IMG/VR virus record: IMGVR_UViG_3300043388_000012
Location: 18,210-82,209 of that record
From: a virus
Taxonomy: Duplodnaviria > Caudoviricetes
DNA length: 64,000 nucleotides
Strand: one strand, 5' to 3'
The first letter of the stretch is position 1; each line of letters begins with the position of its first letter. Positions 1 through 64,000 of this stretch are shown here, in pieces. The position numbers and the translations under genes were made by a program. The notes beneath the pieces are model-generated. The model did not search any database and was not told where the DNA came from. It saw nothing but the letters and a program-made list of their open reading frames with translations.

Positions 1-23
1 AGCGTCGTCTGACTTGTCATCTG

Positions 24-794
24 TCATTTGGGTGCGTCCTTTGGTCGCAGGCCAAGTACGGAGCAGAGCACTTCGACGTCTTCGCGGTACATCGTTAGTT
101 CGCCCGAGAGAACGCCTCGAATCCAGATGAACACACGCTCGTGTGCTCCCGCTGTCTTCGTTCGAATGCTGCTCACGATGCGCAGATAGGGCGGTTCATT
201 GGCATCGGTCACGAACTGCCGCTCACAGCCATCGGGAGCAGCACGCGATGCGCTGTGAGGCAGTACGAGCTTGTCACGTGTCGCTTTGAGTTCGTCGAGC
301 AGCTCATCGATGCGGCCTTCGCTGAGCTTGAGCGAGTTGAGTAGGTCTTTGACCTTGTCACGCAAGCAGAGCGCTTCGTGTGCTAGCAGTCCTGCTTCAG
401 TGCGCGGATGGTAGCTGTCACGTGAAAGGCGCCACTTCCACAGAGACAGACTCGCCTCGATGCGCTTATCGATCTCTTCATCGGTGAGCTTCGGATAGTC
501 GACGAACTTAACGCTGTCGGTCTCGGAGCGCTCTGCCATCTCAGTCTGAAGCGCAGACAGTACGCGATAGGCTTTCTCGACGTTCTCGTGGCATGGATAG
601 CCGAGCAGGTCGTATGCCCTGCCTGTCTGCTCTGCCCACTTGGCAACGCGTGCTTCGAGCGATTGCAGACTCAGGTCGAGCCGCACGGTACGAGCTTCGG
701 ACTCGGACGGTGTATGCCTCGAGGTGATGCGGATCGCATCGAGCGCTGTGACCAAGTGGTCGATAGCTGTGGCTAGGCGTTCGTCATGAGGCAT
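24..794 (-). CDS. Hypothetical phage protein
   Basis: 256-aa ORF tiling with upstream minus-strand ORFs; no motif recognised. Confidence 0.7.
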   Translation of the reverse strand: MPHDERLATAIDHLVTALDAIRITSRHTPSESEARTVRLDLSLQSLEARVAKWAEQTGRAYDLLGYPCHENVEKAYRVLSALQTEMAERSETDSVKFVDYPKLTDEEIDKRIEASLSLWKWRLSRDSYHPRTEAGLLAHEALCLRDKVKDLLNSLKLSEGRIDELLDELKATRDKLVLPHSASRAAPDGCERQFVTDANEPPYLRIVSSIRTKTAGAHERVFIWIRGVLSGELTMYREDVEVLCSVLGLRPKDAPK

Positions 795-1155
795 TCAGTT
801 CTCTCCCATGCGCGGCTTTGCTCGGAGCCGGAAAGTGCGGCTCCGTACCTGGTCCCATCACATCGTTGAATATCGCTTCGGCTTGATCGATGGAGGCCAA
901 AGACTCCATCACGCCGCATTTCCGCATTAGGGCGACGCGGCGCCCGATGGCGGTCATAGCCGCACGGAGAGCTTCCCCAGTAGGCTCTTCATCCGTACCA
1001 GCTGACATCTCGTGAACGATTGCAGCCATCAGCCAGAACAAGTCAGCGGGACGCAACCCGGCTTCGCTCATGCGTAGGGTCAGGTCGTGAGCAACGTGCA
1101 TGATTGACTCTGCGCGCGCTTCATCCTCCGCAGTAGGCTCTTCATCGTCAGCCAT
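784..1155 (-). CDS. Hypothetical protein
   Basis: 123-aa ORF, start abuts the stop of the upstream ORF. Confidence 0.7.
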   Translation of the reverse strand: MADDEEPTAEDEARAESIMHVAHDLTLRMSEAGLRPADLFWLMAAIVHEMSAGTDEEPTGEALRAAMTAIGRRVALMRKCGVMESLASIDQAEAIFNDVMGPGTEPHFPAPSKAAHGRELNAS

Positions 1156-1709
1156 CAGCCCGGCTCTCCAGCTGCTTTCAAAGCAGCATCGAGCACAGCT
1201 AGCGCAGTCGCCACAGGACCATTCGAGCCGTCTTCACTCGGTTCATCGCCACTCATCAACAGGCAATCATGTGCAGCAGAAGCAGCCTTCCGCAGCACTG
1301 CAGCCTTCTCAGTCAACCGTGAAATCACGCGTTCACGTTCACGGAGTAGCTCCGCAGCCACAGTAACGAGATGCTCTGCCACAGCGGGCGAGGATGGAGC
1401 TTCAACAGCACGTGACACAGCCGCAGTCACGTTAGGCACACCAGCCTCGCCCAACAGAGCAACCATCTCAGCCGTACCAACTACACCACCAAACTCGAGA
1501 GTGCAGCGAACAGCCAAGCCGGTCTTAGGCGAAGCATCATCATTCAAAGCAGTCACGAGCAGACGAGTATGCACATGCGTAGTACCGGCTAGAGCCAGAG
1601 CATCAGCACCTAGCAACTCCTTGCCGAACGCAGTGAGAAAGGCCGGAAACGCTACGTCGGTAGCAACCGCTTCTCGTTTCTCGCGCAACACACGTTCGTC
1701 GTCAGTCAT
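1155..1709 (-). CDS. Hypothetical protein (start revised to MTDDERV)
   Basis: GGAGG RBS before ATG at 1709; helical Ala/Val-rich product. Confidence 0.7.
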   Translation of the reverse strand: MTDDERVLREKREAVATDVAFPAFLTAFGKELLGADALALAGTTHVHTRLLVTALNDDASPKTGLAVRCTLEFGGVVGTAEMVALLGEAGVPNVTAAVSRAVEAPSSPAVAEHLVTVAAELLRERERVISRLTEKAAVLRKAASAAHDCLLMSGDEPSEDGSNGPVATALAVLDAALKAAGEPG

Positions 1710-1956
1710 CGACCCTCCCTTGAGGGGAAGACCAATAGACCGGCTCAACCGCTTCTGTCCATCCCCTCCGCTGGCTGTGGGACAGATCCGCGATTGATCG
1801 AGAGACGGGCGGAGAGCGTCAACCGTGATCACTCTTGGCACTGCTCGTAGAGCTCAACACTGCTCCGCACTGATCGGCGATGTACCCGTGCCCCCAGAGC
1901 AGAGGAAGACGCTTCATGAACCAGGTCGAAGATCTGGGGGAGAGTGTGGCATGATG

Positions 1957-1982
1957 GAGCCAGATGCGGGACACATTGTCAA
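1957..1982 (-). promoter_or_regulatory. Leftward promoter with motif-A operator variant
   Basis: Minus strand reads TTGACA-AT-GTGTCCCGCATCTGGCTC: a consensus -35 followed by the same operator used in the 32.6-39.3 kb cassettes. Confidence 0.7.
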
Positions 1983-2030
1983 GCGCGTAAACACGAACGG
2001 ACCCGCTCGTGTTTGTGCTAGACCACCTGC

Positions 2031-2774
2031 ATGCCTCCGCGCAAACAGACCACTGACCCGAGCATCGCGATCGCTTACCTCCGCGTCTCGAGTGACGAGC
2101 AAACCGTTCGGCAGCAACGGGAGGAGATCGAGCGTTGGGCCCGCTCGCAGCGCATCACGATCGCGGAGTGGTTCTCCGATGATGGAGTGAGCGGAGCGGC
2201 GGAGCTCTCCATCGCAAAGCGGCCTGGCATGATGGGAGCCATCGCGGCTCTCAAGACACATCGAGCTGGCTTGCTCGTTGCGTGGAAGCGAGACCGGCTT
2301 GCTCGATGCGTAGCGAGCGCTGCGGCCATCGAGAAGCTCTGCAAGGAGCAAGGCTCGAAGGTCGTAACCGCGGATGGGCTCGATGCGAGTGATACGCCAG
2401 AGGGCATGCTCGTGCGCTCCATGCTGGACGTGATTGCAGCCTACGAGCTGGAGTTGATCCGTGTACGCACGCGCATAGCGATGGCCTCGAAGAAAAAACG
2501 AGGGGAGGCGGTAGGGTCAGCACCCTACGGCTGGAAAAACTTGGGCCGCATCGAAGTGCAGGGGGGTAAGTCGGTCGGAGGTCGCTTGGAAAGGGTGCCA
2601 GAGGAACAGGCCACCATCGCGCGTATACGCCTCCTGCAGGCATCCGGACTCTCGCATAGGGGGATTGCTCTAGCGCTCACGAGAGAGGGCTACAGGGCCC
2701 GTGGGAAGGCTTGGCATGCGACCACAGTACAGCGCGTGTTGAGTGCGCTACGCATGGCCAGAGAGGCGGCTTGA
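2031..2774 (+). CDS. Serine recombinase (resolvase catalytic domain plus short C-terminal recombinase/HTH domain)
   Basis: AYLRVSS (catalytic Ser), FSDDGVSGA, WKRDRLAR, APYGW, and a C-terminal WHATTVQRVL helix. Confidence 0.92.
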   Translation: MPPRKQTTDPSIAIAYLRVSSDEQTVRQQREEIERWARSQRITIAEWFSDDGVSGAAELSIAKRPGMMGAIAALKTHRAGLLVAWKRDRLARCVASAAAIEKLCKEQGSKVVTADGLDASDTPEGMLVRSMLDVIAAYELELIRVRTRIAMASKKKRGEAVGSAPYGWKNLGRIEVQGGKSVGGRLERVPEEQATIARIRLLQASGLSHRGIALALTREGYRARGKAWHATTVQRVLSALRMAREAA

Positions 2775-2793
2775 AAGACTCGGCACGGGGCTG

Positions 2794-2811
2794 TGTATCC
2801 TCGAGGTTACA
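2794..2811. repeat. Motif B copy 1 (TGTATCCTCGAGGTTACA)
   Basis: 18-bp quasi-palindrome that recurs at 6 other sites. Confidence 0.9.
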
Positions 2812-2992
2812 CGGCCGATTTCCCTTGCAGCACACATGTGTCATACAGGTGGGCGCGTGGGGTTTGCGTCCGCACTCTGCCTCACGTCCGGGAGGCCTTA
2901 CCCCTATTCCCCCTCGAAAAATGATCGGGCAACCCAAAGGGCACCCTGGGTTTCAAAAATAAAATTTCGTATACCGCGCACAGCGGTAAGCA

Positions 2993-3484
2993 ATGGGCGG
3001 GGGCATGGCAAGGAAGAGCAAGGCAAGGCGAGAACGGGACTTACTCGGAGTAGTGCATGAGGCGGCGGGTGAGCTCGCGAAGAGACGAGAGCATGATTTG
3101 AGGCTTGCTCTTTTGCCCGACAAGATCGTGGTGCGTGCAGACACGTTCGTCCGCACGATTTGGTTTGTGCAGTTCTCCGAGGAAGCCAACATCCTTGCTT
3201 GGATGTACCGGAGCCCGGGGCAACCTTGGAACATCGCATGGCGCTTCAAGTACCCAGACAGAGCGGCAGAAGTGCATCGGGTTATGGTTAGTGCCGAACC
3301 GCAGGAATACGAGCTAGTCGCGGCCGAAGAGAAGCTCTCCGAGGTCTTCCAAGCTGCTTGCGATGCAGAGACACGAGCAGGGCGGTTTGCCGAGTATGAC
3401 CGGCTCGATATCCAGCTGATTGGGGAGGAAGCCCTTGCTTGCATCGAGGATCAACCGTGGGCCAAGAACCCGATCATTCTGTGA
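2993..3484 (+). CDS. Hypothetical protein
   Basis: First ORF of a long, tightly packed plus-strand operon. Confidence 0.7.
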   Translation: MGGGMARKSKARRERDLLGVVHEAAGELAKRREHDLRLALLPDKIVVRADTFVRTIWFVQFSEEANILAWMYRSPGQPWNIAWRFKYPDRAAEVHRVMVSAEPQEYELVAAEEKLSEVFQAACDAETRAGRFAEYDRLDIQLIGEEALACIEDQPWAKNPIIL

Positions 3485-3664
3485 TTGTCCCCAAAGCGAG
3501 CAGACCTGTTTTGGTCATGCTTTTCCGCTGAGAAAAGTCTTTGGTGCGGGACACGTCCGGCTGTAGAGTTCCGCCAACTCTCGTGCACAAGGTTCTTCCC
3601 GGGACTTGTCTCTCTCTTCATCGTGCACGGGAGTTTTCCTCCCTTCCCCTCGAGGGCCCAACTG

Positions 3665-3979
3665 ATGGACGGTCTACACAAGCTCGATGAACTCTGCACC
3701 GAAGTGCGGGAGGTGACTGAGTCTGACTGCGTTGTCTTGATGGTGATCGTGGGCAATCACATCGGCTACTCGGCGAAGTTTTCATGTGAGCCGCATCTCC
3801 GTACGCAGACGTTGAGCGCGATCGCTTCTCAGTTGCGTCACATCGCAGGTGAAATCGAAGCAGATGCTACCCCGCGACTAGCTTGGGATCAGAGCGATGG
3901 CGTTGTCTGCCCGACGTGCGGTGAGGACTTCACGTTGTGCTCGCACGGCAACGAAATAACTTCGAGGGAACAGTCATGA
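3665..3979 (+). CDS. Hypothetical protein with C-terminal CxxC Zn ribbon
   Basis: CPTCGEDFTLC; ATGA overlap with the next gene. Confidence 0.65.
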   Translation: MDGLHKLDELCTEVREVTESDCVVLMVIVGNHIGYSAKFSCEPHLRTQTLSAIASQLRHIAGEIEADATPRLAWDQSDGVVCPTCGEDFTLCSHGNEITSREQS

Positions 3980-4383
3980 ATGGCGATGTGACTTGGAAGG
4001 TTTGCGATCGATGCGTAGGCAAGCCGGATGCAGAGCATTTCGCTGAGACCCTCGAGGCATGCACTGACCCTGCGATCAAAGAGCTGGCGCAGAGCATTCC
4101 TGCGGTGACTTGTTATTTCGATACGGCAACCGCTGCAGCACGAAGCTTCCACGTCTGGATTACAGGCTATACACACCATGCTGATGGTTCTGTCACCATC
4201 CGCGCGCTCAACGACGGCAATGACGATCTCTTGCCCGGGATCGGTAGTGAGCGAGTTCCGCCGCAGAACTTAGTGCCGTGCGGCTGTGGCAAGTGGGTAT
4301 CTCCAACTCAAGCGCAATGCTTGGAGTCAGGCATAGAAATGCTCGACTTCGTTAGGAGCCGCAGGAGCCGGGGGAAGGCATGA
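3976..4383 (+). CDS. Cys-rich hypothetical protein (paralog of 22115..22654)
   Basis: Shares PGI..L.PCGCG.W..PT..Q with the 22.1 kb ORF. Confidence 0.7.
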   Translation: MNGDVTWKVCDRCVGKPDAEHFAETLEACTDPAIKELAQSIPAVTCYFDTATAAARSFHVWITGYTHHADGSVTIRALNDGNDDLLPGIGSERVPPQNLVPCGCGKWVSPTQAQCLESGIEMLDFVRSRRSRGKA

Positions 4384-4637
4384 CTAACAAGCCGCCGAAG
4401 ATTGAAACCACGCAACAGTACTTCGTTACGAAGGGTTGCTTGCAGGGATTCAAGAACAGTTTGTTAGCACTCGATGGTCTGAACCGACCAGACATGTGGA
4501 AGAAGCTTTATCGAGATGCGTTGCTCTCGATCATCGAAGAGCTCGCCGCCGACGTGAAGGAGTACGAAGACAGCGAGCCGCTGAACGTTCTCCCGTTCGG
4601 ACCAATCGAGATCCCTCCGCATAGGCGCAACCGATGA
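4380..4637 (+). CDS. Hypothetical protein
   Basis: ATGA overlaps on both sides. Confidence 0.65.
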   Translation: MTNKPPKIETTQQYFVTKGCLQGFKNSLLALDGLNRPDMWKKLYRDALLSIIEELAADVKEYEDSEPLNVLPFGPIEIPPHRRNR

Positions 4638-5059
4638 CTAAGGTCAAAGACCTTTGGAACGATGCAGAGGGCACGATCGTCTGGCGCGAAGTCTTCAAGG
4701 ACGAAGAAACGGGTCAGTGGCTCATTTCCGTGAACGTAGGCGGAAGCACGATCGAGCCTCCAGCGTTCAGCATTGCTCGTGCGCTCAAGTCCTATCTTGC
4801 CGAAGACATCCGGACGGAGGCGATCGTTGCCTATCAAGCGATGGCGCGTTGCCTGCACAGGCTAGCTAACAAAGCGATGCTCGAAGCAGAGAAGCTACAA
4901 CCGACTTCGGAGTTCGAGATCCCGATCGAGAAACTCTGCATCGATCTGATGAACGAAAAGGTTGCTGAGATCGCGAAGCACGGCGGCAGAGCTCTCACGA
5001 TCGCCGAAGAGCGACTAGCAGCTCATCTGCGCGCGCGGGGTTGGGGGGAGAAGCTATGA
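4634..5059 (+). CDS. Hypothetical protein
   Basis: ATGA overlaps on both sides. Confidence 0.7.
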   Translation: MTKVKDLWNDAEGTIVWREVFKDEETGQWLISVNVGGSTIEPPAFSIARALKSYLAEDIRTEAIVAYQAMARCLHRLANKAMLEAEKLQPTSEFEIPIEKLCIDLMNEKVAEIAKHGGRALTIAEERLAAHLRARGWGEKL

Positions 5060-5352
5060 CCGTCCGTCAGTACACGCCCGAGGAGAAGGCCCGCTTGGTC
5101 GGTGGGCTGTCGGAGGAAGATTGGAATCGATCTTCGATCGAGTTCGAGCGCGTCGTGAGGTGGTCTTTCGAGAGATTGCCGGTCATGACGCAAGCGGCTG
5201 CGCTGCACGGTCTCCTTTGCGGCAACCAGGAGCTTCAGGATGCGCTCGACACCATCGAGCACGTTTGTAAGCAGCAGCCGGTTCCGATGCAAGCTCCGTG
5301 CCACTCGCTGAGCAAGAAGCTCATCTCCGCAGGTTGGGAAGGATGCGAGTAA
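5056..5352 (+). CDS. Hypothetical protein
   Basis: GGGGGAG RBS and overlap with the upstream stop. Confidence 0.65.
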   Translation: MTVRQYTPEEKARLVGGLSEEDWNRSSIEFERVVRWSFERLPVMTQAAALHGLLCGNQELQDALDTIEHVCKQQPVPMQAPCHSLSKKLISAGWEGCE

Positions 5353-5431
5353 AGGTCGAGCTGGGTATAAACACGATCTGCATCGAGTACTTAGGCGGGC
5401 AACGTTTCATCGAGATTCAGAGGGCTGGCGG

Positions 5432-5722
5432 ATGACAAGCGACGACGACGATCCTGTGATGCGGCGTACTGCGACGGGCTTGCCCGGAGCCGCGTGTTTG
5501 AAGTGCGGAGCTCTGGCTCAGAACGCGGCCAACGCTCTGGGAGACAAGCTGATACATCCGTTCGCTGGCTGCTTCTCGATCTGTGTCATGTGCTTCCATC
5601 CGCAGGCGTTCACGGAGGACCTTACGAAGTTCCGTGAGCTGACTCCCGAAGAAGCCAAGTCGAAGCCACTTCAGCGAGCACTCGACGCGATCAAGCGAGC
5701 ATTCGCGACGAGGCCTAGCTAA
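5432..5722 (+). CDS. Zn-finger hypothetical protein
   Basis: CLKCG...ICVMC; resembles the C-terminus of 25288..26490. Confidence 0.65.
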   Translation: MTSDDDDPVMRRTATGLPGAACLKCGALAQNAANALGDKLIHPFAGCFSICVMCFHPQAFTEDLTKFRELTPEEAKSKPLQRALDAIKRAFATRPS

Positions 5723-5723
5723 A

Positions 5724-5942
5724 ATGCCGCTCGTTATCCCGTTCGTCTGCGATGTGTGCGGAGCGGGTTGCGTTGCCGAACCATGCTCGGGAGAGACGTG
5801 CTTTCTCCCGCATCGTGCGGATGGGCACGTGCACTACAGATGCCCGACCGGAGACGCTCCGCCGTTCGCTGTGACCGTCATCAAGAGCAGGTGGGGCGAT
5901 CACATTCAGATTACTTCGTCGAAGCGAATGGACCAACCATGA
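5724..5942 (+). CDS. Small Cys/His-rich protein
   Basis: CDVCG...C..H...HYRC; fits operon tiling. Confidence 0.55.
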   Translation: MPLVIPFVCDVCGAGCVAEPCSGETCFLPHRADGHVHYRCPTGDAPPFAVTVIKSRWGDHIQITSSKRMDQP

Positions 5943-6109
5943 ACCGGCTACACGCTCTCGTGCACGCGCTCGAATGCACGGCGATCGTCTTGGCTGTGAT
6001 TGCTCCGGTTCGTAGCACGATGCATAAAGTCGCAGCTTGGTTCGCGTTGGGCGTGCTCTGTTTGGTGATCGCGATGGGAGCCGGAGCGGAGCTGTGGAAT
6101 CTGAAATGA
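5939..6109 (+). CDS. Small membrane protein
   Basis: Two hydrophobic stretches; ATGA overlap. Confidence 0.5.
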   Translation: MNRLHALVHALECTAIVLAVIAPVRSTMHKVAAWFALGVLCLVIAMGAGAELWNLK

Positions 6110-6168
6110 GACGACGATCGCAGCTACACGAGCTGTTCATTGTGCTCGTTGGCAAGCGAGGCTAACCG

Positions 6169-6729
6169 ATGACCTACGCACGTTGGAGTGAGGCGTCAGA
6201 CGTGTACTTGTACGAGTCGGCTAGTACAGACCGCTTCATCTGCTGCGGTTGTTGTTTGATGCCTGTCCCGAAGCCGTTGTCTGAAGTGAACCAGCGGGCG
6301 CGTGCAAGGATGACTCACGATGAACGGAGCACGGTCTCGCGTTCGTTCGCTAAGCGAGAGCAGTTGATTGAGCACCTTCAAGAACACATCGCAGCGGGGC
6401 ATAAGGTTGAGTCGCATGCGATCCTGAAACTACAACACGAGATCGACAATCCTCCGGAGCCATTCGATCCGGCGCGGAGATCGCTAAAGGCCAAGTTCGA
6501 GCGGCTCACTCAACAAGAGCGCGACGCTCTTTTGATCGCGACTCAAGTACTCGCTTCAGAAGATCCGCCGCCGACTAGGGCTCGTCTCGCAGTGGAGGTC
6601 ATCACGACTGCGATGGATGACTTGAAGGAGCTCGGAGATCTCGGGCCAACGATCAACGAGTGGAAAGATCGGCTTGTGTTCTCGTTGGGCGTGCAGCTAG
6701 CTCATGTCCGAATGCTGGTGCCGACATGA
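6169..6729 (+). CDS. Hypothetical phage protein
   Basis: N-terminal YARW...DVYLY...CCGC pattern seen in small phage proteins. Confidence 0.7.
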   Translation: MTYARWSEASDVYLYESASTDRFICCGCCLMPVPKPLSEVNQRARARMTHDERSTVSRSFAKREQLIEHLQEHIAAGHKVESHAILKLQHEIDNPPEPFDPARRSLKAKFERLTQQERDALLIATQVLASEDPPPTRARLAVEVITTAMDDLKELGDLGPTINEWKDRLVFSLGVQLAHVRMLVPT

Positions 6730-6950
6730 AGGAGTTTACACCGCGCGGAGCTACGCTCTTTTTGCTAGAGAAGGCTCGTCTTGAAGGCGACAGGTTGGCG
6801 GTTATGCCTGTCTACGCAGACTTGTTCGCTCGGTACTGCCCGGGAGTCGGCTGGTGTTGGCCATGCAAAGGGCTGCTCTACATGGCGGCGACAGATGAGC
6901 TGTTGCCGCGAGATGTAGTCGAGACGATCCGCAGCATGCGCGACATATGA
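6726..6950 (+). CDS. Hypothetical protein
   Basis: ATGA overlap. Confidence 0.55.
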   Translation: MKEFTPRGATLFLLEKARLEGDRLAVMPVYADLFARYCPGVGWCWPCKGLLYMAATDELLPRDVVETIRSMRDI

Positions 6951-6960
6951 AGGGGGACAC

Positions 6961-7143
6961 GTGCGTAAGAAAAAAGATGAGTTTGATCTGATCGATGACT
7001 TGGATCTCATCGACCGCGATCCGTCGATCGGAATTGCCACGAAGGCACTTCTTCAGTTGCCTGCCTTCAGGAGGCGAGCAAAGAAGGAAGCCGATCGCAT
7101 CAGAGGATTGCTCCGGGCAGCGCGCGACAAGGAGGCCACATGA
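6961..7143 (+). CDS. Hypothetical protein
   Basis: GAAGGGGG RBS before GTG. Confidence 0.55.
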   Translation: MRKKKDEFDLIDDLDLIDRDPSIGIATKALLQLPAFRRRAKKEADRIRGLLRAARDKEAT

Positions 7144-7601
7144 GAGTCGTCACGTCGAAGGTCGTTGTCACAGAGATGGGAGCGGCTTCGTTCTTCCGCA
7201 TGTGCCTGACGTTGGGTCAGCGCTACATCGAGCAGGCGATCGTGGCGCTGGAGATGCAGGAGCAGATCGCTCCGAGCGATACCGCGGCAGAGCATCGCTA
7301 CTGCAGTCAGGCGATGAACCGACTCCTTCCGATCGATGCAACCGAGTGGTTGAAGCAGGAGCGAGCGAAGGTTCGTGCTGAGTTTTGGGGGCTGATCTCG
7401 GCTGCAAGGAACGTGGTCGATGCGAACACTAGAGAGCGCGGGAGGACTTCCAACGCAATCGTAACGCCGCTCGATGCCACGATGGCGAGTCTCCGAAACT
7501 CGCTCAAACAGTTGCCGATGATGGCGGCAGAGAACGAGACCAAACTGACCGGCTCGCGCGAGAAGGAGACCGCGTGGCTCATCCGGAGCTCAACTTGTTA
7601 G
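7140..7601 (+). CDS. Hypothetical protein
   Basis: GGAGG RBS and ATGA overlap. Confidence 0.65.
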   Translation: MRVVTSKVVVTEMGAASFFRMCLTLGQRYIEQAIVALEMQEQIAPSDTAAEHRYCSQAMNRLLPIDATEWLKQERAKVRAEFWGLISAARNVVDANTRERGRTSNAIVTPLDATMASLRNSLKQLPMMAAENETKLTGSREKETAWLIRSSTC

Positions 7602-7673
7602 TTGCATCGTGGTTCGAGCGAGCTATCGCACGTGTGCGAGCGAGCTCTTCGAGCTGCTAGGCGGAGGTCGCAA

Positions 7674-8114
7674 GTGAGCCCTAACTACTTCTTCGGCGAT
7701 CTCCGTTGGACGAAAGACCGCCCGACGATCAAGGCACCTGTCGCTCTCTCGTGTGCCGAGTGCAAGGAGAGCATCGCAGCGAGTGACAGCGGCGTTGTTA
7801 TGCAGAGCGTGATCATTGATCTCGATGATTCTAGTAATCACGTTGTCGGAGCAGCTGGCGGAGCTCCTGTGTTGCTTTCGCCCCCAAAAGATCAAGCGAT
7901 GATCCATTCGGTCGCTGTGCATGAAGAGTGTTTCATGCGTCAGATCGTCGGGAGTGTTGGGCATCAGACACGGCGATGCTCGTGCTACGGCGGCGACTAC
8001 GACGATCCGCCTGGCATGTCGAAGCGCGAAGCAGCCAAGGTCGCTTACACGATCTTTCTCACGCACCGTGCAGCGCTCGCAGAAGGCTTCATCCCGGGAG
8101 GCGATGCCAACTGA
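7674..8114 (+). CDS. Cys/His-rich hypothetical protein
   Basis: CAEC...HEEC...CSC; GGAGG RBS before GTG 7674. Confidence 0.6.
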   Translation: MSPNYFFGDLRWTKDRPTIKAPVALSCAECKESIAASDSGVVMQSVIIDLDDSSNHVVGAAGGAPVLLSPPKDQAMIHSVAVHEECFMRQIVGSVGHQTRRCSCYGGDYDDPPGMSKREAAKVAYTIFLTHRAALAEGFIPGGDAN

Positions 8115-8130
8115 TGGACGCGTATAGCCC

Positions 8131-8440
8131 ATGAGTCCATCAGAACTCGCCTACCAGGAAGCCACAGAAGCGATCTACGTTCGCGAGATCGATGACGGGT
8201 GGGTCATTAGTGTTCTTCGGATGGTGTATTCCGATCGAGTGTGTATCGGTCGAATCGAAGATACCTCCACGTATGACGATGGCTGGTGTTACCCCAACCG
8301 AGCGATGGCGCTGCGCTCCGCGCAAGCGTTGGAACGGGGTGGCAGACCCTCCCGACGGTTGGATAAAACAGGTCTCTACGGGGCGTTGTCGTGTGAATGG
8401 AGATCCGAATCGGGAATCGAAGGGATGGCCGGAGCCATGA
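8131..8440 (+). pseudogene. Phage protein apparently split by a 1-nt insertion near 8329
   Basis: Frame 1 ends ...GWCYPNRAMALRSAQA; the +1 frame continues WNGVADPPDGWIKQVSTGR, which looks like a common phage WCY...W.G.GDPP.GWI family (recognised by eye). Confidence 0.5.
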
Positions 8441-8477
8441 GTAGCGAGCCAAACTTCATCGCTGTGTGGAGGTATGA

Positions 8478-9122
8478 ATGATCATCGAAGTTGTCGCAGA
8501 AGACCTCCGGGAGCTAGTCATGCAGTTGGAAGGGGCGATCTTTCCTTACGAAGACGTTACGGACGCAAGGATCAACGCGTTTCGTCGTATTCGCGCGGTT
8601 CTGTTGCGAGAAGGCGTTTACCCAGAGTCGGCCTATCATCGAGCACAGATGCGTCCGTCGACCTTCGAGCAGCTACCGACTGCCGAGAAGTGGAAGATCG
8701 ATCGAGCTCTCGGGCTTCTCGATTGGGATGGCACTGACGATCGATCTCCGGTCGAGCCGGTCGAGCCGGTCGAGCCGGTCGAGCCGATGAACATCGATGC
8801 GAAGGTATCGCCGATCTTCCAAGGGGTGCATGCAGACCGGTACGAGACGAATCCTGCGGAGCTCGATGCTGCCCAGCTCTGGGAAGTCGAGAACACACAA
8901 GTAACGTCGTTAGGCCGGGAGGCAGGAACGATGCTCAACGTGTGGACTCAGTCTTTCAGCCTGCTCGGACGCTTGCTCTCTCGAGATCCCGACCGCGGCA
9001 TCAACCCGAGCCCTCGAGACTGGTTGGTTGCTTCGACGGTAGTGCAGTGGCTCGGTACTCTCCGCGGTCGCACGTTCTTGGCTCAACTTCAGGTAGCATC
9101 ATCGCTGCGGCGGGAGCCGTGA
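8478..9122 (+). CDS. Hypothetical protein with (PVE)4 linker
   Basis: 214-aa ORF with two domains joined by a microsatellite. Confidence 0.7.
   Translation: MIIEVVAEDLRELVMQLEGAIFPYEDVTDARINAFRRIRAVLLREGVYPESAYHRAQMRPSTFEQLPTAEKWKIDRALGLLDWDGTDDRSPVEPVEPVEPVEPMNIDAKVSPIFQGVHADRYETNPAELDAAQLWEVENTQVTSLGREAGTMLNVWTQSFSLLGRLLSRDPDRGINPSPRDWLVASTVVQWLGTLRGRTFLAQLQVASSLRREP
8748..8786 (+). repeat. 9-bp tandem repeat (CCGGTCGAG)x4
   Basis: Read directly; encodes PVEPVEPVEPVE. Confidence 0.95.
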
Positions 9123-9271
9123 GACGTTGGGAGATCGCGTTCTACGTTTTGGTGCTGGCTCTGATATTGGCCCTGCAGTTGGCACGCGAGCTCTATATCG
9201 ATTCGCACGCACAGCCAGGCTGGAGCGACGAACCAGGTACGTTCGATCCGTCGAAGGTCAAGGGGGAATGA
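9119..9271 (+). CDS. Small membrane protein
   Basis: Single hydrophobic helix; overlaps flanking genes. Confidence 0.5.
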   Translation: MRRWEIAFYVLVLALILALQLARELYIDSHAQPGWSDEPGTFDPSKVKGE

Positions 9272-9528
9272 TGGGCACGAAGCTCGCACGGCGATCGTTG
9301 TTTCAAGGCATCGGAGCCGTTGTCTTCGCGAAGGCGTTGGAGCGGCTCCCTGTGCTTCCCGCAAAGTGGGCATCGGACTTCGACGAGCTAGTGCGCACTT
9401 CGAGCATCGTTACGTTGGAGCCGGGCGATACGTTGCACTGGGTAAGGGATGCTGTCGGAGGTTATGCAGTCGTGATCGCAGCGGCAGCAGCGATCTACAG
9501 CGCTCCGCTCCGCGCGCGTTTGACGTAG
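9268..9528 (+). CDS. Hypothetical protein with Tat-like RR start
   Basis: LARRSLFQGIG; GGGGGA RBS. Confidence 0.5.
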   Translation: MMGTKLARRSLFQGIGAVVFAKALERLPVLPAKWASDFDELVRTSSIVTLEPGDTLHWVRDAVGGYAVVIAAAAAIYSAPLRARLT

Positions 9529-9717
9529 CTCGCCGCTGACTGCGAGACTGCAGACCGCGGAGCTTGGAGCGATGCGGCATGGTATGTAGGGAGAGCCTGC
9601 ATCATCCGTCGGAGATTTTCGGTAGGTCTTCAAGGTGGCACGGGGCATGAAACACTGCTCGCTTCAAGCTGCGCGTTAGCTGGCTAGGTCTCCTGATCTT
9701 CAGGCAGGCTACTGATC

Positions 9718-10509
9718 ATGTCAGCACCGACAACGATCAACCCTGTCGAATGGGAGCGCATCGTAGCGGTATATGCGAAGCACGACGGCAGGCTTCATCA
9801 GACCGCGATGGAGCTCGGTTGGCCGATCGCTCGCACAACCCGCGTGTTCAAGCGCGGCTATCCATCGATTGGCTATCCGCCGATTCGAACCATCTTGGCT
9901 AAAGATGCGTTCTCGGCGAATGAGATCAGAGCTGAACGCCAGTTGATGGAAGGCAGTCTCCCGCCGTCAGCGGGCCCGCTCGACAAGCTACCGCAAGCGA
10001 CCGACCATGAACGCGCGGTTGTGATCTCCAGCGCCGAAGAGCTCCGCATCAAGGAGATGGTGCGGCGCGAAGAAGAGCGGGAGCGAGCGCGGAAGGACTC
10101 GCTCAAGAGTCGCTCTGAAGAAGCGACTCTCGTGCAGATCAATCGGCGCAACGCGATCGCGCTCAACCTGATGACTGCACAGGTGCTGCGCGGAGCTGGT
10201 CAGCTTAGCGGGAGCCTGCAGAAGCAGCTTGAGAAAGAAGCCACGAACGGCACGCTCAAGATGGGCGAGAAGCTGCAGCTTATTCGTGCGGCCGCATCTA
10301 TCGCGCGCTTCAACGCTGAAGCTTCGGTGATGGCAGTGAAGGCAGAGCGCATGGTCATGAACACGCCGATCGATGCTGGCCCTGACATACCGATCGAGAC
10401 TGATGGCGATGCTGTTGCGGATGCCGCTGTATGGATCGAGAAAGTTCAGAAGGCGATCCTGCGAGCACAACGCAGAGGCTTGATCACGGCGGCGAGCAAG
10501 AAGGGGTGA
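9718..10509 (+). CDS. Probable terminase small subunit / HTH protein
   Basis: N-terminal HTH-like segment plus coiled coil, just upstream of TerL. Confidence 0.55.
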   Translation: MSAPTTINPVEWERIVAVYAKHDGRLHQTAMELGWPIARTTRVFKRGYPSIGYPPIRTILAKDAFSANEIRAERQLMEGSLPPSAGPLDKLPQATDHERAVVISSAEELRIKEMVRREEERERARKDSLKSRSEEATLVQINRRNAIALNLMTAQVLRGAGQLSGSLQKQLEKEATNGTLKMGEKLQLIRAAASIARFNAEASVMAVKAERMVMNTPIDAGPDIPIETDGDAVADAAVWIEKVQKAILRAQRRGLITAASKKG

Positions 10510-10511
10510 TC

Positions 10512-10730
10512 ATGGAGTTGGTCGAGCGTGCTCGCGTGCGTGCGGATGGCGACAAGCCGACAGGGCATGTTGCATGGTCCGAGTATGCGACCGCGTATAA
10601 CATCCATGTTTGGAGACATGGCCACGTGCTTACAGCTCGCGAGTTCCTAGAGTCAGGCGGCTTCCGATACGGAGAGCTGCTCGACCTGCTCGGCTGTGAG
10701 CCAAAGACTTGGGAGCCTGTGTCGCTCTGA
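10512..10730 (+). CDS. Hypothetical protein
   Basis: TGATG overlap with TerL. Confidence 0.6.
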   Translation: MELVERARVRADGDKPTGHVAWSEYATAYNIHVWRHGHVLTAREFLESGGFRYGELLDLLGCEPKTWEPVSL

Positions 10731-13516
10731 TGCGTTACCGAGTGAAATGGGCGGCGACGATCGCGGCATCCACGCTCGCAGCGTCAACGACGCTAGCTAG
10801 TCCGGGTCATGATGTTCTAGCCAGTGAGGCGGCGAGCGAGAATGTAACCTCGAGGATACAAAAACCGCGGCTCCGAGTGCGTATCGTTCCGCCTCCTGTG
10901 CGGCCGCAGGAGCCGAGCAAGGAACCGAAGCCCCCGTTGCGCCTTGAGACGCCTCCCGGGTTTCCTGAGCCAGCTCCGGAGCCGGATGACGTCGAAGACG
11001 ACGGGGCAACCGATCAAGAGATTCAGATGGCTCTGCTGCACAAGGCGGCGGAGGCGAAGGCCAAGTATCACGAGCTCTGCCGCAACGACATAGACGCCTT
11101 CTGTGAGTACGTACTGAAAGACGTCGACGGCAAGGCGATCGAGCAGAACGCCTTTCACGAGCAGCTTCAGCGCGATCTGACAGTACACAGGCAGATCGTT
11201 GTCATCAGCCATCCTGAGAGCGGGAAGGCGCTGACGCTCGATACAGAGATTCCGACGCCAGACGGCTGGCGGACGATGGGATCGCTGAAGTGCGGCGATC
11301 GTGTGTTCGGAGGCGATGGCAAGCCGTGCTTAGTTACGTTTGCGACGCCTGTGCAGCTGGGTCGACGCGTGTTCGAAGTTGAGTTCGAAGATGGCTCGAT
11401 TCTCAAGGCGGATGCCGATCATCAATGGCATGTTCGCAAGCGGCAGGCGTTCGGCACTCGAGTTGTCACAACGCTCGACATGCAGCGCAAGCTCACGGAG
11501 TCAGACGGTCATTTTGTGTGGTCGGTACCGTGCACTGGAGCAGTGCAGTATGAGCGACACAGGTTGCTTGTTGACCCGTATGTGTTGGGAGCATGGCTCG
11601 GCGACGGCACTGCGAGCGATGCTTCGTTGACGTTCGGCGAGGCGGATAGCTTCGTTTGGGAAGAGTGCGTTGCACGAGTCGGCGGCAGAGCTCCGCGCGT
11701 GGATAGGCACAACGGGCATGTGAAGACCGGGACTCTCGGGTCAGGGTGGGGAGCGATCCGCGGTAGGTTGCGTCGCTTGCGAGTGCTGGATGACAAGCAT
11801 ATCCCGACCAACTATCTGACGGCTTCTGTGTACGATCGACGGGAGCTGCTAGCCGGCCTGCTCGATACTGACGGGAGCGTGAGTCGAGCAGCCGGAGGAA
11901 GCTCACGAGTCGAGCTCACGCTCTGCAACGGCAGGCTCGCGAGTGACTCACTCGAGTTGATTCGGTCGCTGGGTTTCCGCGCAACGATGAAGGAGTCCGA
12001 CTCCTGTTTGAACGGGCGCGTAGTCGGTCGGCGTTGGCGGATCTGTTTCACAGCGCGTGAGCCGGTGTTCCGGTTGCCACGGAAGCTCGCGAAGCAGCAG
12101 CTAGGCGGCTCGACTCGTACGAGTTGGAAGCATGTCGTTGCGATTCGCGAGATCGAGTCGGTCCCGGTTCGCTGCATTGCGGTCGATAGTGAGAACCGAA
12201 CGTATCTCGCTGGCCGGGCGTACACGGTCACGCACAACACCTCTCAGATAGCCGTTGGGCGCGTGTTGTTTGAGCTAGGGCGCAACCCGAACTTGCGCGT
12301 GATGCTGCTCTACAACGCGGAAGAAGCCGCGGTCAACACGCTCTCGACGATCAAGAAGTACATCGAAGACAGCGAAGAGCTGCATGCGGTCTTCCCCAAT
12401 CTCAGACGCGGGCAGATTTGGAAAGATGACGCGATCGTTGTTCAGCGCTCTGCCTACGATCGTAACCCGTCGATCGTTGCAGTCGGTTACAACAGCCGAC
12501 GCATCGGCGGTTCGCGCGTCGACTTCCTAGTCATCGATGACTTGCTCGACCAGACAGTCACGGCGAGCGAGATACAGCGCCGCAAGCTGTCGAGCTGGGT
12601 AAAGAGCACGGTCCTAACGCGTATCACTGCGCACGCAATGATCGCGTTTCTCACGAACGCTTGGCATCCGCGCGACCTCGCACACGAGTCGGTCAAGGAT
12701 CGCGGCTGGCATCTCATCAAGCGGCCGATCCGTAATCCGGATGGCGCGATCTCCTGGCATCTGTGGACTGAAGAGCGGCTCAAGCTCAAGCGCAAGGATC
12801 TCGGAGCTCTCGAGTACGCACGTTCGTTCGAGTGCGATCCGCGCGATGACTCTTCGCGTGTGTTCCGGCCTGAACACGTCGAGTATGCGCAGAAGAAGCG
12901 CGGAGCCGGTTACGGCTTCTTGCACTCGCTCGATATCATGCCCGATCGCTCGCTCGTTGTGACCGGCATCGACTTGGCGGCTGGCGACGACACGAAGAAG
13001 ATCGGTGCTCGCACTGCGATCGTCAGCGTGTTCTTCCATCCCAATCAGGATCGGCAGGTCGTGCGCATCCGCTCCGGTCGTTGGCGCGCGCGGCAGATTT
13101 TGGATGAAGTTGCGGCGGTCGGTCATCTCTTCCCGCGCAACCATTGGATCGTGGTCGAGAACAACGGTGTTCAGCGCTGGATTCTCGACCTGGCTAACGA
13201 GCATGACATGGACGTCGGCGTTGCTCTCGTGCCGTTCCGTACAGGCCGCAACAAGAGTGATCCTCGCTTCGGCGTGGCATCGATGGCGGCCGAGTACGAG
13301 GCTCGCCGTTGGATTTTGCCGGATGCCTGCGAGACCGAAGACGAGCAGAACGAAGTCGAGAGCGTCGTATCGCAGATGATCGATTATGTGCCGGAAGCGC
13401 ATACGGGCGATGCGCTAATGGCGAAGTGGTTCGCGCGCGAAGTCGGCAGGAAGATCTTCATGCGGTTCTTCGGACCCGGAGCTACTGGCGGTTCCATCGT
13501 GCGCGCGATCGGGTAG
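10730..13516 (+). CDS. terL: Terminase large subunit containing an intein
   Basis: Walker A PESGK/TSQ split by the intein; Walker B FLVIDD; nuclease GIDLA, VENNG, HTGDALMA. Start uncertain (10730 or 11027). Confidence 0.93.
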   Translation: MRYRVKWAATIAASTLAASTTLASPGHDVLASEAASENVTSRIQKPRLRVRIVPPPVRPQEPSKEPKPPLRLETPPGFPEPAPEPDDVEDDGATDQEIQMALLHKAAEAKAKYHELCRNDIDAFCEYVLKDVDGKAIEQNAFHEQLQRDLTVHRQIVVISHPESGKALTLDTEIPTPDGWRTMGSLKCGDRVFGGDGKPCLVTFATPVQLGRRVFEVEFEDGSILKADADHQWHVRKRQAFGTRVVTTLDMQRKLTESDGHFVWSVPCTGAVQYERHRLLVDPYVLGAWLGDGTASDASLTFGEADSFVWEECVARVGGRAPRVDRHNGHVKTGTLGSGWGAIRGRLRRLRVLDDKHIPTNYLTASVYDRRELLAGLLDTDGSVSRAAGGSSRVELTLCNGRLASDSLELIRSLGFRATMKESDSCLNGRVVGRRWRICFTAREPVFRLPRKLAKQQLGGSTRTSWKHVVAIREIESVPVRCIAVDSENRTYLAGRAYTVTHNTSQIAVGRVLFELGRNPNLRVMLLYNAEEAAVNTLSTIKKYIEDSEELHAVFPNLRRGQIWKDDAIVVQRSAYDRNPSIVAVGYNSRRIGGSRVDFLVIDDLLDQTVTASEIQRRKLSSWVKSTVLTRITAHAMIAFLTNAWHPRDLAHESVKDRGWHLIKRPIRNPDGAISWHLWTEERLKLKRKDLGALEYARSFECDPRDDSSRVFRPEHVEYAQKKRGAGYGFLHSLDIMPDRSLVVTGIDLAAGDDTKKIGARTAIVSVFFHPNQDRQVVRIRSGRWRARQILDEVAAVGHLFPRNHWIVVENNGVQRWILDLANEHDMDVGVALVPFRTGRNKSDPRFGVASMAAEYEARRWILPDACETEDEQNEVESVVSQMIDYVPEAHTGDALMAKWFAREVGRKIFMRFFGPGATGGSIVRAIG
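10843..10860. repeat. Motif B copy 2 (TGTAACCTCGAGGATACA)
   Basis: Exact reverse complement of copy 1. Confidence 0.9.
11228..12238 (+). mobile_element. Class 3 intein with LAGLIDADG homing endonuclease (337 aa)
   Basis: Starts with Ala (ALTLDTEIPTP), block B ADHQW, block F VRCIAV, ends VTHN with +1 Thr; LGAWLGDG and LAGLLDTDG motifs. Confidence 0.93.
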
Positions 13517-13526
13517 AGTTCGGCGC

Positions 13527-13982
13527 ATGCCCATCGTCGAATGCAACCATCTTCGAGTTGAGTTCTTCAGCGCAGCAGGACAACACGTCTGCAAGGATTG
13601 CGCTGCAACATGGCCAGAGCGACCTGCTCATGCCAGCTTAGGCAGAGGCGGCGAGCCCGGACGTTTTCCAGGCGAGCCGGCACAAACCGGGGGCGATGGA
13701 GTTGTCGTGTTGGAGCTGACTCCGTTCGAGCCCGATTGGGGTTCGCCTCCCGGAGCAACGATCGAAGACATCGTCAAAGAACGTCAGCTCAATCGGCAAG
13801 AAGTTGCGAAGCAGCTAGGCGTGTCGCGATACGTGTTCGAGCTTGTAGTCAAAGGCCGAGAACCGCTGACTGATGAGCTCGCTGAGAAGTTGGCGGAGAC
13901 GCTTGGCAGCACGGCTGAGTTTTGGAAGACAAGAGAGAAGCAGTATCGAGACAGTCTCTCCAGGCTCGCGAGCAAGCCGTGA
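13527..13982 (+). CDS. HigA/VapI-like HTH antidote-family protein with N-terminal Cys/His extension
   Basis: SPPGATIEDIVKERQLNRQEVAKQLG...LTDELAEKLAETLGSTAEFW. Confidence 0.8.
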   Translation: MPIVECNHLRVEFFSAAGQHVCKDCAATWPERPAHASLGRGGEPGRFPGEPAQTGGDGVVVLELTPFEPDWGSPPGATIEDIVKERQLNRQEVAKQLGVSRYVFELVVKGREPLTDELAEKLAETLGSTAEFWKTREKQYRDSLSRLASKP

Positions 13983-14140
13983 TCGATTGGTGCATGCAGA
14001 ACCCGTTTCTCACCTTCATCCTTGGATGGATCTTCATGGAGGGTTCTTTCAGTCTCGGTAACCGATGCGTCGATTCGTTCAACAAGGCGATGAAGCTGCA
14101 ACAGGGCAACAGAGATGACGATGAGGATTCGACAAAATGA
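13979..14140 (+). CDS. Small membrane protein
   Basis: One hydrophobic helix; GTGA overlap. Confidence 0.5.
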   Translation: MIDWCMQNPFLTFILGWIFMEGSFSLGNRCVDSFNKAMKLQQGNRDDDEDSTK

Positions 14141-14890
14141 CGGGCAACGCATCGATGCAGCGGCTCAAGCTCGACTTGACCATGTGTCCGCGGTTGATCC
14201 CGTATTTTGGTGCGAAGGCGTTCACGCTCATGTATCCGTCTCCGCAGCATGATGCGTTGATAGAGCCGTTCGCAGGCGGAGCCTCGTATGCGCTCCGTTA
14301 CCCTGACCGGAAGGTGATTCTTGTCGAGAAGTCCATCGCTGTGGCGCTACTTGATCGATGTCTCTGCGTTCGAGATCCGAAGCCTGCCGCTCGTCAGCGA
14401 TGTGGATGATCTCGGCAACGTTCCGCAGGAGGCTAAATGGCTCGTTGGATGGTGGCTTGACCCGACCACGTATAAGCCAGCCAAACGAGCTAGCGTTAGG
14501 TGGCATCATGCGCAGGCACTCCGGGAGGGCAATCATCCTCGATGGTATTGGGGAGCCGAGCGACGGGGCTTGATTGCTCGGTTAGTCGAGCGCATCAAGC
14601 ATTGGAAGATCGTCGAAGGCGGCTACGAGAGCTCGCCCAACATCGAAGCAACGTGGTTCGTTGATCCGCCGTATCAGGTCAAAGGCTCGACTTACGTGCA
14701 TGGCTCCAAAGACATCGACTACGAGCAGCTTGGCGGATGGTGTCGGGAGCGAGCTGGTCAAGTCGTTGTCTGCGAGAACATCGGCGCGGATTGGCTTCCG
14801 TTCAGGCGGCTCGGCAAGGAGACCGTACGCAAGGCAGTGAAGGGCAAGCTTCAACGCAACAGCGAAGTCTTCTGGACGAACTCGCTGTGA
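14137..14890 (+). pseudogene. DNA adenine methyltransferase split across two frames near 14330-14345
   Basis: PYFGAK and EPFAGG (SAM motif) in 14137..14409; DPPY catalytic motif in 14321..14890. Confidence 0.8.
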
Positions 14891-15093
14891 CTGAGCTCGA
14901 CCACGATCACTGTCCATACGACTGCGAGCATCCGCAGCCGTTCAGACGTGGCGATCAATCCTTCTGTGGGCGTTGCTGGTTTACCTGCGGCATCCTGACA
15001 CCAATGGCGCGTTGCACCCCTAAAACGTGCGGTATTGGTGTCCCGATTACGGAGAGCACACAATCAGATCCGCATGAGCGTCGAGACGGTTAG
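14887..15093 (+). CDS. Small Cys-rich protein
   Basis: CPYDCEHP...CGRCW...C...C; GTGA overlap. Confidence 0.5.
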   Translation: MTELDHDHCPYDCEHPQPFRRGDQSFCGRCWFTCGILTPMARCTPKTCGIGVPITESTQSDPHERRDG

Positions 15094-15847
15094 TACGTTT
15101 CCAGATCTAATTCCGTGCAGGGTCTTCGCAGACCTTCGGTCAACAGTCGCAGCGTCGATGCCGTATCTGAAGTGGAGATACAACGGCCTAGGCGTGCTGC
15201 AAGCCTACCTCGAGGAAGGTGAGAGTGAAGAGCTCCGCGTTCACGTCTGGCATCCAGACCTCGAGAAGCCGGGCATCCGCGACAGCGGCAAAATCCACGA
15301 TCATCGGTTCGACCTCCGCTCGACTGTGCTGCTCGGCTCGATCGGCCATGTTGAGTTCCGCCTGACTCCGCATCCGGAAGGCCAATGGGAGACGCATGAC
15401 GTCGTCAACGCTCGCAAGGCGATGGCGGATGAGAGCGTGTACAAGGCAGGCTTGTTCGACGGGCAGGTCGACTCACGCGGCGAGTACTTCCACGCGAAGA
15501 CGACTCCGTTCACGTTCCGAGAGCGGGACGTGTATCTCTACCCTCAAGGCTGCTTTCACGAGAGCTTCGTTCAGGACCTTTGCGTCACTCTCGTGCGCAA
15601 GATGAACCAACAAGAACGTAAGGCACGCATCCTCTCTCCGCGTGGCCATGTGGTGACTCACGCGTTCGCAGAGCCGATGCCGGAGGCGAAGTGGCGTCCG
15701 TTTCTCGAGCTGGCAACCGAGCGGCTTCGAGAAGCCGGCAAGGCGCGGCAACCACGGCGAGCGTCGATGCCGCCGACGATCGAGCTCCGGGACAACATCA
15801 GGCTGAAAGATATGACGGGGCAACCACCACAGGGGGGGCAGCAGTGA
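15074..15847 (+). CDS. Cupin/double-stranded beta-helix metalloprotein
   Basis: LRVHVWHP...IHDHRFDLRSTVLLG...FHES gives an HxH...H metal triad. Confidence 0.6.
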   Translation: MSVETVSTFPDLIPCRVFADLRSTVAASMPYLKWRYNGLGVLQAYLEEGESEELRVHVWHPDLEKPGIRDSGKIHDHRFDLRSTVLLGSIGHVEFRLTPHPEGQWETHDVVNARKAMADESVYKAGLFDGQVDSRGEYFHAKTTPFTFRERDVYLYPQGCFHESFVQDLCVTLVRKMNQQERKARILSPRGHVVTHAFAEPMPEAKWRPFLELATERLREAGKARQPRRASMPPTIELRDNIRLKDMTGQPPQGGQQ

Positions 15848-16143
15848 CCGCCGCCGTCAGTTGCATGCATAGTCTGCGTTCGCTGCTCTGGGTATGGCTG
15901 ATTTCACCAAAATGCACGGCCGTGCTCTTTGCGTCGCTGTCAGTGCTGCTAGTCGTGCTCTCCGTGTTGTTCGGTGCTTCGTGCAAGGTGAGTTACTGCG
16001 CCGTGAAGCCGGACGAATACGACGAGTTCATGACCGGATGTCTGCAGAACGTGGATAGAGGCGATGCCGTTGGGGAGTGCGGCAGGCGAGCTACCTTTTT
16101 AGGGTATGCGGCGCGTGTCGACGGAGAGTGCCCGGCTCGTTAG
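15844..16143 (+). CDS. Membrane/secreted hypothetical protein
   Basis: Long hydrophobic segment followed by Cys. Confidence 0.5.
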   Translation: MTAAVSCMHSLRSLLWVWLISPKCTAVLFASLSVLLVVLSVLFGASCKVSYCAVKPDEYDEFMTGCLQNVDRGDAVGECGRRATFLGYAARVDGECPAR

Positions 16144-16385
16144 CCGCAGTAGGCTCGGAGTCGACGTCGCACCGTGTTGCCGCAGACTCCGAGCTTCTCA
16201 GCGGCTTCGGGGATGGTGAGCCTCCCAGCGATCACTGCCTTGATGACGCGGTCACTGAGAGGCAGCGGAGGCCTTCCGCCTTCGGGCAAGCCTGCCTTCT
16301 TCCGCCGCCTTTGTTCAGCGGCGTTCGCCTTCCTGACGACAGCGCGGCACTTCTTGCAGAGCAGGTATTCGTACTTGATCGGCAT
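16140..16385 (-). CDS. Small Zn-ribbon plus HTH DNA-binding protein
   Basis: CKKC; LTIPEAAEKLGVCGNTVRRRL. Confidence 0.7.
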   Translation of the reverse strand: MPIKYEYLLCKKCRAVVRKANAAEQRRRKKAGLPEGGRPPLPLSDRVIKAVIAGRLTIPEAAEKLGVCGNTVRRRLRAYCG

Positions 16386-16442
16386 CGCTTGCCCGAGATA
16401 CTACGGCAGAACCGACCATGCTCAAGCTCCGCGTGAAATCCG

Positions 16443-16832
16443 ATGAATGACGAACAGAAGCTAAAGGACGTGACAGCGCGGCTGGAGCGCTCGATCGAAA
16501 CCGAAGTGAGGCTTCGACGGTCGGGGCGGAGTTGGTTCCGTTCGTTCATGGCCATGGCCGAAGGGGTCGGTATGGGCGGGCTCTGCCTGTGGGCGATCTT
16601 CGAGTGTCCGGAGAGCTCGCAAGGATATGTGTTACTCGGAGTGTGTAGCGCTTCGGTGATCGCGATGATGGTGAGCAAGTATTTTCAGGAACAGGCGATG
16701 AAGCAGCTGTGCATCGATCTCGAGCGTATGGGCAAACACGATCAAGTGATGATGGCGAAGTTCTTGGAGCGAATCGAGGCTCAACATGCGAATGGCGAAG
16801 CTGCGACGGCTCCACAGGAATCGACTTACTGA
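16443..16832 (+). CDS. Two-TM membrane protein
   Basis: Two hydrophobic helices. Confidence 0.6.
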   Translation: MNDEQKLKDVTARLERSIETEVRLRRSGRSWFRSFMAMAEGVGMGGLCLWAIFECPESSQGYVLLGVCSASVIAMMVSKYFQEQAMKQLCIDLERMGKHDQVMMAKFLERIEAQHANGEAATAPQESTY

Positions 16833-17113
16833 ACTGCTTTATGAGTGCTTCGTGCTCGTGAAGATAGTCGTGCGCATCTTGGCTCTGCATCTCAGCATAG
16901 CATCGCTCAACGGCCTGCTTTTGTTCCGCGGCCGTACCTGGCTCCAGCTGTTCGTGCTTTGCGTCATCACTGCGGCACTGTCGTTTTTCGTGTCCCGGAT
17001 GGCGTTGACGAGCAACTAGGATCCTTGTCAGGCAACGAGTAGCGGGCTCTGCTCTCCCGGTCGCTGGTGACGCGGGAGAGCGGTTCTTACTAAGATGCCG
17101 TAGTTTTGAGCGC

Positions 17114-17362
17114 ATGAGTCCGCGCCGTCAGAGTCATCTGTTGTTGAAGCGACTTCGCATCGCTCTCGAAGCACAACGAATGCACGTTGCCAGACTGCAG
17201 GAGCTGTTGAGCTTCAGCACGAACTTCAGTCAGGTCGAAGCGAAGGCGGTCGCGGATGCGGTCGCAGGCGTTACCGATGCAGCAGCCAAGATTGAAGAAG
17301 CGATCGAGCTGACAGATGAAACAACCGTTGTCGGCTTTCTCAGACGAAAGAAACCACCATGA
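17114..17362 (+). CDS. Hypothetical protein
   Basis: Operon tiling. Confidence 0.55.
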   Translation: MSPRRQSHLLLKRLRIALEAQRMHVARLQELLSFSTNFSQVEAKAVADAVAGVTDAAAKIEEAIELTDETTVVGFLRRKKPP

Positions 17363-17577
17363 GCGAGCAGGCGCGCGTCGAGTCACCGGGTTACAGCGTT
17401 GGTTATCCCGTCTCAGACGTAGCGATGATCGACAACGCGACGAAGGTCTTTGAAGCGCTCGAAGCGCTCCCATCAGACAAGGTCCGAGCCCGAGTGATTC
17501 TCTCGGCTATCGCGTACTACGTACCGGGAGCGTTCACGGCGAAGCAGATGGGAGCTTTGCTGGAGCAAGCGAAGTGA
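17359..17577 (+). CDS. Hypothetical protein
   Basis: ATGA overlap. Confidence 0.55.
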   Translation: MSEQARVESPGYSVGYPVSDVAMIDNATKVFEALEALPSDKVRARVILSAIAYYVPGAFTAKQMGALLEQAK

Positions 17578-17743
17578 GCCGGTCTCGCAGAGGCGGTTGT
17601 CGCTGCAGACGTGGGCATGGTTGCAAGTCGGAGCTTCCGCCGAACGTCAAACGCAACGAGCGGCGTGATAGTTCGCGGCGTGATGCACGAGAGGTGTTGC
17701 AGGTCTTCGATAACTGGCGGTTCAAAATCCCGAAGGAACTACG

Positions 17744-17944
17744 ATGACAAGAGATGAGGTCAAGCAGTGGCACGAAGCACATCCGTTCGGTGCTCGTGAT
17801 GAGGCGTACATGGATGGCTTGTTAGCTAACGTCAAGAAGCGTTGGCTAGAGCGTCCGCGTGAGCGGTTCGGACAGATGATCGTCAACACGACTTTTCTGC
17901 AACTGCTGTTTCAGCTGCTCGACGAAGATTGGTGTGACGAATGA
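17744..17944 (+). CDS. Hypothetical protein
   Basis: AAGGA RBS; ATGA overlap downstream. Confidence 0.55.
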   Translation: MTRDEVKQWHEAHPFGARDEAYMDGLLANVKKRWLERPRERFGQMIVNTTFLQLLFQLLDEDWCDE

Positions 17945-18387
17945 GAGTCCCATACGAGACGGCATCGAGCGGACAACGCGCACTAGCTGAGATCGAGAAG
18001 ACACTGCATCGTTTTGGCTGTCAGTCGTTTGGAGCCATGCAGGACTTCGAACGTAAGACGCTCATCATACAGTTCAAGTACCGCAACATGCAGATGCACG
18101 TTGAAGCTTCGATGTCAGGCTACGCGGCTCAGTGGCTCAAGGCGCATCCGTGGTCGAACCGCATGCGGCGAGCCAAGGTCGACCACGAACGCGAAGCGCT
18201 GCGAGTCGCGAGCTTCGCTGTGTATTCAATCTTGAGAGATTGGATCAAGGGGCAAGTGATGGCCATCGAGTCCGGGATCCTGACGTTCGAAGGCGCGTTT
18301 CTCGGCCAGATCATGCTGCAGAGCGGCGGCTCCGTTCTTCAGCACCTGCAGAAGCAGCAGTTGCTACCCACGGAGGCAAGCTCATGA
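17941..18387 (+). CDS. Conserved phage hypothetical protein
   Basis: YET..S...EIEKTL.RFGC..FG...DWIKGQ..AIESGIL.FE.AFL pattern. Confidence 0.7.
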   Translation: MRVPYETASSGQRALAEIEKTLHRFGCQSFGAMQDFERKTLIIQFKYRNMQMHVEASMSGYAAQWLKAHPWSNRMRRAKVDHEREALRVASFAVYSILRDWIKGQVMAIESGILTFEGAFLGQIMLQSGGSVLQHLQKQQLLPTEASS

Positions 18388-18596
18388 CGAAGAAGAAGAA
18401 ACGCACTCGAAAGCAGAGCTCGCCGTTCGTCATCCGGCTCGATGGTGAGTTGTTGCGCTTGGCAAATGCTGTGATGGATCTGGCGGAGGAAGCAGCCTGT
18501 ATGGTGATCACACGTTCGTCGGTTCTTCGAGCAGCAATGGGACGCGGACTCGGACAGATGCGGGATGAGTTGCTAGCAAAGGCGAAGAAGTCATGA
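18384..18596 (+). CDS. Ribbon-helix-helix-like small regulator
   Basis: FVIRLDGELL...ITRSSVLRAAM. Confidence 0.6.
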   Translation: MTKKKKRTRKQSSPFVIRLDGELLRLANAVMDLAEEAACMVITRSSVLRAAMGRGLGQMRDELLAKAKKS

Positions 18597-18796
18597 GCAA
18601 AGAGGATCGATGGTGGGCGACATTCAACGTGTCACTAGGTGGCCTTCGCGCTGGCACCAATGAACATTGGCTGACGAAAGTCGATGGAGAAAGCCGGGAG
18701 TACAAGTTTCGTGCTGGCGAGACAGAAGCGATCTACGGCATTGCAAAATCAGACGCGGACCGAGCACACGGCTCGCTCGTAGGCTCGGAAGATTGA
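18593..18796 (+). CDS. Hypothetical protein
   Basis: ATGA overlap. Confidence 0.55.
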   Translation: MSKEDRWWATFNVSLGGLRAGTNEHWLTKVDGESREYKFRAGETEAIYGIAKSDADRAHGSLVGSED

Positions 18797-18800
18797 ACCC

Positions 18801-19007
18801 ATGAAGGCAGGTAGCGATCAACGTTGGGTTTGTACCGCATGCGGCAAGTTCACGGAGCTCGGAGGGGATGCGCTCGATTTGCACGATACGTCATGCGTGC
18901 ACTATGCAGCGTTGTGCCACGGGACGCGTGAGCCGGGTCAGCCGTGGAAGGCAGTTCCTACAGATGCTGTCGCATGGCACGACGATAAAGGGGAGCCGAC
19001 AACATGA
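18801..19007 (+). CDS. Small Zn-finger protein
   Basis: CTACG...HD.SC...C. Confidence 0.55.
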   Translation: MKAGSDQRWVCTACGKFTELGGDALDLHDTSCVHYAALCHGTREPGQPWKAVPTDAVAWHDDKGEPTT

Positions 19008-19228
19008 ACACACGCGAGATTGCAGAGCAGGTCGCTGCTCTCTTGGACATTTGTTATGCACGCGCGCTCTACCTACGAGCGGTCGACTACGCGCACAAGT
19101 TGTCTACCGTCTCCGAAGAGCCTCGGTTGAATAGACTGTCTGATGCAGCCAACGTCGGCGCGCTCGCGAAGCGCAACGCTGCTTACGTGAAGGCGTTCAT
19201 ACGCGAGCTGCAGTCAGAGGCTAAATGA
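19004..19228 (+). CDS. Hypothetical protein
   Basis: ATGA overlap. Confidence 0.55.
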   Translation: MNTREIAEQVAALLDICYARALYLRAVDYAHKLSTVSEEPRLNRLSDAANVGALAKRNAAYVKAFIRELQSEAK

Positions 19229-19455
19229 AGATCGGTGGAACCACGTTCAGGCAACGACTCGAAGGCGCGGCGGAACGGCTGGAGCTCTTAGCCGTTCGCT
19301 CGTCTCCGCTGATTGCATCGCTCATCAAGCTCGAAGTCGTCGCAGTACGAGAAGCATCGATCATGCTCGAAGATGAGCCGTGCAACGCATGCAATGGACG
19401 CGGCGAGAACGATAGAGGCGCGTGCACGAACTGCGGCGGAACGGGGGCTCTGTGA
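19225..19455 (+). CDS. Small protein with DnaJ-like CxxCxGxG motifs
   Basis: CNACNGRG...CTNCGGTG. Confidence 0.6.
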   Translation: MKIGGTTFRQRLEGAAERLELLAVRSSPLIASLIKLEVVAVREASIMLEDEPCNACNGRGENDRGACTNCGGTGAL

Positions 19456-19712
19456 CTGACTGCATTCACCTCGAGTTCGTGGTCGAAGCGGAAGTCACGC
19501 GGCTCGTCGACCTTATGACGCGGCTAGAGAAGACAGACGGCGCAGCATCGGCCTTCATGGCTGCGATCAAGATCCGTTGTCGCGAGTGCGGCCTGTACTT
19601 CACGTTCGAAGGACTGCCGCGCGGAGTTTCGTTTTACCATCCGCTTGTCAGCTCGGACCGAACAGAGCTCCGGGCTCCGATCAAGCCAGCTCCGCGAGAG
19701 AGGCTCGACTGA
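19452..19712 (+). CDS. Hypothetical Zn-binding protein
   Basis: CIH...CRECG...F.F.GLP.G. Confidence 0.6.
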   Translation: MTDCIHLEFVVEAEVTRLVDLMTRLEKTDGAASAFMAAIKIRCRECGLYFTFEGLPRGVSFYHPLVSSDRTELRAPIKPAPRERLD

Positions 19713-20047
19713 TGACCAAGGAAGCGCAGCAAACCGACCCGCTCGACATGACGTTGCGCGAGCTTCTGGCGGCACTCGTTGATCGAGCAGGAGCCAGCGC
19801 GAACGATGAAGAATGGATCAACATCCGCGGAGAGGTTTACCCATGGCGGCGCATCATCGCAGCTGCGGAGCGCGGCGAGTGCGAGGTGAGCCGCGTCGGT
19901 CGGCGGTTGATGATGCGGCGTTCGGAGCTGAGCAAGTTCTTGGCTGCAAGGCGCATCGGTCCGAAGAAGGTTGAACCTAAGACCGATGCGCCTACGAGCG
20001 AGCTAGACAGGTCAGTGCAGCGAGCGCTTCGCCGTAACGGGCTCTAG
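19712..20047 (+). CDS. Excisionase-like winged-helix protein
   Basis: SRVGRRLMMRRSELSKFL wing motif; abuts the integrase 3' end. Confidence 0.6.
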   Translation: MTKEAQQTDPLDMTLRELLAALVDRAGASANDEEWINIRGEVYPWRRIIAAAERGECEVSRVGRRLMMRRSELSKFLAARRIGPKKVEPKTDAPTSELDRSVQRALRRNGL

Positions 20048-21351
20048 TGTTTCGAGAGCCGTGAGACGTTCATGGCGGCGAGCTCTGGGATCGCGAGAGA
20101 GATATCGGGGAACGGACCCGGGTTGAGCTGGAGGTCTTCGAGGCTCCGCGCCGCTCGGACGTAGCGATCCATGATCTCCTTCGTGATGTGACCGGTTCGA
20201 TCTGTGATCCATCCATCGCTTTTGCCAGCTCGCTTAGCCCAAGTGACGAAGGTCGCTCGCAGGTCGTGAAAGCGCAACGCTTGGATCTTGTCTGTGTTGC
20301 TGAAGAGTATCCCTCGAGTGACACCAGCGCAGAGCAGATCCTTGCGAAGGGTCTCGGCTTCGAAGCGGCGTCTGCAGTGCAGTGTGGAGATGACCGGCTT
20401 CGAGTCAGAGGGCCAGCCGCAGTATTCTCGCCATCTACGTAAGAGCTCGATGAGCGAACCGATTCCCGGTGACTCCGCGTCGCGTTGCACGAACATCACG
20501 GGATGATCGTTCTTGTTCACGAGACTCAGGATCGTTGAGTGGGTCAGGTCGATCGAGCTCCAGAGAAAGAACTCGATGCGGCTCTCTTCGTCGGCGGTAG
20601 CACGCGATCGGTTGCCGATTGGGATCGAGCCTTTGCGCAGACCCGTGTACGTAGCTAGCGCGTAGTACACGCGGCGTTCGATCGGGATGGCGATGCACAT
20701 CAAGAGAGCAAGGAGCTCGACCGGGTAAAGGTAGCTGTAGAGCTTTGACGGGCCTTTGCTCGGGAGCAGGTCATCGCTGACAGGGTTGTCTTCGCGAAGC
20801 CGACCGGGGCGGATGGCAAGGTCGAAGAGCCGATGCGTGACCATGTACACTTGCCGCTTCGTGCCTTGCTTCGGGTTCTTCTTGTATCGACGCTTGTAGG
20901 CGACCCATGCAGCTGCGAAGGCTCGCTCGACGTCCTGCTCAGTGACCGCGGAGACCGCCATGTCTCCGAGGTATGGGTACACGTGTTGTTCGAGGCGACG
21001 CACGTCATCTTCGGCAGACTTCTTGATCTTGAGTCGTTTCACTTCGCCGTATTTTTGATGCAGCTTGCCCGACGTCCATTCCTCTCCGAATGCTCTGACC
21101 TTCTTTTCAGCTCGGAGCCGTTCGGGCATCTCTGCTGCGGGGTTTCGAAATGCAGTCGAGAACTTTTTCGCCGCAGCTTGAGCGGCATCCTTGTCTGCTT
21201 CCTTGTTCGTGTAGAGAGGTCGACCATCGTCGGCAAGCATCTCTTCGCGGATGCGGCTTCCGCGAACGCTGATCTTCGCAACGTAGCGGCCGCCCTTCGT
21301 AGGCAACCACTCGGCAGAGCCTGTCGCTGGCTTGGTTTCGCTTGGTTTCAT
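20044..21351 (-). CDS. int: Tyrosine recombinase (phage integrase)
   Basis: TYTGLRKG (R), FHDLRATF (HxxR), GHITKEIMDRY (H, Y); next to attP. Confidence 0.95.
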   Translation of the reverse strand: MKPSETKPATGSAEWLPTKGGRYVAKISVRGSRIREEMLADDGRPLYTNKEADKDAAQAAAKKFSTAFRNPAAEMPERLRAEKKVRAFGEEWTSGKLHQKYGEVKRLKIKKSAEDDVRRLEQHVYPYLGDMAVSAVTEQDVERAFAAAWVAYKRRYKKNPKQGTKRQVYMVTHRLFDLAIRPGRLREDNPVSDDLLPSKGPSKLYSYLYPVELLALLMCIAIPIERRVYYALATYTGLRKGSIPIGNRSRATADEESRIEFFLWSSIDLTHSTILSLVNKNDHPVMFVQRDAESPGIGSLIELLRRWREYCGWPSDSKPVISTLHCRRRFEAETLRKDLLCAGVTRGILFSNTDKIQALRFHDLRATFVTWAKRAGKSDGWITDRTGHITKEIMDRYVRAARSLEDLQLNPGPFPDISLAIPELAAMNVSRLSKH

Positions 21352-21372
21352 GCGCTTTGCTGCTTCCCGTGG

Positions 21373-21420
21373 GGAGAATCGTCCAGACAGCTCGGAGAAT
21401 CGTCCATGCAACTGTCCAGA
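21373..21420 (+). repeat. Integrase arm-type sites, left
   Basis: GGAGAATCGTCCA at 21373 and 21394, plus degenerate ACTGTCCAGA at 21411. Confidence 0.75.
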
Positions 21421-21496
21421 CGGGTTTGTTCAGTGGGTTTCTGGAGGCTAGGACCCGTCAAAACCCGCTGAAACGGCTTCTAGCATGCGATCCCTA

Positions 21497-21556
21497 CGGA
21501 CTCAAAATCCGGTATCCCTTGCAGGATGTGCCGGTTCGACCCCGGCCTCGGCTACC
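21497..21556 (+). other. attP core: 3' half of tRNA-Leu(CAA)
   Basis: CGGA-CTCAAAA-TCCG anticodon arm, long variable arm, GCCGG-TTCGACC-CCGGC T arm, CTCGGCT-A-CC end; no D arm or 5' acceptor strand upstream. Confidence 0.9.
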
Positions 21557-21621
21557 GCTTGAAATCGTGGGGCTTTTGACTGAAGCAGCCTGCAAACTAG
21601 AGCCGGATAACGGGGGAGCTC

Positions 21622-21646
21622 TGGACGATTCTATGGACAATACTCC
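21622..21646 (-). repeat. Integrase arm-type sites, right (inverted)
   Basis: TGGACGATTCT and TGGACAATACTCC are reverse complements of the left-arm repeat. Confidence 0.75.
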
Positions 21647-21668
21647 CGATGTTCAGTGAGCTTGGCGG

Positions 21669-22118
21669 ATGCCGACCAAAGCCGCGCGAAGTGCCGCTGT
21701 AGAGTCTGCTCTCCGCCTCCTGACGCTCCGGAAGGCTTCATGGGCGGAGCAGACACTCGCCGCCGAAGTGCTGGCCCTACGAGGCGAGCTAGCGGCTCTG
21801 CTGCGCAAGCAGGACACGGCACGACGGCAAGCAGGAAGGCGGAGCGAGCTGGAGAGAACCGCTCGGCAGACAGAGTTGCGGTTCGCTGAAGAGCAGGCCC
21901 TACGGATCGCGATTGCCCATTGGCGCGGCCACACGCTGAAGGACGTGGCGAACGTGTTCGGCTACTCGCTGTCGACCGTGCAGAAGCGCTTGCGATGGGC
22001 GCGGGCGAACTTCCCTGTGTTGTGCGATCCGGCCTGCGAGCGATGCCGGAAGATGCCGATCAACATCACCCCTTGCAAGGCATGTCTGAGCTCGCTACCG
22101 CTTCGGCGTGCTCGATGA
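21669..22118 (+). CDS. Sigma70 region-4-like HTH protein with C-terminal Zn finger
   Basis: GHTLKDVANVFGYSLSTVQKRLRWAR; CERC...CKAC. Confidence 0.7.
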   Translation: MPTKAARSAAVESALRLLTLRKASWAEQTLAAEVLALRGELAALLRKQDTARRQAGRRSELERTARQTELRFAEEQALRIAIAHWRGHTLKDVANVFGYSLSTVQKRLRWARANFPVLCDPACERCRKMPINITPCKACLSSLPLRRAR

Positions 22119-22654
22119 ACGGAGGATCGATGACAGACCACGATCGGCGAGAGTGCTCGATACCAGGTTGCAAGTACTGCGGCGGTAGTGCCGAGATCTT
22201 CCGAGCGAGCGACGCTTCGCCCGAACACAGGAAGATGCTCGATGCAGCGATGCAATTGCGGCCGCAGTGGCTGGCGAAGGCGCGAGAGCTCGGGATGACA
22301 ACGAGCAAGCACGAGGGGTACATGTGTTACAACTCGTGCGAGACAACCGATCATCACTTCGCCATCATGAGCTACGACGTCATCATCGCTGACGCGCAAG
22401 GCGTCGACTTGGAAGGAGCACCTCCGAGTCTCGAACGCATCCGCGTTACAGCGATGCATGGCCGCGATTCGTCATCTCCTGGCATAGCACGAATGGGAAC
22501 AACTCTCGATTGGCTATACCCGTGCGGCTGTGGTCGATGGGAGATGCCAACCGATGAGCAGACTGACGCGATGAAGCGGAAGGTAGCCAAGATGGGCGCC
22601 GCCGACTTCGCTCGTCAGCAACGTCGTGCGCTCACGAAGAAGCGCCCGAGCTGA
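22115..22654 (+). CDS. Cys-rich hypothetical protein (paralog of 3976..4383)
   Basis: Shared PCGCG.W..PT..Q. Confidence 0.65.
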   Translation: MNGGSMTDHDRRECSIPGCKYCGGSAEIFRASDASPEHRKMLDAAMQLRPQWLAKARELGMTTSKHEGYMCYNSCETTDHHFAIMSYDVIIADAQGVDLEGAPPSLERIRVTAMHGRDSSSPGIARMGTTLDWLYPCGCGRWEMPTDEQTDAMKRKVAKMGAADFARQQRRALTKKRPS

Positions 22655-22884
22655 TGGAAACGTATGTTGCGATCTTCGCCGATGGCGAGTGCTGCGGCTT
22701 CACGAGCAAGCGGAACTTCGACGGTTGGACTCAGGAGATGCGGGACGGCTTTTGCGAAGATACGGATGGCATGATCGAGTTCGAGGGCCCGTCCTATCCG
22801 GGGGAGTTGGCTAGCCTGTGGGAGGTCGAGACTGTGTTTGCAGAAGCCAAGAGACTCGCGTCCGAGGCGGTCAAAGCCCGTTGA
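22654..22884 (+). CDS. Small acidic protein
   Basis: TGATG overlap. Confidence 0.55.
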   Translation: METYVAIFADGECCGFTSKRNFDGWTQEMRDGFCEDTDGMIEFEGPSYPGELASLWEVETVFAEAKRLASEAVKAR

Positions 22885-22916
22885 CGTGAACGCGACCATG
22901 TGCCAACACGGGCGGC

Positions 22917-23426
22917 ATGCGAGTCACCGGCTATGCACTACGCGAAGCGATCAAGCGGCATACGCTGCGGCGCGATACTGCCGCGTCCATGTTCGAGAAC
23001 ACGCTCAAGCGTTTTCCCGACGAACACAAGCCTACTCCGGATGAAGTGATGAACACGTTCGTTACGGCTGACCTTGCGATCGCGGCGCTGCAAACGGCGC
23101 AGATGCGATACAACATAGAGCAGGTCGTGAAGATCGGAGGCCGCTCCATCTCGCTCGCTGAAGCGATCAAGCGAGTCGGCGGAGTTGGGCGATCCGAGAA
23201 GATGTGGCGCAGTGCGGCAGCACCATCCAAGCGCGATGCCTATGGCAGAGATGACGATGAGCGCGATCCTTCTCGCGTTCGTTCGGTAGTTACGCTAACG
23301 CCGCTCGAAGCAGCCGATCGCGCGCTGCTCGCAGGCAAGCAAGCCGCGGAACTGCGGCAGGCGATCGCGGTCGCGAATGCGGCTGCGCTCGATATCGAGA
23401 GCTTGAGTGCGGAGCTGATGGAGTAA
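22917..23426 (+). CDS. Helical hypothetical protein
   Basis: 169-aa coiled-coil-like ORF. Confidence 0.65.
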   Translation: MRVTGYALREAIKRHTLRRDTAASMFENTLKRFPDEHKPTPDEVMNTFVTADLAIAALQTAQMRYNIEQVVKIGGRSISLAEAIKRVGGVGRSEKMWRSAAAPSKRDAYGRDDDERDPSRVRSVVTLTPLEAADRALLAGKQAAELRQAIAVANAAALDIESLSAELME

Positions 23427-23617
23427 TCCTTCGGCATCTGCATGAGAGAAGGGGTAGCGAACGAGACGCAAAACTATTGCCGGCGAGAGCCGGTGGAATT
23501 TCGTTTCTGGGGTTCGGTCTGCACTTCAGCCTCTATCTGCTCGTTGGCTCACAATTGCTCGTTGCCAGGCGGTGAGTGAATGCGCTGTAGATCCTGGTCA
23601 CGAGATCTGCTCGATGC

Positions 23618-23866
23618 TTGTCCGTTCGCTACCCTGTTTTTATGACTCCCGAAGAAGCGCGCGAGCAGTACACAGTGGCTTGGCTCGCCTATCGGCTGCT
23701 CACGACTGAGCGAGACACGATGACCAAGCTTGAGCGCATGATGGACGAAGCCCAACCGTTCATCGCGGCGAGCCCATCAGATCCTGCTTGGAAGGAGTTC
23801 GTGAAGACGCTTCCGGGCTTCCCTATGCGTCAGCGTAAAGATGCCGTACGCAAAACCGACCGATAA
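23618..23866 (+). CDS. Hypothetical protein
   Basis: Operon tiling. Confidence 0.5.
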   Translation: MSVRYPVFMTPEEAREQYTVAWLAYRLLTTERDTMTKLERMMDEAQPFIAASPSDPAWKEFVKTLPGFPMRQRKDAVRKTDR

Positions 23867-24410
23867 GCAGCTCTCCGCGATCGCCGAAGTCGTCACAGAC
23901 AGGCATGTGCACGATCTCGGAGCCGGTGACTGTCACTTGGCCGTGTTGCTTCTGCTCGAATGCAACGCGCGCACTGTGACGGTAGTCGACTACGTGTTGC
24001 CAAGGGATGGTCGCAGGCGAGCTCTCGAGTACATGTTGCCGGGAGATCTCATCTTCGTCGATGCCATGTTCGAGAAGTACGTACTGAGCAAGCCGATCGA
24101 TGTGGCATTCCTCTCTTGGCCTCCGAACAGGTTCGTACCTGGCTTGCTCGATCTGGTCGCTAGCGCACGGACGATCATCTATCTCGGCTCGAACGCCGAT
24201 TGCAGTGCGTGTGGTGGTCTCGATCTCCTGCAGTACTTCTTGAGCCGTGAGCTGCAACGGTTCATCCCGGATAGGCAGAGCTCGTTGCTCGTGTTGGGCG
24301 ATGTACTCGCACAACCGAGAGAGCCAACGGGCGAAGAGCGAGCCGGGATCGATGGCTGGAATGGTGGCCCGGTACTCAGCTTCGAAGCAGCGCACGGGAA
24401 GGATCCGTGA
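23841..24410 (+). CDS. Class I SAM-dependent methyltransferase-like protein
   Basis: VHDLGAG motif I, acidic residue at the end of strand 2 (VVD), DVAFLSWPP. Confidence 0.7.
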   Translation: MPYAKPTDKQLSAIAEVVTDRHVHDLGAGDCHLAVLLLLECNARTVTVVDYVLPRDGRRRALEYMLPGDLIFVDAMFEKYVLSKPIDVAFLSWPPNRFVPGLLDLVASARTIIYLGSNADCSACGGLDLLQYFLSRELQRFIPDRQSSLLVLGDVLAQPREPTGEERAGIDGWNGGPVLSFEAAHGKDP

Positions 24411-24495
24411 CTCTCGGAGAGCCGGTTCTCGTGATCTTCGTGGTGTTGTTTCTTGCGGTGATCTTCGCGGAAGGCAGTGGCCCCGATGACCGCGA

Positions 24496-24828
24496 TCACT
24501 GGGATGAGTGACGCTCGCAGGTCTTCCCGGTGTCATCAAAGCAGGCTCGAAGGCAGTCGGGGCATTCGTCCGACCGTTCGAGCAAGGTCTCGAAGAGTGC
24601 CTTCGGCGTGATGACCTGAATCATGAAGTCGAGCACCGTAGCCGATGGGTCGTGTTCGAGCATGGCTTCGCAGAGCAGCGCGAACTCGGCTAGCTTCCGG
24701 ATCCTTCGTCGCGGTTTCGCGGATCTCTCGCAGTCTGGCTTGAAAGGCGGCGAGCGGTTCTTCGTAGTCGGATGGCATGCCAACTTGTCTAGCAGACAAG
24801 AAACCCGGGGGAGGTGATGGCCGGTCAC
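24496..24828 (-). CDS. Hypothetical protein
   Basis: 110-aa ORF with C-terminal CPDC...CERH; start uncertain. Confidence 0.4.
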   Translation of the reverse strand: MTGHHLPRVSCLLDKLACHPTTKNRSPPFKPDCERSAKPRRRIRKLAEFALLCEAMLEHDPSATVLDFMIQVITPKALFETLLERSDECPDCLRACFDDTGKTCERHSSQ

Positions 24829-24944
24829 CTGTGGCCGCCGTTCGTCGGAAACGTAGAACGGGACTCCACAGCTCTAGCCAATGCAGGGGTATTGTCATCG
24901 GCATGCGCAGTGCTGTTGTATGCGGGCATGCAAAGGGAGGGCAC

Positions 24945-25304
24945 GTGAACAGAACTCGCAGGCAGTGTAAAAAATGCCCGTGGAAGGTCGGATCGAACGC
25001 GTTCGATATCCCGAAAGGCTACGACCGCGAGAAGCACTGCGCGTTGAAGAACACGATCGCGAAGGGCCACTTCGATCCGAACGCGACTGAGCTCCGCCTG
25101 ATGGCATGTCACGAGAGCAATGTCGGTAGAGAGGTTGTCTGTGTCGGCTGGCTGCATAACCAGCTGACTGAAGGAAACAACGTCCTGCTTCGGCTAGGCG
25201 TAGTCCGCGGCAAAATCAGCGCTGACTACAGACTCGATGGCGAGCAGCATCTTTCGTTCGAAGACACGTTGCCGAAAGGGGGAAGCGATGGCTCAACGGT
25301 ATAG
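24945..25304 (+). CDS. DUF6283-like Zn-binding protein
   Basis: CKKCPW...MACHES...CVGWL; GGAGG RBS before GTG. Confidence 0.65.
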   Translation: MNRTRRQCKKCPWKVGSNAFDIPKGYDREKHCALKNTIAKGHFDPNATELRLMACHESNVGREVVCVGWLHNQLTEGNNVLLRLGVVRGKISADYRLDGEQHLSFEDTLPKGGSDGSTV

Positions 25305-26490
25305 GCACAAGTCGGCGTTCTGCATGATCACGTATAGCAACGGGGCAGAGACCGAAGAGATTTGGAACTCTCGCGATGGCGGCGCGCCAAAGGCGATCGA
25401 GTCAGCTGTCACAGGCGAGACGTTGAAGTATGTCGGAACAGGCGAACGCGTCGTTGACCATGTACCCAAAGTTGGAGATCGGATCTTCGTCGATCTGACC
25501 GACGTGAGAAAGCACGCACTCGTTAGGCAGATCTTCGAGCAACGAGAGCTGACTGATGGCGAGCAGTTGCGGCGTAAGTTTCCGACGCGAGAAGCAGCGC
25601 TCGCTAGCTTGTTGGAGTTCTTCGACGAGCATCAGCACAAGATGTCTGACTTGTTAGTTGTGACGTCTGGTTTCATCGAAGAGCTGCAGGCGAGTCGGAA
25701 GCCAGCTGAAGAACGCGACGATATTCGGTATTTCGATCGAAAGATGAAGCCGATCACGCGCGATGAATACAACCGGTTGCGGATGGACGAACGGTATCGG
25801 CTTCTCGCTCGCAACCAACTTGGTCCAAGTACGTTCGTAGCAACGATCTGGTTAGGCTTCGACCCAGACGAGAAGAGCCAGCCGGAGATCTTCGAATCGA
25901 TAGCTTACTATCGCGAAGGCGACAGTGACATGCGAGAGATCGCGAGCCGGAGCTACTACACAGAGAATGAAGCACTCGAAGGCCACTTCGAGTTAGCCGA
26001 CCGAGTGAAAACCACGATCGAGCTAGCCAAAGCATTAGGCGAAGCAGGCATGTCTGAACCGACACCTGTGATCGCTCTCATGCTCGAGAGCTTGGCCAAA
26101 AAAGCAGGTCTCGAGCCTCATCCCGAAGTGATGAACGCGATGGCGGAGATGCTTGAGGAGTTGAAGCCCACAGTTGCAGCTGAAAAAGATCGAGATCGGC
26201 AAGCCTCGATAGCTGAGTTCGAACAAGCGACCGGCAGGAAAGCTTACGAGTTGAGCGGCAAGTGTCCTGTGTGCGGCGACAGAGTTGAGATCGCAACCAT
26301 CGTCGGAGGCGTAGGCTTACCGAGACCAAAAGACTTCGCGATTTGCGCTAACTGCGGATCGGTCAATCGCTACAACGACGAGATGCAGCTTCAAGTTGTC
26401 AGACCAGATGACGAAGCCGAGATCACGGTGGAGATAAGGAATCTTTCGAAAAGGATTCAGGTGCGTGGGCGAGTTCGTCACAAGAACTAA
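25288..26490 (+). CDS. Multidomain hypothetical protein with C-terminal Zn finger
   Basis: 417-aa ORF; C-terminal CPVCG...ICANC. Confidence 0.7.
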   Translation: MAQRYRHKSAFCMITYSNGAETEEIWNSRDGGAPKAIESAVTGETLKYVGTGERVVDHVPKVGDRIFVDLTDVRKHALVRQIFEQRELTDGEQLRRKFPTREAALASLLEFFDEHQHKMSDLLVVTSGFIEELQASRKPAEERDDIRYFDRKMKPITRDEYNRLRMDERYRLLARNQLGPSTFVATIWLGFDPDEKSQPEIFESIAYYREGDSDMREIASRSYYTENEALEGHFELADRVKTTIELAKALGEAGMSEPTPVIALMLESLAKKAGLEPHPEVMNAMAEMLEELKPTVAAEKDRDRQASIAEFEQATGRKAYELSGKCPVCGDRVEIATIVGGVGLPRPKDFAICANCGSVNRYNDEMQLQVVRPDDEAEITVEIRNLSKRIQVRGRVRHKN

Positions 26491-26500
26491 CTAGCTCTGT

Positions 26501-26872
26501 ATGGACCGACGCCAACAAGAACTGTTTCCGAAAGAGCAGCCCGAGAAGTGGTCTCTGTATCAGAACGCGAAGCTGTACGAGCCTCCGAAGCCCCCTCTCG
26601 ATGCGTCCGAGCGCGAGAGGGCTTTGGTTGCTGCGCTAGCGAAGGCGAAGGTGCAACTGCAGGAGCTCCGCGCAAGGCTCGTGCGTGCAGACTGCATCGC
26701 GAAGACATGGATCGAAGTCCCGCATCATCCAGACACTGGTAGCTGGCGCGAAGCTCAAGTCGCGTGCGGTGAGATGATGGTCAAGGTGCTGTGCGCGGAG
26801 AACGATGTCAGCCTGTCGACTGCTTTGGCCGAATGGCGTCAACAGCAAGCGAGGCTAGATGCTGGCAGGTAG
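26501..26872 (+). CDS. Hypothetical protein
   Basis: Operon tiling. Confidence 0.55.
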   Translation: MDRRQQELFPKEQPEKWSLYQNAKLYEPPKPPLDASERERALVAALAKAKVQLQELRARLVRADCIAKTWIEVPHHPDTGSWREAQVACGEMMVKVLCAENDVSLSTALAEWRQQQARLDAGR

Positions 26873-27066
26873 CGCGCTCGCGAGCACGGTAGATCCCACA
26901 CGCACTCTGGCTCGTTGAACTGATTCAGCTTCAACTCGAAGCCGTGCGCGTACTCTCTGCCCGGTAGCTTCAGAGCCGGTCGCTTGCAGTGTACGCACTC
27001 AACGCTGAGTCCCTGCTTGCCGCCGAAGAAGCTACCGACCGGCTTCGCTGTGACGTCGATGCGCAT
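26839..27066 (-). CDS. Small Zn-binding protein
   Basis: CVHC...H...C; lies downstream of motif B copy 3. Confidence 0.45.
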   Translation of the reverse strand: MRIDVTAKPVGSFFGGKQGLSVECVHCKRPALKLPGREYAHGFELKLNQFNEPECVWDLPCSRARYLPASSLACC

Positions 27067-27107
27067 CCCATGATCTTCCGCGTTACGCGAGCGGGCTCGC
27101 AAGATTT

Positions 27108-27125
27108 TGTATCCTCAAGGTTACA
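27108..27125. repeat. Motif B copy 3 (TGTATCCTCAAGGTTACA)
   Basis: One mismatch; flanked by TTT/AAA that extend the palindrome. Confidence 0.9.
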
Positions 27126-27169
27126 AAACTGACTTTCAACCCTAGGGCGCTGGAGCTAGCCCGGATAGG

Positions 27170-27187
27170 TGTTTCACATCCGGGACA
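27170..27187. promoter_or_regulatory. Motif-A operator variant
   Basis: TGTTTCACATCCGGGACA matches the consensus at 15/18 positions. Confidence 0.55.
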
Positions 27188-27515
27188 GAACGGCGAACGT
27201 TACGAGCTGTGTCTCTTTGCGGCCAAAGGGTCGACCAATGGCGGCGAATGGCTACGGCTCGATCACGGGGTCACGATGACCAAATCCTGATTTAGCCGGC
27301 TGAAGATCGGTGTGGCATACAACTTGAGGTGATCTTGCCGATCTTAGTTGGTTTCCACGCTCACAAATGTCATACGGAACATCCTCTCGAAACCTTCGCA
27401 TTCGAGGGACACAAAAACCGGTTGTTTGAACGCCAACGTTCAAGTTGGGGTGGGGCCCGAGTATGTGCAGACTGATGGAGACCCTCCGGCATCGCGTGCA
27501 AGGCTGGTGTCAGCC

Positions 27516-28355
27516 ATGAAGCGCTCGAAAGTTCCTCCGGGTATGTACGGCTCTGAGTCGGAGCTATGCCAGACGTTGATCGATGCCGCGCGAGCAGGCG
27601 GCTATCAAGCGCATCCAGAGTGCGGCGCATGGGACGCCATGATCGTTGATCGAGGAACCGGAGCGCAGATCGGTGTGCACTCGAAGCTCAGGCCAAACGT
27701 CGACGTTCTCTCTCAGGCTTTGGCAGACGAAAGGCTACCTGGCCCTGAGATTCACGCTGTACTTGTACCTGCCGCGTCATCGGCTTTCCTCGAGGTCGCA
27801 AAGGGGCTTCGGATCTACGTGCTGCAAGGCGTGTTCCTCGATTGGCTCGACCTCCCGGAGGTCTTCCGTTACGCGGTTCGTTGGATGCATCCGAACAGGC
27901 ATTGGGTCCCTGAAGTCGAGATGCGCTTCCCCGCTGGCGTACCTGCTCCGCGCAAAATGACTCCGTGGAAGGTCGCAGCCGTGAAACTCTGCTTGATGGC
28001 TCGCGAGAAGGGCTTCGTGACGCGCGATGACATGCGCAAGTTGGAGCTCGATCCCAGATGGTGGCTAGCTCCGAAGTACGGAGCCGTTCTCACGAAGCGC
28101 GTCGTCAATGGAGAGAAGCAACGCGGCGAGTACGTACTTCGTGACCCGTCATCGCGGCTCGTGCCGGACTTCAAGTTTCCCGAGATCACAGGAGCGCTCC
28201 AAGCTCGTGACTTGAAGGGCCCGCGCTTGCGTGTGAAGCAACCGCCGCAGAAGACGCGATCGACGTTGCTACCTCCATCGTCAGAAGCAGCCGAAGACGT
28301 GGCAACCGGGCTCCAGCTCAAGCCTGGCAATGAAAGGCTGGTCGCGTGTGACTAA
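27516..28355 (+). CDS. PD-(D/E)xK-like nuclease-fold protein
   Basis: ESEL...WDAMIV...QIGVHSKL; the expected E of ExK is H. Confidence 0.5.
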   Translation: MKRSKVPPGMYGSESELCQTLIDAARAGGYQAHPECGAWDAMIVDRGTGAQIGVHSKLRPNVDVLSQALADERLPGPEIHAVLVPAASSAFLEVAKGLRIYVLQGVFLDWLDLPEVFRYAVRWMHPNRHWVPEVEMRFPAGVPAPRKMTPWKVAAVKLCLMAREKGFVTRDDMRKLELDPRWWLAPKYGAVLTKRVVNGEKQRGEYVLRDPSSRLVPDFKFPEITGALQARDLKGPRLRVKQPPQKTRSTLLPPSSEAAEDVATGLQLKPGNERLVACD

Positions 28356-28529
28356 CAGAGAGGCAGCAAAGCTGTTAGCCGAGCGGCAAAAGATGTTTGC
28401 GGATCAGACGAAGATGATCTCGCACGTCGCAGATAAGGCGTTCACTGACCGAGTTCTCAAGGCCTATAGTCTAGCGATCGACGCATTGCTCAGGTCAGAA
28501 ACGACGTAGCTCGCAAATAAGTCTGGTGT

Positions 28530-28880
28530 ATGAACCGGACGGACGATCGAAGGTGGGGCAGAAGCAAGTTGCTGCGGCATGGGCATCTGCTCCGCGCGTT
28601 ACGTGAAGATGCCGGACTGTCTCAAGCGCGGCTCTGTCAGCGGATCGGAATGAGTCCAGCACAGCTCTCGGAAGTCGAGCGCGGGATACAACCGCTCTCC
28701 CTCCGACGTGCAAACCAGATCGCCAAGGTGCTCGGCAGTTCGTTCGCAGAAGTTGTGCAAGCTGTGCTTCAGGATCGCGTCGAAGATGCCGGGTTCAGCG
28801 AGCTGCAGGTGTCTGTCGTTCCGATCGCGGTTACGGCGACTGTCAACGGACATTCGCACGAAGCTGACAAGCTCCCATAG
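28530..28880 (+). CDS. XRE-family HTH regulator (candidate phage repressor)
   Basis: LRALREDAGLSQARLCQRIGMSPAQLSEVERG. Confidence 0.88.
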   Translation: MNRTDDRRWGRSKLLRHGHLLRALREDAGLSQARLCQRIGMSPAQLSEVERGIQPLSLRRANQIAKVLGSSFAEVVQAVLQDRVEDAGFSELQVSVVPIAVTATVNGHSHEADKLP

Positions 28881-28887
28881 TGTGGGT

Positions 28888-28916
28888 TTGACAGGCTATC
28901 CCTAATGCGGGACGCT
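28888..28916 (+). promoter_or_regulatory. Promoter with degenerate motif-A operator
   Basis: TTGACA-17 nt-GACGCT, with TATCCCTAATGCGGGACG overlapping the spacer. Confidence 0.6.
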
Positions 28917-28926
28917 TGTCCGCATC

Positions 28927-29826
28927 ATGGCGAAGTTGGCCCTAGCTCTGTTGATCGTGTGCTCTGGTGTCGGATGCATTGGCGCGGAGCCTGACTCGAT
29001 CGAGCAGGATGTAGGCGTCGGTACGTACGATCCGGAGCCGGCTCCCATACAGAGGGTCAGCAAGCCGGTCGCAGAAGCTCCCGAGCCATCGAAGCCGGTC
29101 GAGACTACCTCGCAGCCAGCCGTGCAGCCCCTACCTGCCGCGAAGCAAGCTCCGGTCAAGGCAGAGCCGGTCGCAGCTGCTCCGACCGCTGTAGAGCCTG
29201 CAGCTCAACCCGAGCAAGCCGCACAGCCTGAACCGGAGATCGCACAGGAGCCGACTCCGGCTCCCGAGATGACTCCCCCTGTCGTCGTGCCTGTTCCGGT
29301 TCAGGCTGCTCCCGAGCCAGCTCCGGTTACACCTGTCATCGTACCTGCTCCGGAAACGCCCGTCGTGCCTACTGTGTGTCAGCCGGATGTTTGCGAAGAC
29401 CCGTATCACTCATGCACTCCGCCGCAAACCGGAGCGCTCGACGAAGGTCACACCGATGCAGGTTCGTGGGCTCGTACGTACACGCTCCACTCCGTGACTG
29501 ACATGGATCTCATCTCGTTACCGTTCATGATGCGTAAGAGCTCGACGCTCACAGCGAAGATCGAGACTGACTTACCTCCGGGAGACGAGTACTTCCGTTG
29601 TGCTGGCGACTCGTACGATGACGGGCATACATGCGGAGCTGGCACAGGTTGGGTCCTGCACAAGGGATGCTTGATCATCGCCTCGGAGTTCACGGTTACC
29701 TGCCGCGTTACGCCTCCGGCTATCTCGTTCGGCATGCTTTACCTCCTGTTTCACCAGCCTCCGACCGATGGCGAGCTGAAGATCGCCAGCCGCTGCGAGT
29801 ACGATGTAGCCGTCAGTTGGCACTGA
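28927..29826 (+). CDS. Lipoprotein with Pro/Ala-rich stalk and Cys-rich C-terminal domain
   Basis: MAKLALALLIVCSGVGC signal/lipobox-like start; PEP/PVV-rich linker. Confidence 0.7.
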   Translation: MAKLALALLIVCSGVGCIGAEPDSIEQDVGVGTYDPEPAPIQRVSKPVAEAPEPSKPVETTSQPAVQPLPAAKQAPVKAEPVAAAPTAVEPAAQPEQAAQPEPEIAQEPTPAPEMTPPVVVPVPVQAAPEPAPVTPVIVPAPETPVVPTVCQPDVCEDPYHSCTPPQTGALDEGHTDAGSWARTYTLHSVTDMDLISLPFMMRKSSTLTAKIETDLPPGDEYFRCAGDSYDDGHTCGAGTGWVLHKGCLIIASEFTVTCRVTPPAISFGMLYLLFHQPPTDGELKIASRCEYDVAVSWH

Positions 29827-29842
29827 AATCTGCGAATAGCCC

Positions 29843-29871
29843 TTGCGCGTGAGTCCCGGATAGGGGACACT
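29843..29871 (+). promoter_or_regulatory. Promoter with motif-A operator
   Basis: TTGCGC-17 nt-GACACT; AGTCCCGGATAGGGGACA. Confidence 0.65.
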
Positions 29872-30070
29872 TTACTCCAGACGAGCAAACCGCTCGGAAG
29901 GAGTAGCCGTGAGGAAGTTGTTTTCGCAGGTCTCGGAAGACGTCAGCTGCATCGTTGGTTGGGCCATGTTTGCGTACACGCTCGGAGGCTCGAAGCTGCA
30001 TCTGATGGATGCAGTGCGGCGCATCGTGGGCAAGTCCGACCGCTGAAGCGTTGGCGCTCCCGAGTCGATC

Positions 30071-30331
30071 ATGACTCGGGTTGCGCGAGCTCTTCAGCTC
30101 GATGGAGGTCACATGCCGCTGCATACGTACGGATTCGCAAACGAGCACAGCAACCTGATTGGCTACAAGGCCGATCAATCACGTGAAAGCGCGCGCGATT
30201 GGGCGAGAGAATGGCTCGAACAGCATCCCGAAGCGACCTGCGTTGAGGTCTGGCGAGACGGCAGGGATGAAGATGGTGAGCCGTTTCCTTCGTTCGTTGT
30301 CCGTAGAGAGCCCGCGGAGGCTCAATCATGA
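30071..30331 (+). CDS. Hypothetical protein
   Basis: Operon tiling; start uncertain. Confidence 0.55.
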   Translation: MTRVARALQLDGGHMPLHTYGFANEHSNLIGYKADQSRESARDWAREWLEQHPEATCVEVWRDGRDEDGEPFPSFVVRREPAEAQS

Positions 30332-30546
30332 AGCGTGATGTTCTGATGTTTTGCGGCGGTTTTGCTGTGGCGATCGCGCTGGCTAGCCAAGCCGTGCATG
30401 CTGATCCGACTCCGGCTCTCGACCGTCAGCTGATGGATGCGATTGCGCGCTCGCTCGCCGATCAAGTTCGTGCGACAGAGAAGGTTGCGAACGCGACTGA
30501 GCGCGTTGCAAGCCAGGTCGAACGGGCAGGAGAGCGATGCAGATGA
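30328..30546 (+). CDS. Small secreted protein
   Basis: Signal peptide-like N-terminus ending VHA. Confidence 0.6.
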   Translation: MKRDVLMFCGGFAVAIALASQAVHADPTPALDRQLMDAIARSLADQVRATEKVANATERVASQVERAGERCR

Positions 30547-30743
30547 CAACTCCACAGCAGCCGGCAATCACACTCGAGATGCAGCTCAAAGGGCTCGAAT
30601 GGAAGCTGCACGAGGGCCAATGGCAGCCTGTCTGTGGCACGTGCAAGGGCAACTGTGGCCAGTGCGGCTTGACCGGCATCATCGGCAACGATGTGCAGGC
30701 GAGCATGGAAGCTCTCGCGAAGAACCTAACCAGGGGCTCGTGA
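30537..30743 (+). CDS. Small Cys-rich protein
   Basis: CGTCKGNCGQCG. Confidence 0.55.
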   Translation: MQMTTPQQPAITLEMQLKGLEWKLHEGQWQPVCGTCKGNCGQCGLTGIIGNDVQASMEALAKNLTRGS

Positions 30744-30897
30744 CGATCACTCAAGCGCTGAAGCTAGCGGAGCTCGTGCGGAAGGTTGGGCCCGAGACTC
30801 CCGCGCATGAAGCTCTAGTCACGCTAGCGGCCGCATACATCGAGCTCCTGAACCCGAAGGAGCCGAAGCCGGATAAGCGGCTAATCGGACCCAAGCG

Positions 30898-31602
30898 CTA
30901 AGCGCACAAAACGCTAGGCGGGCGTTTGCGTCGGCGCGTCGACTCGCAGAACTCGCACATCGTTTGGCGGCCAGTGCGGCGAACGAACGGATCGCCGCAG
31001 CGCTTGCAGTCCGGAGTCGCGATCGTGAGCTTCCCAATCCAACTAACGTCGCCTCCGTTGTTGTCTCTGAGCTTCGAGAGCGCGCTGTTCTCGATCTGTC
31101 TGACGCGCTCACGAGTGATCGACATGTACTCGCCGATCTCCTCGAGGGTCATCCCGCATGGATGCTTGCGCACAGCATCTTTCGCAGCTGTATGGTTATC
31201 CCACTCGAGATCCGCCCATGGGTCTGGTATGTGCGCAGGGGCTCGACCTCTCCGCTTCGGCGCAATCGGCGGCGGAGGCGGTTGGCGTACTCGGAGCCGC
31301 GGTAACGTCGGCTGCGGCGAGATGAAGGCAGGCATGATCTGCCGCACTCGGAGCCGAGGAACCGCGGGAGGCGTTGGAGGTATCTGGCGAACTCTCAGGC
31401 GAGGCGATGCGACTGAAAAGGGAATCATCGCGACCGGAGGCGGTTGACGATTCTGGAGGCCTGAGAGAGCTGCTATCGGGGTTGTTGATCGAATTCTGTA
31501 CCGCACCAGGGAGTTTTGCATCTGCCCTGCATGTAGGTGGCTAGTCACCACAAAACACTGAAGGTCGAATTCGGTTTTTGACGAACTCTTGACGTTGAGC
31601 AA
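30898..31602 (-). CDS. Sigma70 region-4 domain protein with C-terminal Zn finger
   Basis: MTLEEIGEYMSITRERVRQIENSALSKLR; CKRC...CEFC. True start uncertain and probably shorter. Confidence 0.8.
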   Translation of the reverse strand: MLNVKSSSKTEFDLQCFVVTSHLHAGQMQNSLVRYRIRSTTPIAALSGLQNRQPPPVAMIPFSVASPRLRVRQIPPTPPAVPRLRVRQIMPAFISPQPTLPRLRVRQPPPPPIAPKRRGRAPAHIPDPWADLEWDNHTAAKDAVRKHPCGMTLEEIGEYMSITRERVRQIENSALSKLRDNNGGDVSWIGKLTIATPDCKRCGDPFVRRTGRQTMCEFCESTRRRKRPPSVLCA

Positions 31603-31607
31603 TCACC

Positions 31608-31636
31608 TTGACGTGAAGTCCCGGATGCGGGACACT
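31608..31636 (+). promoter_or_regulatory. Promoter with motif-A operator
   Basis: TTGACG-17 nt-GACACT; AGTCCCGGATGCGGGACA. Confidence 0.75.
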
Positions 31637-31643
31637 CAAGGAG

Positions 31644-31949
31644 TTGAAAGGGATGGTCACTGTGAAGAAAATGCTGAAGTTGCGCGCGATTCAAACGCTG
31701 CACGGTAACGAGGCGGCGACTCAGGAGATTCTGCGAGCTCTCAAGCTCTCACAAGGCAACATGCGCGATGCGTGTGCGGCGTTGGGTATCGGGAAATCTT
31801 CGATGTATCGCTTGATCGAAGACCTGAACGCACAAGCTGCGATCGACAAGCTCGTTGCCTCCCTCGGCGTGAAGATTCAGGGCAAGGAGTTGTCTGCCGC
31901 CGCAGCTCCGGTCAAGGGCCCGAAGCCGCGCGTGAAGAAGGTCGCATGA
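31644..31949 (+). CDS. Fis-type (HTH_8) DNA-binding protein
   Basis: ILRALKLSQGNMRDACAALGIGKSSMYRLI. Confidence 0.8.
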   Translation: MKGMVTVKKMLKLRAIQTLHGNEAATQEILRALKLSQGNMRDACAALGIGKSSMYRLIEDLNAQAAIDKLVASLGVKIQGKELSAAAAPVKGPKPRVKKVA

Positions 31950-32299
31950 TGCTCGACGTCAGCGCGTTGCTCGAAGCTGGCTATCGTCCGCACAAGTGTG
32001 ACAACCCGGTAGCTGACAACACGGTTTATCAAAAGGTGATCCGAAGCGGGGGAGAGAAGCTCTACTTCGTCAATGTCACCTTTTGGTATTTCGATAAGCA
32101 CTTTCCGGATAGAGGCGCGCAGACTAGCGCGAGTTGTGAAGCCCGGCTCTACCTGCCCGAAGCTAATCCGCTTGTAGGGTCTGCAGGCTTCACGCTCGCA
32201 CTGCATCTTGAGATGACCGCGACAGTCGCTGAAATCGAGGCGTTTTACGCTACTGCGTACAAGGCGATGCAGTGCGTGCCTGACCTGCACAACAACTAG
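31946..32299 (+). CDS. Hypothetical protein
   Basis: ATGA overlap; followed by a terminator. Confidence 0.65.
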   Translation: MMLDVSALLEAGYRPHKCDNPVADNTVYQKVIRSGGEKLYFVNVTFWYFDKHFPDRGAQTSASCEARLYLPEANPLVGSAGFTLALHLEMTATVAEIEAFYATAYKAMQCVPDLHNN

Positions 32300-32316
32300 A
32301 ACGCGTCGAAACGAAG

Positions 32317-32348
32317 AAGCCTGCGAGCACTTGTCTCGCAGGCTTTTT
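32317..32348 (+). terminator. Rho-independent terminator, probably bidirectional
   Basis: AAGCCTGCGAG-7 nt-CTCGCAGGCTT followed by a T run; sits between convergent genes. Confidence 0.85.
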
Positions 32349-32585
32349 GCGTTTGGCTCAGTGCGGCCGCAAGCTCGGATCTTCGTATCCTATCGGGGCT
32401 TCGTCAGGGAGTTGGGCATGGGTGCCCGACCTCCTTGGCGGAGTTTTAGGCGCCTCTCAGAGCCGCAAAATGCGGTTCGAGGTGCTAACCCTCGTACGCT
32501 CGGAAGCGCGTCCGCTGCAGCCTGCTAGAGCCGTCCTTCTCTGGTCGGCTAAGGCGTTCGTCACTCGCCTCCGGTGACTCCGCTC

Positions 32586-32996
32586 CTAGCCAGAGCTGGG
32601 TAAGGAGGCATTCATGCAGTCTTCGCAGAACTCCGGATGACGCATCGTTCGGCGCGCACTCCGAAGCGAGCTCTCTCCGAGAATCGTTGCGTGAGCCGAG
32701 CACACAACTGCGTAGCGGGCTCCGCAGTCGATGCCCTGCTCCGATGCCACGTAGACAACGATCCGGGAGCCTGAAGCCGCGTAGACAGCTTCTGCGATGT
32801 GCCCTGCTTCCCTGCGCGCGGGAAACCTCCGGGCAATATGCCGCTCGCAGAGGTAACGGACTTCGCCAGTGAAGCCGCACACTCGGCAGTAGCGGCCTAG
32901 ATCGACACAAGCCTTCGCAGAGTGGTCGGGAGCCGCGCAGTGCTCGCAGGCATCGCACACGGCTTGCACGATCCGGAGCTCGTTACGTTTGCCCAT
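32586..32996 (-). CDS. Cassette L8: Cys/His-rich protein (leaderless)
   Basis: ATG 6 nt after -10 CACACT; CDACEHC, CRVCG, CAHC-like and CEDC clusters. Confidence 0.75.
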   Translation of the reverse strand: MGKRNELRIVQAVCDACEHCAAPDHSAKACVDLGRYCRVCGFTGEVRYLCERHIARRFPARREAGHIAEAVYAASGSRIVVYVASEQGIDCGARYAVVCSAHATILGESSLRSARRTMRHPEFCEDCMNASLPSSG

Positions 32997-33109
32997 GATC
33001 AGAGTGTGCCGGATACGGGACACAAAAGCAAGTCGACCCGAGCCATTTTCTGACTCCAGGTCGACTTGCTTTGGGAGGCGGCATCCTACCGCCTCTGCTG
33101 CCCTGCTCT

Positions 33110-33316
33110 TCAGTGAGCGGCTAGCTCCCGATACAGCGCGTTCGTGCGCTCGCTCGCATCGGCAAAGCTCTGCAGGGTGCGAGTGCTCTTACTCACATCG
33201 TGCCGCTCGCTTGCGGCGTGTTCCGCCTTGAGAGCGATCGCGATATCCGCGCGGATTGCGTCGGCGGAGCGCTTGGGTTGCTTCTTCGTGGTCCGGCTTT
33301 GTTTCGTCTTCGGCAT
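33110..33316 (-). CDS. Cassette L7: small basic protein (leaderless)
   Basis: ATG 6 nt after -10 TACTCT. Confidence 0.75.
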   Translation of the reverse strand: MPKTKQSRTTKKQPKRSADAIRADIAIALKAEHAASERHDVSKSTRTLQSFADASERTNALYRELAAH

Positions 33317-33381
33317 GTGTTTAGAGTACCGGATGCGGGACAGAATGCAAACCGACTCACGTCGATTTTGGCGCCAGTATC

Positions 33382-33624
33382 CTACACCCCTAGTTCGCGG
33401 CGAGCAGCTGCGATGGCGAGCTCCGCCGCTTCTTGCGTAGTGAAGTAGGCGATGTTCGAACCCCCGTCGACGTTCCGCACTGGCCAGCCGAGGATATCCG
33501 CCATCATCGCGACTGCGATGCGCGGGAAAGCAGCCTTCAAGCCGCGGTTCTTCGCGTAGTCTGCCGCATACGTCAGCACGGCTTGTGCCGCTGTCTTGTC
33601 GGCGGCGGTTGTCTTCTTGGCCAT
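33382..33624 (-). CDS. Cassette L6: hypothetical protein (leaderless)
   Basis: ATG 6 nt after -10 CACACT. Confidence 0.75.
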   Translation of the reverse strand: MAKKTTAADKTAAQAVLTYAADYAKNRGLKAAFPRIAVAMMADILGWPVRNVDGGSNIAYFTTQEAAELAIAAARRELGV

Positions 33625-33700
33625 GATCAGAGTGTGCCGGATGCGGGACAGATATGCAATCCGATTGGAGGCGGCAAAGATGCCGCCTCCGGGGGAGCTC

Positions 33701-34006
33701 TCAGACTGCGAAGGCGGCCGCAATGACAGGAGCGCACAGCCGGGCATATTCATCGCGCGCAGCGCTCCGGTTGCCTACCAAAACACCGTTCACTTCGATT
33801 TGATCCCAAGCGCGGACATCGTTTGAGTCATACGAGGCGACTTTCATCGACACACATACTTCGATGCCGTTCGGGATCGAGAGGCAGAATGCTTTGATGT
33901 GCGTGTTCGCCATGATCTCGCCGCAGTGGTAGGCGAAGGTCGAGAGCACGTGCTCTTGAATCTGTTGTTTTGAGGTAGTAGCAACTTTGGGGGACTTCTT
34001 GCTCAT
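33701..34006 (-). CDS. Cassette L5: hypothetical protein (leaderless)
   Basis: ATG 6 nt after -10 CACCAT; downstream hairpin at 33667-33691. Confidence 0.75.
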   Translation of the reverse strand: MSKKSPKVATTSKQQIQEHVLSTFAYHCGEIMANTHIKAFCLSIPNGIEVCVSMKVASYDSNDVRAWDQIEVNGVLVGNRSAARDEYARLCAPVIAAAFAV

Positions 34007-34081
34007 GTCTTTATGGTGCCGGATGCGGGACAGATACGCAAGCTGATTTGAGGCGGCAGGAAGCCGCCTCCGGGGAGAGCT

Positions 34082-34390
34082 TCAGCGCGGCTTGAGCGCC
34101 ATATGCGGTTCGACAACGTAGTCGAAGCACTCGGATGCTTTGCCGATGATGCGCCCAACCTGTTTCCAGGACTTGGCTTGACGCACATTGCAGTCACGGT
34201 CGATGAACGCGCGCACGCCGTTCTTAGGGCAGGAGATGCGGGCATACTTGGGCCCGATAGTCGCCTCGAAGTCGCGATAGAGCGGGACCTTGCCATCACA
34301 CTCGATGAGCTTGACGCGTACATTGCAGGCTTCGATGAAGGCTGCGACGAAGCCCGAGAAACTGTCAGCGGCTGAGTTGCTGTTGTCCAT
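34082..34390 (-). CDS. Cassette L4: hypothetical phage protein (leaderless)
   Basis: GPKYARI...VRAFID...KSWK resembles a widespread small phage family; hairpin at 34051-34071. Confidence 0.75.
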   Translation of the reverse strand: MDNSNSAADSFSGFVAAFIEACNVRVKLIECDGKVPLYRDFEATIGPKYARISCPKNGVRAFIDRDCNVRQAKSWKQVGRIIGKASECFDYVVEPHMALKPR

Positions 34391-34481
34391 GTCTAAACAG
34401 TACCGGATGCGGGACAGATAAGCTAGGCGGTTCGAGACGATTTTGGAGGCGGCGTCCTACACACACGCCTCCGGGGGAGCT

Positions 34482-34730
34482 TCAGTGCGTGAAGCCTTCC
34501 CAGCTGCAAGCCGGTTTGCTGGCGTCCTTCCGGAAGCCAATGGCTCCGAGTTGCTCACACTGAATCCAGCCGGAGAGGGAGAGGTTTTGCCGCAAGCCGC
34601 AGCCACATTTTGGGCAAACACCAGAGGCAACGACTGCTCGCGTCTCCGCTTGTTGGGCTGCGATCCGAGCATCGCTCGCAGCGCGCTCCGCCTTGCGTGC
34701 CGATCGTTCCGTTTTGCTCATGCGTGCCAT
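34482..34730 (-). CDS. Cassette L3: Zn-ribbon protein (leadered, GGAG RBS)
   Basis: CPKCG...C...C; hairpin at 34446-34471. Confidence 0.75.
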   Translation of the reverse strand: MARMSKTERSARKAERAASDARIAAQQAETRAVVASGVCPKCGCGLRQNLSLSGWIQCEQLGAIGFRKDASKPACSWEGFTH

Positions 34731-34804
34731 GCGTTTACTCCGAGGTGCGTTGCGTTGCTGACAGTTGATAGAGTTCCGGATACGGGACAGATACGCAAGC
34801 CGAT

Positions 34805-34951
34805 TCAGGTCGACTTTTTGGCGGCGCATTGCGCGCGGTTGATCTGCTCCCAAAGTGCTTCGAGAGCGAGCGTCAGAGCTTTGGCTTCGTCCGTATCTCC
34901 CATGCGGGAGAGCTTGGCTTCGATGATGTGAACCGCGGTGATTTTTTCCAT
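34805..34951 (-). CDS. Cassette L2: 48-aa protein (leaderless; below the ORF-track cutoff)
   Basis: MEKITAVHIIEAKLSRMGDTDEAKALTLALEALWEQINRAQCAAKKST; ATG 6 nt after TACTGT. Confidence 0.7.
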   Translation of the reverse strand: MEKITAVHIIEAKLSRMGDTDEAKALTLALEALWEQINRAQCAAKKST

Positions 34952-35030
34952 GTCCAAACAGTACCGGATGCGGGACAGATAAGCAAGCCGAGTTCAAGGG
35001 GGAGATACCCTCCCCCTTGGTAGGCAAGTC

Positions 35031-35333
35031 TTAGAACTTACCGACGTTGCGGCGGATTTCCGCAACGATGGTGATTTGGATGCCGCATGCGGCGGCCCAT
35101 TCGAGCCAGCCTTCGCGCAAGCGCTCGATCGCGTACTCCTCGGACTTGTGTCCGTTGATGCAGTCAACCGCGGCAGGTCGACCGCGGCCTTTGATCGTTT
35201 CCGCCCATTTTACGAGCGAGACCGAGTCTTTCGACCCTTTGATCGAGATGCCGACAATGGAGTTGCCCGGAGTGAAGAAAGACGTGCCAGTGATGATTTG
35301 GAGTTGCGCGATGCTGTTGTTGTTCGTGGTCAT
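35031..35333 (-). CDS. Cassette L1: hypothetical protein (leadered)
   Basis: GGAG RBS; hairpin near 34998-35018. Confidence 0.7.
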   Translation of the reverse strand: MTTNNNSIAQLQIITGTSFFTPGNSIVGISIKGSKDSVSLVKWAETIKGRGRPAAVDCINGHKSEEYAIERLREGWLEWAAACGIQITIVAEIRRNVGKF

Positions 35334-35480
35334 GTTGTTCGGCTCCGGGTTGTTGCGTTGACTTGGTAAACGTGGCCCGCATCCGGGACAGATGCAAACC
35401 GAATCGAGCCGATTTTGCGGGCGATGTAGGCAAGCCGATTTCGGGTTGCACGTGTCCCGCATCCGGGATAGGTTAGACGT

Positions 35481-35936
35481 ATGGACAACGGCAACGACAA
35501 ACCAACGATTCAGAGCTTCGGCGTGCTGGCTGGCGCGTACCTGAACCACGCGAAAGACACTGCGTTTCTCACGCATGCGTGCGAGGTCGACTCGAACGGC
35601 TATCCGGTCAAGGTCCTCTGCAACCGAGTGAAGGCAGAGCACATCTGTCCGGATGGCTACTCGGACGAAGAGTTAGCGGGCCCTGCTACCTGCCCTGCCT
35701 GTGCGAAGAAGGACCCTCGGCATCTCACACGAGAGCGCAAGGAGGCGTTGATCTGGCGACATACGTCGAAGGATTACCGCGGAGTCGTTGGCGGCGCGAA
35801 GACGATCCTTGTGCTCCGGTTGGGCGGAACTACGCTCGTACCGCTCTCCGGTCTCACGGATGCGGAGCTAGCGAGCGAGCTCAAGAGCGCGCAGCACGCC
35901 GAAGCCAAGCGGCTGGCGAAGAAGACGGCGAAGTGA
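35481..35936 (+). CDS. Cassette R1a: two-domain Zn-binding protein (leaderless)
   Basis: HAC...C...CPAC; ATG 6 nt after TAGGTT. Confidence 0.75.
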   Translation: MDNGNDKPTIQSFGVLAGAYLNHAKDTAFLTHACEVDSNGYPVKVLCNRVKAEHICPDGYSDEELAGPATCPACAKKDPRHLTRERKEALIWRHTSKDYRGVVGGAKTILVLRLGGTTLVPLSGLTDAELASELKSAQHAEAKRLAKKTAK

Positions 35937-36163
35937 TGGATGCGATCACATGGACGCTACAGGCAGGTACTCCGCACTACGCGTCTAGCTGCGGCCGCTA
36001 CGTTGCTCTGTATGTGCGCACGAGCCGGACAGGCTTCGCGATCTACCGAGTGTTCCGGGCAAGCCTGCCGTATGCACAGCGGAAAGAACGCAACGCGCTC
36101 TCGGTCGGCGGCTTGCCAGCTCTCGCCTATTGGGAGCGCAAGGAGCTCCCAGAAGGAATGTAA
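35936..36163 (+). CDS. Cassette R1b: hypothetical protein
   Basis: TGATG coupling to R1a. Confidence 0.6.
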   Translation: MDAITWTLQAGTPHYASSCGRYVALYVRTSRTGFAIYRVFRASLPYAQRKERNALSVGGLPALAYWERKELPEGM

Positions 36164-36176
36164 CCTCGAGGATACA
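36159..36176. repeat. Motif B copy 4
   Basis: TGTAACCTCGAGGATACA overlapping the R1b stop codon. Confidence 0.9.
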
Positions 36177-36283
36177 CGGAGGCGTGTAGGATGCCGCCTC
36201 CAAAATCGGTGCGAGTCGAGTTGCATCCATCCCGCATCCGGGACACATTGAGATTGTCAGCAGCAACCGAAGGACGAACGAAG

Positions 36284-36517
36284 ATGACCGCGAACACTTG
36301 GTACACGATGAGCTTCCGCGATGGTGTGGTCGTCTACTTCCTCCCGAACGGCGAGATTCAAAAGAACAGCAAGCGAGTTGGCTTGCTCGTGACAGTCGAT
36401 ACCACGCGACCGCGCGCCAAGCCGAGCTCCAAGAAGTCCGCTGTTCATCCTCTCGAGTTCAGCGGCTGGAAGGTCGCAGAGATTGTGCCTGCCGCCGTCG
36501 CACTTCTCGGGATGTGA
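36284..36517 (+). CDS. Cassette R2: hypothetical protein (leadered)
   Basis: Promoter TTGCAT-17-CACATT; AAGGA RBS. Confidence 0.7.
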   Translation: MTANTWYTMSFRDGVVVYFLPNGEIQKNSKRVGLLVTVDTTRPRAKPSSKKSAVHPLEFSGWKVAEIVPAAVALLGM

Positions 36518-36653
36518 GCAACACCTACACGGGAAATCGGATCGGGACGGAGCGTATGACACCTAACCTCGAAGCTCGTGCGGTTGCGGAGGCTTGCGAG
36601 CAATCGGTCTAGACCGGCTTGCACATCTGTCCCGCATCCGGCACAGTAACGGT

Positions 36654-36896
36654 ATGAACACGGCAACGAAAACGGCTCTCCAGACCAACGCAACGCGGAT
36701 CGCGACCTGGATGGCGGCCGCCGACGAGGATGGCGATGGCTCGCCGATTCAAGGGATGGCTGCGAAAGTCTCCGAGCTGGCGCAAACCCTGCTCGCGATT
36801 CGCGATACCGCATGGTCGCGCACTCTCCTGACAGTGCTCCCGATGCACCTGCGAGACCGCGTGATCGCGGCAGGCCGCCAGCTGAAAGCAGCCTAG
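36654..36896 (+). CDS. Cassette R3: hypothetical protein (leaderless)
   Basis: ATG 6 nt after CACAGT. Confidence 0.75.
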   Translation: MNTATKTALQTNATRIATWMAAADEDGDGSPIQGMAAKVSELAQTLLAIRDTAWSRTLLTVLPMHLRDRVIAAGRQLKAA

Positions 36897-37018
36897 GGGG
36901 AAGGAGCTAGGGAGCCTCGAACGGGCTCCCGGAGGCACTACGGAGCCGGAATAGCCCGGCTCCCGAGCTCTGGAGCTGAAGCGGATCGGATCGGCCCCGA
37001 TCGATGGTAGGATAGGGT

Positions 37019-37228
37019 ATGCGAACAAAGTCAAAAGTGAGTGCGAAACAGCAAGCAGCTCGGGAGCTTCTTGCGGCAGAGCTTCCGCCTGTGTCGGACA
37101 AAATCATGCTCCGTGAGTTTCTGCGGCTGAAGGGGCTAACACGCGACGATCTCGCTACGTCTGACGTCGATGACTTGCAGCGCCTACAAGCCTACTTTCA
37201 GGCAGTTGAGCGGATTTTCCACGTGTAG
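37019..37228 (+). CDS. Operator-less cassette: 69-aa protein
   Basis: Preceded by GGATCGGATCGG and TAGGAT-5 nt-ATG but no motif A. Confidence 0.6.
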   Translation: MRTKSKVSAKQQAARELLAAELPPVSDKIMLREFLRLKGLTRDDLATSDVDDLQRLQAYFQAVERIFHV

Positions 37229-37295
37229 GCATCGAGCGCTAAAAATCGGAGCCGATCGTGTTGCATGTCTCCCGTATCCGGGACACAATCTCTCT

Positions 37296-37625
37296 ATGGC
37301 AACCGAACACACCGTAGCACTGACGATTCTCGCGCAACTCGGCAACCGCTGCATGCAGATGATCGGCGCGAAGAACATCCTGACCTCCGAGAACGCGCTC
37401 ACCTTCAAGATTGGGCGCAACGCTAAGAGCGTGTCGCACATCCGCATCTCCCTTGATGCTGATGACACCTACACGATCGAAGCTCTCCGAGTGCGGAAGC
37501 AGAACGGTGTGCCGAAGTGCACGACGGTCGAGATTAGCTCGTGTGTGTACGTTGACCGGATGCACAAGACGATCGAGCGCTTCACGGGCATGTATACGAG
37601 CCTCGGCACGATGGGCGCGAAGTAG
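37296..37625 (+). CDS. Cassette R4: conserved phage protein (leaderless)
   Basis: VALTILAQLG...MIGAKN...LTFKI...ISLDADDTYTIE pattern; ATG 6 nt after CACAAT. Confidence 0.8.
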   Translation: MATEHTVALTILAQLGNRCMQMIGAKNILTSENALTFKIGRNAKSVSHIRISLDADDTYTIEALRVRKQNGVPKCTTVEISSCVYVDRMHKTIERFTGMYTSLGTMGAK

Positions 37626-37637
37626 GCGGTTGCCGAA

Positions 37638-37694
37638 GCGGGAGGTATATATACCTCCCGCACATCGGCGTTTCACCTACAGGTATATATACCT
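37638..37694. repeat. Perfect 24-bp palindrome plus a second 14-bp core copy
   Basis: GCGGGAGGTATATATACCTCCCGC (37638-37661) and AGGTATATATACCT (37681-37694). Confidence 0.9.
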
Positions 37695-37752
37695 CTCCCG
37701 GAACTTCAGAGATCGGCTTGCGTGTGTACCGGATGCGGGACACAATCTGATC

Positions 37753-38124
37753 ATGAGCAACGCGGTCAAGTTCCTCGGTACCTCGGATGAAGTCACAACC
37801 TGTGACTGCTGCGGCAAGGCGAATCTCAAGAGCACGGTCGCTCTGTCCATCGATGAAGCCGAGCCTGTGCATTTCGGCGTTACCTGTGCGGCGCGCGCGT
37901 TGAAGACTGGCGTAAACGAGGTCAAGCGCGGCACTGCTGCAGCCGACCGGGAGCGCGCAGAAGCGGAGCGCAAAGCACGCGCCGAAGCGGAGCGAGTTGC
38001 TTCGGCTCCTTGGTACGCCTTCCTTGCGGCTCACGGCATGGGCGACAACAACTTCAGCCGCATCGAGTCACTTGGCGGCTACAAGGCGGCGCGCGCGCGG
38101 TTCGAGGCGGAGCAGGGCAAGTAG
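37753..38124 (+). CDS. Cassette R5: Zn-ribbon protein (leaderless)
   Basis: CDCCGK.NLK.TV...HFG.TCA; ATG 6 nt after CACAAT. Confidence 0.8.
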   Translation: MSNAVKFLGTSDEVTTCDCCGKANLKSTVALSIDEAEPVHFGVTCAARALKTGVNEVKRGTAAADRERAEAERKARAEAERVASAPWYAFLAAHGMGDNNFSRIESLGGYKAARARFEAEQGK

Positions 38125-38190
38125 GATACCGGCTCCAGAATCGGATCGGGGCGGCTTGCGATAGTCCCGCATCCGGGACACTATGACTGC

Positions 38191-38439
38191 ATGGACACAG
38201 CAAACACGGCGGAACGGTTGGCGGCGAAACTGACTCAGGAACTGAATCGGATCGTGGGCGACCGGGGCAAGGTTATCCACGTTGTCACCGAAGGTCTCGG
38301 GCATGGCTGGTGTGTGGTCTTCGACACGGAACATGCCGCGCTCAAGGCGTACCACACCTACAGGTACTCGAAGGGTATTACCTTCGGCGAGTCGAAGAAC
38401 CTGAACGGCTGGTATATCTCGACTGAACCCACGGTGTAG
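38191..38439 (+). CDS. Cassette R6: hypothetical protein (leaderless)
   Basis: ATG 6 nt after CACTAT. Confidence 0.75.
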   Translation: MDTANTAERLAAKLTQELNRIVGDRGKVIHVVTEGLGHGWCVVFDTEHAALKAYHTYRYSKGITFGESKNLNGWYISTEPTV

Positions 38440-38494
38440 GCACAATCGGATCGGGGCCCTTGCATGGGTCCCGCATCCGGGACACAATCTATTC

Positions 38495-38764
38495 ATGCAA
38501 TCGAATCAAGCAACGCAGACGAAGACGAAGAAGCCGAGCAAAACTGCCATGAAGTTCCTCGGCCTTGCCGCCAAGGTCAACAGCTGGTCGCACAAGCTCG
38601 AAGGTACGCACATCGCCAACATGAAAGATTGGTGGATTGAGCTTGAAGCCGCGGGTTACTGCGAGATCACGCACACGGTAGGTGCGATGTGGTGCAAGAT
38701 TACGCCTGCCGGTCGCATCGCACTCGACGCGCACATCGCATCGGGCGGTAAGGTAGCGCGCTGA
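38495..38764 (+). CDS. Cassette R7: winged-helix-like protein (leaderless)
   Basis: ELEAAGY...ITPAGR wing-like motif; ATG 6 nt after CACAAT. Confidence 0.7.
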   Translation: MQSNQATQTKTKKPSKTAMKFLGLAAKVNSWSHKLEGTHIANMKDWWIELEAAGYCEITHTVGAMWCKITPAGRIALDAHIASGGKVAR

Positions 38765-38857
38765 AATCCTAAGGGATGACGGGGGGAGCAGGACGGCTCC
38801 CCCAGAATCGGCATTGCTCGGCTTGCATATCTGTCCCCCATGCGGGATAGTTACTGC

Positions 38858-39283
38858 ATGGACAGCAACGCAGTACTGGTTGATGTGACTCGGTTCATGT
38901 ACGCGGGAAACGCGAGTTTCACCGTAGTTTCCAACGCGACGGGCGTGCGCTTCACGTTCAAGGTTCGCGCCAAGGAAGTCGAAGGCGGCGCCACGCTTCA
39001 CTTTGTGTCGGTCCTGACAGGCTCCGATAACGAGAGCGATTACACGTTCCTCGGAACCATCTTCAACCGCACGAGCTTCCGGCATGGCGCGCGATCGAGC
39101 ATCGGAGTGGCAGCGCCATCGGCGAAGGCCTTTGCATGGTTCTTCCGCAATGTTGCAGGCGGTAAGCTGCAAGGCGCGACAGTGCATCACGAAGGCCGCT
39201 GCGGCCGCTGCGGCCGGAAGCTGACGGTTCCTGAGTCGATCCTGACCGGGCTAGGGCCCGAGTGCGCTGGTAAGGCGGCCTGA
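38858..39283 (+). CDS. Cassette R8: DUF6011-like protein (leaderless)
   Basis: C-terminal CGRCGRKLTVPESILTGLGPECA; ATG 6 nt after GATAGT; hairpin near 39298-39321. Confidence 0.8.
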   Translation: MDSNAVLVDVTRFMYAGNASFTVVSNATGVRFTFKVRAKEVEGGATLHFVSVLTGSDNESDYTFLGTIFNRTSFRHGARSSIGVAAPSAKAFAWFFRNVAGGKLQGATVHHEGRCGRCGRKLTVPESILTGLGPECAGKAA

Positions 39284-39412
39284 TAGCGAGCAACCCGGAG
39301 GCGGCAAGGAAGCCGCTTCCCAGCTCGCTGGAGCGGAGCAGGAGAGCGGGAAGCTAGCTCAACCTGTCCCGCAAATAGCGCGGCTCTCCGAGCCTGTGAG
39401 AGCTTCCGGTCA

Positions 39413-40120
39413 GTGGAGACAGCAACCCGATCGAAGCCGAAGCCGCGCACGAGACTGAAGCAGAGCTCGCCAAAATCGAGACCGCCGATCGAGCTGAAGT
39501 CGAGACCGCCGAAGCAGGCGAAGTCGAGACCGCCAAAAGCCGATCGGAGTGTATCCTCGAGGTTACACGTGCAGATGGTTCCGCTGAGTCAGCTCCTAGA
39601 GTGGCCAGGAAACCCTAAAGAGCACGACTTGGAGACTCTGGGGGAGAGTTTCGAGAGGTTCGGCTACGTCGAGCCTATCGTGTATGACGAAGGCAGTAAG
39701 CGGATCGTTGCTGGCCACGGTAGGCGCGAAAAGTTGCTGGCATGGAAGCAGAGCGGGAAAGCTCCCCCTGCTCGTGTCGTTGTGCGTAATGGCGAGTGGT
39801 ATGTGCCTGTGCTGCGCGGAGTCTCGTTTCCAAACGCACACGAAGCCGAAGCGTACCTACTCACCAGCAACCAAGGTGTGATCCGAGGGGGGTACAACGC
39901 AACCGCGCTCGCAGAGATGCTCTCCAGACATGTGGATGATTCGAACGGTATCGGTTGGAGCTCCGACGAGATCAGCGACCTGATAGGCAAAGCGCAGAAG
40001 GCCGCTCAAACGTCTTACAACGAGTCGATCGCTCCGGATGAACCGGAAGCATACGAGCAACCGAAGCCCGTTACGCATACCTGTCAGAACTGCGGAGCGA
40101 CGGTTGCCTGCAATCAATAG
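39413..40120 (+). CDS. ParB/Srx N-terminal-domain protein with C-terminal Zn ribbon
   Basis: WPGNPKEH...FGYVEPIVYD...IVAGHGR; HTCQNCG. Start may be 39569/39575. Confidence 0.8.
   Translation: METATRSKPKPRTRLKQSSPKSRPPIELKSRPPKQAKSRPPKADRSVSSRLHVQMVPLSQLLEWPGNPKEHDLETLGESFERFGYVEPIVYDEGSKRIVAGHGRREKLLAWKQSGKAPPARVVVRNGEWYVPVLRGVSFPNAHEAEAYLLTSNQGVIRGGYNATALAEMLSRHVDDSNGIGWSSDEISDLIGKAQKAAQTSYNESIAPDEPEAYEQPKPVTHTCQNCGATVACNQ
39476..39534 (+). repeat. TCGAGACCGCC x3 at 24-bp period
   Basis: Copies start at 39476, 39500 and 39524. Confidence 0.85.
39550..39567. repeat. Motif B copy 5
   Basis: TGTATCCTCGAGGTTACA immediately before GTG 39569. Confidence 0.9.
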
Positions 40121-40186
40121 CGCGGTGATCTCGAAGCTCAAAACGTGCAGGTGTTACGCTCCAGTCGTTTGGAGGCTTGAGAACCA

Positions 40187-40489
40187 ATGCGGCTTGAATC
40201 GTATCCACTCAACATTAAAGCGACAGCTGGCAACGGAACGTCGCAGCTAGTTCGCGACTTGCGTGAGAAATACGTTCAGATCGGCGGCGGAGCGTTCACA
40301 GGCTCGTTGCAAGTCGAAGTGAGCTTGAACGGCGGCACTGACTATTTCGCGTCGGGCGCTGCGATCACTGCTCCGATCGTGTTCAGCATCCCAGAGCCTG
40401 CGACGCATATCCGCATCGTTACCGGCTCGCTCTCGCTAGGTGCCCCGACCGCCTGTGTCAACGGCTACAACACCCGAACAGAGGGCTGA
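40187..40489 (+). CDS. Small beta-rich virion-associated protein
   Basis: TGATG coupling to portal. Confidence 0.6.
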   Translation: MRLESYPLNIKATAGNGTSQLVRDLREKYVQIGGGAFTGSLQVEVSLNGGTDYFASGAAITAPIVFSIPEPATHIRIVTGSLSLGAPTACVNGYNTRTEG

Positions 40490-42456
40490 TGGGAGCGGAC
40501 GGCGAACAGTCTGCGGAGCAGCACATCGACGCTTCGCTACCGCGGGAGGTCATCGTCAAGGCATACGCGATCGGCAACGATCGGGTGAGCCTCGAGAAGG
40601 CAGATCAACAGTCAACGACTGACTCGATCTCGACCTTGTTCGGCGATGCGGCGATGAAGATCGATGCGATCGATCCTCCGTATGACCCGGAGCGGTTGTG
40701 TCGTGTGTACGAATACTCGAGTCTGTTGCGTCAGAACGTCGACGCTTACAAAACGAACATCGACGGCTTCGGCCATGTGTTCGAGCCTGTGATTCAGCTC
40801 AAGGAAGCGGGAGCTCGCGACCTGGTCTCTGACGCGATCGAACTTGAGCGCGCTGAGAAAGCGAATACGGGCGCAGAAGGCGGGTTCGCCGAGTTTCAGC
40901 CGGTGACTCCAGATGACATCACTAAGAAGATCGAGGCGCTCAAGTACCTAATGCGCCTCGAAGAAGCTCGTATCAAGAGCTTCTTCCAATCGTGCGTTGC
41001 AGAAGAAAGCTTCACTTCACTTCGTCGTAAAACTCGAGAAGACATCGAGGTCACAGGTAACGGTTACTGGGAAGTGCTCCGCAACGATGCTGGCGGGATT
41101 TCGCAGTTCGTACACATGCCAGCTCGCTCGGTTCGAGTCACGAAGAACAAGGGCAACCCGGCTACCGTCTCGCAGCAGGTTCGTACAGGTCTCTTCACGT
41201 TCCGAACCGAGACCTATCGGCGGAAGTTTCGACGCTACGTGCAGACGAGCGGCGATGATTCGCGCTACTTCAAAGAGTTCGGAGACCCTGCAGTCGTATC
41301 GAGCAAGTCAGGCCGTGAGTTCGCAACACTCGAAGAACTGCAGGCCGCAGAAGAAGGCGTCGACGCTGCAAACGAGGTCTTTCACTTCAAGATTCACAGC
41401 GTGAAGAGTGGCGCCTATGGCGTGCCTCGTTGGATCGGCAACCTGCTAAGTGTGCTCGGCTCTCGCAGTGCCGAAGAAGTGAATCTCGCGTACTTCAACA
41501 ACAAGAGTGTGCCTCCGATGGCCATTCTCGTCTCAGGCGGTAGGCTCGGCGAAGAGTCGGTCAAGCGCATCGAAGACTTCGTTGAGACGAAGCTCAAAGG
41601 CGCGAACAACTTTCATAAAATCCTCGTGATCGAGGCGGAGACTACAGCCGGCTCGCTCGGTATGGCAGAGAACACTGGGAGCATGCGCGTCGAGATCAAG
41701 ACACTGACCGACGCGCAACTCAAAGATGGTTTGTTTCTGCAGTATGACGCGGCGAACATGGATAAGGTCGGCATGGGCTTTCGCCTGCCGCGCTTGCTCC
41801 GCGGCGACATCCGAGACTTCAACCGCGCATCCGCGGAAGCCGCGCTCGACTTCGCTGAGTCACAAGTCTTCGTGCCTGAACGCAACGACTTCGACTTCGC
41901 TATGAACCGGTTCATTCTGCCCTGCTTCGGGATCAAATATTGGACGTTCAAGTCCAATGGCCCGCGGCTCTCTGATGCGCAGAGTTGGGGTGAGATGATC
42001 ACGAAGCTCACGACCGCGGGCATCCTCACTCCCGAAGACGCCCGTGAACTCGTAGGCAAGAAGGTGCTCGCCTCCGAGCTGGCGGTCATCGATGCCGATT
42101 GGGTCAAGCAGCCACTCGCTCTGACCATCGCTGGCATCCAAGCCGACACAGTTCTCGATGGTGAGATCCCGATGATCGATGCAGCCGGTTCGGTTGCTGG
42201 CGGAGTGTCGGCAGATCCGAACGTCGGCATATCGATCGGCGATCCGAGCCTCGCGATGAAGGCGAAGTCGATTCTCGCTCGCAAGGCGAAGTCGCTCCTG
42301 AAGCTCCGCGATGCCTTCATGAAGGAAGAAGCGACTGCAGCCGTCGCATCGTACAAGCGCGAACGTGCAGCCGAGCAGGCGGCGAGCGGAGAGCTCGTGA
42401 TCAAGATGTCTGCGGCTGACATCGCATCTCAGCTCGGTATCACGAAGGTCTCGTAA
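40489..42456 (+). CDS. Portal protein (PBSX-like)
   Basis: PPYDP...LRQNVDA...IDGFG, YGVPRW, YFNNKSVPPMAILVSGG; position in the head module. Confidence 0.9.
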   Translation: MGADGEQSAEQHIDASLPREVIVKAYAIGNDRVSLEKADQQSTTDSISTLFGDAAMKIDAIDPPYDPERLCRVYEYSSLLRQNVDAYKTNIDGFGHVFEPVIQLKEAGARDLVSDAIELERAEKANTGAEGGFAEFQPVTPDDITKKIEALKYLMRLEEARIKSFFQSCVAEESFTSLRRKTREDIEVTGNGYWEVLRNDAGGISQFVHMPARSVRVTKNKGNPATVSQQVRTGLFTFRTETYRRKFRRYVQTSGDDSRYFKEFGDPAVVSSKSGREFATLEELQAAEEGVDAANEVFHFKIHSVKSGAYGVPRWIGNLLSVLGSRSAEEVNLAYFNNKSVPPMAILVSGGRLGEESVKRIEDFVETKLKGANNFHKILVIEAETTAGSLGMAENTGSMRVEIKTLTDAQLKDGLFLQYDAANMDKVGMGFRLPRLLRGDIRDFNRASAEAALDFAESQVFVPERNDFDFAMNRFILPCFGIKYWTFKSNGPRLSDAQSWGEMITKLTTAGILTPEDARELVGKKVLASELAVIDADWVKQPLALTIAGIQADTVLDGEIPMIDAAGSVAGGVSADPNVGISIGDPSLAMKAKSILARKAKSLLKLRDAFMKEEATAAVASYKRERAAEQAASGELVIKMSAADIASQLGITKVS

Positions 42457-44564
42457 TGCGCCGGGCGGTCACGCTCGCAGACGGCATCGTAGCGGCCGAA
42501 GAACTCGCTTCGGCGTTGCTCGGCTTCTCGGTCCACAAGGCAGTCGACCCCCTCTCTCCGAGTGGGTTTCTGCTCATCGGGCAGAAGGTAGCTAAGCAAC
42601 TCGAGAACGCGGTCAAAGGCGCAGAAGCGGCAGCTGTCGCGGATGTGATTCACAAGCTCGGCTTCGATTGGACGAAGCTCTCCCCCGATGCGGCAACCGC
42701 TGCGATGAACGCCGTAAACAAGGCGATCGGCGATGCCTACGCGAAGCACATCCTACCGAAAATCAACGAGACGCTAGAGGTCGAAGGCCCGAAGGTGATG
42801 GGCGCGACGAAGAAGTCGGTCAAGGTACACCAGAAGATCGAGATCTCCGGAGACCTTGCACAGCGTGATCTCGTCGCAGAAAAGGCGATCCGCAACTCAC
42901 ACGTGAACTTCATCCGAGACTCAGCCGGAGACCGCGCGGCTACGCTCTCGAAGAAGGCTCGTTCGATGGTCGCTACTGGTCTCGGGCAGGGGCTAGGCAC
43001 AGACCAGATCGGGAAGGACTTGCATGCATTCTTCCGGGAGAACATCCCGCGACCGCCGTCTTACTGGCGCACGGTCGCTGATTCGTTCGTCGGCAGGGCC
43101 CGAGCTTCTTCGCAGATCTACGCATACGAGACCGCGAAGATTCAGAGCTTCGAAGTCGTCGCTGTCATCGATGAAGTGACTACAGACCAATGTCGATTCA
43201 TGAACGGCAAAGTCTTCTCGGTCACGGTTGGGCGAGCGCTCGTAGAGACGATGAACGCGCTCGAAGAGCCGGAGGATGTGAAGTATGCCGCTCCGTGGAT
43301 TCGTAAGGGCAGAGACGATGCAGGCAACATGCGGCTCTTCGTGCCGCACTCGAACGGCACAACGACAACCATCGCGAAGATCGATCGTAGCGGCGTAGGG
43401 CGCGCCGACGATGCAGGCAAGTTCAGCGGCGGCAAGGATGCAGACGGGCTAGGCAAGCTTGGCGTCTCGTTGCCGCCCTACCATGGCCGATGCCGCACGG
43501 TGATCGTTGCTGCGGCGGAGACGTTCGAGCAAGGCGCTCCGGTGATGGTACCGGGAGCTGACCTAGAGCCGACTCCTGCTGCAGAGCCGGTAGCAACTCA
43601 TTCGGCGGAGCCGGAGACTCTGGAGGTCAACCAACCAGCTGCTTGGATGACGGCAGAGACTCTCGACGTCACAGAAGAGATCGCTCTAAAAGGCAGTGCT
43701 ACCGATGTTCGTCGGCTCGTTGTTCAGGACGGCGAAGCCAAACACAAAGCTATTTGGAAGTCCGTTACAGGAGAGTTCCGACACGAAAACGAGTGGGGCA
43801 GACCTCTGCGAGATGGTGTCAAAGCAGGCACTTTCTATCAGCGCGAAGCAGCTGCGTTCGACTTTGACTCCCTGCTTGGCGGAGAGACGGTCATCCCTAT
43901 GACCGTTGCTCGCAACCGAGGAACTATGCCGGGAAGCTTGCAGGCGTTCGTACCGAAGTCGAAGACGACTAACCTGACTGATTGGAAGGCTGATGGAGGG
44001 GGCACTGTTGCGTATACTCCTGACGATAAGCTAGCCCTCAAGCTCGCCGCAGACCCTGACGTTCGTCGACAGTTTCTGCTCGATGCGCTGATGGCAAACG
44101 ATGACCGGCATGGAGCGAATACCCTCTGGCGAAAAGTCGGCGATGCGATGAAGCCGGTCGCGATCGACAACGGGTTAGCGTTTCCCGAGAAGCCTTGCCG
44201 CTTCTTGTTCGCGATTGAGAATCGAGGATTTGAGCAAGCCCTCCTGCGGCTCGATGCACACAGCATCGAGTTACTCAACAAGTTGAGCCTCGAAGACGTC
44301 GCAGCCGTTCTCAAAAAGTACGAAGGGATTACAGAAACCCAGATCAGCGCCACGCTTGGTCGAATCAAGGCACTGCAGAAGGATCCTCAACAACTACATA
44401 AGGGTATGACCGAACACGAAGCCCCCGCACAGGTCATGAGCATGTGGTTGAAAATGACACTCGAAGATCGTGCTATAACGAAAGGACCGATCGGCGATTA
44501 CAGCGCATGGGCTGTTCTCTCCGCGGATGACCTGGCAGAGATTGCGAAGCTGTCCAAGCGATGA
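42456..44564 (+). CDS. MuF/SPP1 gp7-like head morphogenesis protein fused to a PI3/4-kinase-like domain
   Basis: AVIDEVTTDQCR and LPPYHGRCRT MuF motifs; C-terminal WKSV..E, REAAA, NDDRHGAN, AIDNGLAF kinase motifs. Confidence 0.85.
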   Translation: MRRAVTLADGIVAAEELASALLGFSVHKAVDPLSPSGFLLIGQKVAKQLENAVKGAEAAAVADVIHKLGFDWTKLSPDAATAAMNAVNKAIGDAYAKHILPKINETLEVEGPKVMGATKKSVKVHQKIEISGDLAQRDLVAEKAIRNSHVNFIRDSAGDRAATLSKKARSMVATGLGQGLGTDQIGKDLHAFFRENIPRPPSYWRTVADSFVGRARASSQIYAYETAKIQSFEVVAVIDEVTTDQCRFMNGKVFSVTVGRALVETMNALEEPEDVKYAAPWIRKGRDDAGNMRLFVPHSNGTTTTIAKIDRSGVGRADDAGKFSGGKDADGLGKLGVSLPPYHGRCRTVIVAAAETFEQGAPVMVPGADLEPTPAAEPVATHSAEPETLEVNQPAAWMTAETLDVTEEIALKGSATDVRRLVVQDGEAKHKAIWKSVTGEFRHENEWGRPLRDGVKAGTFYQREAAAFDFDSLLGGETVIPMTVARNRGTMPGSLQAFVPKSKTTNLTDWKADGGGTVAYTPDDKLALKLAADPDVRRQFLLDALMANDDRHGANTLWRKVGDAMKPVAIDNGLAFPEKPCRFLFAIENRGFEQALLRLDAHSIELLNKLSLEDVAAVLKKYEGITETQISATLGRIKALQKDPQQLHKGMTEHEAPAQVMSMWLKMTLEDRAITKGPIGDYSAWAVLSADDLAEIAKLSKR

Positions 44565-44815
44565 AGCGCCTAGTGCAAGTTGATCCAGAGACGTACAAAC
44601 CCGCGGGAGTGGTCTGCACGTTCGAGCTTGTCGGAGACAAGGTCGAAGTAGTCCCTGCGGATGGTCTCGACCGATGGCGGAACGTCGCAGAGCTCGTGTT
44701 GGGGAGCGAGATCCTGACTCCGAGCGACGGCAAGGCGTATTACGATGCTCTCGGATCGATTCGCGGCTCCTATTTTTTCGTCGAAGAAGTTCCGGAGACC
44801 GAAGCAACCAAGTAG
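44561..44815 (+). CDS. Small protein coupled to MuF-kinase (candidate immunity)
   Basis: 84 aa with ATGA overlap. Confidence 0.6.
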   Translation: MKRLVQVDPETYKPAGVVCTFELVGDKVEVVPADGLDRWRNVAELVLGSEILTPSDGKAYYDALGSIRGSYFFVEEVPETEATK

Positions 44816-44827
44816 TTTCTCCCTGCT

Positions 44828-45118
44828 ATGGCAGGCGAACTACTCGAGTTGATCACGAGTCACGATCCGTCGCTCAAGCAGCGCGTGTTGACACGCGTGC
44901 AGCACGTTATCGCTGACTCGTTTAGAGCAGACAAGTCACGCCGCACAACCTCCGAGGTAGTGCGGCGGTTCAAGATCCTCGAGACCTTGATGCGAGAGCT
45001 CCGGCATGACTACGGATGGGCGTTCGAACGGATTCTCGACGCTATGCCTGTAGCGCTCCGATGCAAGCTCGACGGCATCCCGTGGGCGCCCGATTTGAAG
45101 CGCAACTCTTGGGTGTAA
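44828..45118 (+). CDS. Hypothetical protein
   Basis: 96-aa ORF; its stop lies inside motif B copy 6. Confidence 0.6.
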   Translation: MAGELLELITSHDPSLKQRVLTRVQHVIADSFRADKSRRTTSEVVRRFKILETLMRELRHDYGWAFERILDAMPVALRCKLDGIPWAPDLKRNSWV

Positions 45119-45131
45119 CCTCGAGGATACA
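45114..45131. repeat. Motif B copy 6
   Basis: TGTAACCTCGAGGATACA upstream of the head-assembly genes. Confidence 0.9.
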
Positions 45132-45200
45132 ATCTGGAGCTGCACGGCTTATTGCGATCTGTATGTTGGCCAGCGTCTACTTTGGGCAACAGGAGATCCG

Positions 45201-45953
45201 ATGCCAACTCTTACCGAACAAGTCGATGCAGCGAACGCGAAGCTCGATGCGCTTCTAGCCGCTCCGGCTACCGTCGTTGCTCCGACTGCCGAACCGGTCG
45301 AGATGACCGCGGCCGAAGCTCTGCTTCACATCACTGACGAACTGTCCAAGGGTGTTTCGACAGAGCGAGCAACCTATCTCAAGGGCATCGTGACTGAGAT
45401 CGCGAAGAACAACTTCGAGTCCCATGGCGAAGGCGCCATGCCGATCAAAATCGTCAACGACCCGACGCAACTCAAGCCGGGCACGGCTCCGATCGCTCCG
45501 GTTCAGTCTCTGACGTCAGCGACTCCGGAGAGCAACTTCGCAGACAACATGAGCGCGGTTCAGAAGGTCGCTCTCATCGTGAAGATGCTCACTGACAAGG
45601 AAGAGCTCAAGGCTCGGATCGCGAAGTCAGCGCTCACTGAAAAGATGGCTCAGATCAAGTCGATGTTCGGTCTGACCGATACCGACATGAAAGACAGCTA
45701 CGACGTTCGTTGGAAGGTCGGAGACCTGATCTCTCTGCTGCAGGAAGCGATCAAGATGGAGAACTTCGTTAGCGGAGGCGGCGGCAAAGACGACTCGACC
45801 TCGAAGGCAGAGCCTGTCGCGACTCCCGCGGCTCCGCCTGCTTCACTCGCGAGCACGCCAGCTGCTCCCGACGTTTGGCCGCGCGACATGGCGATCGCGA
45901 AGTTCGACCCGGTCAAGAAGGCATACGAGCCTGAACCCAACGTGTGGAAGTGA
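45201..45953 (+). CDS. Head-region hypothetical protein (scaffold-like)
   Basis: AGGAG RBS; helical with Pro/Ala linkers. Confidence 0.6.
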   Translation: MPTLTEQVDAANAKLDALLAAPATVVAPTAEPVEMTAAEALLHITDELSKGVSTERATYLKGIVTEIAKNNFESHGEGAMPIKIVNDPTQLKPGTAPIAPVQSLTSATPESNFADNMSAVQKVALIVKMLTDKEELKARIAKSALTEKMAQIKSMFGLTDTDMKDSYDVRWKVGDLISLLQEAIKMENFVSGGGGKDDSTSKAEPVATPAAPPASLASTPAAPDVWPRDMAIAKFDPVKKAYEPEPNVWK

Positions 45954-46705
45954 CGGGAGGCGCGTTGGAAGACGAAACGTTTAGGAGCGCGATTGCAGGG
46001 GCTATCGCGCTCGTGCCGGAAGGCGGCTCGACCGTAGTCATCGAAGCCGGTGACACGTTCGATCTCGATCTGACCGTAGCGAAGGCGGATGAGATTACGA
46101 CGGCCTGGATTATCGAGATCCCTGCAGTCGGAGCCATGTTCGAACTGCTCGCGAAGCGCTCCGGTGTGTCTGTCTTTTACGTCGACGAGATCCCGGGCAG
46201 TCTGTTCGCGACCACTGAGAAGCTCGCAGCCGGGAAGAGTCGAGTGCTCGTTGCAGATGGGCAGATCGGGGTGCCTGCGCATGACTTCATTCCACCCGAA
46301 GCACCGTCATCGATCGGCAAGCGCGTAACGAAGGTGTTGAAGACTGCAGAGGAACGATACGTGCTCGGTATCGTGCTCGTGCCGGAAACGGTCGACTCGC
46401 AGGGCGATATCTATTCACACGATGAAGTCCGCAAGTCAGCCCATATGTACATGGAGACCGCGGGCAATCTCGGCAAGCAGCACACTGAGATCGTCACAGG
46501 CAAGCTCAAGATCCTCGAGACCTATCTCGCTCCAGCTGACTTCACGATGGACGAAGAGAAGATCACTAAGGGAACGTGGTTGATGGGAATCAGAGTGGTC
46601 GATGATGGCCTGTGGGATGACGTCAAGAAGGGCTCATTCTCAGGCTTCTCAATCGGCGGCGCAGCACACCGAACGCCCGAGATCACTACGACCGATAAGG
46701 TCTGA
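45944..46705 (+). CDS. XkdF-like prohead serine protease
   Basis: GIVLVPETVDSQGD...KQH...ETYLAP...GTWLMG...VKKGSFSGFSIGG. Confidence 0.88.
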   Translation: MEVTGGALEDETFRSAIAGAIALVPEGGSTVVIEAGDTFDLDLTVAKADEITTAWIIEIPAVGAMFELLAKRSGVSVFYVDEIPGSLFATTEKLAAGKSRVLVADGQIGVPAHDFIPPEAPSSIGKRVTKVLKTAEERYVLGIVLVPETVDSQGDIYSHDEVRKSAHMYMETAGNLGKQHTEIVTGKLKILETYLAPADFTMDEEKITKGTWLMGIRVVDDGLWDDVKKGSFSGFSIGGAAHRTPEITTTDKV

Positions 46706-46768
46706 TCATTGCGGCGTGAATCTTGTGTCGGTTACGTTGAGTTTCGTTCGCAGTTTCGAGGGCTCAAA

Positions 46769-47662
46769 ATGAAACAACGAGTGCGAGTTCAAAAGGCCGC
46801 GGACGCTGCGGTAGCTGGCGCAACACCGGTCAACCGTTTGACTGGTATGGAAGTCGAAGAGGTTTCGATCGTCGATCGAGCGGCCAATCAGCGAAAGTAC
46901 CTCGTAGTCAAAGAGGGAGCGGCACCTCCGCCGCCAGCAGCTGCAGCGCCTCCGGCTCCCGCTCCGCCAGCACCCCCGCCTCCGGCTGCGATTCAGGTTT
47001 CGCCAGAGCTCAAAGCGAAGGTGTTGACCGTGCTGAGTGCAGCACAGGCCAAGATGGCGGCGATTGCGAAGCAACTTGAGACCGCGACTGAAACCCCGGG
47101 AGCGGCCGCTCCGAAGGAGTTGATCGACCAACTCACGGCGATCGGTAGCATGTTCGCGACCGGCGCTGCTCCCGCACCTGCTCCGGCTCCCGCACCTGCT
47201 CCCGCTCCAGCTCCGGGAGTACCTCCGCCAGCCGCGAAGGATGCGACAGAGAAGGCCGGCAAGAAGGTCTCTGCTGCGCGGCTCGCTCAACTCATGACCG
47301 TGAAGACAACGCTCGACACGCTCATCGCTGATGTGTCGGACGGCGGCGACGATGACGATGCAGAGCCAACCGAGACTGCTACGTCGACGAAGAAGAGCGA
47401 AGGCGAGCCTGTCGTGACTCCCGTGACTCCTGCATCGAGCAGTGACGTCGACGGCATCAAGGCCTCGATTCAAAGCTTAGCCAACACGGTCGATAAGATG
47501 ACCCTCCTGTTCGAGGGTCAGAACGCACGCATCGACACGCTGACTAAGTCGCATGGGAAGAGCCAGCAAGTAGATCTCGACGGCAAGCAGCCGACTAACA
47601 AGTCAGCCAAGCCTGTCGTTTGGGAGATGGACATGGCGAAGCCGTTGAAGGTCGTTCAGTAG
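46769..47662 (+). CDS. Capsid scaffolding-like protein
   Basis: EEVSIVDRAAN motif; Pro/Ala-rich linkers and coiled coil; directly before MCP. Confidence 0.65.
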   Translation: MKQRVRVQKAADAAVAGATPVNRLTGMEVEEVSIVDRAANQRKYLVVKEGAAPPPPAAAAPPAPAPPAPPPPAAIQVSPELKAKVLTVLSAAQAKMAAIAKQLETATETPGAAAPKELIDQLTAIGSMFATGAAPAPAPAPAPAPAPAPGVPPPAAKDATEKAGKKVSAARLAQLMTVKTTLDTLIADVSDGGDDDDAEPTETATSTKKSEGEPVVTPVTPASSSDVDGIKASIQSLANTVDKMTLLFEGQNARIDTLTKSHGKSQQVDLDGKQPTNKSAKPVVWEMDMAKPLKVVQ

Positions 47663-47704
47663 CTCTCTCGTGCGGCGACTGCAGATAAACAAGTTTCTCA
47701 AAAG

Positions 47705-48652
47705 GTGAGTGGAGAGACCGTGGAAGAAAACAAGACGATCCTCGAAAAGGCCGATATGGCTTTGAGCGACCTGACATCGGGGGGCCTGCTTGTCGCGGCT
47801 CAGGCTCAAAAGTTCATCCGAATTCTCATCGACGAAGCGAAGCTGATGAAGCTCGCTACCGTTACGCCGATGAAGAGCCACACTCAGGAGATCAACAAGA
47901 TCAAGTTCGGCTCGCGCATCCTGCGCGCCGCGCAGGAGAACACGGCGCTTGCCGAGGTTGACCGAGCGAAGCCAACGACCTCTAAGGTCTCGTTGATCGC
48001 GAAGCCGTTCAAAGCTCAGGTCAACTTGACCTATGAAGTGCTCGAAGACTCCATCGAGCAGGACACGCTCAAGGCGACGATCATGCAGCTGATGGGCGAA
48101 GCCATCGCGCGCGACGTCGATGAGATTCTCGTTCGCGGCGACACTGCATCGTCAGATACGTTCCTCGCGCAGTTCGATGGGCTGTTGAAGAGCAGCACCT
48201 CGAACATCGTGAACGCAGGAACCACGTCGCTGACGAAGAGCATTCTCCGCGACATGATCAAAACGATGCCGAGCCCGTTCCTGCGGGACAAGTCATCGTT
48301 GAAGTACCTGACCTCGGTCGATGCAGAGATCGACTATCGAGACAGCCTCTCGAACCGTCAGACGAACACCGGTGACAAGGCTCTCGATGGCGCGGCTCCG
48401 GTCGGCTACTCGGGCATTCAAGTCGTCGACGTCCCGCTCTTTCCGGAAAACCTCGGAGGCGCGACGAACGAAACTAACGTCGTGCTGCTCGATCCCAAGA
48501 ACATGAACGTCGGTATCTGGCGTCAAATCCAGATCGAGACGGACAAGGACATCGAGGCGGGCAAGGTCATCATCGTGGTGAGCATGCGCATGGACATGAA
48601 GCTCATCGAAGAAACTGCAGTCGTGAAAGCGACCGGCGTCAAGGTCTCCTAA
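47705..48652 (+). CDS. Major capsid protein (HK97 fold, XkdG/P2-like)
   Basis: GGLL...QAQKFI...LEDSIE...GDT; 315 aa; head-module synteny. Confidence 0.9.
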   Translation: MSGETVEENKTILEKADMALSDLTSGGLLVAAQAQKFIRILIDEAKLMKLATVTPMKSHTQEINKIKFGSRILRAAQENTALAEVDRAKPTTSKVSLIAKPFKAQVNLTYEVLEDSIEQDTLKATIMQLMGEAIARDVDEILVRGDTASSDTFLAQFDGLLKSSTSNIVNAGTTSLTKSILRDMIKTMPSPFLRDKSSLKYLTSVDAEIDYRDSLSNRQTNTGDKALDGAAPVGYSGIQVVDVPLFPENLGGATNETNVVLLDPKNMNVGIWRQIQIETDKDIEAGKVIIVVSMRMDMKLIEETAVVKATGVKVS

Positions 48653-48689
48653 TACTCACCTCGAACAACAGGAACAGGAGACAAGCACA

Positions 48690-49025
48690 ATGGCAATCGG
48701 AGCTATCACGGTAGTGAGCAAAACCCAGATCCCGGGCCCGCTCAACATCGACGAAATTTCATTCGCGGGAGACGCCACGTATCCAGCGAACGGTACTCCC
48801 GGGTTTCAAGCGCTCGTGCGCACGGCTCTCGGGAAGGGCAACGTCACGATCATGCTGGTCGTGCCACTCGAGTGCGGCGGCTACATCCCGTTTTACGATG
48901 CAGTCGCAGACAAACTCAAAGTCTTGTACAGCGACAGCAACAACGCGTCGGATGGTCCGTTGATCGAGAACGCGACAGCCGACCTGCATCTGACAACGTT
49001 CAAACTCAAGGTGCTCTCGAAGTAG
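48690..49025 (+). CDS. Probable head decoration protein
   Basis: Follows MCP; AGGAG RBS. Confidence 0.5.
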   Translation: MAIGAITVVSKTQIPGPLNIDEISFAGDATYPANGTPGFQALVRTALGKGNVTIMLVVPLECGGYIPFYDAVADKLKVLYSDSNNASDGPLIENATADLHLTTFKLKVLSK

Positions 49026-49058
49026 TCGAGCACGGGTCCGCACTCCGGGAGAAACATC

Positions 49059-49331
49059 ATGTCAGCGATTACAACAGACTTCGGCTCGGGCGGCGCCAAT
49101 CTCACTCCGGGAGCTGGCGGCGAGCCGAGCTTGGCCACTGCGCTCCGCGAAATTGCGGATGACTTGGCGGCAGTGCACGGCGGAGGCTCTGTCGTCTCTG
49201 CTCCAGCACTGGCGGCGTTTACAGACCCTCCATCGGCGGCAGAGATGGCGCTGCTCCGAACCCTCGTGAATCAGTTGCGCGCGGCAGCAGTCGCGTCGAC
49301 GGGTGCAACTCTGAAGACGACGAAGGCGTGA
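49059..49331 (+). CDS. Small virion protein
   Basis: GGGAG RBS; structural operon. Confidence 0.55.
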   Translation: MSAITTDFGSGGANLTPGAGGEPSLATALREIADDLAAVHGGGSVVSAPALAAFTDPPSAAEMALLRTLVNQLRAAAVASTGATLKTTKA

Positions 49332-49394
49332 AGCTAGGCGGCTTGCGCGTTCGAACGAACGGCCGTTGACGGACGGCCGAGAAAGATTTGAGTC

Positions 49395-49907
49395 ATGGCA
49401 TTGCTCGCACGATTGAAGCCATACAACGTCAAAAAGGGTCATCTGACCCGCATCTACATGATCGATGGTGCTCGCTTCTATGAGGATCGTGGTTGGTACG
49501 AAGTACCGGACGATCTCGGAGAGAAGCTCCGCGTGCTTCATCAGGATCACTACGACGACGACTCTCCGGACCTCTTCGACGTCTGCACGGCCGATGAAGC
49601 AGAGGCTCTCGAAGCGCGAGAACTGAAGGCGGTCGAAGTCAAAGCGACCGCTAAGAAGGCGCTCAAGATTTCGGACAGTACTTTGCGGGAGCGAGTTCGC
49701 GCGTTGACGTCTCGCGAGCCGGATGAGTCAGGCGATCTGACATCGGCAGAGTTGAAGCCGGCTCCTGCCGCGATGATCGATCCTGCGGACGATGACGACG
49801 ACAAGGCGGCAGATGAAGACGAAGGGCGTGCAGTCGAAGTCGGGCGCGTGACTCCTCCAGCTCATGCAGGCAAGTCGTTGCCGCCGAAGCCGCGCACTCG
49901 GCGCTGA
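49395..49907 (+). CDS. Hypothetical structural-region protein
   Basis: 170 aa with an acidic/Pro-rich tail. Confidence 0.6.
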   Translation: MALLARLKPYNVKKGHLTRIYMIDGARFYEDRGWYEVPDDLGEKLRVLHQDHYDDDSPDLFDVCTADEAEALEARELKAVEVKATAKKALKISDSTLRERVRALTSREPDESGDLTSAELKPAPAAMIDPADDDDDKAADEDEGRAVEVGRVTPPAHAGKSLPPKPRTRR

Positions 49908-49946
49908 GAAACAGACGACTGCAGCTCTCCTAAGTAATCTTGTCGT

Positions 49947-50480
49947 GTGCCTACTCTGCCGAGACAGGATCGTCTGAGAGCGTCCGAAGCGGACGCTGAC
50001 GAGCTGCTTCCTGCAGGGCCATCGCTGGTCTCCCAAGAAACACTCTTGGGAGACCTCAATGCGATTAGGTCGCAGCTTCGAAGAGTCGTGCTGAAGATCT
50101 CAGACGGCACTCACTGGTATGACGATCCGAGCGCTGGAGCTGGCGGAGGAGGCGGCGCGGGCGGCTTCGAAACTCCTCAAAACAAGCGCATGCCTGCACG
50201 CAACACGTCGGCAGATGGCCAGCGTGCATGTGACATAGCGATTGCTCTGGCGCCTGTTCCGGGAAGCTACGTCGGCGTTCGAGTGAACGGGATCGATGTA
50301 CCAGACATCGGAGACGGCTCGAAGGTCGCAGCTTGTTACTTCTCGGTTGATGCTGGCTCAAGTGCTCGGGCATGGGCAGATATCACGAGCGGAGACGTTC
50401 TCTATTGGAACGGCTCGATCGCTGGATACGAGCTGTCGGCGGCGACGGATTTGATCGATTTCATCTACGAAGGCGGTTGA
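49947..50480 (+). CDS. Virion protein; C-domain paralogous to the next gene
   Basis: NK.M.A..TSAD...YV.V.VNG...GDG.....CYFS.D.G...GD.LYW shared with 50487..51317. Confidence 0.6.
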   Translation: MPTLPRQDRLRASEADADELLPAGPSLVSQETLLGDLNAIRSQLRRVVLKISDGTHWYDDPSAGAGGGGGAGGFETPQNKRMPARNTSADGQRACDIAIALAPVPGSYVGVRVNGIDVPDIGDGSKVAACYFSVDAGSSARAWADITSGDVLYWNGSIAGYELSAATDLIDFIYEGG

Positions 50481-50486
50481 TGTTCC

Positions 50487-51317
50487 ATGGACGGCAAACA
50501 GCTACTCAACAACAGCGTTGCGGCCGCTAAGCTTGTCTCTTCGTTCATAGCAACGCTGTTCTTGAAAGACGGCTCCGTTGCTCTCACGGGCACGATGAAT
50601 GCCGGAGGTCAGCGCATCTCGAACGTTGGCGCTCCGACCGTCGACACGGATGCAGCGCGACTCGCCGATCTCTACGCGCTCGCTTGGAAGGATAAGTGTG
50701 TAGTCGCGACGACGACTAACATCACGCTCTCAGGCACGCAGACAATCGATGGTGTCGCGGTGACGGCAGGTCAACGCGTCTTAGTGCGCGCTCAAACGTT
50801 GGGCGAGAACAACGGTATCTACATCGTTGCTGCAGGTGCATGGTCTCGTTCTGCAGACTCTGACAGCGCGACCGATATCCGCGGCTCGCGCATCCCGATC
50901 GAGCAAGGCACGCTCTTCGCTGATCATCAGTTTCAGCTCGCGACCGATACGATCACGCTCGGTACTACGCCGCTCGTGTTCATCGATATGGGCGTAGGTT
51001 CGCCAGCAGCGTTTCCGACGTCGGGTAACAAGCAGATGGCTGCTTCGCTGACATCGGCTGACTTCCAAGTCGCATGCGCCACGACGATCGCTGCAACGCC
51101 TGCGACTGATGGTTATGTCCGAGTGTTCGTCAACGGTCTCGGTGTTGTTGTCGGAGATGGAGTCCGGACCAAAGACTGTTACTTCAGCTCTGACGGCGGC
51201 ACGACGGCGAAGACGATCGCGAACATCGCGTTAGGCGATACTCTTTACTGGGTTCAGTCTGTTGCTCTGTACAACTTGGCAACGACAGACGTCATCGACT
51301 TCGATTATGCGGTCTGA
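50487..51317 (+). CDS. Fibre/decoration protein
   Basis: WKDKCVVATTTNITLSGTQTIDGV...RVLV..Q...NGIY...GAWSR, a common phage fibre module. Confidence 0.7.
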   Translation: MDGKQLLNNSVAAAKLVSSFIATLFLKDGSVALTGTMNAGGQRISNVGAPTVDTDAARLADLYALAWKDKCVVATTTNITLSGTQTIDGVAVTAGQRVLVRAQTLGENNGIYIVAAGAWSRSADSDSATDIRGSRIPIEQGTLFADHQFQLATDTITLGTTPLVFIDMGVGSPAAFPTSGNKQMAASLTSADFQVACATTIAATPATDGYVRVFVNGLGVVVGDGVRTKDCYFSSDGGTTAKTIANIALGDTLYWVQSVALYNLATTDVIDFDYAV

Positions 51318-51748
51318 TGCTAATCGCAGCCAAACAGCTAGCGATGGTTGGGTCCGTCGCTGTTCCGTACTCAGGCACGTCAATCGCGCTTGATGTCGGG
51401 ACTTACAATGAGTTCGTGATCGGGAAGCTGACAAGTAACGTCGACTTTACGTTCACGCATGCCGCGGTTGGGCAACGCGGCGTGATTTGGCTCAAGGCAG
51501 ATGCCGTAGGCGGCTGGCGCGCTGGCTTCACTGCTCCAGCCGGGTTCTTGATCATCGATGATTCATTGGTCGCAGCTGAAGCGGATCTCGCTGCAAACGC
51601 GATCGCGCGAATCAGTTACGCGATGCACGTGCTCGATGGCCAGAACTATCTAGAGCTCGACCGGTCTGTCCGTTCGGTATCTGTGAACGTCGTCACCTTC
51701 AACGGTGCGACCGTGAAGCGTACCGGCGATCGCGTGGTGACTTCATAG
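51317..51748 (+). CDS. Beta-rich virion protein
   Basis: TGATG coupling. Confidence 0.55.
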   Translation: MLIAAKQLAMVGSVAVPYSGTSIALDVGTYNEFVIGKLTSNVDFTFTHAAVGQRGVIWLKADAVGGWRAGFTAPAGFLIIDDSLVAAEADLAANAIARISYAMHVLDGQNYLELDRSVRSVSVNVVTFNGATVKRTGDRVVTS

Positions 51749-51755
51749 GCGCGCG

Positions 51756-52865
51756 ATGGTCGACACCAACATCTCCACGCTTGGAACGGACTGTGTCTCC
51801 GCGATCGCGGATGGGACTTTGCCGCTGTTGACGAAGGTCAACCTACCGAACGGCACGATCCCGATCTCGAAGTTCGTGACCGGGCAACAGGTCATACACG
51901 TTCCGTTCATTGCGTCGAACCCGTCGTATCTTTTGCCTCACAAGTGCATCGGTGTTTGGATTCGACCCGGAGCAGGCGGCGGAGCAGGCGGAAGCGGAGG
52001 CGGCGCGGCGGGACTTGGCAACACGACTGCGGCTGGCGGCGGAGCCGGAGGTCGAGCCGGTAACTCGTGCGTCATGCAATACGCGCCGCTTGCGATCGCT
52101 GCAGGTGTAACGGTCGCAATCACGATCGGAGCTGGCGGCGCGGGAAGTGCTGGAGCAGCAGGCGCAGTTGCTGGCGCAGGCAATGGCTCGGGGGCGCTCA
52201 GCGGCAACCTCGGAGCCGTAACCAAGATCGAGATCGGTGGCGTTTCCATTATCGAGGCTCAACCAGGAGGGCCAAACCCAGCACAAGCAGGGGGTAGTGG
52301 TCGGGGAACGACAGCTGGCGGAGCGGCTGGCAGTGCTGCTCCGGCAGTAACTAGCAACTGGCCATTCGCTACTAAAACAGTACCGATCACTCCGGGACTG
52401 GCTGGCGCTGGCGGAACAGGAAGCTCCGCGGGAGCAGCTGGAACGGCGACTGTTACAACGTCGTCGAACCTGTTCGGAACCGCAAACTACGTTGCGGATG
52501 TAGCTGCATCGACAGGTGGTTCTGCAGGCGGCACTGGCTCGGGAGGCGGAGGCGGAGGCCCCGGAGGATCATCGAATCCAGGCGATGAGCATCCTTCCGT
52601 GCTCGGGTCTCTTCCTCCAACGACTGGAGCCGGAAGCGGTCAAGGCGGAACCGGAGGCAATGGCTCAAGCGGAGCTGTCGGGTCATCCGCGACAGGTGGA
52701 GCTGGCTCGAATGGAGCTTCTGGAGCTCTCGGGCGAGGCGGAGGCGGCGGAGGCGGAGGCGGCGGAGGCGGGAATGGAACGGCCGGCGGAGGCGCTGGCG
52801 GCGCGGGCGGGAATGGCGGGAATGGCTCGGACGGCGCCGTAATATTGGTCCTCTCATCCGACTGA
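51756..52865 (+). CDS. Glycine-rich virion protein A
   Basis: GAGGG/GGGGG tracts; C-terminal GSDGAVILV. Confidence 0.75.
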   Translation: MVDTNISTLGTDCVSAIADGTLPLLTKVNLPNGTIPISKFVTGQQVIHVPFIASNPSYLLPHKCIGVWIRPGAGGGAGGSGGGAAGLGNTTAAGGGAGGRAGNSCVMQYAPLAIAAGVTVAITIGAGGAGSAGAAGAVAGAGNGSGALSGNLGAVTKIEIGGVSIIEAQPGGPNPAQAGGSGRGTTAGGAAGSAAPAVTSNWPFATKTVPITPGLAGAGGTGSSAGAAGTATVTTSSNLFGTANYVADVAASTGGSAGGTGSGGGGGGPGGSSNPGDEHPSVLGSLPPTTGAGSGQGGTGGNGSSGAVGSSATGGAGSNGASGALGRGGGGGGGGGGGGNGTAGGGAGGAGGNGGNGSDGAVILVLSSD

Positions 52866-52875
52866 CCTAACAAAC

Positions 52876-53961
52876 ATGTCAGACGTCGATATATCAACCC
52901 TAGGCACGACGATCGTCACGGCGATTCCAGCCGCGGGAATTCCTTACGCGAAGCTAAGCATCGCCGACGGGACAATCCCTAACGCGAAGCTCGTTGATCG
53001 AGTCGCAGTGCAACAGATCCCATACACAGCGACTGCTACAGGCTACGTGTTGCCGCATCGCTGCATCGGCGCGTGGATGAGACCCGGAGCCGGCGGAGGT
53101 GCTGGCGGAGGTGCTGGCGGAGCTGGAGCAAGCGCAAACCTCGGAGGCGGCGGGGGTGGCAGCGCTGGTCGTGCTGGCGGCGCGTGCACGATGCAATTCT
53201 GTCCTCTGGACATCGCGGCCGGCACATCTGTTGACGTAACGATCGGTGCTGGCGGAACAGGAGGAGCAGGAGGCGTCGCGGGAGGGGCCGCGGCTTTGGC
53301 AGGAGGGATCGGAGGCAGCACGAAGATCGTCGTCGGCGGAGTCACTCTCGCTGAATGTCGCCAAGCGCTCCAGACACAGCCCGGGAATGCTGGCGCGGCA
53401 GGAACTGCGACAGGCGGTATAGCCGGCACGCTATCGGCGGCTGGTAATAACAGCTGGCCATTTTCAAATTCGAACACAGCTCCGGGAGGCGGGGGAGCAG
53501 GCGGTACTAGTCTCGCAGGCTCCAACTCGTCAACGTCACAGGTCAACACAATACCGACGTTGTTTGGTTCGAGTGGCTACATCTCAACTCTCGGAGGACC
53601 CGGAGCATCAACACCAGACGGTACTCGAGGCGGAGGAGGATCCGGAGGCAACGGCGGCAACTCTTGTCAGGGTGATGAGTTCGTTTCTGTACTCGGAATT
53701 GCGATCCCAGCTGCGACCGGCGCGGGTAGCGGGCGCGGAGGGCAAGGCGGCATCGGCGGAAACGGCAACAACGCAGGAACAGGCGGAGCCGGAACGGTCG
53801 GCAGCGCGGGTCAGACAGGCTCGTTAGGGCGAGGCGGCGGAGGCGGCGGAGCCGGAGGCGGAGGAGGGGCAGGAAGTGTCACCGGAGGCGCTGGAGCGAA
53901 CGGTGGAGTTGGAGGAGTTGGCTCGGATGGCGCAGCAATATTGGTACTCTCTTTGGACTAA
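52876..53961 (+). CDS. Glycine-rich virion protein B (tandem paralog)
   Basis: Same framework as protein A: D..ISTLGT, LPH.CIG.W.RPGAGGG, WPF, GSDGA.ILVLS.D. Confidence 0.75.
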   Translation: MSDVDISTLGTTIVTAIPAAGIPYAKLSIADGTIPNAKLVDRVAVQQIPYTATATGYVLPHRCIGAWMRPGAGGGAGGGAGGAGASANLGGGGGGSAGRAGGACTMQFCPLDIAAGTSVDVTIGAGGTGGAGGVAGGAAALAGGIGGSTKIVVGGVTLAECRQALQTQPGNAGAAGTATGGIAGTLSAAGNNSWPFSNSNTAPGGGGAGGTSLAGSNSSTSQVNTIPTLFGSSGYISTLGGPGASTPDGTRGGGGSGGNGGNSCQGDEFVSVLGIAIPAATGAGSGRGGQGGIGGNGNNAGTGGAGTVGSAGQTGSLGRGGGGGGAGGGGGAGSVTGGAGANGGVGGVGSDGAAILVLSLD

Positions 53962-53963
53962 TC

Positions 53964-54218
53964 GTGACTGAGAACATGACACCAGATGGCACAACAACCG
54001 CGTACACGACGCTGACGTCGTTTTTGCCCGGCTCGCTGAAAGTCTACGTCGATGGCATCCGATACTCACTCGATGATGACTACACGGAGACTGCGGCAGG
54101 CGTTGACGCTAGCAACGGCTTCGCGATGACGGTTCCGGTTCCGACCGGCTCGAAGTTTGTGATCGACTATGAAACCGGAGATGGTGTCTTCAACGGTCTA
54201 ATCGCATCCGGAACCTGA
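53964..54218 (+). CDS. Small virion protein
   Basis: GSLKVYVDG...DDYTE pattern. Confidence 0.55.
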   Translation: MTENMTPDGTTTAYTTLTSFLPGSLKVYVDGIRYSLDDDYTETAAGVDASNGFAMTVPVPTGSKFVIDYETGDGVFNGLIASGT

Positions 54219-54222
54219 AGCC

Positions 54223-55320
54223 ATGCCAGCAATCGCCAGAGGTCAGACGTCCGACTGCACTACGCCGTTTCTCGATCTGTTCACGCGCTTCGGCGCGACT
54301 CCGACTGATGTGTACGCGTTGAGCTTTCAGATCTTCGAGAAGGTCAGCTTCCCGACGCCTTTGCAGGTGTATCCCGGGAGCGGCAGGCACACGGTCGACC
54401 TGACAGCTTGTCCATCAGGCGATCGCATCGATCCCGGTCACTACGTGGCTCGTTGGACGGTTCCTGATACAGAAGCCCTCGGCACGCACGAGATCCGATG
54501 GTTCTTTCGAGCCGGGCCGCTGAGTGCCGAGCAGTCGTTCACAGAAGAGTTCGAGGTTACCGATCTTCTGGTCGGCTCCATCGCGCAAGCGCAGGAGTAC
54601 GCGACCGTGCAGCAGCTCCGAGATGAAGGCGTGTTGACCTCGCAGGCAACTGATGCACAGCTGCTTACGAAGATCCGCCGCATGTCGTCTCTCATCGATC
54701 GCTGGACAGGGAGATGGTTCTATCCGAAGGCGACTGTGCTGACGCTCGATGGCACCGGGAAGAACATGCTGCTCATCGGGCCGCCGATCATCTCTGTGAG
54801 CCAGGTCAAGCTGCTAGGTCAAGGCGCAGTGCTGACGTCGGCTAACGATGACATCGTGGAGCTAGACGAGATCCGCGTCTTCAATCGGCACCTGACACAA
54901 GGTCTGACTGACCCGGATGATCGCAACAGCCCTAAGATTCAGTGGCTGACTTACGAGCTAGCCGGAGATCGATTGATCGAAGTCGTGAATCAAGGAACCT
55001 TCCCGCGCGGCGTGCAGAACATCGAGGTAACCGGAGTCTTCGGCTACACCGATCCCGATGGAACGTTGACCGGCAAAACACCGGATATGATCAACTGGGT
55101 TTGCATGGCGATGGTCGTGAAAGACCTTGCCAAGCTCGCCGATACCGATGCGCGCGACGAGCAGTCGATGCGCGGTCGCATGACCTCGCTGCGAACTCGC
55201 GACCAATCCATCACATGGGCGGCGCAGACTATGAAAGTCGGAGGGCCATGGACAGGCGATCAACAGATCGACTCCATCATCGCGAGCTTCCGCAGGCCGC
55301 CATCTCTCGGAGCAGCATGA
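54223..55320 (+). CDS. Head-tail adaptor (connector) with N-terminal Ig-like domain
   Basis: YATVQQLR...SSLIDRWTG.WF...GYTD; position. Confidence 0.65.
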   Translation: MPAIARGQTSDCTTPFLDLFTRFGATPTDVYALSFQIFEKVSFPTPLQVYPGSGRHTVDLTACPSGDRIDPGHYVARWTVPDTEALGTHEIRWFFRAGPLSAEQSFTEEFEVTDLLVGSIAQAQEYATVQQLRDEGVLTSQATDAQLLTKIRRMSSLIDRWTGRWFYPKATVLTLDGTGKNMLLIGPPIISVSQVKLLGQGAVLTSANDDIVELDEIRVFNRHLTQGLTDPDDRNSPKIQWLTYELAGDRLIEVVNQGTFPRGVQNIEVTGVFGYTDPDGTLTGKTPDMINWVCMAMVVKDLAKLADTDARDEQSMRGRMTSLRTRDQSITWAAQTMKVGGPWTGDQQIDSIIASFRRPPSLGAA

Positions 55321-55592
55321 AACTCACTGAGCTCAAGCCTATGCAGTGTGAGTCGATTCCTGTTCTTCGAACGGCAGGTGTTCTCTACGTCTCGAAAAAG
55401 TATGACGTCGCTATTCATCTCTGCCCGTGCGGCTGCGGTTACGAAGTCGTTACGCCGCTCGAACACGATCCGCTTCCTGGCTGGACTCTTAGCGGAGACG
55501 ATGAGTTTGTGACGCTCTCGCCTTCCATCCTTTGCAACACGACTTGTGCATCGCACTACTTCATCCGCGCTAACCGAGTGGAGTGGTGCTAG
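55317..55592 (+). CDS. DUF6527-like Cys/His protein
   Basis: HLCPCGCG...W...TLSPSI...C.SHYFIR.N.VEW. Confidence 0.7.
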   Translation: MKLTELKPMQCESIPVLRTAGVLYVSKKYDVAIHLCPCGCGYEVVTPLEHDPLPGWTLSGDDEFVTLSPSILCNTTCASHYFIRANRVEWC

Positions 55593-55595
55593 GTC

Positions 55596-56132
55596 ATGCC
55601 TCGAGGCAGGCTAATATTTCCGTTCAACGTTGAGCTTGGCTTGCTCGATACGGATGGGACTGCAGCTGACCCGGATGCAGGCGGGGCGTTGACGTCGGGA
55701 TACGACGACGACTTTCGAGAGCCGGTCATGATCGCATCGTCGTCGAACAGTCATCGTGGTACGCCGAGACGCGTCGAGACTGTGCAGATTTTCAAGGCAC
55801 AGGTTGAAGACGATACGGAGGATGCCGTCAGCATGGCGGCGAGCGGAAACAATCCGACGAACACGATCGGACTCGTCTTCCACTTCAAAGACCTCGAGGC
55901 GGCCGGAGCTGTGCAGCTGGCGTCAGGTCTCCCGATCATCAAGGCTCCCGGAGCGCGGCTCATCAGCATCCGCGACCCACGCACGAACGTTCTGATACAG
56001 CGCTACGATACTCCCCCCGGTTACTACGCAACGCAGGTGAAGAGCATGGGTTACGGCTTGGGGCCTAACAGAAATCTTCTGCTAGTCGTCTTCCAAGAAC
56101 GCGATCTCAGTGTGCCGGCAACCGGAGGCTAG
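55596..56132 (+). CDS. Head-closure/neck protein
   Basis: Synteny; beta-rich. Confidence 0.5.
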   Translation: MPRGRLIFPFNVELGLLDTDGTAADPDAGGALTSGYDDDFREPVMIASSSNSHRGTPRRVETVQIFKAQVEDDTEDAVSMAASGNNPTNTIGLVFHFKDLEAAGAVQLASGLPIIKAPGARLISIRDPRTNVLIQRYDTPPGYYATQVKSMGYGLGPNRNLLLVVFQERDLSVPATGG

Positions 56133-56134
56133 CA

Positions 56135-56815
56135 GTGCTGAAGATGTCTTTGACGGGCGATTGGGGGGCTGTAAAGAGCATCCTAAGCAAGTCGGCGCAG
56201 CTGAAGCATGCGATCAATGATGCCGTGATGCAGGAGGCCAATCAGGCTCGCCGTGACATCATCAAGGGCATTACCGAGCAGGCTCCAGCCGGCAAGCAGT
56301 TCGACCCGCTCTCGCCAATGACGCTCGCACTCCGGAAGGCGAAGGGCTTTCGCGGCCAGAAAATCCTGATGGTGACTGCGGGACTGCGGAATTCGATCAC
56401 TGTGAAGAAGACAGGGCCCGGAGTTGTGTTCGTCGGCGTGCTCCGATCGGCGAAAGGCAAAGACGGCAAGCAGCTATACAACGTTGCCAAAGTTCACGAG
56501 ATGGGCGCGGTGATTGTGATTCGAGTCACGCCGCGCATGCGCATGTGGCTGATGATTCAGCTTCGAAAAGTCGGCTACGGTACTCGCGTGAAGGGCGACC
56601 AGAAACGCGGCTCAGGCGGTCGCTTCAAGAAGAAGCAGTTCATTGCATCCGGAACCGGTCAGCTCTCGAAGGGAGTGATCGTCATCAAGATTCCTGCTCG
56701 ACCGTTCATCGCTCCAGTGATCGAGAAGATTCTGTCAGACCCTGCAGGACTTCAACGACGTATGGGTCATCGAGTCGCTAAGAGCATGAACATGGCTCTC
56801 GGTAAGCCGACCTAG
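56135..56815 (+). CDS. Neck/virion morphogenesis protein
   Basis: PLSPMT...GLRNSI...VAKVHEMG...IPARPFIAP. Confidence 0.75.
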   Translation: MLKMSLTGDWGAVKSILSKSAQLKHAINDAVMQEANQARRDIIKGITEQAPAGKQFDPLSPMTLALRKAKGFRGQKILMVTAGLRNSITVKKTGPGVVFVGVLRSAKGKDGKQLYNVAKVHEMGAVIVIRVTPRMRMWLMIQLRKVGYGTRVKGDQKRGSGGRFKKKQFIASGTGQLSKGVIVIKIPARPFIAPVIEKILSDPAGLQRRMGHRVAKSMNMALGKPT

Positions 56816-56828
56816 TAGCGTTCTATGT

Positions 56829-57809
56829 GTGGCAGTCCCGACTATCACGAGCATCGCTCCAGCGATTGGGCATACGCGCGGACGTGGTCTAGTTGAGATC
56901 ATCGGCACGGGCTTTCAGACGTGGGTTATTCCCGCACCGACAGGAGCTCCGACCGCTCCGGCTTGGCCGACTGTCAAAGTGTTGTTCGGCGGAGCTCCAG
57001 GCACTGAAGTTGCTGTTGTGTCGAGCTCACGACTGTTTGTGCGCGCTCCGCCGTCTCCGCTCGGAGGTGTGAAGCCGGACTTCGGCGAAGGTGAGGTTGA
57101 TCTCGTGCTTAGCAACGTCGACGAAGACGGCGACTTGATCGGAAGCGAGACAGTCACAGCCGTCGCAGCGTACGAGTATCGGCGGCAGCAGCTGTCGGCG
57201 GAGTCTGACTTAGCGCGCTTGGTTCGAACGCTTCTGCAGGAGATGAAGCGGCAGATCATCCCGAACGTTTCGAACACGACCCATTCGGACTTCGACCTCG
57301 AATCCGCTGACCTGCTCGATATCGTCGACGTTGCGGAGCTTCCTGCAGTCGTGATCTTCGGGCCTAGCATTCAAGAGAATCGGTTCTTCAGTCTGAACGG
57401 GCCCGTAACGAGACAGCTGTCAAACGGAGAGTATGAGAGCCGTCCCGCATCTGACACTGACGATCTCATGTTCACGTTCGTTGCTGTTAGCGATCTGAAG
57501 TTGGAGGCGCTGAACCTACAGTCATCTGTCAGATCGTTCTTCGCTAACAACAAGTGGCTTACCATGGCGAGGGACCCGAACAACCTCCCTTTGGGAGAGG
57601 TCAAGTACGATATGCAACTAGACGCGGCAGGGATTGGCTTCGTGCCGTCGGGGGACGGGAAATCGAACCTCCGATCTTTTTCCGGTAGTTTCGTCGTGCG
57701 TGGGTTCGACCACGAAGATCTGACCGGGTTTCCCGGAAGCAACGTCGTCGCTCGTACCCACGAAGTCACCGAAGAACCGTCGATCAACACAAGCCAGAAG
57801 GACGGCTGA
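56829..57809 (+). CDS. IPT/TIG-domain plus tail-terminator-like protein
   Basis: PTITSIAP..G.T.G..VEIIGTGF; precedes sheath. Confidence 0.6.
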   Translation: MAVPTITSIAPAIGHTRGRGLVEIIGTGFQTWVIPAPTGAPTAPAWPTVKVLFGGAPGTEVAVVSSSRLFVRAPPSPLGGVKPDFGEGEVDLVLSNVDEDGDLIGSETVTAVAAYEYRRQQLSAESDLARLVRTLLQEMKRQIIPNVSNTTHSDFDLESADLLDIVDVAELPAVVIFGPSIQENRFFSLNGPVTRQLSNGEYESRPASDTDDLMFTFVAVSDLKLEALNLQSSVRSFFANNKWLTMARDPNNLPLGEVKYDMQLDAAGIGFVPSGDGKSNLRSFSGSFVVRGFDHEDLTGFPGSNVVARTHEVTEEPSINTSQKDG

Positions 57810-58138
57810 TGTCAGCGACCCTCAAGAACAAAGACCGTCAACCGTTGGTCCTGATGCTCGACCATCCTGCCTTTGCAACGAAGGCTTACGGCTGGAAACG
57901 AACAACCGCGAAGTTCGGGCTAGCTCTCGCCGATGGCGGTCGCTCCGTGAGAGAGGTGCGGCGTTCATACGCAGGCACTCTCACGTTGATGCCGGGCGAG
58001 TCAGTCTCTGGCTTGCACGAGGCGATCGAGCACTGCTCGCAGGTTCCCTTGCTCATCAAGCGTAGGTTGCTCGAGCTGACGATTCAGGCAGGCGAGCCAG
58101 AAGCCGATGCAGATACGGATGAGGAGGATGCTTCATGA
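57809..58138 (+). CDS. Hypothetical tail-region protein
   Basis: Coupled on both sides. Confidence 0.55.
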   Translation: MSATLKNKDRQPLVLMLDHPAFATKAYGWKRTTAKFGLALADGGRSVREVRRSYAGTLTLMPGESVSGLHEAIEHCSQVPLLIKRRLLELTIQAGEPEADADTDEEDAS

Positions 58139-60393
58139 ATGCGCAGCTTCTTAGCTCGAAGGTCATCGTTCAGGAGGAAACTCCATCCTTACGAACGATA
58201 CAGAACGTCTCGACAGGAGTGCTCGCAGCGCTCGGCATCACGGCAAAGGGCCCGGTAGGTGTCTCGACTCTCGTCACTTCGTTTGAAGACTTCGTGAGGA
58301 TCTTCGGCGGTGACATCGCATCCGGCATCGCTGTGTCAGCAATTCGCGGCTTCTTCGCAGGCGGCGGCCAGCGCTGTTACTTCACACGCGTTGTGCACTA
58401 CACGTCGATCACGAACGCCAACTCGAAGACGAGCGCAGCAGGCACGCTGAACCTTCTTACGGCGGCTGCAGCTGCATCCGCGGCAGTTCTTACCGGGAGC
58501 ATCGTCGGGCCCTACGCGCTCGTTCCAGGAGACACGCTCATTGTTGGTCGCGATGCACTCGGTACAGCGACTGCGACGCTTGCAGCAACGCGAGCCGCTG
58601 CTACCGCGGCGAACTCGGCTCCCTACGTGCTCACGAACGGCATGACCCTGCTCGTGAAGGTTGACGGCGGCGCAGTGCAGACCGTCACGTTCAGCACAGG
58701 AGCATTCGTCTCGATCGGCGCTGCGACTGCAGCCGAAGTGAACGCGGTGATCAACGCTACGCTGCACGGTGCATATGCAGATTCGAACAGCGGCGCGCCT
58801 CGGATCAACAGCGACACGCGCGGCACGGCGAGTCATATCGAGGTGACTGGCGGCACGTCGAACTCTGCGCTCGGGTTTCCAACGAGCGTGCAGAACGGAA
58901 CCGGCAACGTCGCAGACATCAGCGAAGTCACGGTCGCGGAGATCAAGACGATCGTCGAAGCCGCGGTCTCAGGCGTGACTGTCTCGAACGTTGGCGGTGC
59001 GGTTCGCATTACGTCGAACACAACCGGCGGATCGAGCATGGTGCAGGTGACTGCTCCATCGACTGCCGATGATGAGCTCGGATTCGACAACGCAGCGCAT
59101 ACAGGGAGCGCAGGAACAGCAGTCAACACGCTCACGGTCGATGCGAAATACGACGGGGTTTACTCGTCGGACGTGTCGATCCTGATCTCGGCTGCGACGT
59201 CTGGTGTCGCTTCTGAGTTCAACCTGACCGTGCTCTCGTCTGGTGTCGTCGTTGAGCGGTTCCCGAATCTCACGATGGACGATGCAGCTGCACGGTTCGT
59301 CGAGACGATCATCAACGCGGAAGACGGCGGCTCTCAATACATCCAAGTCACTGACCTCGATGTGAACCCGACCGATGCGCTCTTAGAGCGACCGGCATCG
59401 AGCATGGGAAGCCCGGTCGTGCCGTTCGGTCCGTTAGCTGGCGGAGGCGATGGGCTCGCGAGCATCGCGGATATCGACTTCGTTGGCGACGCGTCGAGTC
59501 ATCTCGGATTCAACTCGTTCGACTTGAACGCTGACGTTGACGTGTTGATCTGCCCAGACAGAGCGACAGCGGCGACGGCAAATGCAGGCCTGTCGTATGC
59601 ATCCGTGACCCGCAACAGCGAAGTTTTCTTCATCGTCGATCCTCCGGCTGGTCTCTCTCCGACCGGCATCATCGACTATGCGGAGACGAGCGCGGCGATC
59701 ATTCAGTTGACCGAAGACGGCGCGATCTACTGGCCGCGCGTCAAGGTGCTGAACCCGAGCGCGGCGATCTACGGGAGCGCTGAAACGATCGTCGTGCCTC
59801 CTAGCGGCCATATCGCGGGCATGTTCGCTCGCACCGATGGCTCACGAGTGGGCGGAGTCTACGAGCCTCCGGCTGGCGTCGAGAAGGGCCAGCTCCCCGG
59901 TGTGGTCGGCTTCGAGAACGATCAAGTACTCGACGAAAACGTGCGCGACTTGATCGCTCCCAAGTTGATCAACCCGATCACGAAGCTCCGCGGGCAACCG
60001 ATCGCGGTAGATGACGTGATGACGCTGCATGCAGGCGGCAACTTCCCGACTGTCGCAGAGCGGCGCGGCGTGTCGTTTATCGAGCGGTCTGTCAAAGACG
60101 GCATTCAGTTCGCTCGCATGCGTAACAACGACGAATCGCTCCGTGATGAAGTCGATCGCACGATCAACGCCTTTCTGCTTACTCAGATGAGAGTCGGTGC
60201 CTTCCGATCGAGGGATCCTGAGAAGGCCTTCTTCGTCGACGTCGGAGACGCGATCAACCCGGCTACCGAGCAGTTCGCAGGCAAGCTCAACGTGCGAACA
60301 GGGCTAGCAACGCAGAAGCCTGCTCGGTTCATCATCCTGAACTTCGCTCAGGACACGCGGGCGATCGACGAAGAGTTAGCGGCCGCAGGCTGA
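58135..60393 (+). CDS. Tail sheath protein
   Basis: V.VQEE...KGP...VTSFEDF.RIFGG; YWPRV, VPPSGHIAG, RNND..L...V.R.I..FL. Confidence 0.95.
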   Translation: MNAQLLSSKVIVQEETPSLRTIQNVSTGVLAALGITAKGPVGVSTLVTSFEDFVRIFGGDIASGIAVSAIRGFFAGGGQRCYFTRVVHYTSITNANSKTSAAGTLNLLTAAAAASAAVLTGSIVGPYALVPGDTLIVGRDALGTATATLAATRAAATAANSAPYVLTNGMTLLVKVDGGAVQTVTFSTGAFVSIGAATAAEVNAVINATLHGAYADSNSGAPRINSDTRGTASHIEVTGGTSNSALGFPTSVQNGTGNVADISEVTVAEIKTIVEAAVSGVTVSNVGGAVRITSNTTGGSSMVQVTAPSTADDELGFDNAAHTGSAGTAVNTLTVDAKYDGVYSSDVSILISAATSGVASEFNLTVLSSGVVVERFPNLTMDDAAARFVETIINAEDGGSQYIQVTDLDVNPTDALLERPASSMGSPVVPFGPLAGGGDGLASIADIDFVGDASSHLGFNSFDLNADVDVLICPDRATAATANAGLSYASVTRNSEVFFIVDPPAGLSPTGIIDYAETSAAIIQLTEDGAIYWPRVKVLNPSAAIYGSAETIVVPPSGHIAGMFARTDGSRVGGVYEPPAGVEKGQLPGVVGFENDQVLDENVRDLIAPKLINPITKLRGQPIAVDDVMTLHAGGNFPTVAERRGVSFIERSVKDGIQFARMRNNDESLRDEVDRTINAFLLTQMRVGAFRSRDPEKAFFVDVGDAINPATEQFAGKLNVRTGLATQKPARFIILNFAQDTRAIDEELAAAG

Positions 60394-60406
60394 TTAGGAG
60401 AGCTCA

Positions 60407-60877
60407 ATGGGTATCCTCGGACAACCACGTCACTACCATTCCAAGTTCCGATTCCTCATCGAGATCGATCAAGTCGGGAGCGCGGCGTTTCAGTCCTGCT
60501 CGGAGCTCAAGGTCGAAGTCGCGAAGACGGAATACTACGAAGGCGGCACAATGATCCCGATCAAGGAGCCAGCTCGTATGAGCGTGGCTGACTTGACGAT
60601 CGAACGCGCTGCGACGAAAGACGCTGACCTCTACAATTGGTTTCAGCTGACTGCGAACGCAGCTCTCAACGGAGGCCTGCGGAGCCCACAGTTCAAGCGC
60701 ACAGCTTCGATCGTGCAGTTCGATCGAGACAACCGAGCGCTTCGCCGTTGGCTCCTGTCAGGTCTCTGGCCGATGTCTTTCACAGCCGGCGCATGGGACA
60801 ACAACAGCGACGACTTCACGATCGAACAGGTCGTGCTCTGCTACGACTACTTTCAGCTCCGCCGTAACGTCGGCTGA
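60407..60877 (+). CDS. Tail tube protein (T4 gp19-like)
   Basis: FLIEID...FQSCSEL...YYEGG...LYNW...SIVQFD...RWLL..LWP. Confidence 0.9.
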   Translation: MGILGQPRHYHSKFRFLIEIDQVGSAAFQSCSELKVEVAKTEYYEGGTMIPIKEPARMSVADLTIERAATKDADLYNWFQLTANAALNGGLRSPQFKRTASIVQFDRDNRALRRWLLSGLWPMSFTAGAWDNNSDDFTIEQVVLCYDYFQLRRNVG

Positions 60878-60904
60878 ACTCAGGCAGCTAGCGCGCGGCA
60901 TCGG

Positions 60905-60940
60905 GAGGGCCAGTGGAGCAAGCCACTGGCCCTCATTTTT
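60905..60940 (+). terminator. Rho-independent terminator
   Basis: GAGGGCCAGTGG-6 nt-CCACTGGCCCTC followed by ATTTTT. Confidence 0.85.
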
Positions 60941-61124
60941 GTGGAAGGTGCTCGGACTCGTAGCGAGCGCAGAGCAGGTGTAGCGCTACGAGTTGATCTC
61001 GCTCTTCGGTGCCTACCGCAGGTCGCGACTCGATCAAGCGGCGAAGCTCGGTCACAGCTGATTCGTAGTGATAGCGAGTATCGAGTGACGATAGTTGCCA
61101 CAGCTCCGGCTCTGATTGGGTCAT
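60933..61124 (-). CDS. HigA N-terminal-domain-like small protein without HTH
   Basis: T..HYESAVTELRRL...GTEERDQL..L..L..RYESEH.P. Confidence 0.6.
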   Translation of the reverse strand: MTQSEPELWQLSSLDTRYHYESAVTELRRLIESRPAVGTEERDQLVALHLLCARYESEHLPQK

Positions 61125-61241
61125 ATGCAGATGCTCTCGCAAACGTCGTCGTCTCGCTGTTGTTCGTCTGGCTAATCGCATGGGCAAAATCCTCACCAGC
61201 TCTGTACGTACGCACGAGCCGGTGAGGATGAAGGGGAAGTC

Positions 61242-61442
61242 TCATCCGTCTAGCTTCAGGTCGAGACCTTTGGTCGTGACTCGCCATTCTGTGCCGATAC
61301 CGCGACTGCCCGGATTGCGTTCGAGCAAGCCAAGCTTCTCGAGGGCGACGAGAGACTGAAGCGGCATGCACGTGAAGGGCTTGTCGTAGCCTCGCAGGCG
61401 AGCATGCCTGAGCCAATCGTGCTGCGCGGTCGTGAGTTTCAC
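61242..61442 (-). CDS. Small winged-helix-like protein
   Basis: LT.AQ..WL...SLVALEKLGLLE...WRVT.KG. Confidence 0.55.
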   Translation of the reverse strand: MKLTTAQHDWLRHARLRGYDKPFTCMPLQSLVALEKLGLLERNPGSRGIGTEWRVTTKGLDLKLDG

Positions 61443-61801
61443 TTGCCGTTCTCCCTGCAGTAGTTCGCGCCGATGACCATGAACTCAGCGATGTCTCTTC
61501 CTGACCATTCTGCGATGTCCAAGCGCAATGCCGAGATATCGAGAGGGTTGTCTGCTAGTGCGCTACGAGCCAGCCGGATCTCTGCTATCAAGTACTTCTT
61601 CGGTTGACCTGCCTCCGGTTCGTCGAACGCTCCAGGATCTGCGGCGCAAGCAGTTTTCCACTTGATCGTGAATACGCCAGCATCGCCCATGGCGCTGACC
61701 GCGTTGGGATCGAAGCTGATCTCATGCACGCGCGCTTCTAGCGGGACTTGTATCGGCGTGCCAATGAGAGCTGTCTCTAGCAGTTGTTGAAAAGGGTCCA
61801 T
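61439..61801 (-). CDS. Hypothetical moron protein
   Basis: 120-aa ORF; ATGA overlap with the next reverse gene. Confidence 0.6.
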   Translation of the reverse strand: MDPFQQLLETALIGTPIQVPLEARVHEISFDPNAVSAMGDAGVFTIKWKTACAADPGAFDEPEAGQPKKYLIAEIRLARSALADNPLDISALRLDIAEWSGRDIAEFMVIGANYCRENGK

Positions 61802-61912
61802 GCAGACCTAATGCCATCGAGTCCGAGCACGGGACAAGCGAAGTTGCGCACGATGCAGCTTTCGTCGGAGCCTTTGCTTTGCGTCTAGCTGGACGCGTAA
61901 GGACGGTAAGCC

Positions 61913-62704
61913 ATGTCACGAGAGATGGAGTTCCCATGCCCGAGCGGGCTACGTGTGAAGTTGCGCGGCGTGAAGGGCAAAGACTTGGACGGGATGCGCG
62001 ACCGTAAGCGCGTAGCAAGCGGCGAAGCCGTGAGCAAGCTGCTCGATGACTGCACGCTCGAAGTGTTCGAGCGCTCGATCTATACGCGGCTACCGAACTT
62101 CGCATGGGCCGACGTTTTGGTCGGAGATCGTACGAGCGCGATCATCAACCTTCGCCAGATTACGGCGGGGAGCACGTATGACTTCCGTGTTCGTTGTGCC
62201 GATCGTGACTGCCGACAGATGATCGATTGGACGATCGAGCTCTCCGACCTGCCGATCAAGGAGCTCCCAAAGGAGAGTGCCGAACGCTTCCTAGCCGGCA
62301 ACGTGTTCGATGCGACGCTGAACGGCACGTCGATCAAGTTCGCACTCCCGACAGGCCGGTCTCAGACGAAGCTCGTGAAGTACGCAGCGCAGCTCGATGC
62401 TAACGCGCGGCAGAAGGCCGATCGCACTGGCGAGCGTGAAGGCGGCGCTGCTTCGGTCGAAGGTCGAACGCTGCTCGGGCTCGCAGGTAAAATCGTCTCT
62501 GTGGAGGGAGTGCCGAACGTGCTCGCTTGGCTAGGCGAGCAAGATCTCGATGACATCTCCCAACTGCGGAGAGCGATGGATGTGGTCGACTGCGGAGTCG
62601 AGACCGGGATCGAGATCGAGTGCTCCGGATTGGAGGGCTGCGGGTTACGTCAGGAGATAGAGCTCCCTTTGGACAGCAAATTCTTCTTGAGGACCCCACT
62701 CTAG
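61913..62704 (+). CDS. Tail assembly chaperone (G-like)
   Basis: Lies between tube and tape measure; LPSG-like start; slippery site near the 3' end. Confidence 0.75.
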   Translation: MSREMEFPCPSGLRVKLRGVKGKDLDGMRDRKRVASGEAVSKLLDDCTLEVFERSIYTRLPNFAWADVLVGDRTSAIINLRQITAGSTYDFRVRCADRDCRQMIDWTIELSDLPIKELPKESAERFLAGNVFDATLNGTSIKFALPTGRSQTKLVKYAAQLDANARQKADRTGEREGGAASVEGRTLLGLAGKIVSVEGVPNVLAWLGEQDLDDISQLRRAMDVVDCGVETGIEIECSGLEGCGLRQEIELPLDSKFFLRTPL

Positions 62705-62940
62705 AAGACTTTCAAAACCCGTTCGAAGCCTATCTGTTCACGAACGAAGACGGGGATGACGGATGGCCAGATCTCCGGTTCGAGCTGGCTTGGCTGGAGC
62801 ACGGCGGAAGCGGGCTAAACATGTCTTGGCTCGATGCTCCGGAGATTGATCACGCTGACATTGTGCCCACGATCGTACGGATTCGAGAGCAACGCAGACG
62901 CGAAGCGCAGGCTCTGAATAGAGCCAGAGGCAAGCGGTAG
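62665..62940 (+). CDS. -1 frameshift extension (GT-like) of the chaperone
   Basis: In-frame heptamer C-CCT-TTG at 62665-62671; the -1 frame is open to 62940. Confidence 0.7.
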   Translation, partial: PFGQQILLEDPTLEDFQNPFEAYLFTNEDGDDGWPDLRFELAWLEHGGSGLNMSWLDAPEIDHADIVPTIVRIREQRRREAQALNRARGKR

Positions 62941-62970
62941 ACGTACCCTCAAACCGAGGCGGCTCAAGAA

Positions 62971-62988
62971 TGTATCCTCAAGGTTACA
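62971..62988. repeat. Motif B copy 7
   Basis: TGTATCCTCAAGGTTACA just before the GGAGG RBS of the tape measure gene. Confidence 0.9.
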
Positions 62989-63001
62989 CCTCGGAGGCAG
63001 C

Positions 63002-64000
63002 ATGGCTCTGAACGGCATGGGTCTCGGGTTTCTGTTCACGGCTACCGATATGGCTAGCGGCGTGATGCAGAACATCAATAAGAACTTCCAAGGGCTTGAG
63101 GAAGCTGCAGGGAAGACGATCGATGGTCTCGACGGGATGGTGGGCAAGCTCGGCACTAGCCTAGCTGGCATAGCTATCAGCGTTGGCGGTCTATCAGCCG
63201 CGTTTGGGCTAGCCGGCAAGGCAGGTAAGTTCGAGATGGCCCTAGCCGAAGTCGGAGCGGTCACGCACGCGACCTCGGCGGAGTTGAAGCTTCTCGAAGC
63301 CGCTGCGATGAAGGCAGGCAAAGAGACTCAGTTCTCTCCAACTGCAGCCGTTCAGGGGCTCAACGAGCTCTCGCAGGCAGGCTTCGACGTCAAGGAATCG
63401 ATCGCGCTTCTAGAGCCATCCTTGAACCTCGCAGCTGCATCGCTAGGCGAGCTCTCTCCGCAGGAAGCAGCCGGCTTGGCTGCGCAGGGAATGAAGGCGT
63501 TCGGTATCGAGACCAAAGATGCAGGTCTGATGGTCGATCAACTGATGCAGTCTGCAGTTGCGTTCGCAGTGAAGCCGAAGGATCTCGCACTCGGGCTCGG
63601 CACGATGGCATCGGGCGCGCAGACTCTGAACCAGAGCTTGACAGACACAGTCATCGCGTTCGGTTTGATCAAGAACGTAGTACCTGGTACGGAGCGCGCC
63701 GCGACTGCCGCGAAGGTCATGATGGAACGGCTAGCCAGGCCGGACGTCGGGAAGGCTCTTCGAGCGCAAGGCGTCGCGGTAGCCGATAGCAACGGCAACT
63801 TCCGCCGCATGTTCGACATCCTGACCGACCTGCAACCAACTCTCGCGAAGATGAGTGAAACGGAGGGCAAAGCGTTCTTGATGAAGATCTTTGGCACAGA
63901 AGGTCTCGCAGGTGTGAACGCGATTTTTGCTCAGATGCAGAGCGGTATAAAAGGTCTGGATGGTCAGATACGAACGGGAGCTGATGCGCTGAAACACTTC
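63002..64000 (+). CDS. Tape measure protein, TP901-like (5' part, truncated by the window)
   Basis: ATG 63002, translated by hand: LGFLFTATD.AS...FEMALAEVGAV...ETQFSP..A..GL.EL.QAG. Confidence 0.9.
   Translation, partial: MALNGMGLGFLFTATDMASGVMQNINKNFQGLEEAAGKTIDGLDGMVGKLGTSLAGIAISVGGLSAAFGLAGKAGKFEMALAEVGAVTHATSAELKLLEAAAMKAGKETQFSPTAAVQGLNELSQAGFDVKESIALLEPSLNLAAASLGELSPQEAAGLAAQGMKAFGIETKDAGLMVDQLMQSAVAFAVKPKDLALGLGTMASGAQTLNQSLTDTVIAFGLIKNVVPGTERAATAAKVMMERLARPDVGKALRAQGVAVADSNGNFRRMFDILTDLQPTLAKMSETEGKAFLMKIFGTEGLAGVNAIFAQMQSGIKGLDGQIRTGADALKHF

Follow-up and report, generated by a model that had tools for sequence, protein, structure and literature searches.

A dispersed 18-bp dyad at gene-block junctions as a putative operator in a clade of uncultured phages

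In large temperate phages a single repressor can serve more than ten operators spread over the genome, as is known from the C1 operators of P1 and from the inverted repeats of the phiC31 repressor. The phiC31 repeats are 17 bp long, and some lie at the ends of transcription units. The operators of PpsR/CrtJ in purple bacteria have the form TGT-N12-ACA and are read by a Fis-type helix-turn-helix (HTH). Two further systems have been described in which short elements recur in phage genomes. The late promoter elements of P2 Ogr and P4 Delta have the form TGT-N12-ACA (PMC3931495), and the stoperators of Cluster A mycobacteriophages, which belong to an immunity repressor of the L5 gp71 type, are asymmetric, 13-14 bp long, aligned with the direction of transcription and bound by a monomer (PMC9283540, PMC6550527).

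The 18-mer described here comes from an uncultured phage of about 110 kb that is probably temperate, since it encodes a tyrosine integrase; Pfam Phage_integrase matches were also found in the related phages G001, G002 and G008.

20044..21351, minus strand: tyrosine integrase, counted as evidence for a temperate phage

Like the stoperators, the 18-mer is present in many near-identical copies across a temperate genome, mostly in short intergenic gaps, with a phage-specific consensus that would evolve with its reader; unlike them, the sites are 18-bp dyads, orientation-free (5:5) in this phage, and their function is putative. The P1 and phiC31 operators are dispersed as these sites are, but share no sequence similarity with them, have known repressors and, in P1, are asymmetric. 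The P2/P4 elements have the identical TGT-N12-ACA form and, like these sites, are placed before morphogenesis operons, but no Ogr/Delta zinc-finger protein was found in the three genomes searched, a fixed promoter geometry seems unlikely, and the 18-mer is conserved over all 18 bp rather than at its ends only. The formal pattern of PpsR/CrtJ is alike as well, and the phage has a gene for a small Fis-type HTH protein; that protein instead tracks another palindrome, GTCCCGnATnCGGGAC, which is present in its own promoter, and its recognition helix is identical in this phage (G000), G001 and G002, where the 18-mer differs. Because ten copies lie between gene blocks and relatives carry their own spellings at several identical junctions, the near-identical sites would most likely be the docking site of one phage DNA-binding protein acting genome-wide.

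Copies and placement in this phage

A pattern scan for TGTAWCCTCRAGGWTACA in the window, the whole 64-kb stretch analysed here (bases 18210-82209 of an 82-kb contig), located the seven near-identical copies listed by the first-pass annotation, at 2794, 10843, 27108, 36159, 39550, 45114 and 62971, and none beyond them at up to two mismatches. The chance expectation is zero, and in 100 dinucleotide shuffles the pattern never matched. Five copies read TGTATCCTCGAGGTTACA when strand is allowed for, and the two altered ones, at 27108 and 62971, have the centre CTCAAG, again as annotated; the dyad has the TGT-N12-ACA form ascribed to it. The flanks of the window copies do not align with one another, so the unit is a discrete 18-mer. 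Scanning the rest of the genome, a check proposed with the annotation, added three copies at contig positions 3275, 12591 and 16401, for a contig total of ten. All ten combine a single TGTAA half with a single TGTAT half, and orientation was assigned by the half carrying T at position 5. The orientations run F R F R F R F in the window, a strict alternation that agrees with the one noted earlier; across the whole contig they run R R R F R F R F R F, and these 7 of 9 switches (about P = 0.09) make the alternation not significant. Relative to gene direction the split is 5:5. The window sites are listed below (no strand assigned); gene starts are those of a simple gene caller made for the analysis.

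2794..2811: site 1, TGTATCCTCGAGGTTACA, 19 nt past the serine recombinase stop; next called gene 181 nt on
10843..10860: site 2, reverse orientation, between the TerS-like gene and TerL
27108..27125: site 3, CTCAAG variant, heading the block with the nuclease-like/winged-helix protein and the XRE-type HTH protein
36159..36176: site 4, reverse orientation; the TAA of its TGTAA is the stop of a 75-aa ORF, 35936-36163
39550..39567: site 5, with 7 nt between its end and the ATG of the ParB-like gene, first of the ParB-like/portal/MuF block
45114..45131: site 6, reverse orientation; a 96-aa gene, 44828-45118, stops at its TAA
62971..62988: site 7, CTCAAG variant, its end 13 nt short of the tape measure ATG

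Several of these placements recur in relatives. The recombinase gene of G001 is likewise followed by a site orthologous to site 1. Site 2 lies inside the longest TerL ORF, yet upstream of the portion that aligns with the G001 TerL (G000 residue 87 corresponds to G001 residue 20). Site 3 has a G001 orthologue at an identical distance to the gene, and a cassette-type promoter/operator follows it by about 60 nt; a cassette promoter also lies downstream of site 4. The 7-nt gap between site 5 and the ParB-like ATG is kept in G001 and G002, though the G002 spelling differs. The head-morphogenesis block begins 69 nt downstream of site 6, and site 7, separated from the tape measure ATG by a GGAGG, has orthologues preceding the tape measure gene in G001 and G002. 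Two placements in the first-pass annotation are thus borne out: four copies lie at or before late genes (upstream of TerL, the ParB-like/portal block, the head block and the tape measure gene), and one directly precedes the ParB-like gene.

Such positions invite comparison with an activator site for a temporal promoter class, like the P2 Ogr and P4 Delta TGT-N12-ACA sites at about -55, a reading we consider unlikely. The form equals the P2 late promoter consensus (PMC3931495), the sites precede the TerL, portal, head and tail blocks, and three of them lie 80-88 nt upstream of predicted cassette-promoter starts. However, the spacing from site to next start codon varies between 1 and about 380 nt and in several cases is only 1-13 nt; several gaps contain the site alone, some sites occupy convergent gaps or follow the last gene of a block, and replication and early genes also have sites before or after them. 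In G000, G001 and G002 no Ogr_Delta (PF04606) match passed the cut-off; the top one reached 14 bits and contained a stop codon. The late-gene activator proposed at first pass does not fare well against these spacings, the sites at replication and early genes and in convergent gaps, and the missing Ogr/Delta protein.

Spellings in related phages

The scan of related phages, likewise proposed with the annotation, revealed seven uncultured relatives with 6-20 copies each, every one with a lineage-specific spelling of the family TGTnnCCyCGrGGnnACA, for a total, with this phage, of 102 sites across eight genomes; no copies were found in four other relatives. The spelling is TGTAACCTC in G001, TGTGGCCCC in G002 and G004, TGTCGCCCC in G008 (12 sites in a genome 98% complete) AGTCTCCCC in G010, TGTC[T/C]CCTC in G003 and TG[G/T]AAACCC in G009 (20 sites). 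Among the 204 half-sites G2 is conserved in 100%, C7 in 99.5% and C9 in 97%. Outside called genes lie 72 of the 102 sites, versus about 15% expected (P per genome 4e-11 to 0.06). The same junctions recur: a site is carried between the 96-aa gene and the head block in six of eight genomes, between PolB and the next gene in six of eight, and between the TerS-like gene and TerL in five of eight. In G002 and G004, two sites that supply the stop codon of the upstream gene have retained TGTAG or TGTAAT, not TGTGG, which shows that sites changed in place and were not inserted. Mobile palindromic repeats (REP/MITE-like) are disfavoured, as the junctions are orthologous between phages and the stop-bearing variants are kept in place.

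Stem pairing bears on whether the word acts as DNA or as RNA. The mean hairpin energy is -6.5 kcal/mol in this phage versus -12 to -16.5 in G001, G002 and G003. In this phage 17 of 18 bases are constant, yet the TGTAA/TGTAT pairing cuts the energy of the RNA hairpin to about half, which argues for selection on the DNA word and not on the hairpin. An RNA element, whose hairpin would terminate, stabilise or process mRNA or hide a GAGG/GGGG Shine-Dalgarno-like core for translational control, is improbable. The stable hairpins of G001, G002 and G003 would suit it, as would the palindrome extended to 24-26 bp in G001, the several sites that end 1-4 nt before a start codon with GAGG at Shine-Dalgarno distance, and those that fill convergent gaps (e.g. 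G002 14399, in a 25-nt gap). It sits poorly with the A.A or U.U stem mismatch of all ten copies in this phage, and with the mixture, relative to transcription, of two orientations that amount to different RNAs. The half-site variants of G002 and G003 show no compensation on the transcribed (sense) strand, and many sites lie 70-380 nt away from the next start codon. An intrinsic (rho-independent) terminator is rejected: no T run (U tract in RNA) follows any site, hairpins are weak in this phage, and a scan of two window stretches covering five of the seven sites found terminator-like hairpins at chance level only and did not call the sites. No sigma-70 consensus promoter was found in these two stretches either.

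A host origin was addressed in 596 Gb of prokaryote genomes (185,579 species), where the exact word gave only 40 scattered single matches, at or below chance by estimate. As no species genome holds more than a chance copy, a host repeat is rejected; the first-pass annotation had named a host-wide repeat as the outcome that would count against it. A host transcription factor or nucleoid protein borrowed by the phage, with spellings that differ as hosts differ, appears highly improbable for the same reason, and near-perfect identity among 10-20 copies is the usual picture for regulators that a phage encodes. The words of G000 and G001 are moreover alike but for one position of one half-site. On the other side, G+C runs from 56% to 68% among these phages, so their hosts probably differ, and no phage protein has been pinned down as the reader.

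Candidate readers of the site

Three phage proteins were considered as readers, and the ParB-like protein is listed with them for its position.

27516..28352, plus strand: candidate 1, 279-301 aa, restriction-endonuclease-like N-terminal fold and C-terminal winged helix; E14, D40 and K57 invariant
28530..28877, plus strand: candidate 2, 116-aa XRE-type (HTH_3) protein, fast-evolving, adjoining candidate 1
30898..31335, minus strand: candidate 3, small protein that combines a sigma-A region-4.2-like HTH with a CxxC-13-CxxC zinc ribbon; start codon uncertain
39575..40120, plus strand: ParB-like gene (PHROG match only), directly downstream of site 5

Our order of preference among these candidates is the nuclease-like/winged-helix protein, then the XRE-type HTH protein, then the sigma-region-4/zinc-ribbon protein. 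First, candidate 1 is present in all eight motif genomes and in none of the four motif-less relatives. The co-variation of its recognition helix with motif position 8 is only suggestive, and its nuclease-like family is also widespread outside this clade. Second, candidate 2 occurs in six of the eight motif genomes and was not found in G003 or G009. Third, candidate 3 is found in all motif genomes and also in the motif-less G011, and its HTH (TRERVRQIE) stays the same, apart from a single I-to-V change in G008, although the motif varies. Significant co-variation with the motif, phylogeny allowed for, was found for no candidate.

The same proteins bear on two further readings. Resolvase and invertase half-sites also end TGT...ACA. 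The sites might be cleaved or nicked by the nuclease-like protein, or serve the serine recombinase as crossover or accessory sites, a very unlikely reading despite the invariant E14, D40 and K57, the phyletic match of that protein to the motif, the reading of palindromes by dimeric restriction-type enzymes, and the sites that adjoin the recombinase gene in G000, G001, G002 and G004. Double-strand cuts or crossovers at 10-20 sites per genome would break it up or scramble it, the nuclease fold match is weak (best E = 4e-3), and the catalytic motif has Q (H in this phage) in place of D/E at position 55. Four motif genomes (G003, G008, G009 and G010) lack the serine recombinase. This absence, and a number of sites too large for pac (10-20 per genome), weigh against the packaging or recombination signal suggested at first pass.

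Canonical parS is a 16-bp palindrome, TGT-N10-ACA, and the ParB-like gene has a site 7 nt before its ATG in G000, G001 and G002, with a site there in G004 too. To loading sites of the parS type for this protein we assign the lowest probability of all: BLAST finds no ParB-like gene in G008 or G009 for all their sites, Pfam ParB_N gives no match to the 181-aa protein, no HTH region is evident in it, and in G002 the context differs, with the protein fused to a DNA methyltransferase. The parS-like hypothesis of the first-pass annotation is thus disfavoured by the first two of these points. The overall idea of that annotation, a cis-acting site read by a phage protein, is supported by positional conservation and lineage-specific co-variation across the seven relatives; its three specific hypotheses are not.

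A putative role at block boundaries

We lean, somewhat above even confidence, towards the 18-mers being double-stranded DNA operators for one phage-encoded, two-fold symmetric binder, probably as transcription roadblocks or insulators at block boundaries. Each half-site has the form TGTnnCCyC, and roughly one helical turn separates the centres of the two, a spacing shared with classical 17-18 bp operators. Sites placed at gene-block junctions genome-wide would have been respelled in place, together with their reader, as lineages diverged. By geometry and analogy, the bound protein would most likely block or insulate transcription at block boundaries in the manner of a stoperator; this role is suggested because integrases are present, many sites fill short co-directional or convergent gaps that fit no promoter, and no canonical terminators above chance occur in the scanned regions. 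The lineage-specific spellings would then be immunity specificities. A symmetric dimer alone leaves the heterozygosity at position 5 in all ten sites unexplained.

A wider reading that takes in this heterozygosity is possible but doubtful: the clade, made up of uncultured temperate phages with genomes of about 110 kb, would have dyad-symmetric, orientation-free 'stoperators', one dimeric reader, an immunity code and broken self-complementarity. The reader may be a protein with a restriction-endonuclease fold that has become a DNA binder; by clamping 10-20 gene-block junctions it would insulate transcription in both directions, and its specificity, diverging from lineage to lineage, would serve as the immunity code. 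Selection would have broken the self-complementarity of each site in this phage by one A-to-T change. Altering both halves would bring back a perfect palindrome, and a change in one half may separate DNA binding from an unwanted hairpin or cruciform.

If the operator reading is true, genome-wide silencing or insulation by dispersed operator-like sites would not be peculiar to mycobacteriophages: a symmetric version would recur among large temperate phages of an uncultured clade unrelated to them. Eight natural spellings at orthologous positions offer a ready series for the joint specificity change of a regulator and its 10-20 sites, and the all-heterozygous sites of this phage are a clean natural experiment on DNA-word selection versus hairpin selection.

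Copies and spellings of the 18-bp word

The first-pass annotation had claimed seven copies of an 18-bp quasi-palindrome, which belongs to a family that we write TGTnnCCyCGrGGnnACA. A search of the window allowing two mismatches hits exactly those seven positions and no others. Matches were likewise absent from all 100 dinucleotide shuffles, and alignment of the 100-nt flanks of the copies places the limit of conservation at the 18-mer itself. The contig (82,209 bp in IMG/VR, with a completeness rating of ~75%, of which the window is bases 18210-82209) holds three further copies beyond the window, at 3275 (AGT replacing TGT), 12591 and 16401. Cores of the form CCTCGAGG elsewhere were rejected as extra sites; they are intragenic and lack the TGT/ACA arms. 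Orientation alternates strictly within the window, as noted earlier, but the pattern is lost when all ten copies of the contig are considered, and it is not significant. All ten copies pair a TGTAA half with a TGTAT half; by our own calculation, random allocation of ten T's to 20 half-sites would give one T per site with P ~0.006.

When one genome for each of 185,579 prokaryote species (596 Gb) was scanned for exact matches, 40 stretches were hit; they are scattered over unrelated taxa with one site apiece, which is no more than chance by our estimate. In none of the species represented, therefore, is the word a host-wide repeat; such a repeat was an outcome that the first-pass annotation had named as refuting a phage role. 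Megablast against cultured phages gave no match and the closest cultured capsid protein has 40% identity, so the phage is without an annotated relative. Viral contigs scanned in the same exact manner yielded G001, a complete relative of 109.5 kb. TGTAACCTCGAGGTTACA is present there 14 times, in 12 cases perfectly and in two with a single mismatch, and usually extends to AAGT...ACTT. Further relatives were found by using the portal, the capsid and a small sigma-like protein as queries.

Half-site spelling and copy number in the eight genomes carrying the motif
Genome	Half-site	Copies
G000 (phage under study)	TGTA[A/T]CCTC	10
G001	TGTAACCTC	14
G002	TGTGGCCCC	13
G004	TGTGGCCCC	10
G003	TGTC[T/C]CCTC	17
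G008	TGTCGCCCC	12
G009	TG[G/T]AAACCC	16-20
G010	AGTCTCCCC	6

Among 204 pooled half-sites, T1 (92%), G2 (100%), T3 (87%), C6 (78%), C7 (99.5%) and C9 (97%) are conserved, and positions 4, 5 and 8 are lineage-specific. No comparable dispersed dyad was found in the four other relatives examined (G005, G006, G007 and G011). Two sets of repeats were rejected: the CTCGAG-rich 12-mers of G002, which belong to a tandem repeat of 15 bp located at the ends of the contig, and the TGCA repeats of G011, which are 15-bp periodic arrays. The latter are long TGCA-N11-TGCA arrays in a contig (stretches L238-L243) of 40% G+C, for example at 4069-5980, 92427-93080 and 104182-104420. G005 has another repeat over its whole contig (stretches L144-L149): GTCTCAGCTTCAAGGGCGCTGAGCAGCC, ~28 bp long, present 12-24 times and containing an inverted repeat.

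Sites at gene junctions and their change in place

The sites in the window were placed with a simple gene caller of our own and family searches:
2794 (site 1): 19 nt past the end of the serine recombinase gene
10843 (site 2): between the TerS-like gene (9718-10509) and TerL, within the longest TerL ORF, upstream of the part aligning with a relative's TerL
27108 (site 3): heads the block encoding a nuclease-like/winged-helix protein and an XRE-type HTH protein
36159 (site 4): overlaps the stop codon of a small gene, the TAA of TGTAA being the stop
39550 (site 5): ParB-like ATG 7 nt downstream
45114 (site 6): overlaps the stop codon of a small gene, likewise through the TAA of TGTAA
62971 (site 7): tape measure ATG 13 nt downstream

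TerL (10730-13516, + strand) contains a LAGLIDADG homing-endonuclease/intein-like insert at residues 358-432; the 524-aa TerL of G001 is without it. At 39440-39545, shortly upstream of site 5, GTCGAGACCGCC is repeated three times in direct orientation, and G002 has many similar runs of CTCGAGACCGCC.

Synteny is preserved between G000 and G001, with nucleotide identity of 65-76%, and two of their alignment blocks start exactly at a site.

Orthologous junctions carrying a site in the eight genomes
Junction	Genomes with site
96-aa gene / head block	6/8
PolB / next gene	6/8
TerS-like / TerL	5/8
Upstream of ParB-like gene	4/8

Over the eight genomes, 72 of 102 sites fall outside genes against ~15% expected, as counted with a stricter gene caller without a ribosome-site bonus. 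Typing 71 sites by junction gave 55 co-directional gaps, nine divergent and seven convergent; 11 gaps are of at most 40 nt, hardly longer than the site itself. The sites are conserved in position and co-vary in place. In G002 and G004, where the usual half-site is TGTGG, two sites that supply the upstream gene's stop codon keep TGTAG and TGTAAT. This retention indicates that the spelling has moved by point changes at fixed positions, restrained where a stop codon is needed, and not by the insertion of new copies.

Double-stranded word or RNA hairpin

Transcribed sites could act as RNA hairpins, and those predicted for G001, G002 and G003 are stable (means of -12, -12.5 and -16.5 kcal/mol). Five observations bear on this reading. 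First, the A/T heterozygosity of G000 places an A.A or U.U mismatch in every stem, leaving a mean of -6.5 kcal/mol. Second, the remaining 17 bases of the 18-mer are fixed despite the weakened hairpin. Third, orientation relative to gene direction in G000 splits 5:5, and the two orientations give different RNAs. Fourth, half-site variants in G002 and G003 are uncompensated on the sense strand. Fifth, no T run follows any site. Simple scans of two window stretches holding five of the seven sites gave no sigma-70 consensus promoter, and terminator-like hairpins at chance level only. Together, these results lead us to conclude that selection acts on the double-stranded word.

A single A-to-T transversion per site abolishes self-complementarity, and a change in both halves would bring the perfect palindrome back. 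The heterozygosity of G000 would fit selection against a hairpin or cruciform, provided that the reader accepts either A or T as the fifth base. Two other explanations of the unequal halves were rejected. Restriction avoidance would deplete bipartite words spanning positions 5 and 14, which are not depleted in G000 (AAC-N6-GTT, 21 versus 10 expected; ACC-N4-GGT, 11 versus 9.5 expected). A heterodimer of paralogous readers fails because G000 lacks paralogues of any candidate family.

Candidate readers and a proposed operator role

The proteins of the window considered as putative readers include:
27516-28352: nuclease-like/winged-helix protein
28530-28877: XRE-type HTH protein
30898-31335 (-): small sigma-like protein
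31653-31949: Fis-type HTH protein

Nuclease-like/winged-helix protein: Present in eight of eight motif genomes and none of the four motif-less ones, this is the sole such candidate among those examined in detail, and its family is widespread outside the clade. In the structural model (mean pLDDT 79), a fold weakly resembling NucS and restriction endonucleases precedes a MarR-like winged helix. Residues E14, D40 and K57 are invariant; a P-R/H-W-W-L winged-helix segment is common to the three CCTC lineages and missing from the CCCC lineages. Under a strict co-variation screen each candidate had 0-2 discriminating columns, and controls did no worse. In a relaxed screen this protein had 8.7% discriminating columns versus 4.9% overall, with P ~0.015 uncorrected for 18 families and confounded by phylogeny; reader-site co-variation in these formal screens is not significant after considering phylogeny and multiple testing.

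XRE-type HTH protein: This protein is fast-evolving, with a recognition helix that varies between spellings, and searches of G003 and G009 did not find it.

Sigma-like protein: Its HTH (TRERVRQIE) is near-identical to primary sigma-factor region 4.2 and is followed by a CxxC-13-CxxC zinc ribbon. The protein is conserved in nine related phages. It occurs in all motif genomes and also in the motif-less G011, and the HTH is invariant save one I-to-V change in G008, although the motif varies. It might be a mimic of, or substitute for, sigma region 4. A complete sigma-70-family factor, ~464-493 aa long and having both region 2 and region 4, is also encoded by G003 (contig stretch L142:7029-8510, - strand). 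A motif site lies ~20 nt upstream of one candidate start, and an adjoining HicB-type HTH_3 gene has a site on either side.

Fis-type HTH protein: The recognition helix is identical in G000, G001 and G002, and the protein tracks a different palindrome, GTCCCGnATnCGGGAC. Many small genes have this second palindrome in the spacer of their TTGC-type promoters, and the Fis-type gene has it in its own promoter; its positions are 31617-31634 and ~20 more in the range 33000-38900. It has one to three copies in G001, G002 and G004 and none in G003, matching the conservation of the recognition helix.

Other proteins: A search for Ogr/Delta proteins gave no match over the cut-off in G000, G001 or G002, and a search of five genomes gave no LexA/cI-type peptidase domain. 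The ParB-like protein (39575-40120) is an unlikely reader, having PHROG matches only, no Pfam ParB_N match, and no counterpart found by BLAST in G008 and G009; four motif genomes (G003, G008, G009 and G010) lack the serine recombinase. The ParB-like domain of G002 forms a fusion with a DPPY-type DNA methyltransferase (27233-28444, - strand; contig stretch L031:7233-8444), and in G001 a separate gene of 394 aa comes after the ParB-like gene.

Tyrosine integrases in G000, G001, G002 and G008 indicate a temperate lifestyle, and G000 itself is probably temperate. The window encodes both a tyrosine integrase and a serine recombinase:
20044-21351 (-): tyrosine integrase
2031-2774: small serine recombinase

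The integrases and probable temperate lifestyle, the site geometry and the lack of canonical terminators point to an operator or insulator reading. On the reading that we favour, the sites would form a genome-wide operator set for a putative phage protein with two-fold symmetry, which, when bound, probably blocks or insulates transcription at block boundaries. In this proposed role they would resemble in function the stoperators that Cluster A mycobacteriophages carry (PMC9283540, PMC6550527), from which they differ in being symmetric and orientation-free. The lineage-specific spellings would then represent a possible immunity code.

Follow-up and report, generated by a model that had tools for sequence, protein, structure and literature searches.

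An array of short genes in an uncultivated tailed phage raises the question of whether each gene is a self-contained unit under its own promoter, what the palindrome repeated in these promoters does, and whether the arrangement represents a new kind of system. The phage has a genome of 80–110 kb, and the 64,000-nucleotide stretch analysed here (the window) is part of an 82-kb IMG/VR record. The palindrome TGTCCCG-N4-CGGGACA occurs 18 times in the window (≤2 mismatches allowed) against 0.25 expected, and 0 of 100 shuffles gave 18 copies; many of the repeats are related by duplication, and the 18 copies therefore do not count as independent observations. The array contains a leftward arm of eight copies (starting at 33005, 33325, 33633, 34015, 34399, 34772, 34960 and 35373) and a rightward arm of eight (35453, 36228, 36628, 37268, 37725, 38163, 38467 and 38832), which diverge at 35333–35481 (∼35.4 kb). 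Full copies also occur outside the array, at 29852 and 31617, together with weak copies at 1957, 27170 and 28897.

Each palindrome copy sits in the spacer of a predicted promoter of the form TTGCNN-17-NANNNT. The array is built, as the original prediction held, of self-contained promoter–gene units with the palindrome within the promoter spacer, 16 of the 18 palindrome-bearing promoters lying in the array and all 16 array units showing this placement. In 18 of 18 cases the second base of the hexamer located 17 nt (once 16 nt) past the −35 box is A and its sixth base is T; this −10 T tracks the register of the −35 box and not that of the palindrome, which starts either 1 or 3 nt past the −35 box. 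A search blind to the palindrome (TTGC, 17-nt spacer, NANNNT, 6 nt, ATG) returned 11 matches against 0.27 expected, all of them inside the array. A generic promoter scan did not flag the cassettes because their hexamers fall below thresholds based on the Escherichia coli consensus. In 13 of the 16 array units the start codon, in every case ATG, lies 6 nt past the −10 box with no Shine–Dalgarno (SD) sequence, and leaderless mRNAs are therefore predicted for these 13. The leaderless starts proposed earlier do not extend to the units with palindromes at 34772, 35373 and 36228, which have an SD-type leader; every one of the five leadered units in the window, including these three, carries GGAG or AGGA.

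The leftward units lie on the minus strand and, unless a leader is given, show the putative leaderless geometry. Nearest to the divergence point, L1 (35031–35397) has an inverted palindrome (35373–35390), a leader with GGAG and an ORF at 35031–35333 (100 aa). It is followed by L2 (34805–34986; promoter 34949–34986, ORF 34805–34951, 48 aa) and by L3 (34482–34798; palindrome 34772–34789), in which a leader of ∼35 nt with GGAG precedes an ORF for a zinc-ribbon-like protein (34482–34730, 82 aa). Two units are variants of the geometry: L4 (34082–34425; palindrome 34399–34416, ORF 34082–34390, 102 aa) has TAGCTT as its −35 box, and L7 (33110–33350; palindrome 33325–33342, ORF 33110–33316, 68 aa) has the 16-nt spacer. 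Between them lie L5 (33701–34041; promoter 34004–34041, ORF 33701–34006, 101 aa) and L6 (33382–33659; promoter 33622–33659, ORF 33382–33624, 80 aa). The outermost unit, L8 (32586–33031; promoter 32994–33031, palindrome 33005–33022), starts at an ATG at 32996 and encodes a Cys-rich protein of 136 aa (ORF 32586–32996).

On the plus strand, R1 (35446–36163; promoter 35446–35483) contains an ORF at 35481–35936 (151 aa) and an overlapping one at 35936–36163 (75 aa), while R2 (36221–36517; palindrome 36228–36245) has a leader with AGGA ahead of its ORF (36284–36517, 77 aa). R3 (36619–36896; promoter 36619–36656, ORF 36654–36896, 80 aa) is followed by two strong hairpins. Beyond an intervening ORF described below are R4 (37261–37625; promoter 37261–37298, ORF 37296–37625, 109 aa, phrog_9437), R5 (37718–38124; promoter 37718–37755 with an inverted palindrome, ORF 37753–38124, 123 aa), R6 (38156–38439; promoter 38156–38193 with a perfect palindrome, ORF 38191–38439, 82 aa), R7 (38460–38764; promoter 38460–38497, also with a perfect palindrome, ORF 38495–38764, 89 aa) and R8 (38823–39283; promoter 38823–38860, ORF 38858–39283, 141 aa, DUF6011, phrog_20259). 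The expectation of one short ORF per unit, with one unit having two, is correct as to R1 but overlooks the plus-strand ORF at 37019–37228 (Rx, 69 aa), which has neither the palindrome nor a TTGC −35 box; a TAGGAT 5 nt ahead of its ATG suggests a degenerate or different cassette.

The array thus contains 18 ORFs, with sizes in the predicted range of 48–151 aa. A coding-type codon bias (GC3 > GC1 > GC2), like that of the portal and sheath genes, is present in 17 of them, the exception being Rx. Nearly all lack known relatives: 16 of the 18 match no Pfam or PHROG family, and homologs in the related phages G001 or G002 were found for seven units. The frequent GC hairpin of the original prediction is present in part, with a strong one (−20 to −25 kcal/mol) behind ∼11 of 17 ORFs and the rest without. 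None of these ∼11 hairpins is followed by a T-run, and GC hairpins also occur upstream of cassette promoters.

Comparison of cassette content and order across relatives, a check suggested with the original prediction, revealed replacement exactly at the repeats between close relatives. As far as the L8 promoter, the window phage (G000) and its relative L287 share 89% identity; past it, the promoter repeats alone match and the genes differ. In L286 only the coding part of L8 is replaced, the L8 promoter being kept in both L286 and L287, and L7 has an ortholog in L286 at 96% identity. In blastn alignments of G000 with these two relatives collinearity stops at the promoters of L8 and L7, next to which lie unrelated genes. 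Homologs of L1, R1 and L3 (the last at 62% identity and in a rightward cassette) are found in G001, and those of L4, R1 and R3 in G002. A contig related at 77% has four leftward and ∼12 rightward genes, and cassette numbers differ in the P0004 contig. These alignments show the ∼40–70 bp of repeated control DNA to be the joint for cassette exchange between related phages.

These features place the array close to the promoter-early stem-loop (PeSL) cassettes, which occur in hyperplastic regions of the T4-type phages RB49 and phi1, have elements that end on the 3′ side with an SD sequence and a start codon, can be excised as mini-circles and contain a spacer stem-loop that has been read as an attenuator, not an operator (PMC2839356; PMC4122927). 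Both repeat an early promoter of the sigma70 type downstream of an A/T-rich stretch, with an inverted repeat in or next to the promoter that commonly falls between −35 and −10, and both have one ORFan per unit, many units in a row and repeats that bound insertions, deletions and replacements between close relatives. The parallel with PeSL cassettes drawn in the original prediction is therefore borne out in promoter, spacer repeat, ORFan units and exchange at the repeats, but its further statement that the arrangement is unrecognised is not, since the stem-loops of T4-type phages also often lie between −35 and −10. The array is a variant of the PeSL cassettes, the closest known system, and not a new kind of system. 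It differs in that 13 of its 16 units lack both a leader and an SD sequence, in that its rows diverge from one point and in that the phage is not T4-type: the best sheath matches among 50,697 phage records are Bacillus and Streptomyces phages at <30% identity, with no T4-type phage among them. In addition, the inverted repeat of the array is conserved in sequence, carries uncompensated mismatches and marks regulatory-gene promoters outside the array, and for these reasons looks like an operator.

A candidate protein for such an operator can be sought among the neighbouring genes. The absence of a repressor at the divergence point, as originally predicted, is correct in that no regulator gene lies there and 35334–35480 contains no ORF, but three helix–turn–helix (HTH) genes that are candidate regulators lie 0.6–4 kb to the left of the array. 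On the plus strand, the XRE-type region (28530–28914) comprises the HTH gene at 28530–28880 and, behind it, a weak palindrome (28897–28914) in the TTGACA promoter of an ORF at 28927–29826. A palindrome promoter at 29843–29869 (plus strand; −35 box TTGCGC, palindrome 29852–29869) precedes a leadered small-gene operon, and sites orthologous to this palindrome are kept in L286, L287 and G001. The gene at 30898–31341 (minus strand) encodes a free-standing protein that resembles primary-sigma region 4.2 and has a cluster of Cys residues at its C terminus; in every relative examined, this gene and the Fis-type gene are divergently transcribed. The Fis-type operon (31608–32299, plus strand) has a TTGACG −35 box, a perfect-arm palindrome (31617–31634), an SD leader, the HTH gene (31653–31949) and an ORF at 31947–32299, and ends with a canonical terminator (32317–32345).

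The Fis/NtrC-type HTH protein (31653–31949) appears to be the likeliest operator binder. Not only does its own promoter bear the perfect-arm palindrome, but the Fis-type gene also has TCCCG-N4-CGGGA or a close variant ahead of it in 10 of 10 related contigs (the centre of the site varying), and the helix GKSSMYRLI is invariant in 15 homologs with identities down to 57%. The window protein scores 19.1 bits against PF02954 (HTH_8), below the cut-off of 22 bits, and nine of the 15 homologs have a precomputed match to this family. The best fold matches of its mediocre model (pLDDT 65), which are not significant, are the dimeric DNA-binding domains of NtrC4 and NtrC1 (r.m.s.d. 1.2–1.4 Å, E > 1). 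The link between this protein and the site is correlative only, and the relatives keep the XRE-type HTH and the sigma region-4 look-alike in synteny to the same degree.

On balance, the locus is probably a hyperplastic block of autonomous PeSL-type early cassettes with a spacer operator read by a phage repressor, for which the Fis-type protein is the best candidate. Judging from sequence geometry, the cassette promoter would be of the host primary-sigma type (TTGCNN, 17 nt, NANNNT); a GC hairpin and an A-rich AATCG element frequently lie ahead of it. Transcription would begin at or next to the ATG, so that each mRNA would be leaderless and monocistronic and encode one small protein. On the 18-bp palindromic operator inside the −35/−10 spacer (∼−28 to −9), a dimeric DNA-binding protein of the phage would block RNA polymerase. 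Because its own promoter carries the operator, the Fis/NtrC-type protein, made early, could act like lambda Cro, repressing its own promoter and ∼20 others, with the outcome that the whole ORFan set is switched down together; alternatively, it might keep this set silent in the lysogen. The simultaneous expression with one off switch of the original prediction may apply, judging from the sequence.

Other readings of the repeats differ on whether they are promoters and on what binds them. It is hardly credible that they are intergenic punctuation in two long operons transcribed from the centre: although duplicated repeats can mimic conserved geometry, the coupling of the −10 T to the −35 box and the recurrence of the same promoter–gene geometry with other sequences in G001 and G002 argue otherwise, and 13 genes without an SD sequence could be translated from a long transcript only by re-initiation, the leadered units being those that carry one. 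The palindrome itself seems to behave as a protein site rather than a hairpin. Its central AT is invariant, the arm position at which change is tolerated coincides with the one at which the orthologous sites of L286 and L287 differ, and among the copies there are no compensatory pair changes, departures instead breaking the pairing. It is distinctly unlikely that it is a structural stem-loop as in classical PeSLs, serving as an attenuator, a terminator or a recombination hot spot with no dedicated DNA-binding protein. Perfect copies do fold at −10.3 kcal/mol, in six cassettes the ORF is followed by no other hairpin and synteny breaks at the repeats, but half of the copies fold weakly, nine of the 18 (eight class-II copies and R5) having an uncompensated mid-stem mismatch and the class-II forms tested folding at ∼−3 kcal/mol. 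Moreover, the palindrome lacks a T-run behind it, a strong GC hairpin occurs separately in most units, and the sequence itself is kept at non-array promoters and across phages at 50–60% protein identity.

If the palindrome is an operator, it could instead be that of a lysogeny-maintenance repressor, with the XRE-type HTH (28530–28880) as the candidate, so that the same promoters would be silenced in the prophage and superinfection immunity would result, as with the multi-site repressors of temperate actinophages. A temperate lifestyle is plausible: a tyrosine integrase-like gene and a serine recombinase gene are present, and sheath relatives lie within Mb-size Myxococcota contigs. The XRE-type gene is syntenic in relatives with the weak palindrome directly behind it, and G001 and G002 keep the leaderless core promoter with a different palindrome over the −35 box, just as heteroimmune phages use different operators. 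This assignment is nevertheless unlikely, if still a real contender, because G000 and G001 have similar XRE recognition helices despite their differing array palindromes, all three phages compared carry the TGTCCCG-type site, which is thus not lineage-specific, the XRE-type gene's own upstream region has no palindrome, and L286 appears to have only a truncated XRE gene yet retains the sites. A positive role, as an activator site or promoter-specificity determinant with which the sigma region-4 look-alike redirects host RNA polymerase, is quite improbable. In its favour are the weakness of the hexamers by E. coli standards, the free-standing primary-sigma region 4.2 copy encoded next door (68–74% identity kept) and the poor −35 box (TAGCGC) at many G002 array promoters. 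However, the palindrome occurs in two registers 2 bp apart and in both orientations (4 of 18 sites are inverted relative to the promoter), which is unfavourable to face-specific activation and favours occlusion; the spacer is already at the optimal 17 nt, unlike in MerR-type promoters, and the record encodes no sigma region 2.

The proposed repression of the cassettes by the Fis-type protein can be set against other multi-site systems. The stoperators of the cluster A mycobacteriophages L5, Bxb1 and TipsytheTRex are 20–30 near-identical sites for one DNA-binding protein; they are 13–14 bp long, asymmetric, monomer-bound and orientation-dependent, and lie mostly inside transcription units, where they stop elongation (PMC9283540, PMC6550527). 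The array shares with them many sites over the early region, proposed genome-wide silencing by one binder and a spelling that differs between related phages, but its site is palindromic, inverted in 4 of 18 cases and always in a promoter spacer. In the Streptomyces phage phiC31 the repressor operator is repeated ∼18 times in intergenic early DNA; to our knowledge, these conserved inverted repeats are not within promoter spacers. The early genes of the SPO1 host-takeover module are likewise small and numerous and are served by several host-type promoters and terminators; we know of no common operator shared by the promoters of this module. Lambda PL/PR, controlled by Cro and CI, resembles the array in divergent early transcription, in palindromic operators overlapping the promoters, in the proposed control by a dimeric HTH protein and, as regards Cro, in the proposed feedback by an early product; the cI mRNA from PRM is also leaderless. 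Lambda has two promoters, tripartite operators and repressor genes at the divergence point, whereas the array has ∼20 single operators, one per gene, and regulators 0.6–4 kb away.

A broader proposal, which is possible but tentative, is that the leaderless core promoter is a socket for different palindromic operators and that, with the spread of the Fis-type operator and a region 4.2 copy acting on the −35 box, a one-switch regulon arose. The operator of a Cro-like, autoregulated Fis-type protein may have spread, in G000 and the phages nearest to it, from a few regulatory promoters to the entire ORFan arsenal (∼20 sites). Sister phages may have the same kind of array wired to a different palindrome straddling the −35 box, and the free-standing copy of host sigma region 4.2 beside the regulator may act on the −35 box that they share. 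If this is true, the array would form a naturally occurring one-switch regulon of accessory genes that can be rewired.

Inverted repeats of the form TGTCCCG-N4-CGGGACA occur 18 times in the window at two or fewer mismatches, compared with 0.25 expected. Eight copies lie in the leftward units (L1-L8) of the array at 32586-39283, eight in the rightward units (R1-R8) and two further rightward copies at 29852 and 31617; three weak copies are present at 1957, 27170 and 28897, and the first 18 kb of the record contains none. When the copies are aligned after orienting each by its own gene, the hexamer ahead of each reads TTGCNN, with the exceptions of TTGACG at 31617 and TAGCTT in L4, and a second hexamer after each copy has A at position 2 and T at position 6, at a spacing of 17 nt (16 nt in L7). 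This alignment bears out the original prediction of eight plus eight diverging units with a TTGC-type −35 box and a palindrome in the spacer, from which only the TAGCTT of L4 deviates. A pattern blind to the palindrome (TTGC, 17-nt spacer, NANNNT, 6 nt, ATG) produced 11 matches versus 0.27 expected, all within the array. A generic promoter and terminator scan detected neither the array promoters nor the hairpins.

In 13 of the 16 array units the ATG lies 6 nt (once 5 nt) past the second hexamer. These tight units lack GGAG or AGGA and every one starts with ATG, while all promoters with a longer 5′ region (three array units and two outside the array) have GGAG or AGGA before the start codon. 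The either/or pattern of the Shine-Dalgarno motif and the exclusive use of ATG fit true leaderless genes, which the 13 tight units are predicted to be. Leaderless starts, originally proposed for the array as a whole, are thus predicted for most units and do not extend to the three with a longer 5′ region.

The palindrome is offset from the −35 box by either 1 nt (mostly in rightward units) or 3 nt (mostly in leftward units). The invariant T of the −10 hexamer tracks the −35 box and not the palindrome, four of the 18 copies are inverted (with GATG or GATA rather than CATC at the centre) and related phages carry a different palindrome on the same core promoter. Judged by these sequence features, the palindrome is therefore a module distinct from the core promoter.

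None of the 18 aligned copies shows paired changes on both sides, and each departure breaks the pairing that a hairpin would need. Copies in the 3-nt register are mismatched in mid-stem, with a folding energy of about −3 kcal/mol, compared with −10.3 kcal/mol in perfect copies. The mismatch puts C, T or A in place of the G that would start the −10 hexamer, which indicates that this position is set by the promoter and that the change is tolerated by the site. Orthologous sites of close relatives vary at the same mid-arm position, and the central AT is invariant. Most cassettes have a far stronger GC hairpin of their own after the stop codon, as had been anticipated, with a stem that is often the common GGAGGCGGC; no T-run follows either these hairpins or the palindromes. 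The lack of compensatory changes, the weak folding of mismatched copies, the invariant AT, the separate hairpins and the missing T-runs together suggest a putative binding site for a dimeric protein, and since the palindrome covers approximately −28 to −9, in two registers, it is read as a putative repressor site. A search of Rfam gave no family above noise and none matching the palindrome. A canonical intrinsic terminator (32317-32345; 11-bp stem and T-run) closes the regulator operon to the left of the array, and the array cassette hairpins are followed by an A-rich AATCG stretch, not a T-run.

Immediately to the left of the array are three helix-turn-helix genes: one of XRE type (28530-28880), a sigma-4 look-alike (30898-31341, minus strand) and a Fis/NtrC-type gene of 98 residues (31653-31949). 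The last of these heads the operon behind the 31617 promoter, in which the palindrome has perfect arms. Its helix GKSSMYRLI is unchanged in 15 homologs with identities down to 57%, and TCCCG-N4-CGGGA or a close variant, with a variable centre, is found 30-45 nt before the start codon in all ten contigs with readable upstream DNA; the same ten contigs contain additional full copies of the inverted repeat at other places. The operator in its own promoter, the invariant helix and the recurrent upstream repeat make the Fis-type protein the best candidate for the operator-binding protein, a role that it has about an even chance of filling. Its predicted structure is of mediocre quality (pLDDT 65) and the best look-alikes are dimeric NtrC DNA-binding domains, at matches that are not significant. 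Of the other two candidates, the XRE-type protein has a helix that is similar between the window and the related phage G001, and the sigma-4 look-alike, in which residues 64-94 nearly copy the −35-reading helix of primary-sigma region 4.2 and are followed by a cysteine cluster, is predicted to read −35-type hexamers rather than the palindrome. As all three genes are syntenic among relatives, the assignment of the binder is correlative.

The sigma-4 look-alike is conserved at 68-74% in the two closest complete relatives, G001 and G002, and in six of eight related contigs with gene tables a Sigma70_r4 gene diverges from the Fis-type one. It may act as a decoy or competitor for sigma region 4. 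Three repeats of a short basic motif, PRLRV(K/R), lie at about 31230-31400 on the minus strand, either in frame upstream of the sigma-4 look-alike or N-terminal within it. A similar motif forms the C-terminal tail of the Fis-type protein (P-x-x-R-V-K-K-V-A; 31920-31949, plus strand), is conserved in the 15 homologs and is paired between both regulators in G001 as well; the two may have a docking peptide in common. The record encodes no sigma region 2.

Portal and sheath searches place the window among uncultivated phages of 90-137 kb that form one family, in which G001 (109.5 kb, portal 67% identical) and G002 (110.3 kb, 64%) are the two closest complete members. Their arrays have the leaderless core promoter of the window combined with a palindrome of the form TTGAAA-N13-TTTCAA that straddles the −35 box, a type of which the window has no copy. 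G001 has eight such copies (six leftward and two rightward, divergent as in the window) and G002 at least 16. The AATCG element upstream of the −35 box in the window matches the left arm of this palindrome and may be a relic of it or an UP-like element. G001 and G002 also contain four to six TGTCCCG-type promoters, orthologous to the non-array sites of the window and often leaderless too. On the simplest history, a TGTCCCG operator that was ancestral at a few regulatory promoters later spread across the array in the window lineage. A simple heteroimmune operator swap is rejected in view of the TGTCCCG-type sites in G001 and G002 and a Fis-type helix that is identical in all.

In G002 (contig L176, 600-6400), at least 13 leaderless cassettes lie on one strand, each behind a common hairpin; many begin with ATGGAC and are preceded by a poor −35 box, TAGCGC. 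The G002 homologs of R3, L4, R4 and R1a (one of the two ORFs of R1) stand behind the other palindrome type. Four more distant relatives (G003, G005, G007 and G009) have no over-represented promoter word, and the L1 protein was not found in more distant relatives. In the motif-anchored search that was originally proposed, a 14-nt scan of viral contigs gave single matches at chance level only, and a longer −35-plus-palindrome pattern yielded no further arrays.

Comparison of cassette content with the closest relatives, as originally proposed, shows that genes are replaced at the promoter repeats. Contigs L287 and L286 retain TGTCCCG sites and have regulators 94% and 85% identical to that of the window. 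Collinearity between the window and L287, at 89% identity, extends as far as the L8 promoter; past that point the only matches are promoter repeats of 40-76 bp, which stand next to unrelated genes. L286 keeps the L8 promoter and all of the L7 unit at 94%, but its L8 coding part is replaced. A 111-kb contig with a regulator 77% identical has four leftward and about 12 rightward small genes between regulator and portal.

The cassette ORFs look real on compositional and homology grounds: GC3 > GC1 > GC2 holds in 17 of 18, as in the portal and sheath genes, and seven units have homologs in G001 or G002. The exception is Rx (37019-37228), which lies in the rightward arm without a palindrome promoter. 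Pfam and PHROGs gave no name to 16 of the 18 proteins; R8 (DUF6011, phrog_20259) and R4 (phrog_9437) have homologs chiefly in phages of Alphaproteobacteria, none with a known function. Several cassette proteins are cysteine-rich or zinc-ribbon-like. Atlas look-ups with R1a and L1 gave no usable result.

The source is an IMG/VR virus record of 82,209 bp, rated about 75% complete, of which the window covers bases 18210-82209 at a GC content of 57-60% throughout; no tRNA genes were found in the window. The array has small regulatory genes on one flank and structural genes on the other. The window encodes a serine recombinase (2031-2774), a tyrosine integrase-like protein (20044-21411, minus strand), a ParB-like protein (39413-40120), a portal (40489), a MuF-like head protein and a tail sheath (58135). 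A terminase-like ORF of 935 residues (10709-13516, plus strand) has two stretches that match large terminase families, separated by hits to Hom_end and LAGLIDADG_3 (residues 365-439), which suggests interruption by an intein or homing endonuclease insert.

A second, 18-bp quasi-palindrome, TGTAWCCTCGAGGWTACA, occurs seven times in the window in alternating orientation (2794, 10843, 27108, 36159, 39550, 45114 and 62971), independently of −35/−10 geometry; one copy, inside the array, overlaps the stop codon of R1b. Its perfect form has about 14 copies across G001. It may serve the ParB-like protein as a parS-like site, or else act in late-gene control.

The portal query found no relatives among bacterial genomes. 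A search of bacterial assemblies with an alignment of 13 sheaths returned 141 relatives, overwhelmingly in Myxococcota and including Myxococcus and Citreicoccus isolates and contigs of several Mb. As these are only 39-58% identical to the window, and the two best are short contigs in unrelated bins, a host among Myxococcota or other soil bacteria and a temperate lifestyle are plausible but unproven. The myxophages Mx1 and Mx4 are judged not to be relatives, given their size and the result of the sheath search.

When the phage enters or is induced, about 20 similar promoters would be fired simultaneously by host RNA polymerase, giving leaderless mRNAs for about 18 small proteins together with the regulator operon. 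The regulator would then build up, occupy the spacer operators including its own and lower the whole set by Cro-like feedback; alternatively, a maintenance repressor might silence the set in the prophage.

A close parallel is provided by the promoter-early stem-loop (PeSL) cassettes of T4-type phages. Each genome has about 50 such motifs, in which a stem-loop is combined with a strong sigma70-like promoter that has an AT-rich stretch upstream; the motifs precede ORFans and bring about shuffling (PMC2839356). The original prediction drew this parallel, and it stands except for the Shine-Dalgarno sequence and the type of phage; cassette exchange at the repeats also behaves as described for PeSLs. 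What the window adds is sequence-level evidence that the inverted repeat is a putative operator in a wider regulon. The stoperators of cluster A mycobacteriophages likewise provide many sites for one protein; they differ in being asymmetric and in acting on elongation (PMC9283540). Lambdoid control resembles the array in its divergent layout and Cro logic, but does not have one operator per gene. The finding stands as real and clearly defined, with comparatively good support, and the array is a variant of an already known kind of phage regulatory cassette that opens no new class of system.

If this reading holds, PeSL-type modular cassettes extend beyond T4-like phages and gain two features of design: expression is leaderless, and each promoter carries an operator linked to a small regulator that can be identified. 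The family would also offer natural pairs of promoter-operator modules that differ in specificity on one core promoter. The array would then be a compact model of how a phage co-regulates and rapidly exchanges about 18 early proteins, which are themselves candidates for host takeover or anti-defence.

Follow-up and report, generated by a model that had tools for sequence, protein, structure and literature searches.

The 64,000-nucleotide window analysed here, from a Caudoviricetes virus (IMG/VR record IMGVR_UViG_3300043388_000012, positions 18,210 to 82,209), carries a gene for a MuF-type minor head protein fused to a type II PI 4-kinase-like domain, followed by an overlapping small gene whose 84-residue product is predicted to occupy the catalytic cleft of the kinase. 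We estimate at roughly 60% the probability that the pair is a capsid-borne effector or toxin kinase with its cognate inhibitor, and hence a MuF polymorphic toxin whose C-terminal domain is of a new type.

A MuF head protein carries a type II PI 4-kinase-like domain

The portal protein gene (40489..42456, plus strand; PF04860, E 2.6e-17; phrog_12, E 4.5e-38) overlaps the start of the fusion gene at 42456, where the junction reads TAATG. The fusion gene itself (42456..44564, plus strand), defined by its open reading frame, profile matches and five full-length relatives, encodes 702 amino acids. It lies directly after the portal gene, as do genes of MuF/SPP1 gp7 minor head proteins, and is followed in the head module by protease, scaffold-like and capsid genes, among them a head maturation protease (45944..46705, plus strand; PF14550 Peptidase_S78_2, E 2.7e-29). 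The MuF/SPP1 gp7-type domain covers residues 1-348 (42456..43499, plus strand). Profile searches matched TIGR01641 to residues 173-256 with 42.5 bits (curated cutoff 39.65) and phrog_13868 to residues 8-352 (E 8.6e-50); minor head protein PHROGs matched at E 2e-6, and the Pfam MuF profile PF04233 scored below threshold (E 0.0048; 18.1 against a cutoff of 29.6). The domain ends at LPPYHGRCRT, residues 339-348 (43470..43499), and a linker rich in Pro, Ala and Glu, recognized from its sequence, extends over residues 349-394 (43500..43637, plus strand). The linker could be a cutting site for the head maturation protease. The initial annotation had placed a MuF head protein, ending at LPPYHGRCRT and followed by a Pro/Ala/Glu linker, in front of a kinase, and the boundaries were confirmed in the sequence, the fusion by TIGR01641, phrog_13868, the adjacent portal gene and the kinase fold.

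Residues 395-702 (43638..44561, plus strand) form the kinase domain, as identified by TIGR03843, PF00454, an AlphaFold2 model, VIA-align structural comparison and invariant residues. The beta3 Lys K435 (43758..43760) lies within WKSV (residues 434-437), the helix-C Glu E464 (43845..43847) within REAAA (residues 463-467), the catalytic loop DRHGAN spans residues 550-555 (44103..44120) and the metal-binding IDNG residues 570-573 (44163..44174). An alignment of 127 relatives shows no variation at K435, E464, D550, R551, H552, N555 or D571, indicating that the motifs are real rather than chance matches. The AlphaFold2 model (pLDDT 94.8) has a kinase N-lobe in which K435 falls on a beta strand and E464 on the helix that follows. 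The catalytic set is therefore intact, as had been suggested from the four motifs.

Structure and profile comparisons place this domain with the type II PI 4-kinases. PI4KII alpha and beta superposed on the model with Z 19.4-20.4 over 251-260 residues (rmsd 3.6-4.3), followed in the same VIA-align list by a tier comprising Fam20 (Z 14.6) and CtkA (Z 14.2), with HipA lower still (Z 10.9-11.3). Foldseek matched the model to type II PI4K with E 4.8e-8, and the family profile matched PI4K2A with E 1.4e-14. PF00454 on the 702-residue protein gave E 0.0013 and 19.1 bits, short of its gathering score of 27.1. The best NCBIfam match was TIGR03843 (SCO1664; E 1.5e-13), covering positions 6-236 of the 253-position profile; its 50.7 bits are far under the equivalog cutoff of 172.4, making the domain a relative and not a member of that family. 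A HipA-type kinase was rejected on the difference between the HipA and PI4KII scores. HipA_C and HipA_2 profiles had no match on the 702-residue protein at E<=1, and each matched, weakly, 1 of 76 relatives. The original assignment to a PI3/4-kinase-like domain of HipA/SCO1664 type thus stood as to the PI3/4-kinase-like fold and the SCO1664 relationship and was wrong as to HipA. The closest solved counterparts of the domain phosphorylate lipids, and there is no evident lipid target in bacteria.

The kinase family extends beyond MuF proteins

Searches with the kinase family collected 396 representative clusters at E<=1e-3. PF00454 was detected in 53 of the 76 clusters scanned (E<=0.001, best 2.3e-17). 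The MuF-kinase fusion is not a one-off, since at least 33 of these 76 clusters carry the Pfam MuF domain PF04233. Other relatives occur in different polypeptides. In one non-MuF protein, P0014, a PT-HINT pre-toxin domain (PF07591, E 1.2e-25, residues 295-425) lies directly N-terminal of a kinase domain that is 41% identical to that of the 702-residue protein, and a partner homologue adjoins; some further relatives share a polypeptide with an ADP-ribosyltransferase toxin or a methyltransferase domain. A genome scan located distant relatives in Nocardia and Pseudonocardia, the group of the SCO1664 family. Cultured relatives with similar portals encode a short MuF protein lacking the kinase, and no cultured phage with the kinase domain was found. 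Our literature search likewise found no published description of the kinase-partner pair.

A small overlapping gene encodes a predicted inhibitor

The 84-residue partner, a predicted cognate inhibitor of immunity-like type, is encoded at 44561..44815 (plus strand), and its assignment rests on 29 loci and the complex model. Its ATG overlaps the kinase stop by 4 nucleotides (ATGA). Partner homologues adjoin the kinase in 29 fetched loci, L001-L004 and 25 IMG/VR loci, mostly with the same 4-nucleotide overlap. L003 and L004 have the pair even though their portals belong to another family (PF06381) and their MuF region differs and contains a P-loop domain, and in L035 the partner gene is inverted and still next to the kinase. 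No promoter-like site was found before the partner gene, and therefore the partner is apparently made only together with the late head genes. Such late-only expression appears to suit a safety catch in the producing cell better than immunity of a lysogen.

Sequence profile searches found no Pfam or PDB relative of the partner family. AlphaFold2 modelled the partner with pLDDT 90.5. Its top VIA-align matches, HipS 7vkb_B (Z 3.5) and 7ab3_B (Z 3.3), are below the reliable level, as is the comparison with N-subdomain 1 of HipA (5k98_A, residues 3-109; Z 3.0).

The complex model set the partner in the catalytic cleft of the kinase with ipSAE 0.83, against 0.01 for the best of three controls; of 80 solved complexes 58 attained this mark, as did 2 of 110 mismatched pairs. 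Runs shared at least 87% of contacts, with partner pLDDT of at least 86. Modelled contacts include K55, D170, H172, N175 and D191 of the domain, equivalent to K435, D550, H552, N555 and D571 of the full protein, and besides the catalytic loop the partner covers the nucleotide-binding strands. Its C-terminal loop is predicted to abut D191, the Mg-binding Asp. Over positions 69-71 this loop has the consensus G-S-Y/S among 30 homologues, with Ser or Thr at position 70 in 27 and Tyr, Ser or Thr at position 71 in 29.

Joint exchange of kinase and partner between close relatives

Comparison of the window with the sister phage L001 by blastn showed 92.8% DNA identity on the left as far as 43573 and 92.6% on the right from 44760 onward; inside these limits a single stretch, at 44070..44387, aligned (69%). 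The exchanged cassette (43574..44759, plus strand) has its left edge within the linker, whose end it includes, takes in the kinase domain and stops after codon 66 of the partner gene. Protein identities follow the same pattern: portal 97%, MuF part 98-100%, g96 96%, protease 98% and capsid 99%, against 55% for the kinase and 59% for the partner. A second, independent exchange was seen between L034 and L036; as in the first, the right breakpoint lies close to where the partner gene ends. Hence a conserved MuF N-terminus carries a variable C-terminal domain that is swapped between close relatives, and the kinase and its partner are linked and exchanged as one unit. Variation of the MuF C-terminus, for which a survey had been proposed with the initial annotation, was seen in both pairs of phages. 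The coupling of the small gene that overlaps the kinase stop, also proposed there, was borne out by the ATGA overlap, the adjacency in 29 loci and the joint exchange.

Relation to known systems and alternative readings

The arrangement resembles the MuF polymorphic toxins of temperate phages (PMC5576092), including the Apk2 toxins (PMC12226406). Both have a MuF N-terminus encoded next to the portal gene, a linker, a variable C-terminal enzyme that is common to other pre-toxin architectures (here PT-HINT), a small gene directly downstream and cassette-like replacement of the pair. In those systems the downstream gene encodes an immunity protein acting by protein-protein interaction (PMC5576092, PMC12226406), and here a predicted inhibitor. 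The C-terminal domains described by Jamet et al. 2017 are nucleases, metallopeptidases, ADP-ribosyltransferases and RelA-like domains, and the word kinase is absent from the main text of that paper (PMC5576092); the present domain is a PI4KII-like kinase, its partner family is without Pfam or PDB relatives, and the host appears to be a non-Firmicute. The concept of MuF-linked enzymes that act as effectors and enter along with the DNA is also that of the polyvalent proteins and MuF- or portal-fused effectors of Iyer et al. 2017, with which the sharing of polypeptides with ADP-ribosyltransferase or methyltransferase domains, seen in some kinase relatives, likewise agrees. The kinases reported there are different, one being a clade of Ser/Thr/Tyr kinases truncated at the C-terminus and the other a zeta-toxin-like kinase, and PI3K, PI4K and HipA are not mentioned (PMC5512222).

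On the kinase side, eukaryotic type II PI4Ks (PI4K2A/PI4K2B; 4hne, 4pla, 4wtv, 9hhm) share the fold across both lobes at 18-21% identity, together with the catalytic Lys, a D-R-x-x-x-N loop and the I-D-N-G metal site. The phage domain is much smaller (~300 residues) and lacks insertions that appear as alignment gaps, its loop is DRHxxN where PI4K2A has DRGNDN, and, unlike them, it forms part of a phage head protein and has a small partner modelled in its cleft. The SCO1664 proteins of Actinobacteria (TIGR03843), whose profile is covered nearly whole, are by contrast stand-alone chromosomal genes of unknown function and not phage head fusions. HipBST and HipBA (PMC10627512, PMC9325769, PMC6581861) offer the parallel of a protein-kinase-like toxin neutralised by an active-site protein of about 100 residues, which is a prediction in our case; they differ in that the phage kinase is much closer to PI4KII (Z 20 against 11.3), has no HipA_C match and is accompanied by no HipB-like DNA-binding component. 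The Z-scores between HipS and the partner are too low for a claim of homology.

We infer packaging, ejection, toxicity, inhibition and substrate along the following lines. If the fusion protein behaves like SPP1 gp7 and the MuF polymorphic toxins, a few copies of it would be built in at the portal and exit the capsid together with the DNA. Once inside a newly infected cell, or any cell without the partner, the kinase would phosphorylate a host target. In the producing cell, the partner would bind the catalytic cleft and hold the kinase off in an immunity-like manner, much as HipS blocks the HipT active site (PMC10627512). The exchanges described above show the two genes evolving and recombining as a single cognate unit on phage backbones that are otherwise nearly the same.

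The substrate is the point at which an alternative comes closest. Among solved structures, those of type II PI 4-kinases are by far the closest, and a zeta-toxin-like kinase acting on a cell-wall precursor sugar has been reported in fusion with MuF (PMC5512222), so that the enzyme might be a lipid or small-molecule kinase, not a protein kinase, which acts at entry on the envelope or a metabolite, for example on a membrane lipid or cell-wall precursor, and thereby aids DNA entry or poisons the cell. We regard this as somewhat unlikely, given that the next-nearest folds, CtkA, Fam20C and HipA, are protein kinases and that the modelled partner, like a pseudosubstrate, points a Ser/Thr loop at the active site. 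Phosphatidylinositol, moreover, is not a general bacterial lipid. This alternative concerns the substrate only and is compatible with a toxin and its immunity protein. The same loop, with its hydroxyl residues in nearly all of the 30 homologues and its place against the Mg-binding D191 in the model, could also mean that the partner is not an inhibitor at all but a substrate, an activator or a folding or packaging chaperone, for example one that is co-packaged and phosphorylated on the Ser/Thr-Tyr loop; translational coupling and the lack of a promoter-like site before its gene would fit such a role. That partner and kinase are swapped jointly as divergent cognate pairs is expected of a specific inhibitor and unneeded for a generic substrate, and the presence of the partner beside the kinase in the PT-HINT context and the predicted masking of both the catalytic loop and the nucleotide-binding strands also speak for inhibition, leaving these other roles distinctly unlikely.

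Least probable of all, in our view, is a kinase that serves head assembly, acting on phage proteins, for example scaffold, portal or capsid, in the producing cell or procapsid instead of being injected. The gene is indeed co-oriented within the head module between the portal and the protease and scaffold genes, and MuF/gp7 proteins are assembly-associated; yet near-identical head genes tolerate kinases that are merely 55% identical, and cultured relatives with similar portals do with a short MuF. The same kinase domain is found fused to the pre-toxin HINT domain outside the MuF context and to ADP-ribosyltransferase toxin domains, and a structural role in assembly would have no need of a cognate active-site blocker.

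A broader proposal, to which we give slightly less than even odds, is that the locus belongs to a large undescribed family of polymorphic kinases, carried in phage capsids as toxins or effectors and of common origin with the eukaryotic type II PI 4-kinases, each matched by a cognate plug protein, with the plugs forming a new fold family. Recombination would shuffle the pairs between backbones, breaking in the MuF linker or MuF-kinase gene on one side and close to the conserved 3' end of the partner gene on the other. In that case no kinase delivered by virions and paired with its own immunity protein would have been described earlier, and the family, as a viral or prokaryotic sister group, would be informative on the origin of the type II PI4Ks. 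As to lifestyle, the single sign of a temperate phage is an integrase homologue at 20044..21411 (minus strand), which matched phrog_1 with E 1.8e-25 and scored below the Pfam cutoff.

A MuF-kinase gene with a coupled partner gene

The 82,209-bp virus record is a single contig, of which the window is the final 64 kb, and it codes for a DNA polymerase, a UvsX-like recombinase, an SbcC-like nuclease, a large terminase and an integrase homologue. The head module lies on the plus strand. Downstream of the portal gene (40489..42456; PF04860, E 2.6e-17) is the gene encoding the 702-aa MuF-kinase protein (42456..44564), followed by the gene of its 84-aa partner (44561..44815), two small to medium genes without a family match, an S78-type head protease gene (45944..46705; PF14550, E 2.7e-29), a scaffold-like gene and the capsid gene. 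The portal stop codon overlaps the start of the 702-aa gene in a TAATG junction. The initial annotation had described a small gene overlapping the kinase stop, and the junction there indeed reads ATGA.

All the motifs that the initial annotation had named were found in the 702-aa protein where it had placed them. A MuF/SPP1-gp7 domain makes up the N-terminal ~350 residues, scoring 42.5 bits with TIGR01641 (curated cutoff 39.65) and matching phrog_13868 over residues 8-352 (E 8.6e-50); with Pfam PF04233 on its own the protein falls below the cutoff. A Pro/Ala/Glu linker (residues 349-394) leads into the kinase domain. A tblastn search of 50,697 phage records with the 702-aa protein and three further members of the kinase family gave no kinase-domain match and only weak matches of the MuF part, in Stenotrophomonas and Aeromonas phages. 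The cultured phages nearest by portal (at most 34% identity), such as Rhizobium phage L338C, encode a short MuF protein without a kinase. Among cultured phages, the 702-aa protein itself matches only Summit and DLP_5, both Stenotrophomonas phages (25% identity over 43128..43634, residues 225-393). In them the matched gene bears the annotation ParB-like nuclease domain protein, suggesting that this annotation covers a MuF-containing fusion.

Identity of the kinase domain

On residues 395-702 the SCO1664 family profile covers nearly its full length (E 1.5e-13), scoring 50.7 bits against a cutoff of 172.4, and the PF00454 match is weak (E 0.0013). In an alignment of 127 sequences K435, E464, P481, D550, R551, H552, N555 and D571 are invariant. 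The AlphaFold2 model of the domain (pLDDT 94.8, pTM 0.92) places K435 on the third strand of the N-lobe and E464 in the next helix. Foldseek returned human type II PI 4-kinases alpha and beta as top matches (E 4.8e-8), which superimpose with Z 19.4-20.4 and rmsd 3.6-4.3 over 251-260 residues; Fam20 (Z 14.6) and CtkA (14.2) form the next tier, and VPS34, mTOR, ATM and HipA follow at about 11. The family profile also recovered PI4K2A from sequence alone (E 1.4e-14). This match required the profile, since a phmmer search of PDB sequences with the kinase domain as a single query yielded one chance acetyltransferase match only.

The initial annotation had proposed a PI3/4-kinase-like domain of HipA/SCO1664 type. 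What the data retain of that proposal is the likeness to PI kinases, the intact catalytic set and the relation to SCO1664. Membership of HipA was rejected on structure (Z about 11, against 19.4-20.4 for the type II PI 4-kinases), and the domain is a relative of the SCO1664 family, not a member. Because the PI 4-kinases lead by fold, in both Foldseek and Z, and the family profile reaches PI4K2A, we assign it as a predicted, intact type II PI4K-like kinase.

The kinase family and its fusions

A search of 1.84 billion representative proteins gave 396 kinase-family clusters at E<=1e-3, of which 81 pass E<=1e-10. The majority are 500-900 aa long and have the kinase match at the C-terminus, and nearly all carry DRHxxN followed ~20 residues on by IDNG or IDHG. 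In a Pfam scan of 76 representative relatives PI3_PI4_kinase was detected in 53 and Phage_Mu_F in 33, both of them lower bounds because the window's own protein fails both profiles at that threshold. A scan of genome contigs returned only distant actinobacterial, chlamydial and other relatives and no close prophage. The family was found here only among metagenomic sequences; given its size, a single expression experiment would annotate many genes.

Several members join the kinase to further domains. In one relative (P0014) the kinase domain, 41% identical to that of the window, directly follows a PT-HINT pre-toxin domain (PF07591, E 1.2e-25), a hallmark domain among classical polymorphic toxins (PMC3482391). 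Two relatives join the kinase to an ADP-ribosyltransferase toxin domain, and one joins it to a methyltransferase domain. The combinations seen in P0016, P0034, P0042 and P0102 are with an ADP-ribosyltransferase exotoxin (before or after the kinase), a methyltransferase or an intein-like HINT insertion, the last lying directly after the MuF motif. P0006 (938..3355 of locus L003) and P0007 (3388..5814 of locus L004) have an extra N-terminal P-loop NTPase domain before MuF, with a GxxGxGKT-type motif; Pfam AAA_18 is found in two family members. We set aside P0008, a candidate stand-alone kinase of 308 aa, as its 2.5-kb contig begins 140 nt upstream and the gene call may be truncated. One viral contig (L068, 213..5774) carries three consecutive ORFs of 780, 507 and 545 aa, each with the DRHxxN...IDNG motif; these PI4K-like kinases form a tandem array, and no homologue of the partner was detected at this locus.

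Linkage of kinase and partner

All five close full-length relatives carry a gene of 80-88 aa overlapping the kinase stop by 4 nt, and its products are homologous (38-59% identity). With a partner HMM iterated on the fetched loci, a homologue was found immediately beside the kinase ORF in 25 IMG/VR loci, with kinases down to ~28-45% identity. Four close loci gave no match with this HMM: in two the sequence stops at the kinase ORF, in one it runs 48 nt beyond, and in L057 no motif-bearing kinase ORF was found. The 13 most distant kinase loci likewise showed no detectable partner homologue. At the PT-HINT locus the homologue is just upstream. In L035 the partner gene (5897..6151, minus strand) is inverted relative to the kinase gene and both stop codons lie within the palindrome CTAG, so that, judging by this arrangement, linkage is kept without translational coupling. 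The MuF-kinase genes of L003 and L004, two of the five close loci, follow a portal gene of a different family (Phage_portal_3, PF06381), and their MuF region cannot be aligned with that of the window; therefore, the kinase-partner pair travels independently of the backbone.

Comparison with the sister phage L001 revealed an exchange at this site. The two DNAs are 92.8% identical over 38005 to 43573 and 92.6% over 44760 to 49999, and the sole aligning stretch in between is 69% identical and lies around the catalytic loop. Protein identity is 97% for the portal and 98-100% for the MuF part (to about residue 360), drops to 55% for the kinase and 59% for the partner, and returns to 96% for both a 96-aa and a 250-aa gene product, 98% for the protease and 99% for the capsid. 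Polymorphic toxin-immunity cassettes are defined by just such a mosaic. In a second, unrelated pair of loci (L034 and L036) the flanks are 83-84% identical, and the break between them runs from inside the MuF-kinase gene to about 70 nt short of the partner gene end. Both pairs have their right breakpoint immediately ahead of the partner's conserved C-terminal motif, and this conserved 3' stretch may serve as a recombination anchor. Mirror-tree identities gave r 0.68 for kinase versus partner and r 0.67 for kinase versus MuF; as the former is not above the latter, this analysis adds nothing beyond the discrete cassette swaps.

Predicted binding of the partner in the catalytic cleft

The partner has no match in Pfam, PHROG or NCBIfam, and the ESM Atlas gave nothing usable. 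Modelled alone it adopts a confident fold (pLDDT 90.5), a small beta-rich domain, with no significant Foldseek match in the PDB, where sequence search gave chance nanobody matches only. In an exhaustive VIA-align search HipS took the first two ranks and HipA N-subdomain 1 the sixth, with Z of only 3.0-3.5, and this likeness is therefore unfit for a claim of homology.

The modelled complex of kinase and partner supports binding. Its ipSAE is 0.83 (best of three controls, 0.01), a mark that 58 of 80 solved complexes attained, as did 2 of 110 mismatched pairs; at least 87% of the contacts agree between runs, and partner pLDDT is at least 86. On the kinase, the contacts comprise the first N-lobe strands, K435, the catalytic loop (D550, H552, N555), D571 and the segment after it, which seats the modelled partner within the catalytic cleft. 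On the partner they fall in residues 38-49, which are variable, and in the conserved C-terminal loop (68-75). The closest mechanistic precedent for the pair as modelled is HipS, which neutralises the kinase HipT via residues inserted into the active site (PMC10627512). In the model the C-terminal loop resembles a pseudosubstrate plug; a genuine substrate loop is just as plausible and would make the partner a true substrate or regulator of the kinase. Of 30 homologues, 27 have Ser or Thr at position 70 in this contact loop, and 29 have Tyr, Ser or Thr at position 71. As to the class of target, the fold points to lipid kinases, and the next-nearest folds together with the pseudosubstrate-like loop point to proteins.

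Proposed role and relation to known MuF toxins

The current view of SPP1 gp7 and MuF toxins is that they are packaged in the head and exit together with the DNA (PMC5512222, PMC5576092). The analogy makes the kinase a presumed capsid-borne effector and the partner a presumed safety catch within the producing cell, perhaps an immunity factor as well. No sigma-70-like promoter was found in 42000..45400, a region that includes the partner gene start, so the partner seems to be made with the late genes.

Comparative evidence thus upholds the overall reading of a MuF-kinase with a coupled small gene, with the kinase reassigned as type II PI4K-like. Set in the known MuF polymorphic toxin/effector scheme, the predicted PI4K-like kinase is a new type of C-terminal domain and the partner a new protein family, a placement with good comparative backing. 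The main text of Jamet et al. 2017 (PMC5576092) does not contain the word 'kinase' and reports many proteobacterial MuF extensions without a known domain. The sole kinase type given by Zhang et al. 2012 is a lantibiotic-synthetase-type peptide kinase. Iyer et al. 2017 (PMC5512222) report a clade of truncated Ser/Thr/Tyr kinases as well as a MuF-fused zeta-toxin-like kinase, with no mention of PI3K, PI4K or HipA. A full-text literature search found nothing relevant on a PF00454-type kinase in phage, on SCO1664 or on PI4K with MuF. MuF-fused toxins are a recognised route of phage enzymes into cells, and their catalogue has so far been without kinases like the type II PI4K-like one. If the proposed role is correct, a capsid-borne kinase with its cognate blocker adds phosphorylation to the activities deliverable before any gene expression, and provides a new toxin-immunity pair useful for the study of takeover or counter-defence; structural and evolutionary work on type II PI 4-kinases would gain a compact relative from bacteria or viruses.

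Other genes of the virus

The large terminase gene (10709..13516, plus strand; 935 aa, phrog_38 E 5.7e-42) is not adjacent to the portal gene and lies ~27 kb upstream of it. Terminase residues 365-439 match homing-endonuclease/LAGLIDADG profiles (PF05204 and PF14528, E about 4e-5), probably an intein. The integrase homologue (20044..21411, minus strand; 455 aa) matches phrog_1 (E 1.8e-25), falls below the cutoff of Pfam Phage_integrase, and shares the genome with the phage's own DNA polymerase and recombinase genes. A DUF6011 protein is encoded at 38840..39283 (plus strand; E 3.5e-14) and occupies the same position upstream of the portal gene in related phage loci.
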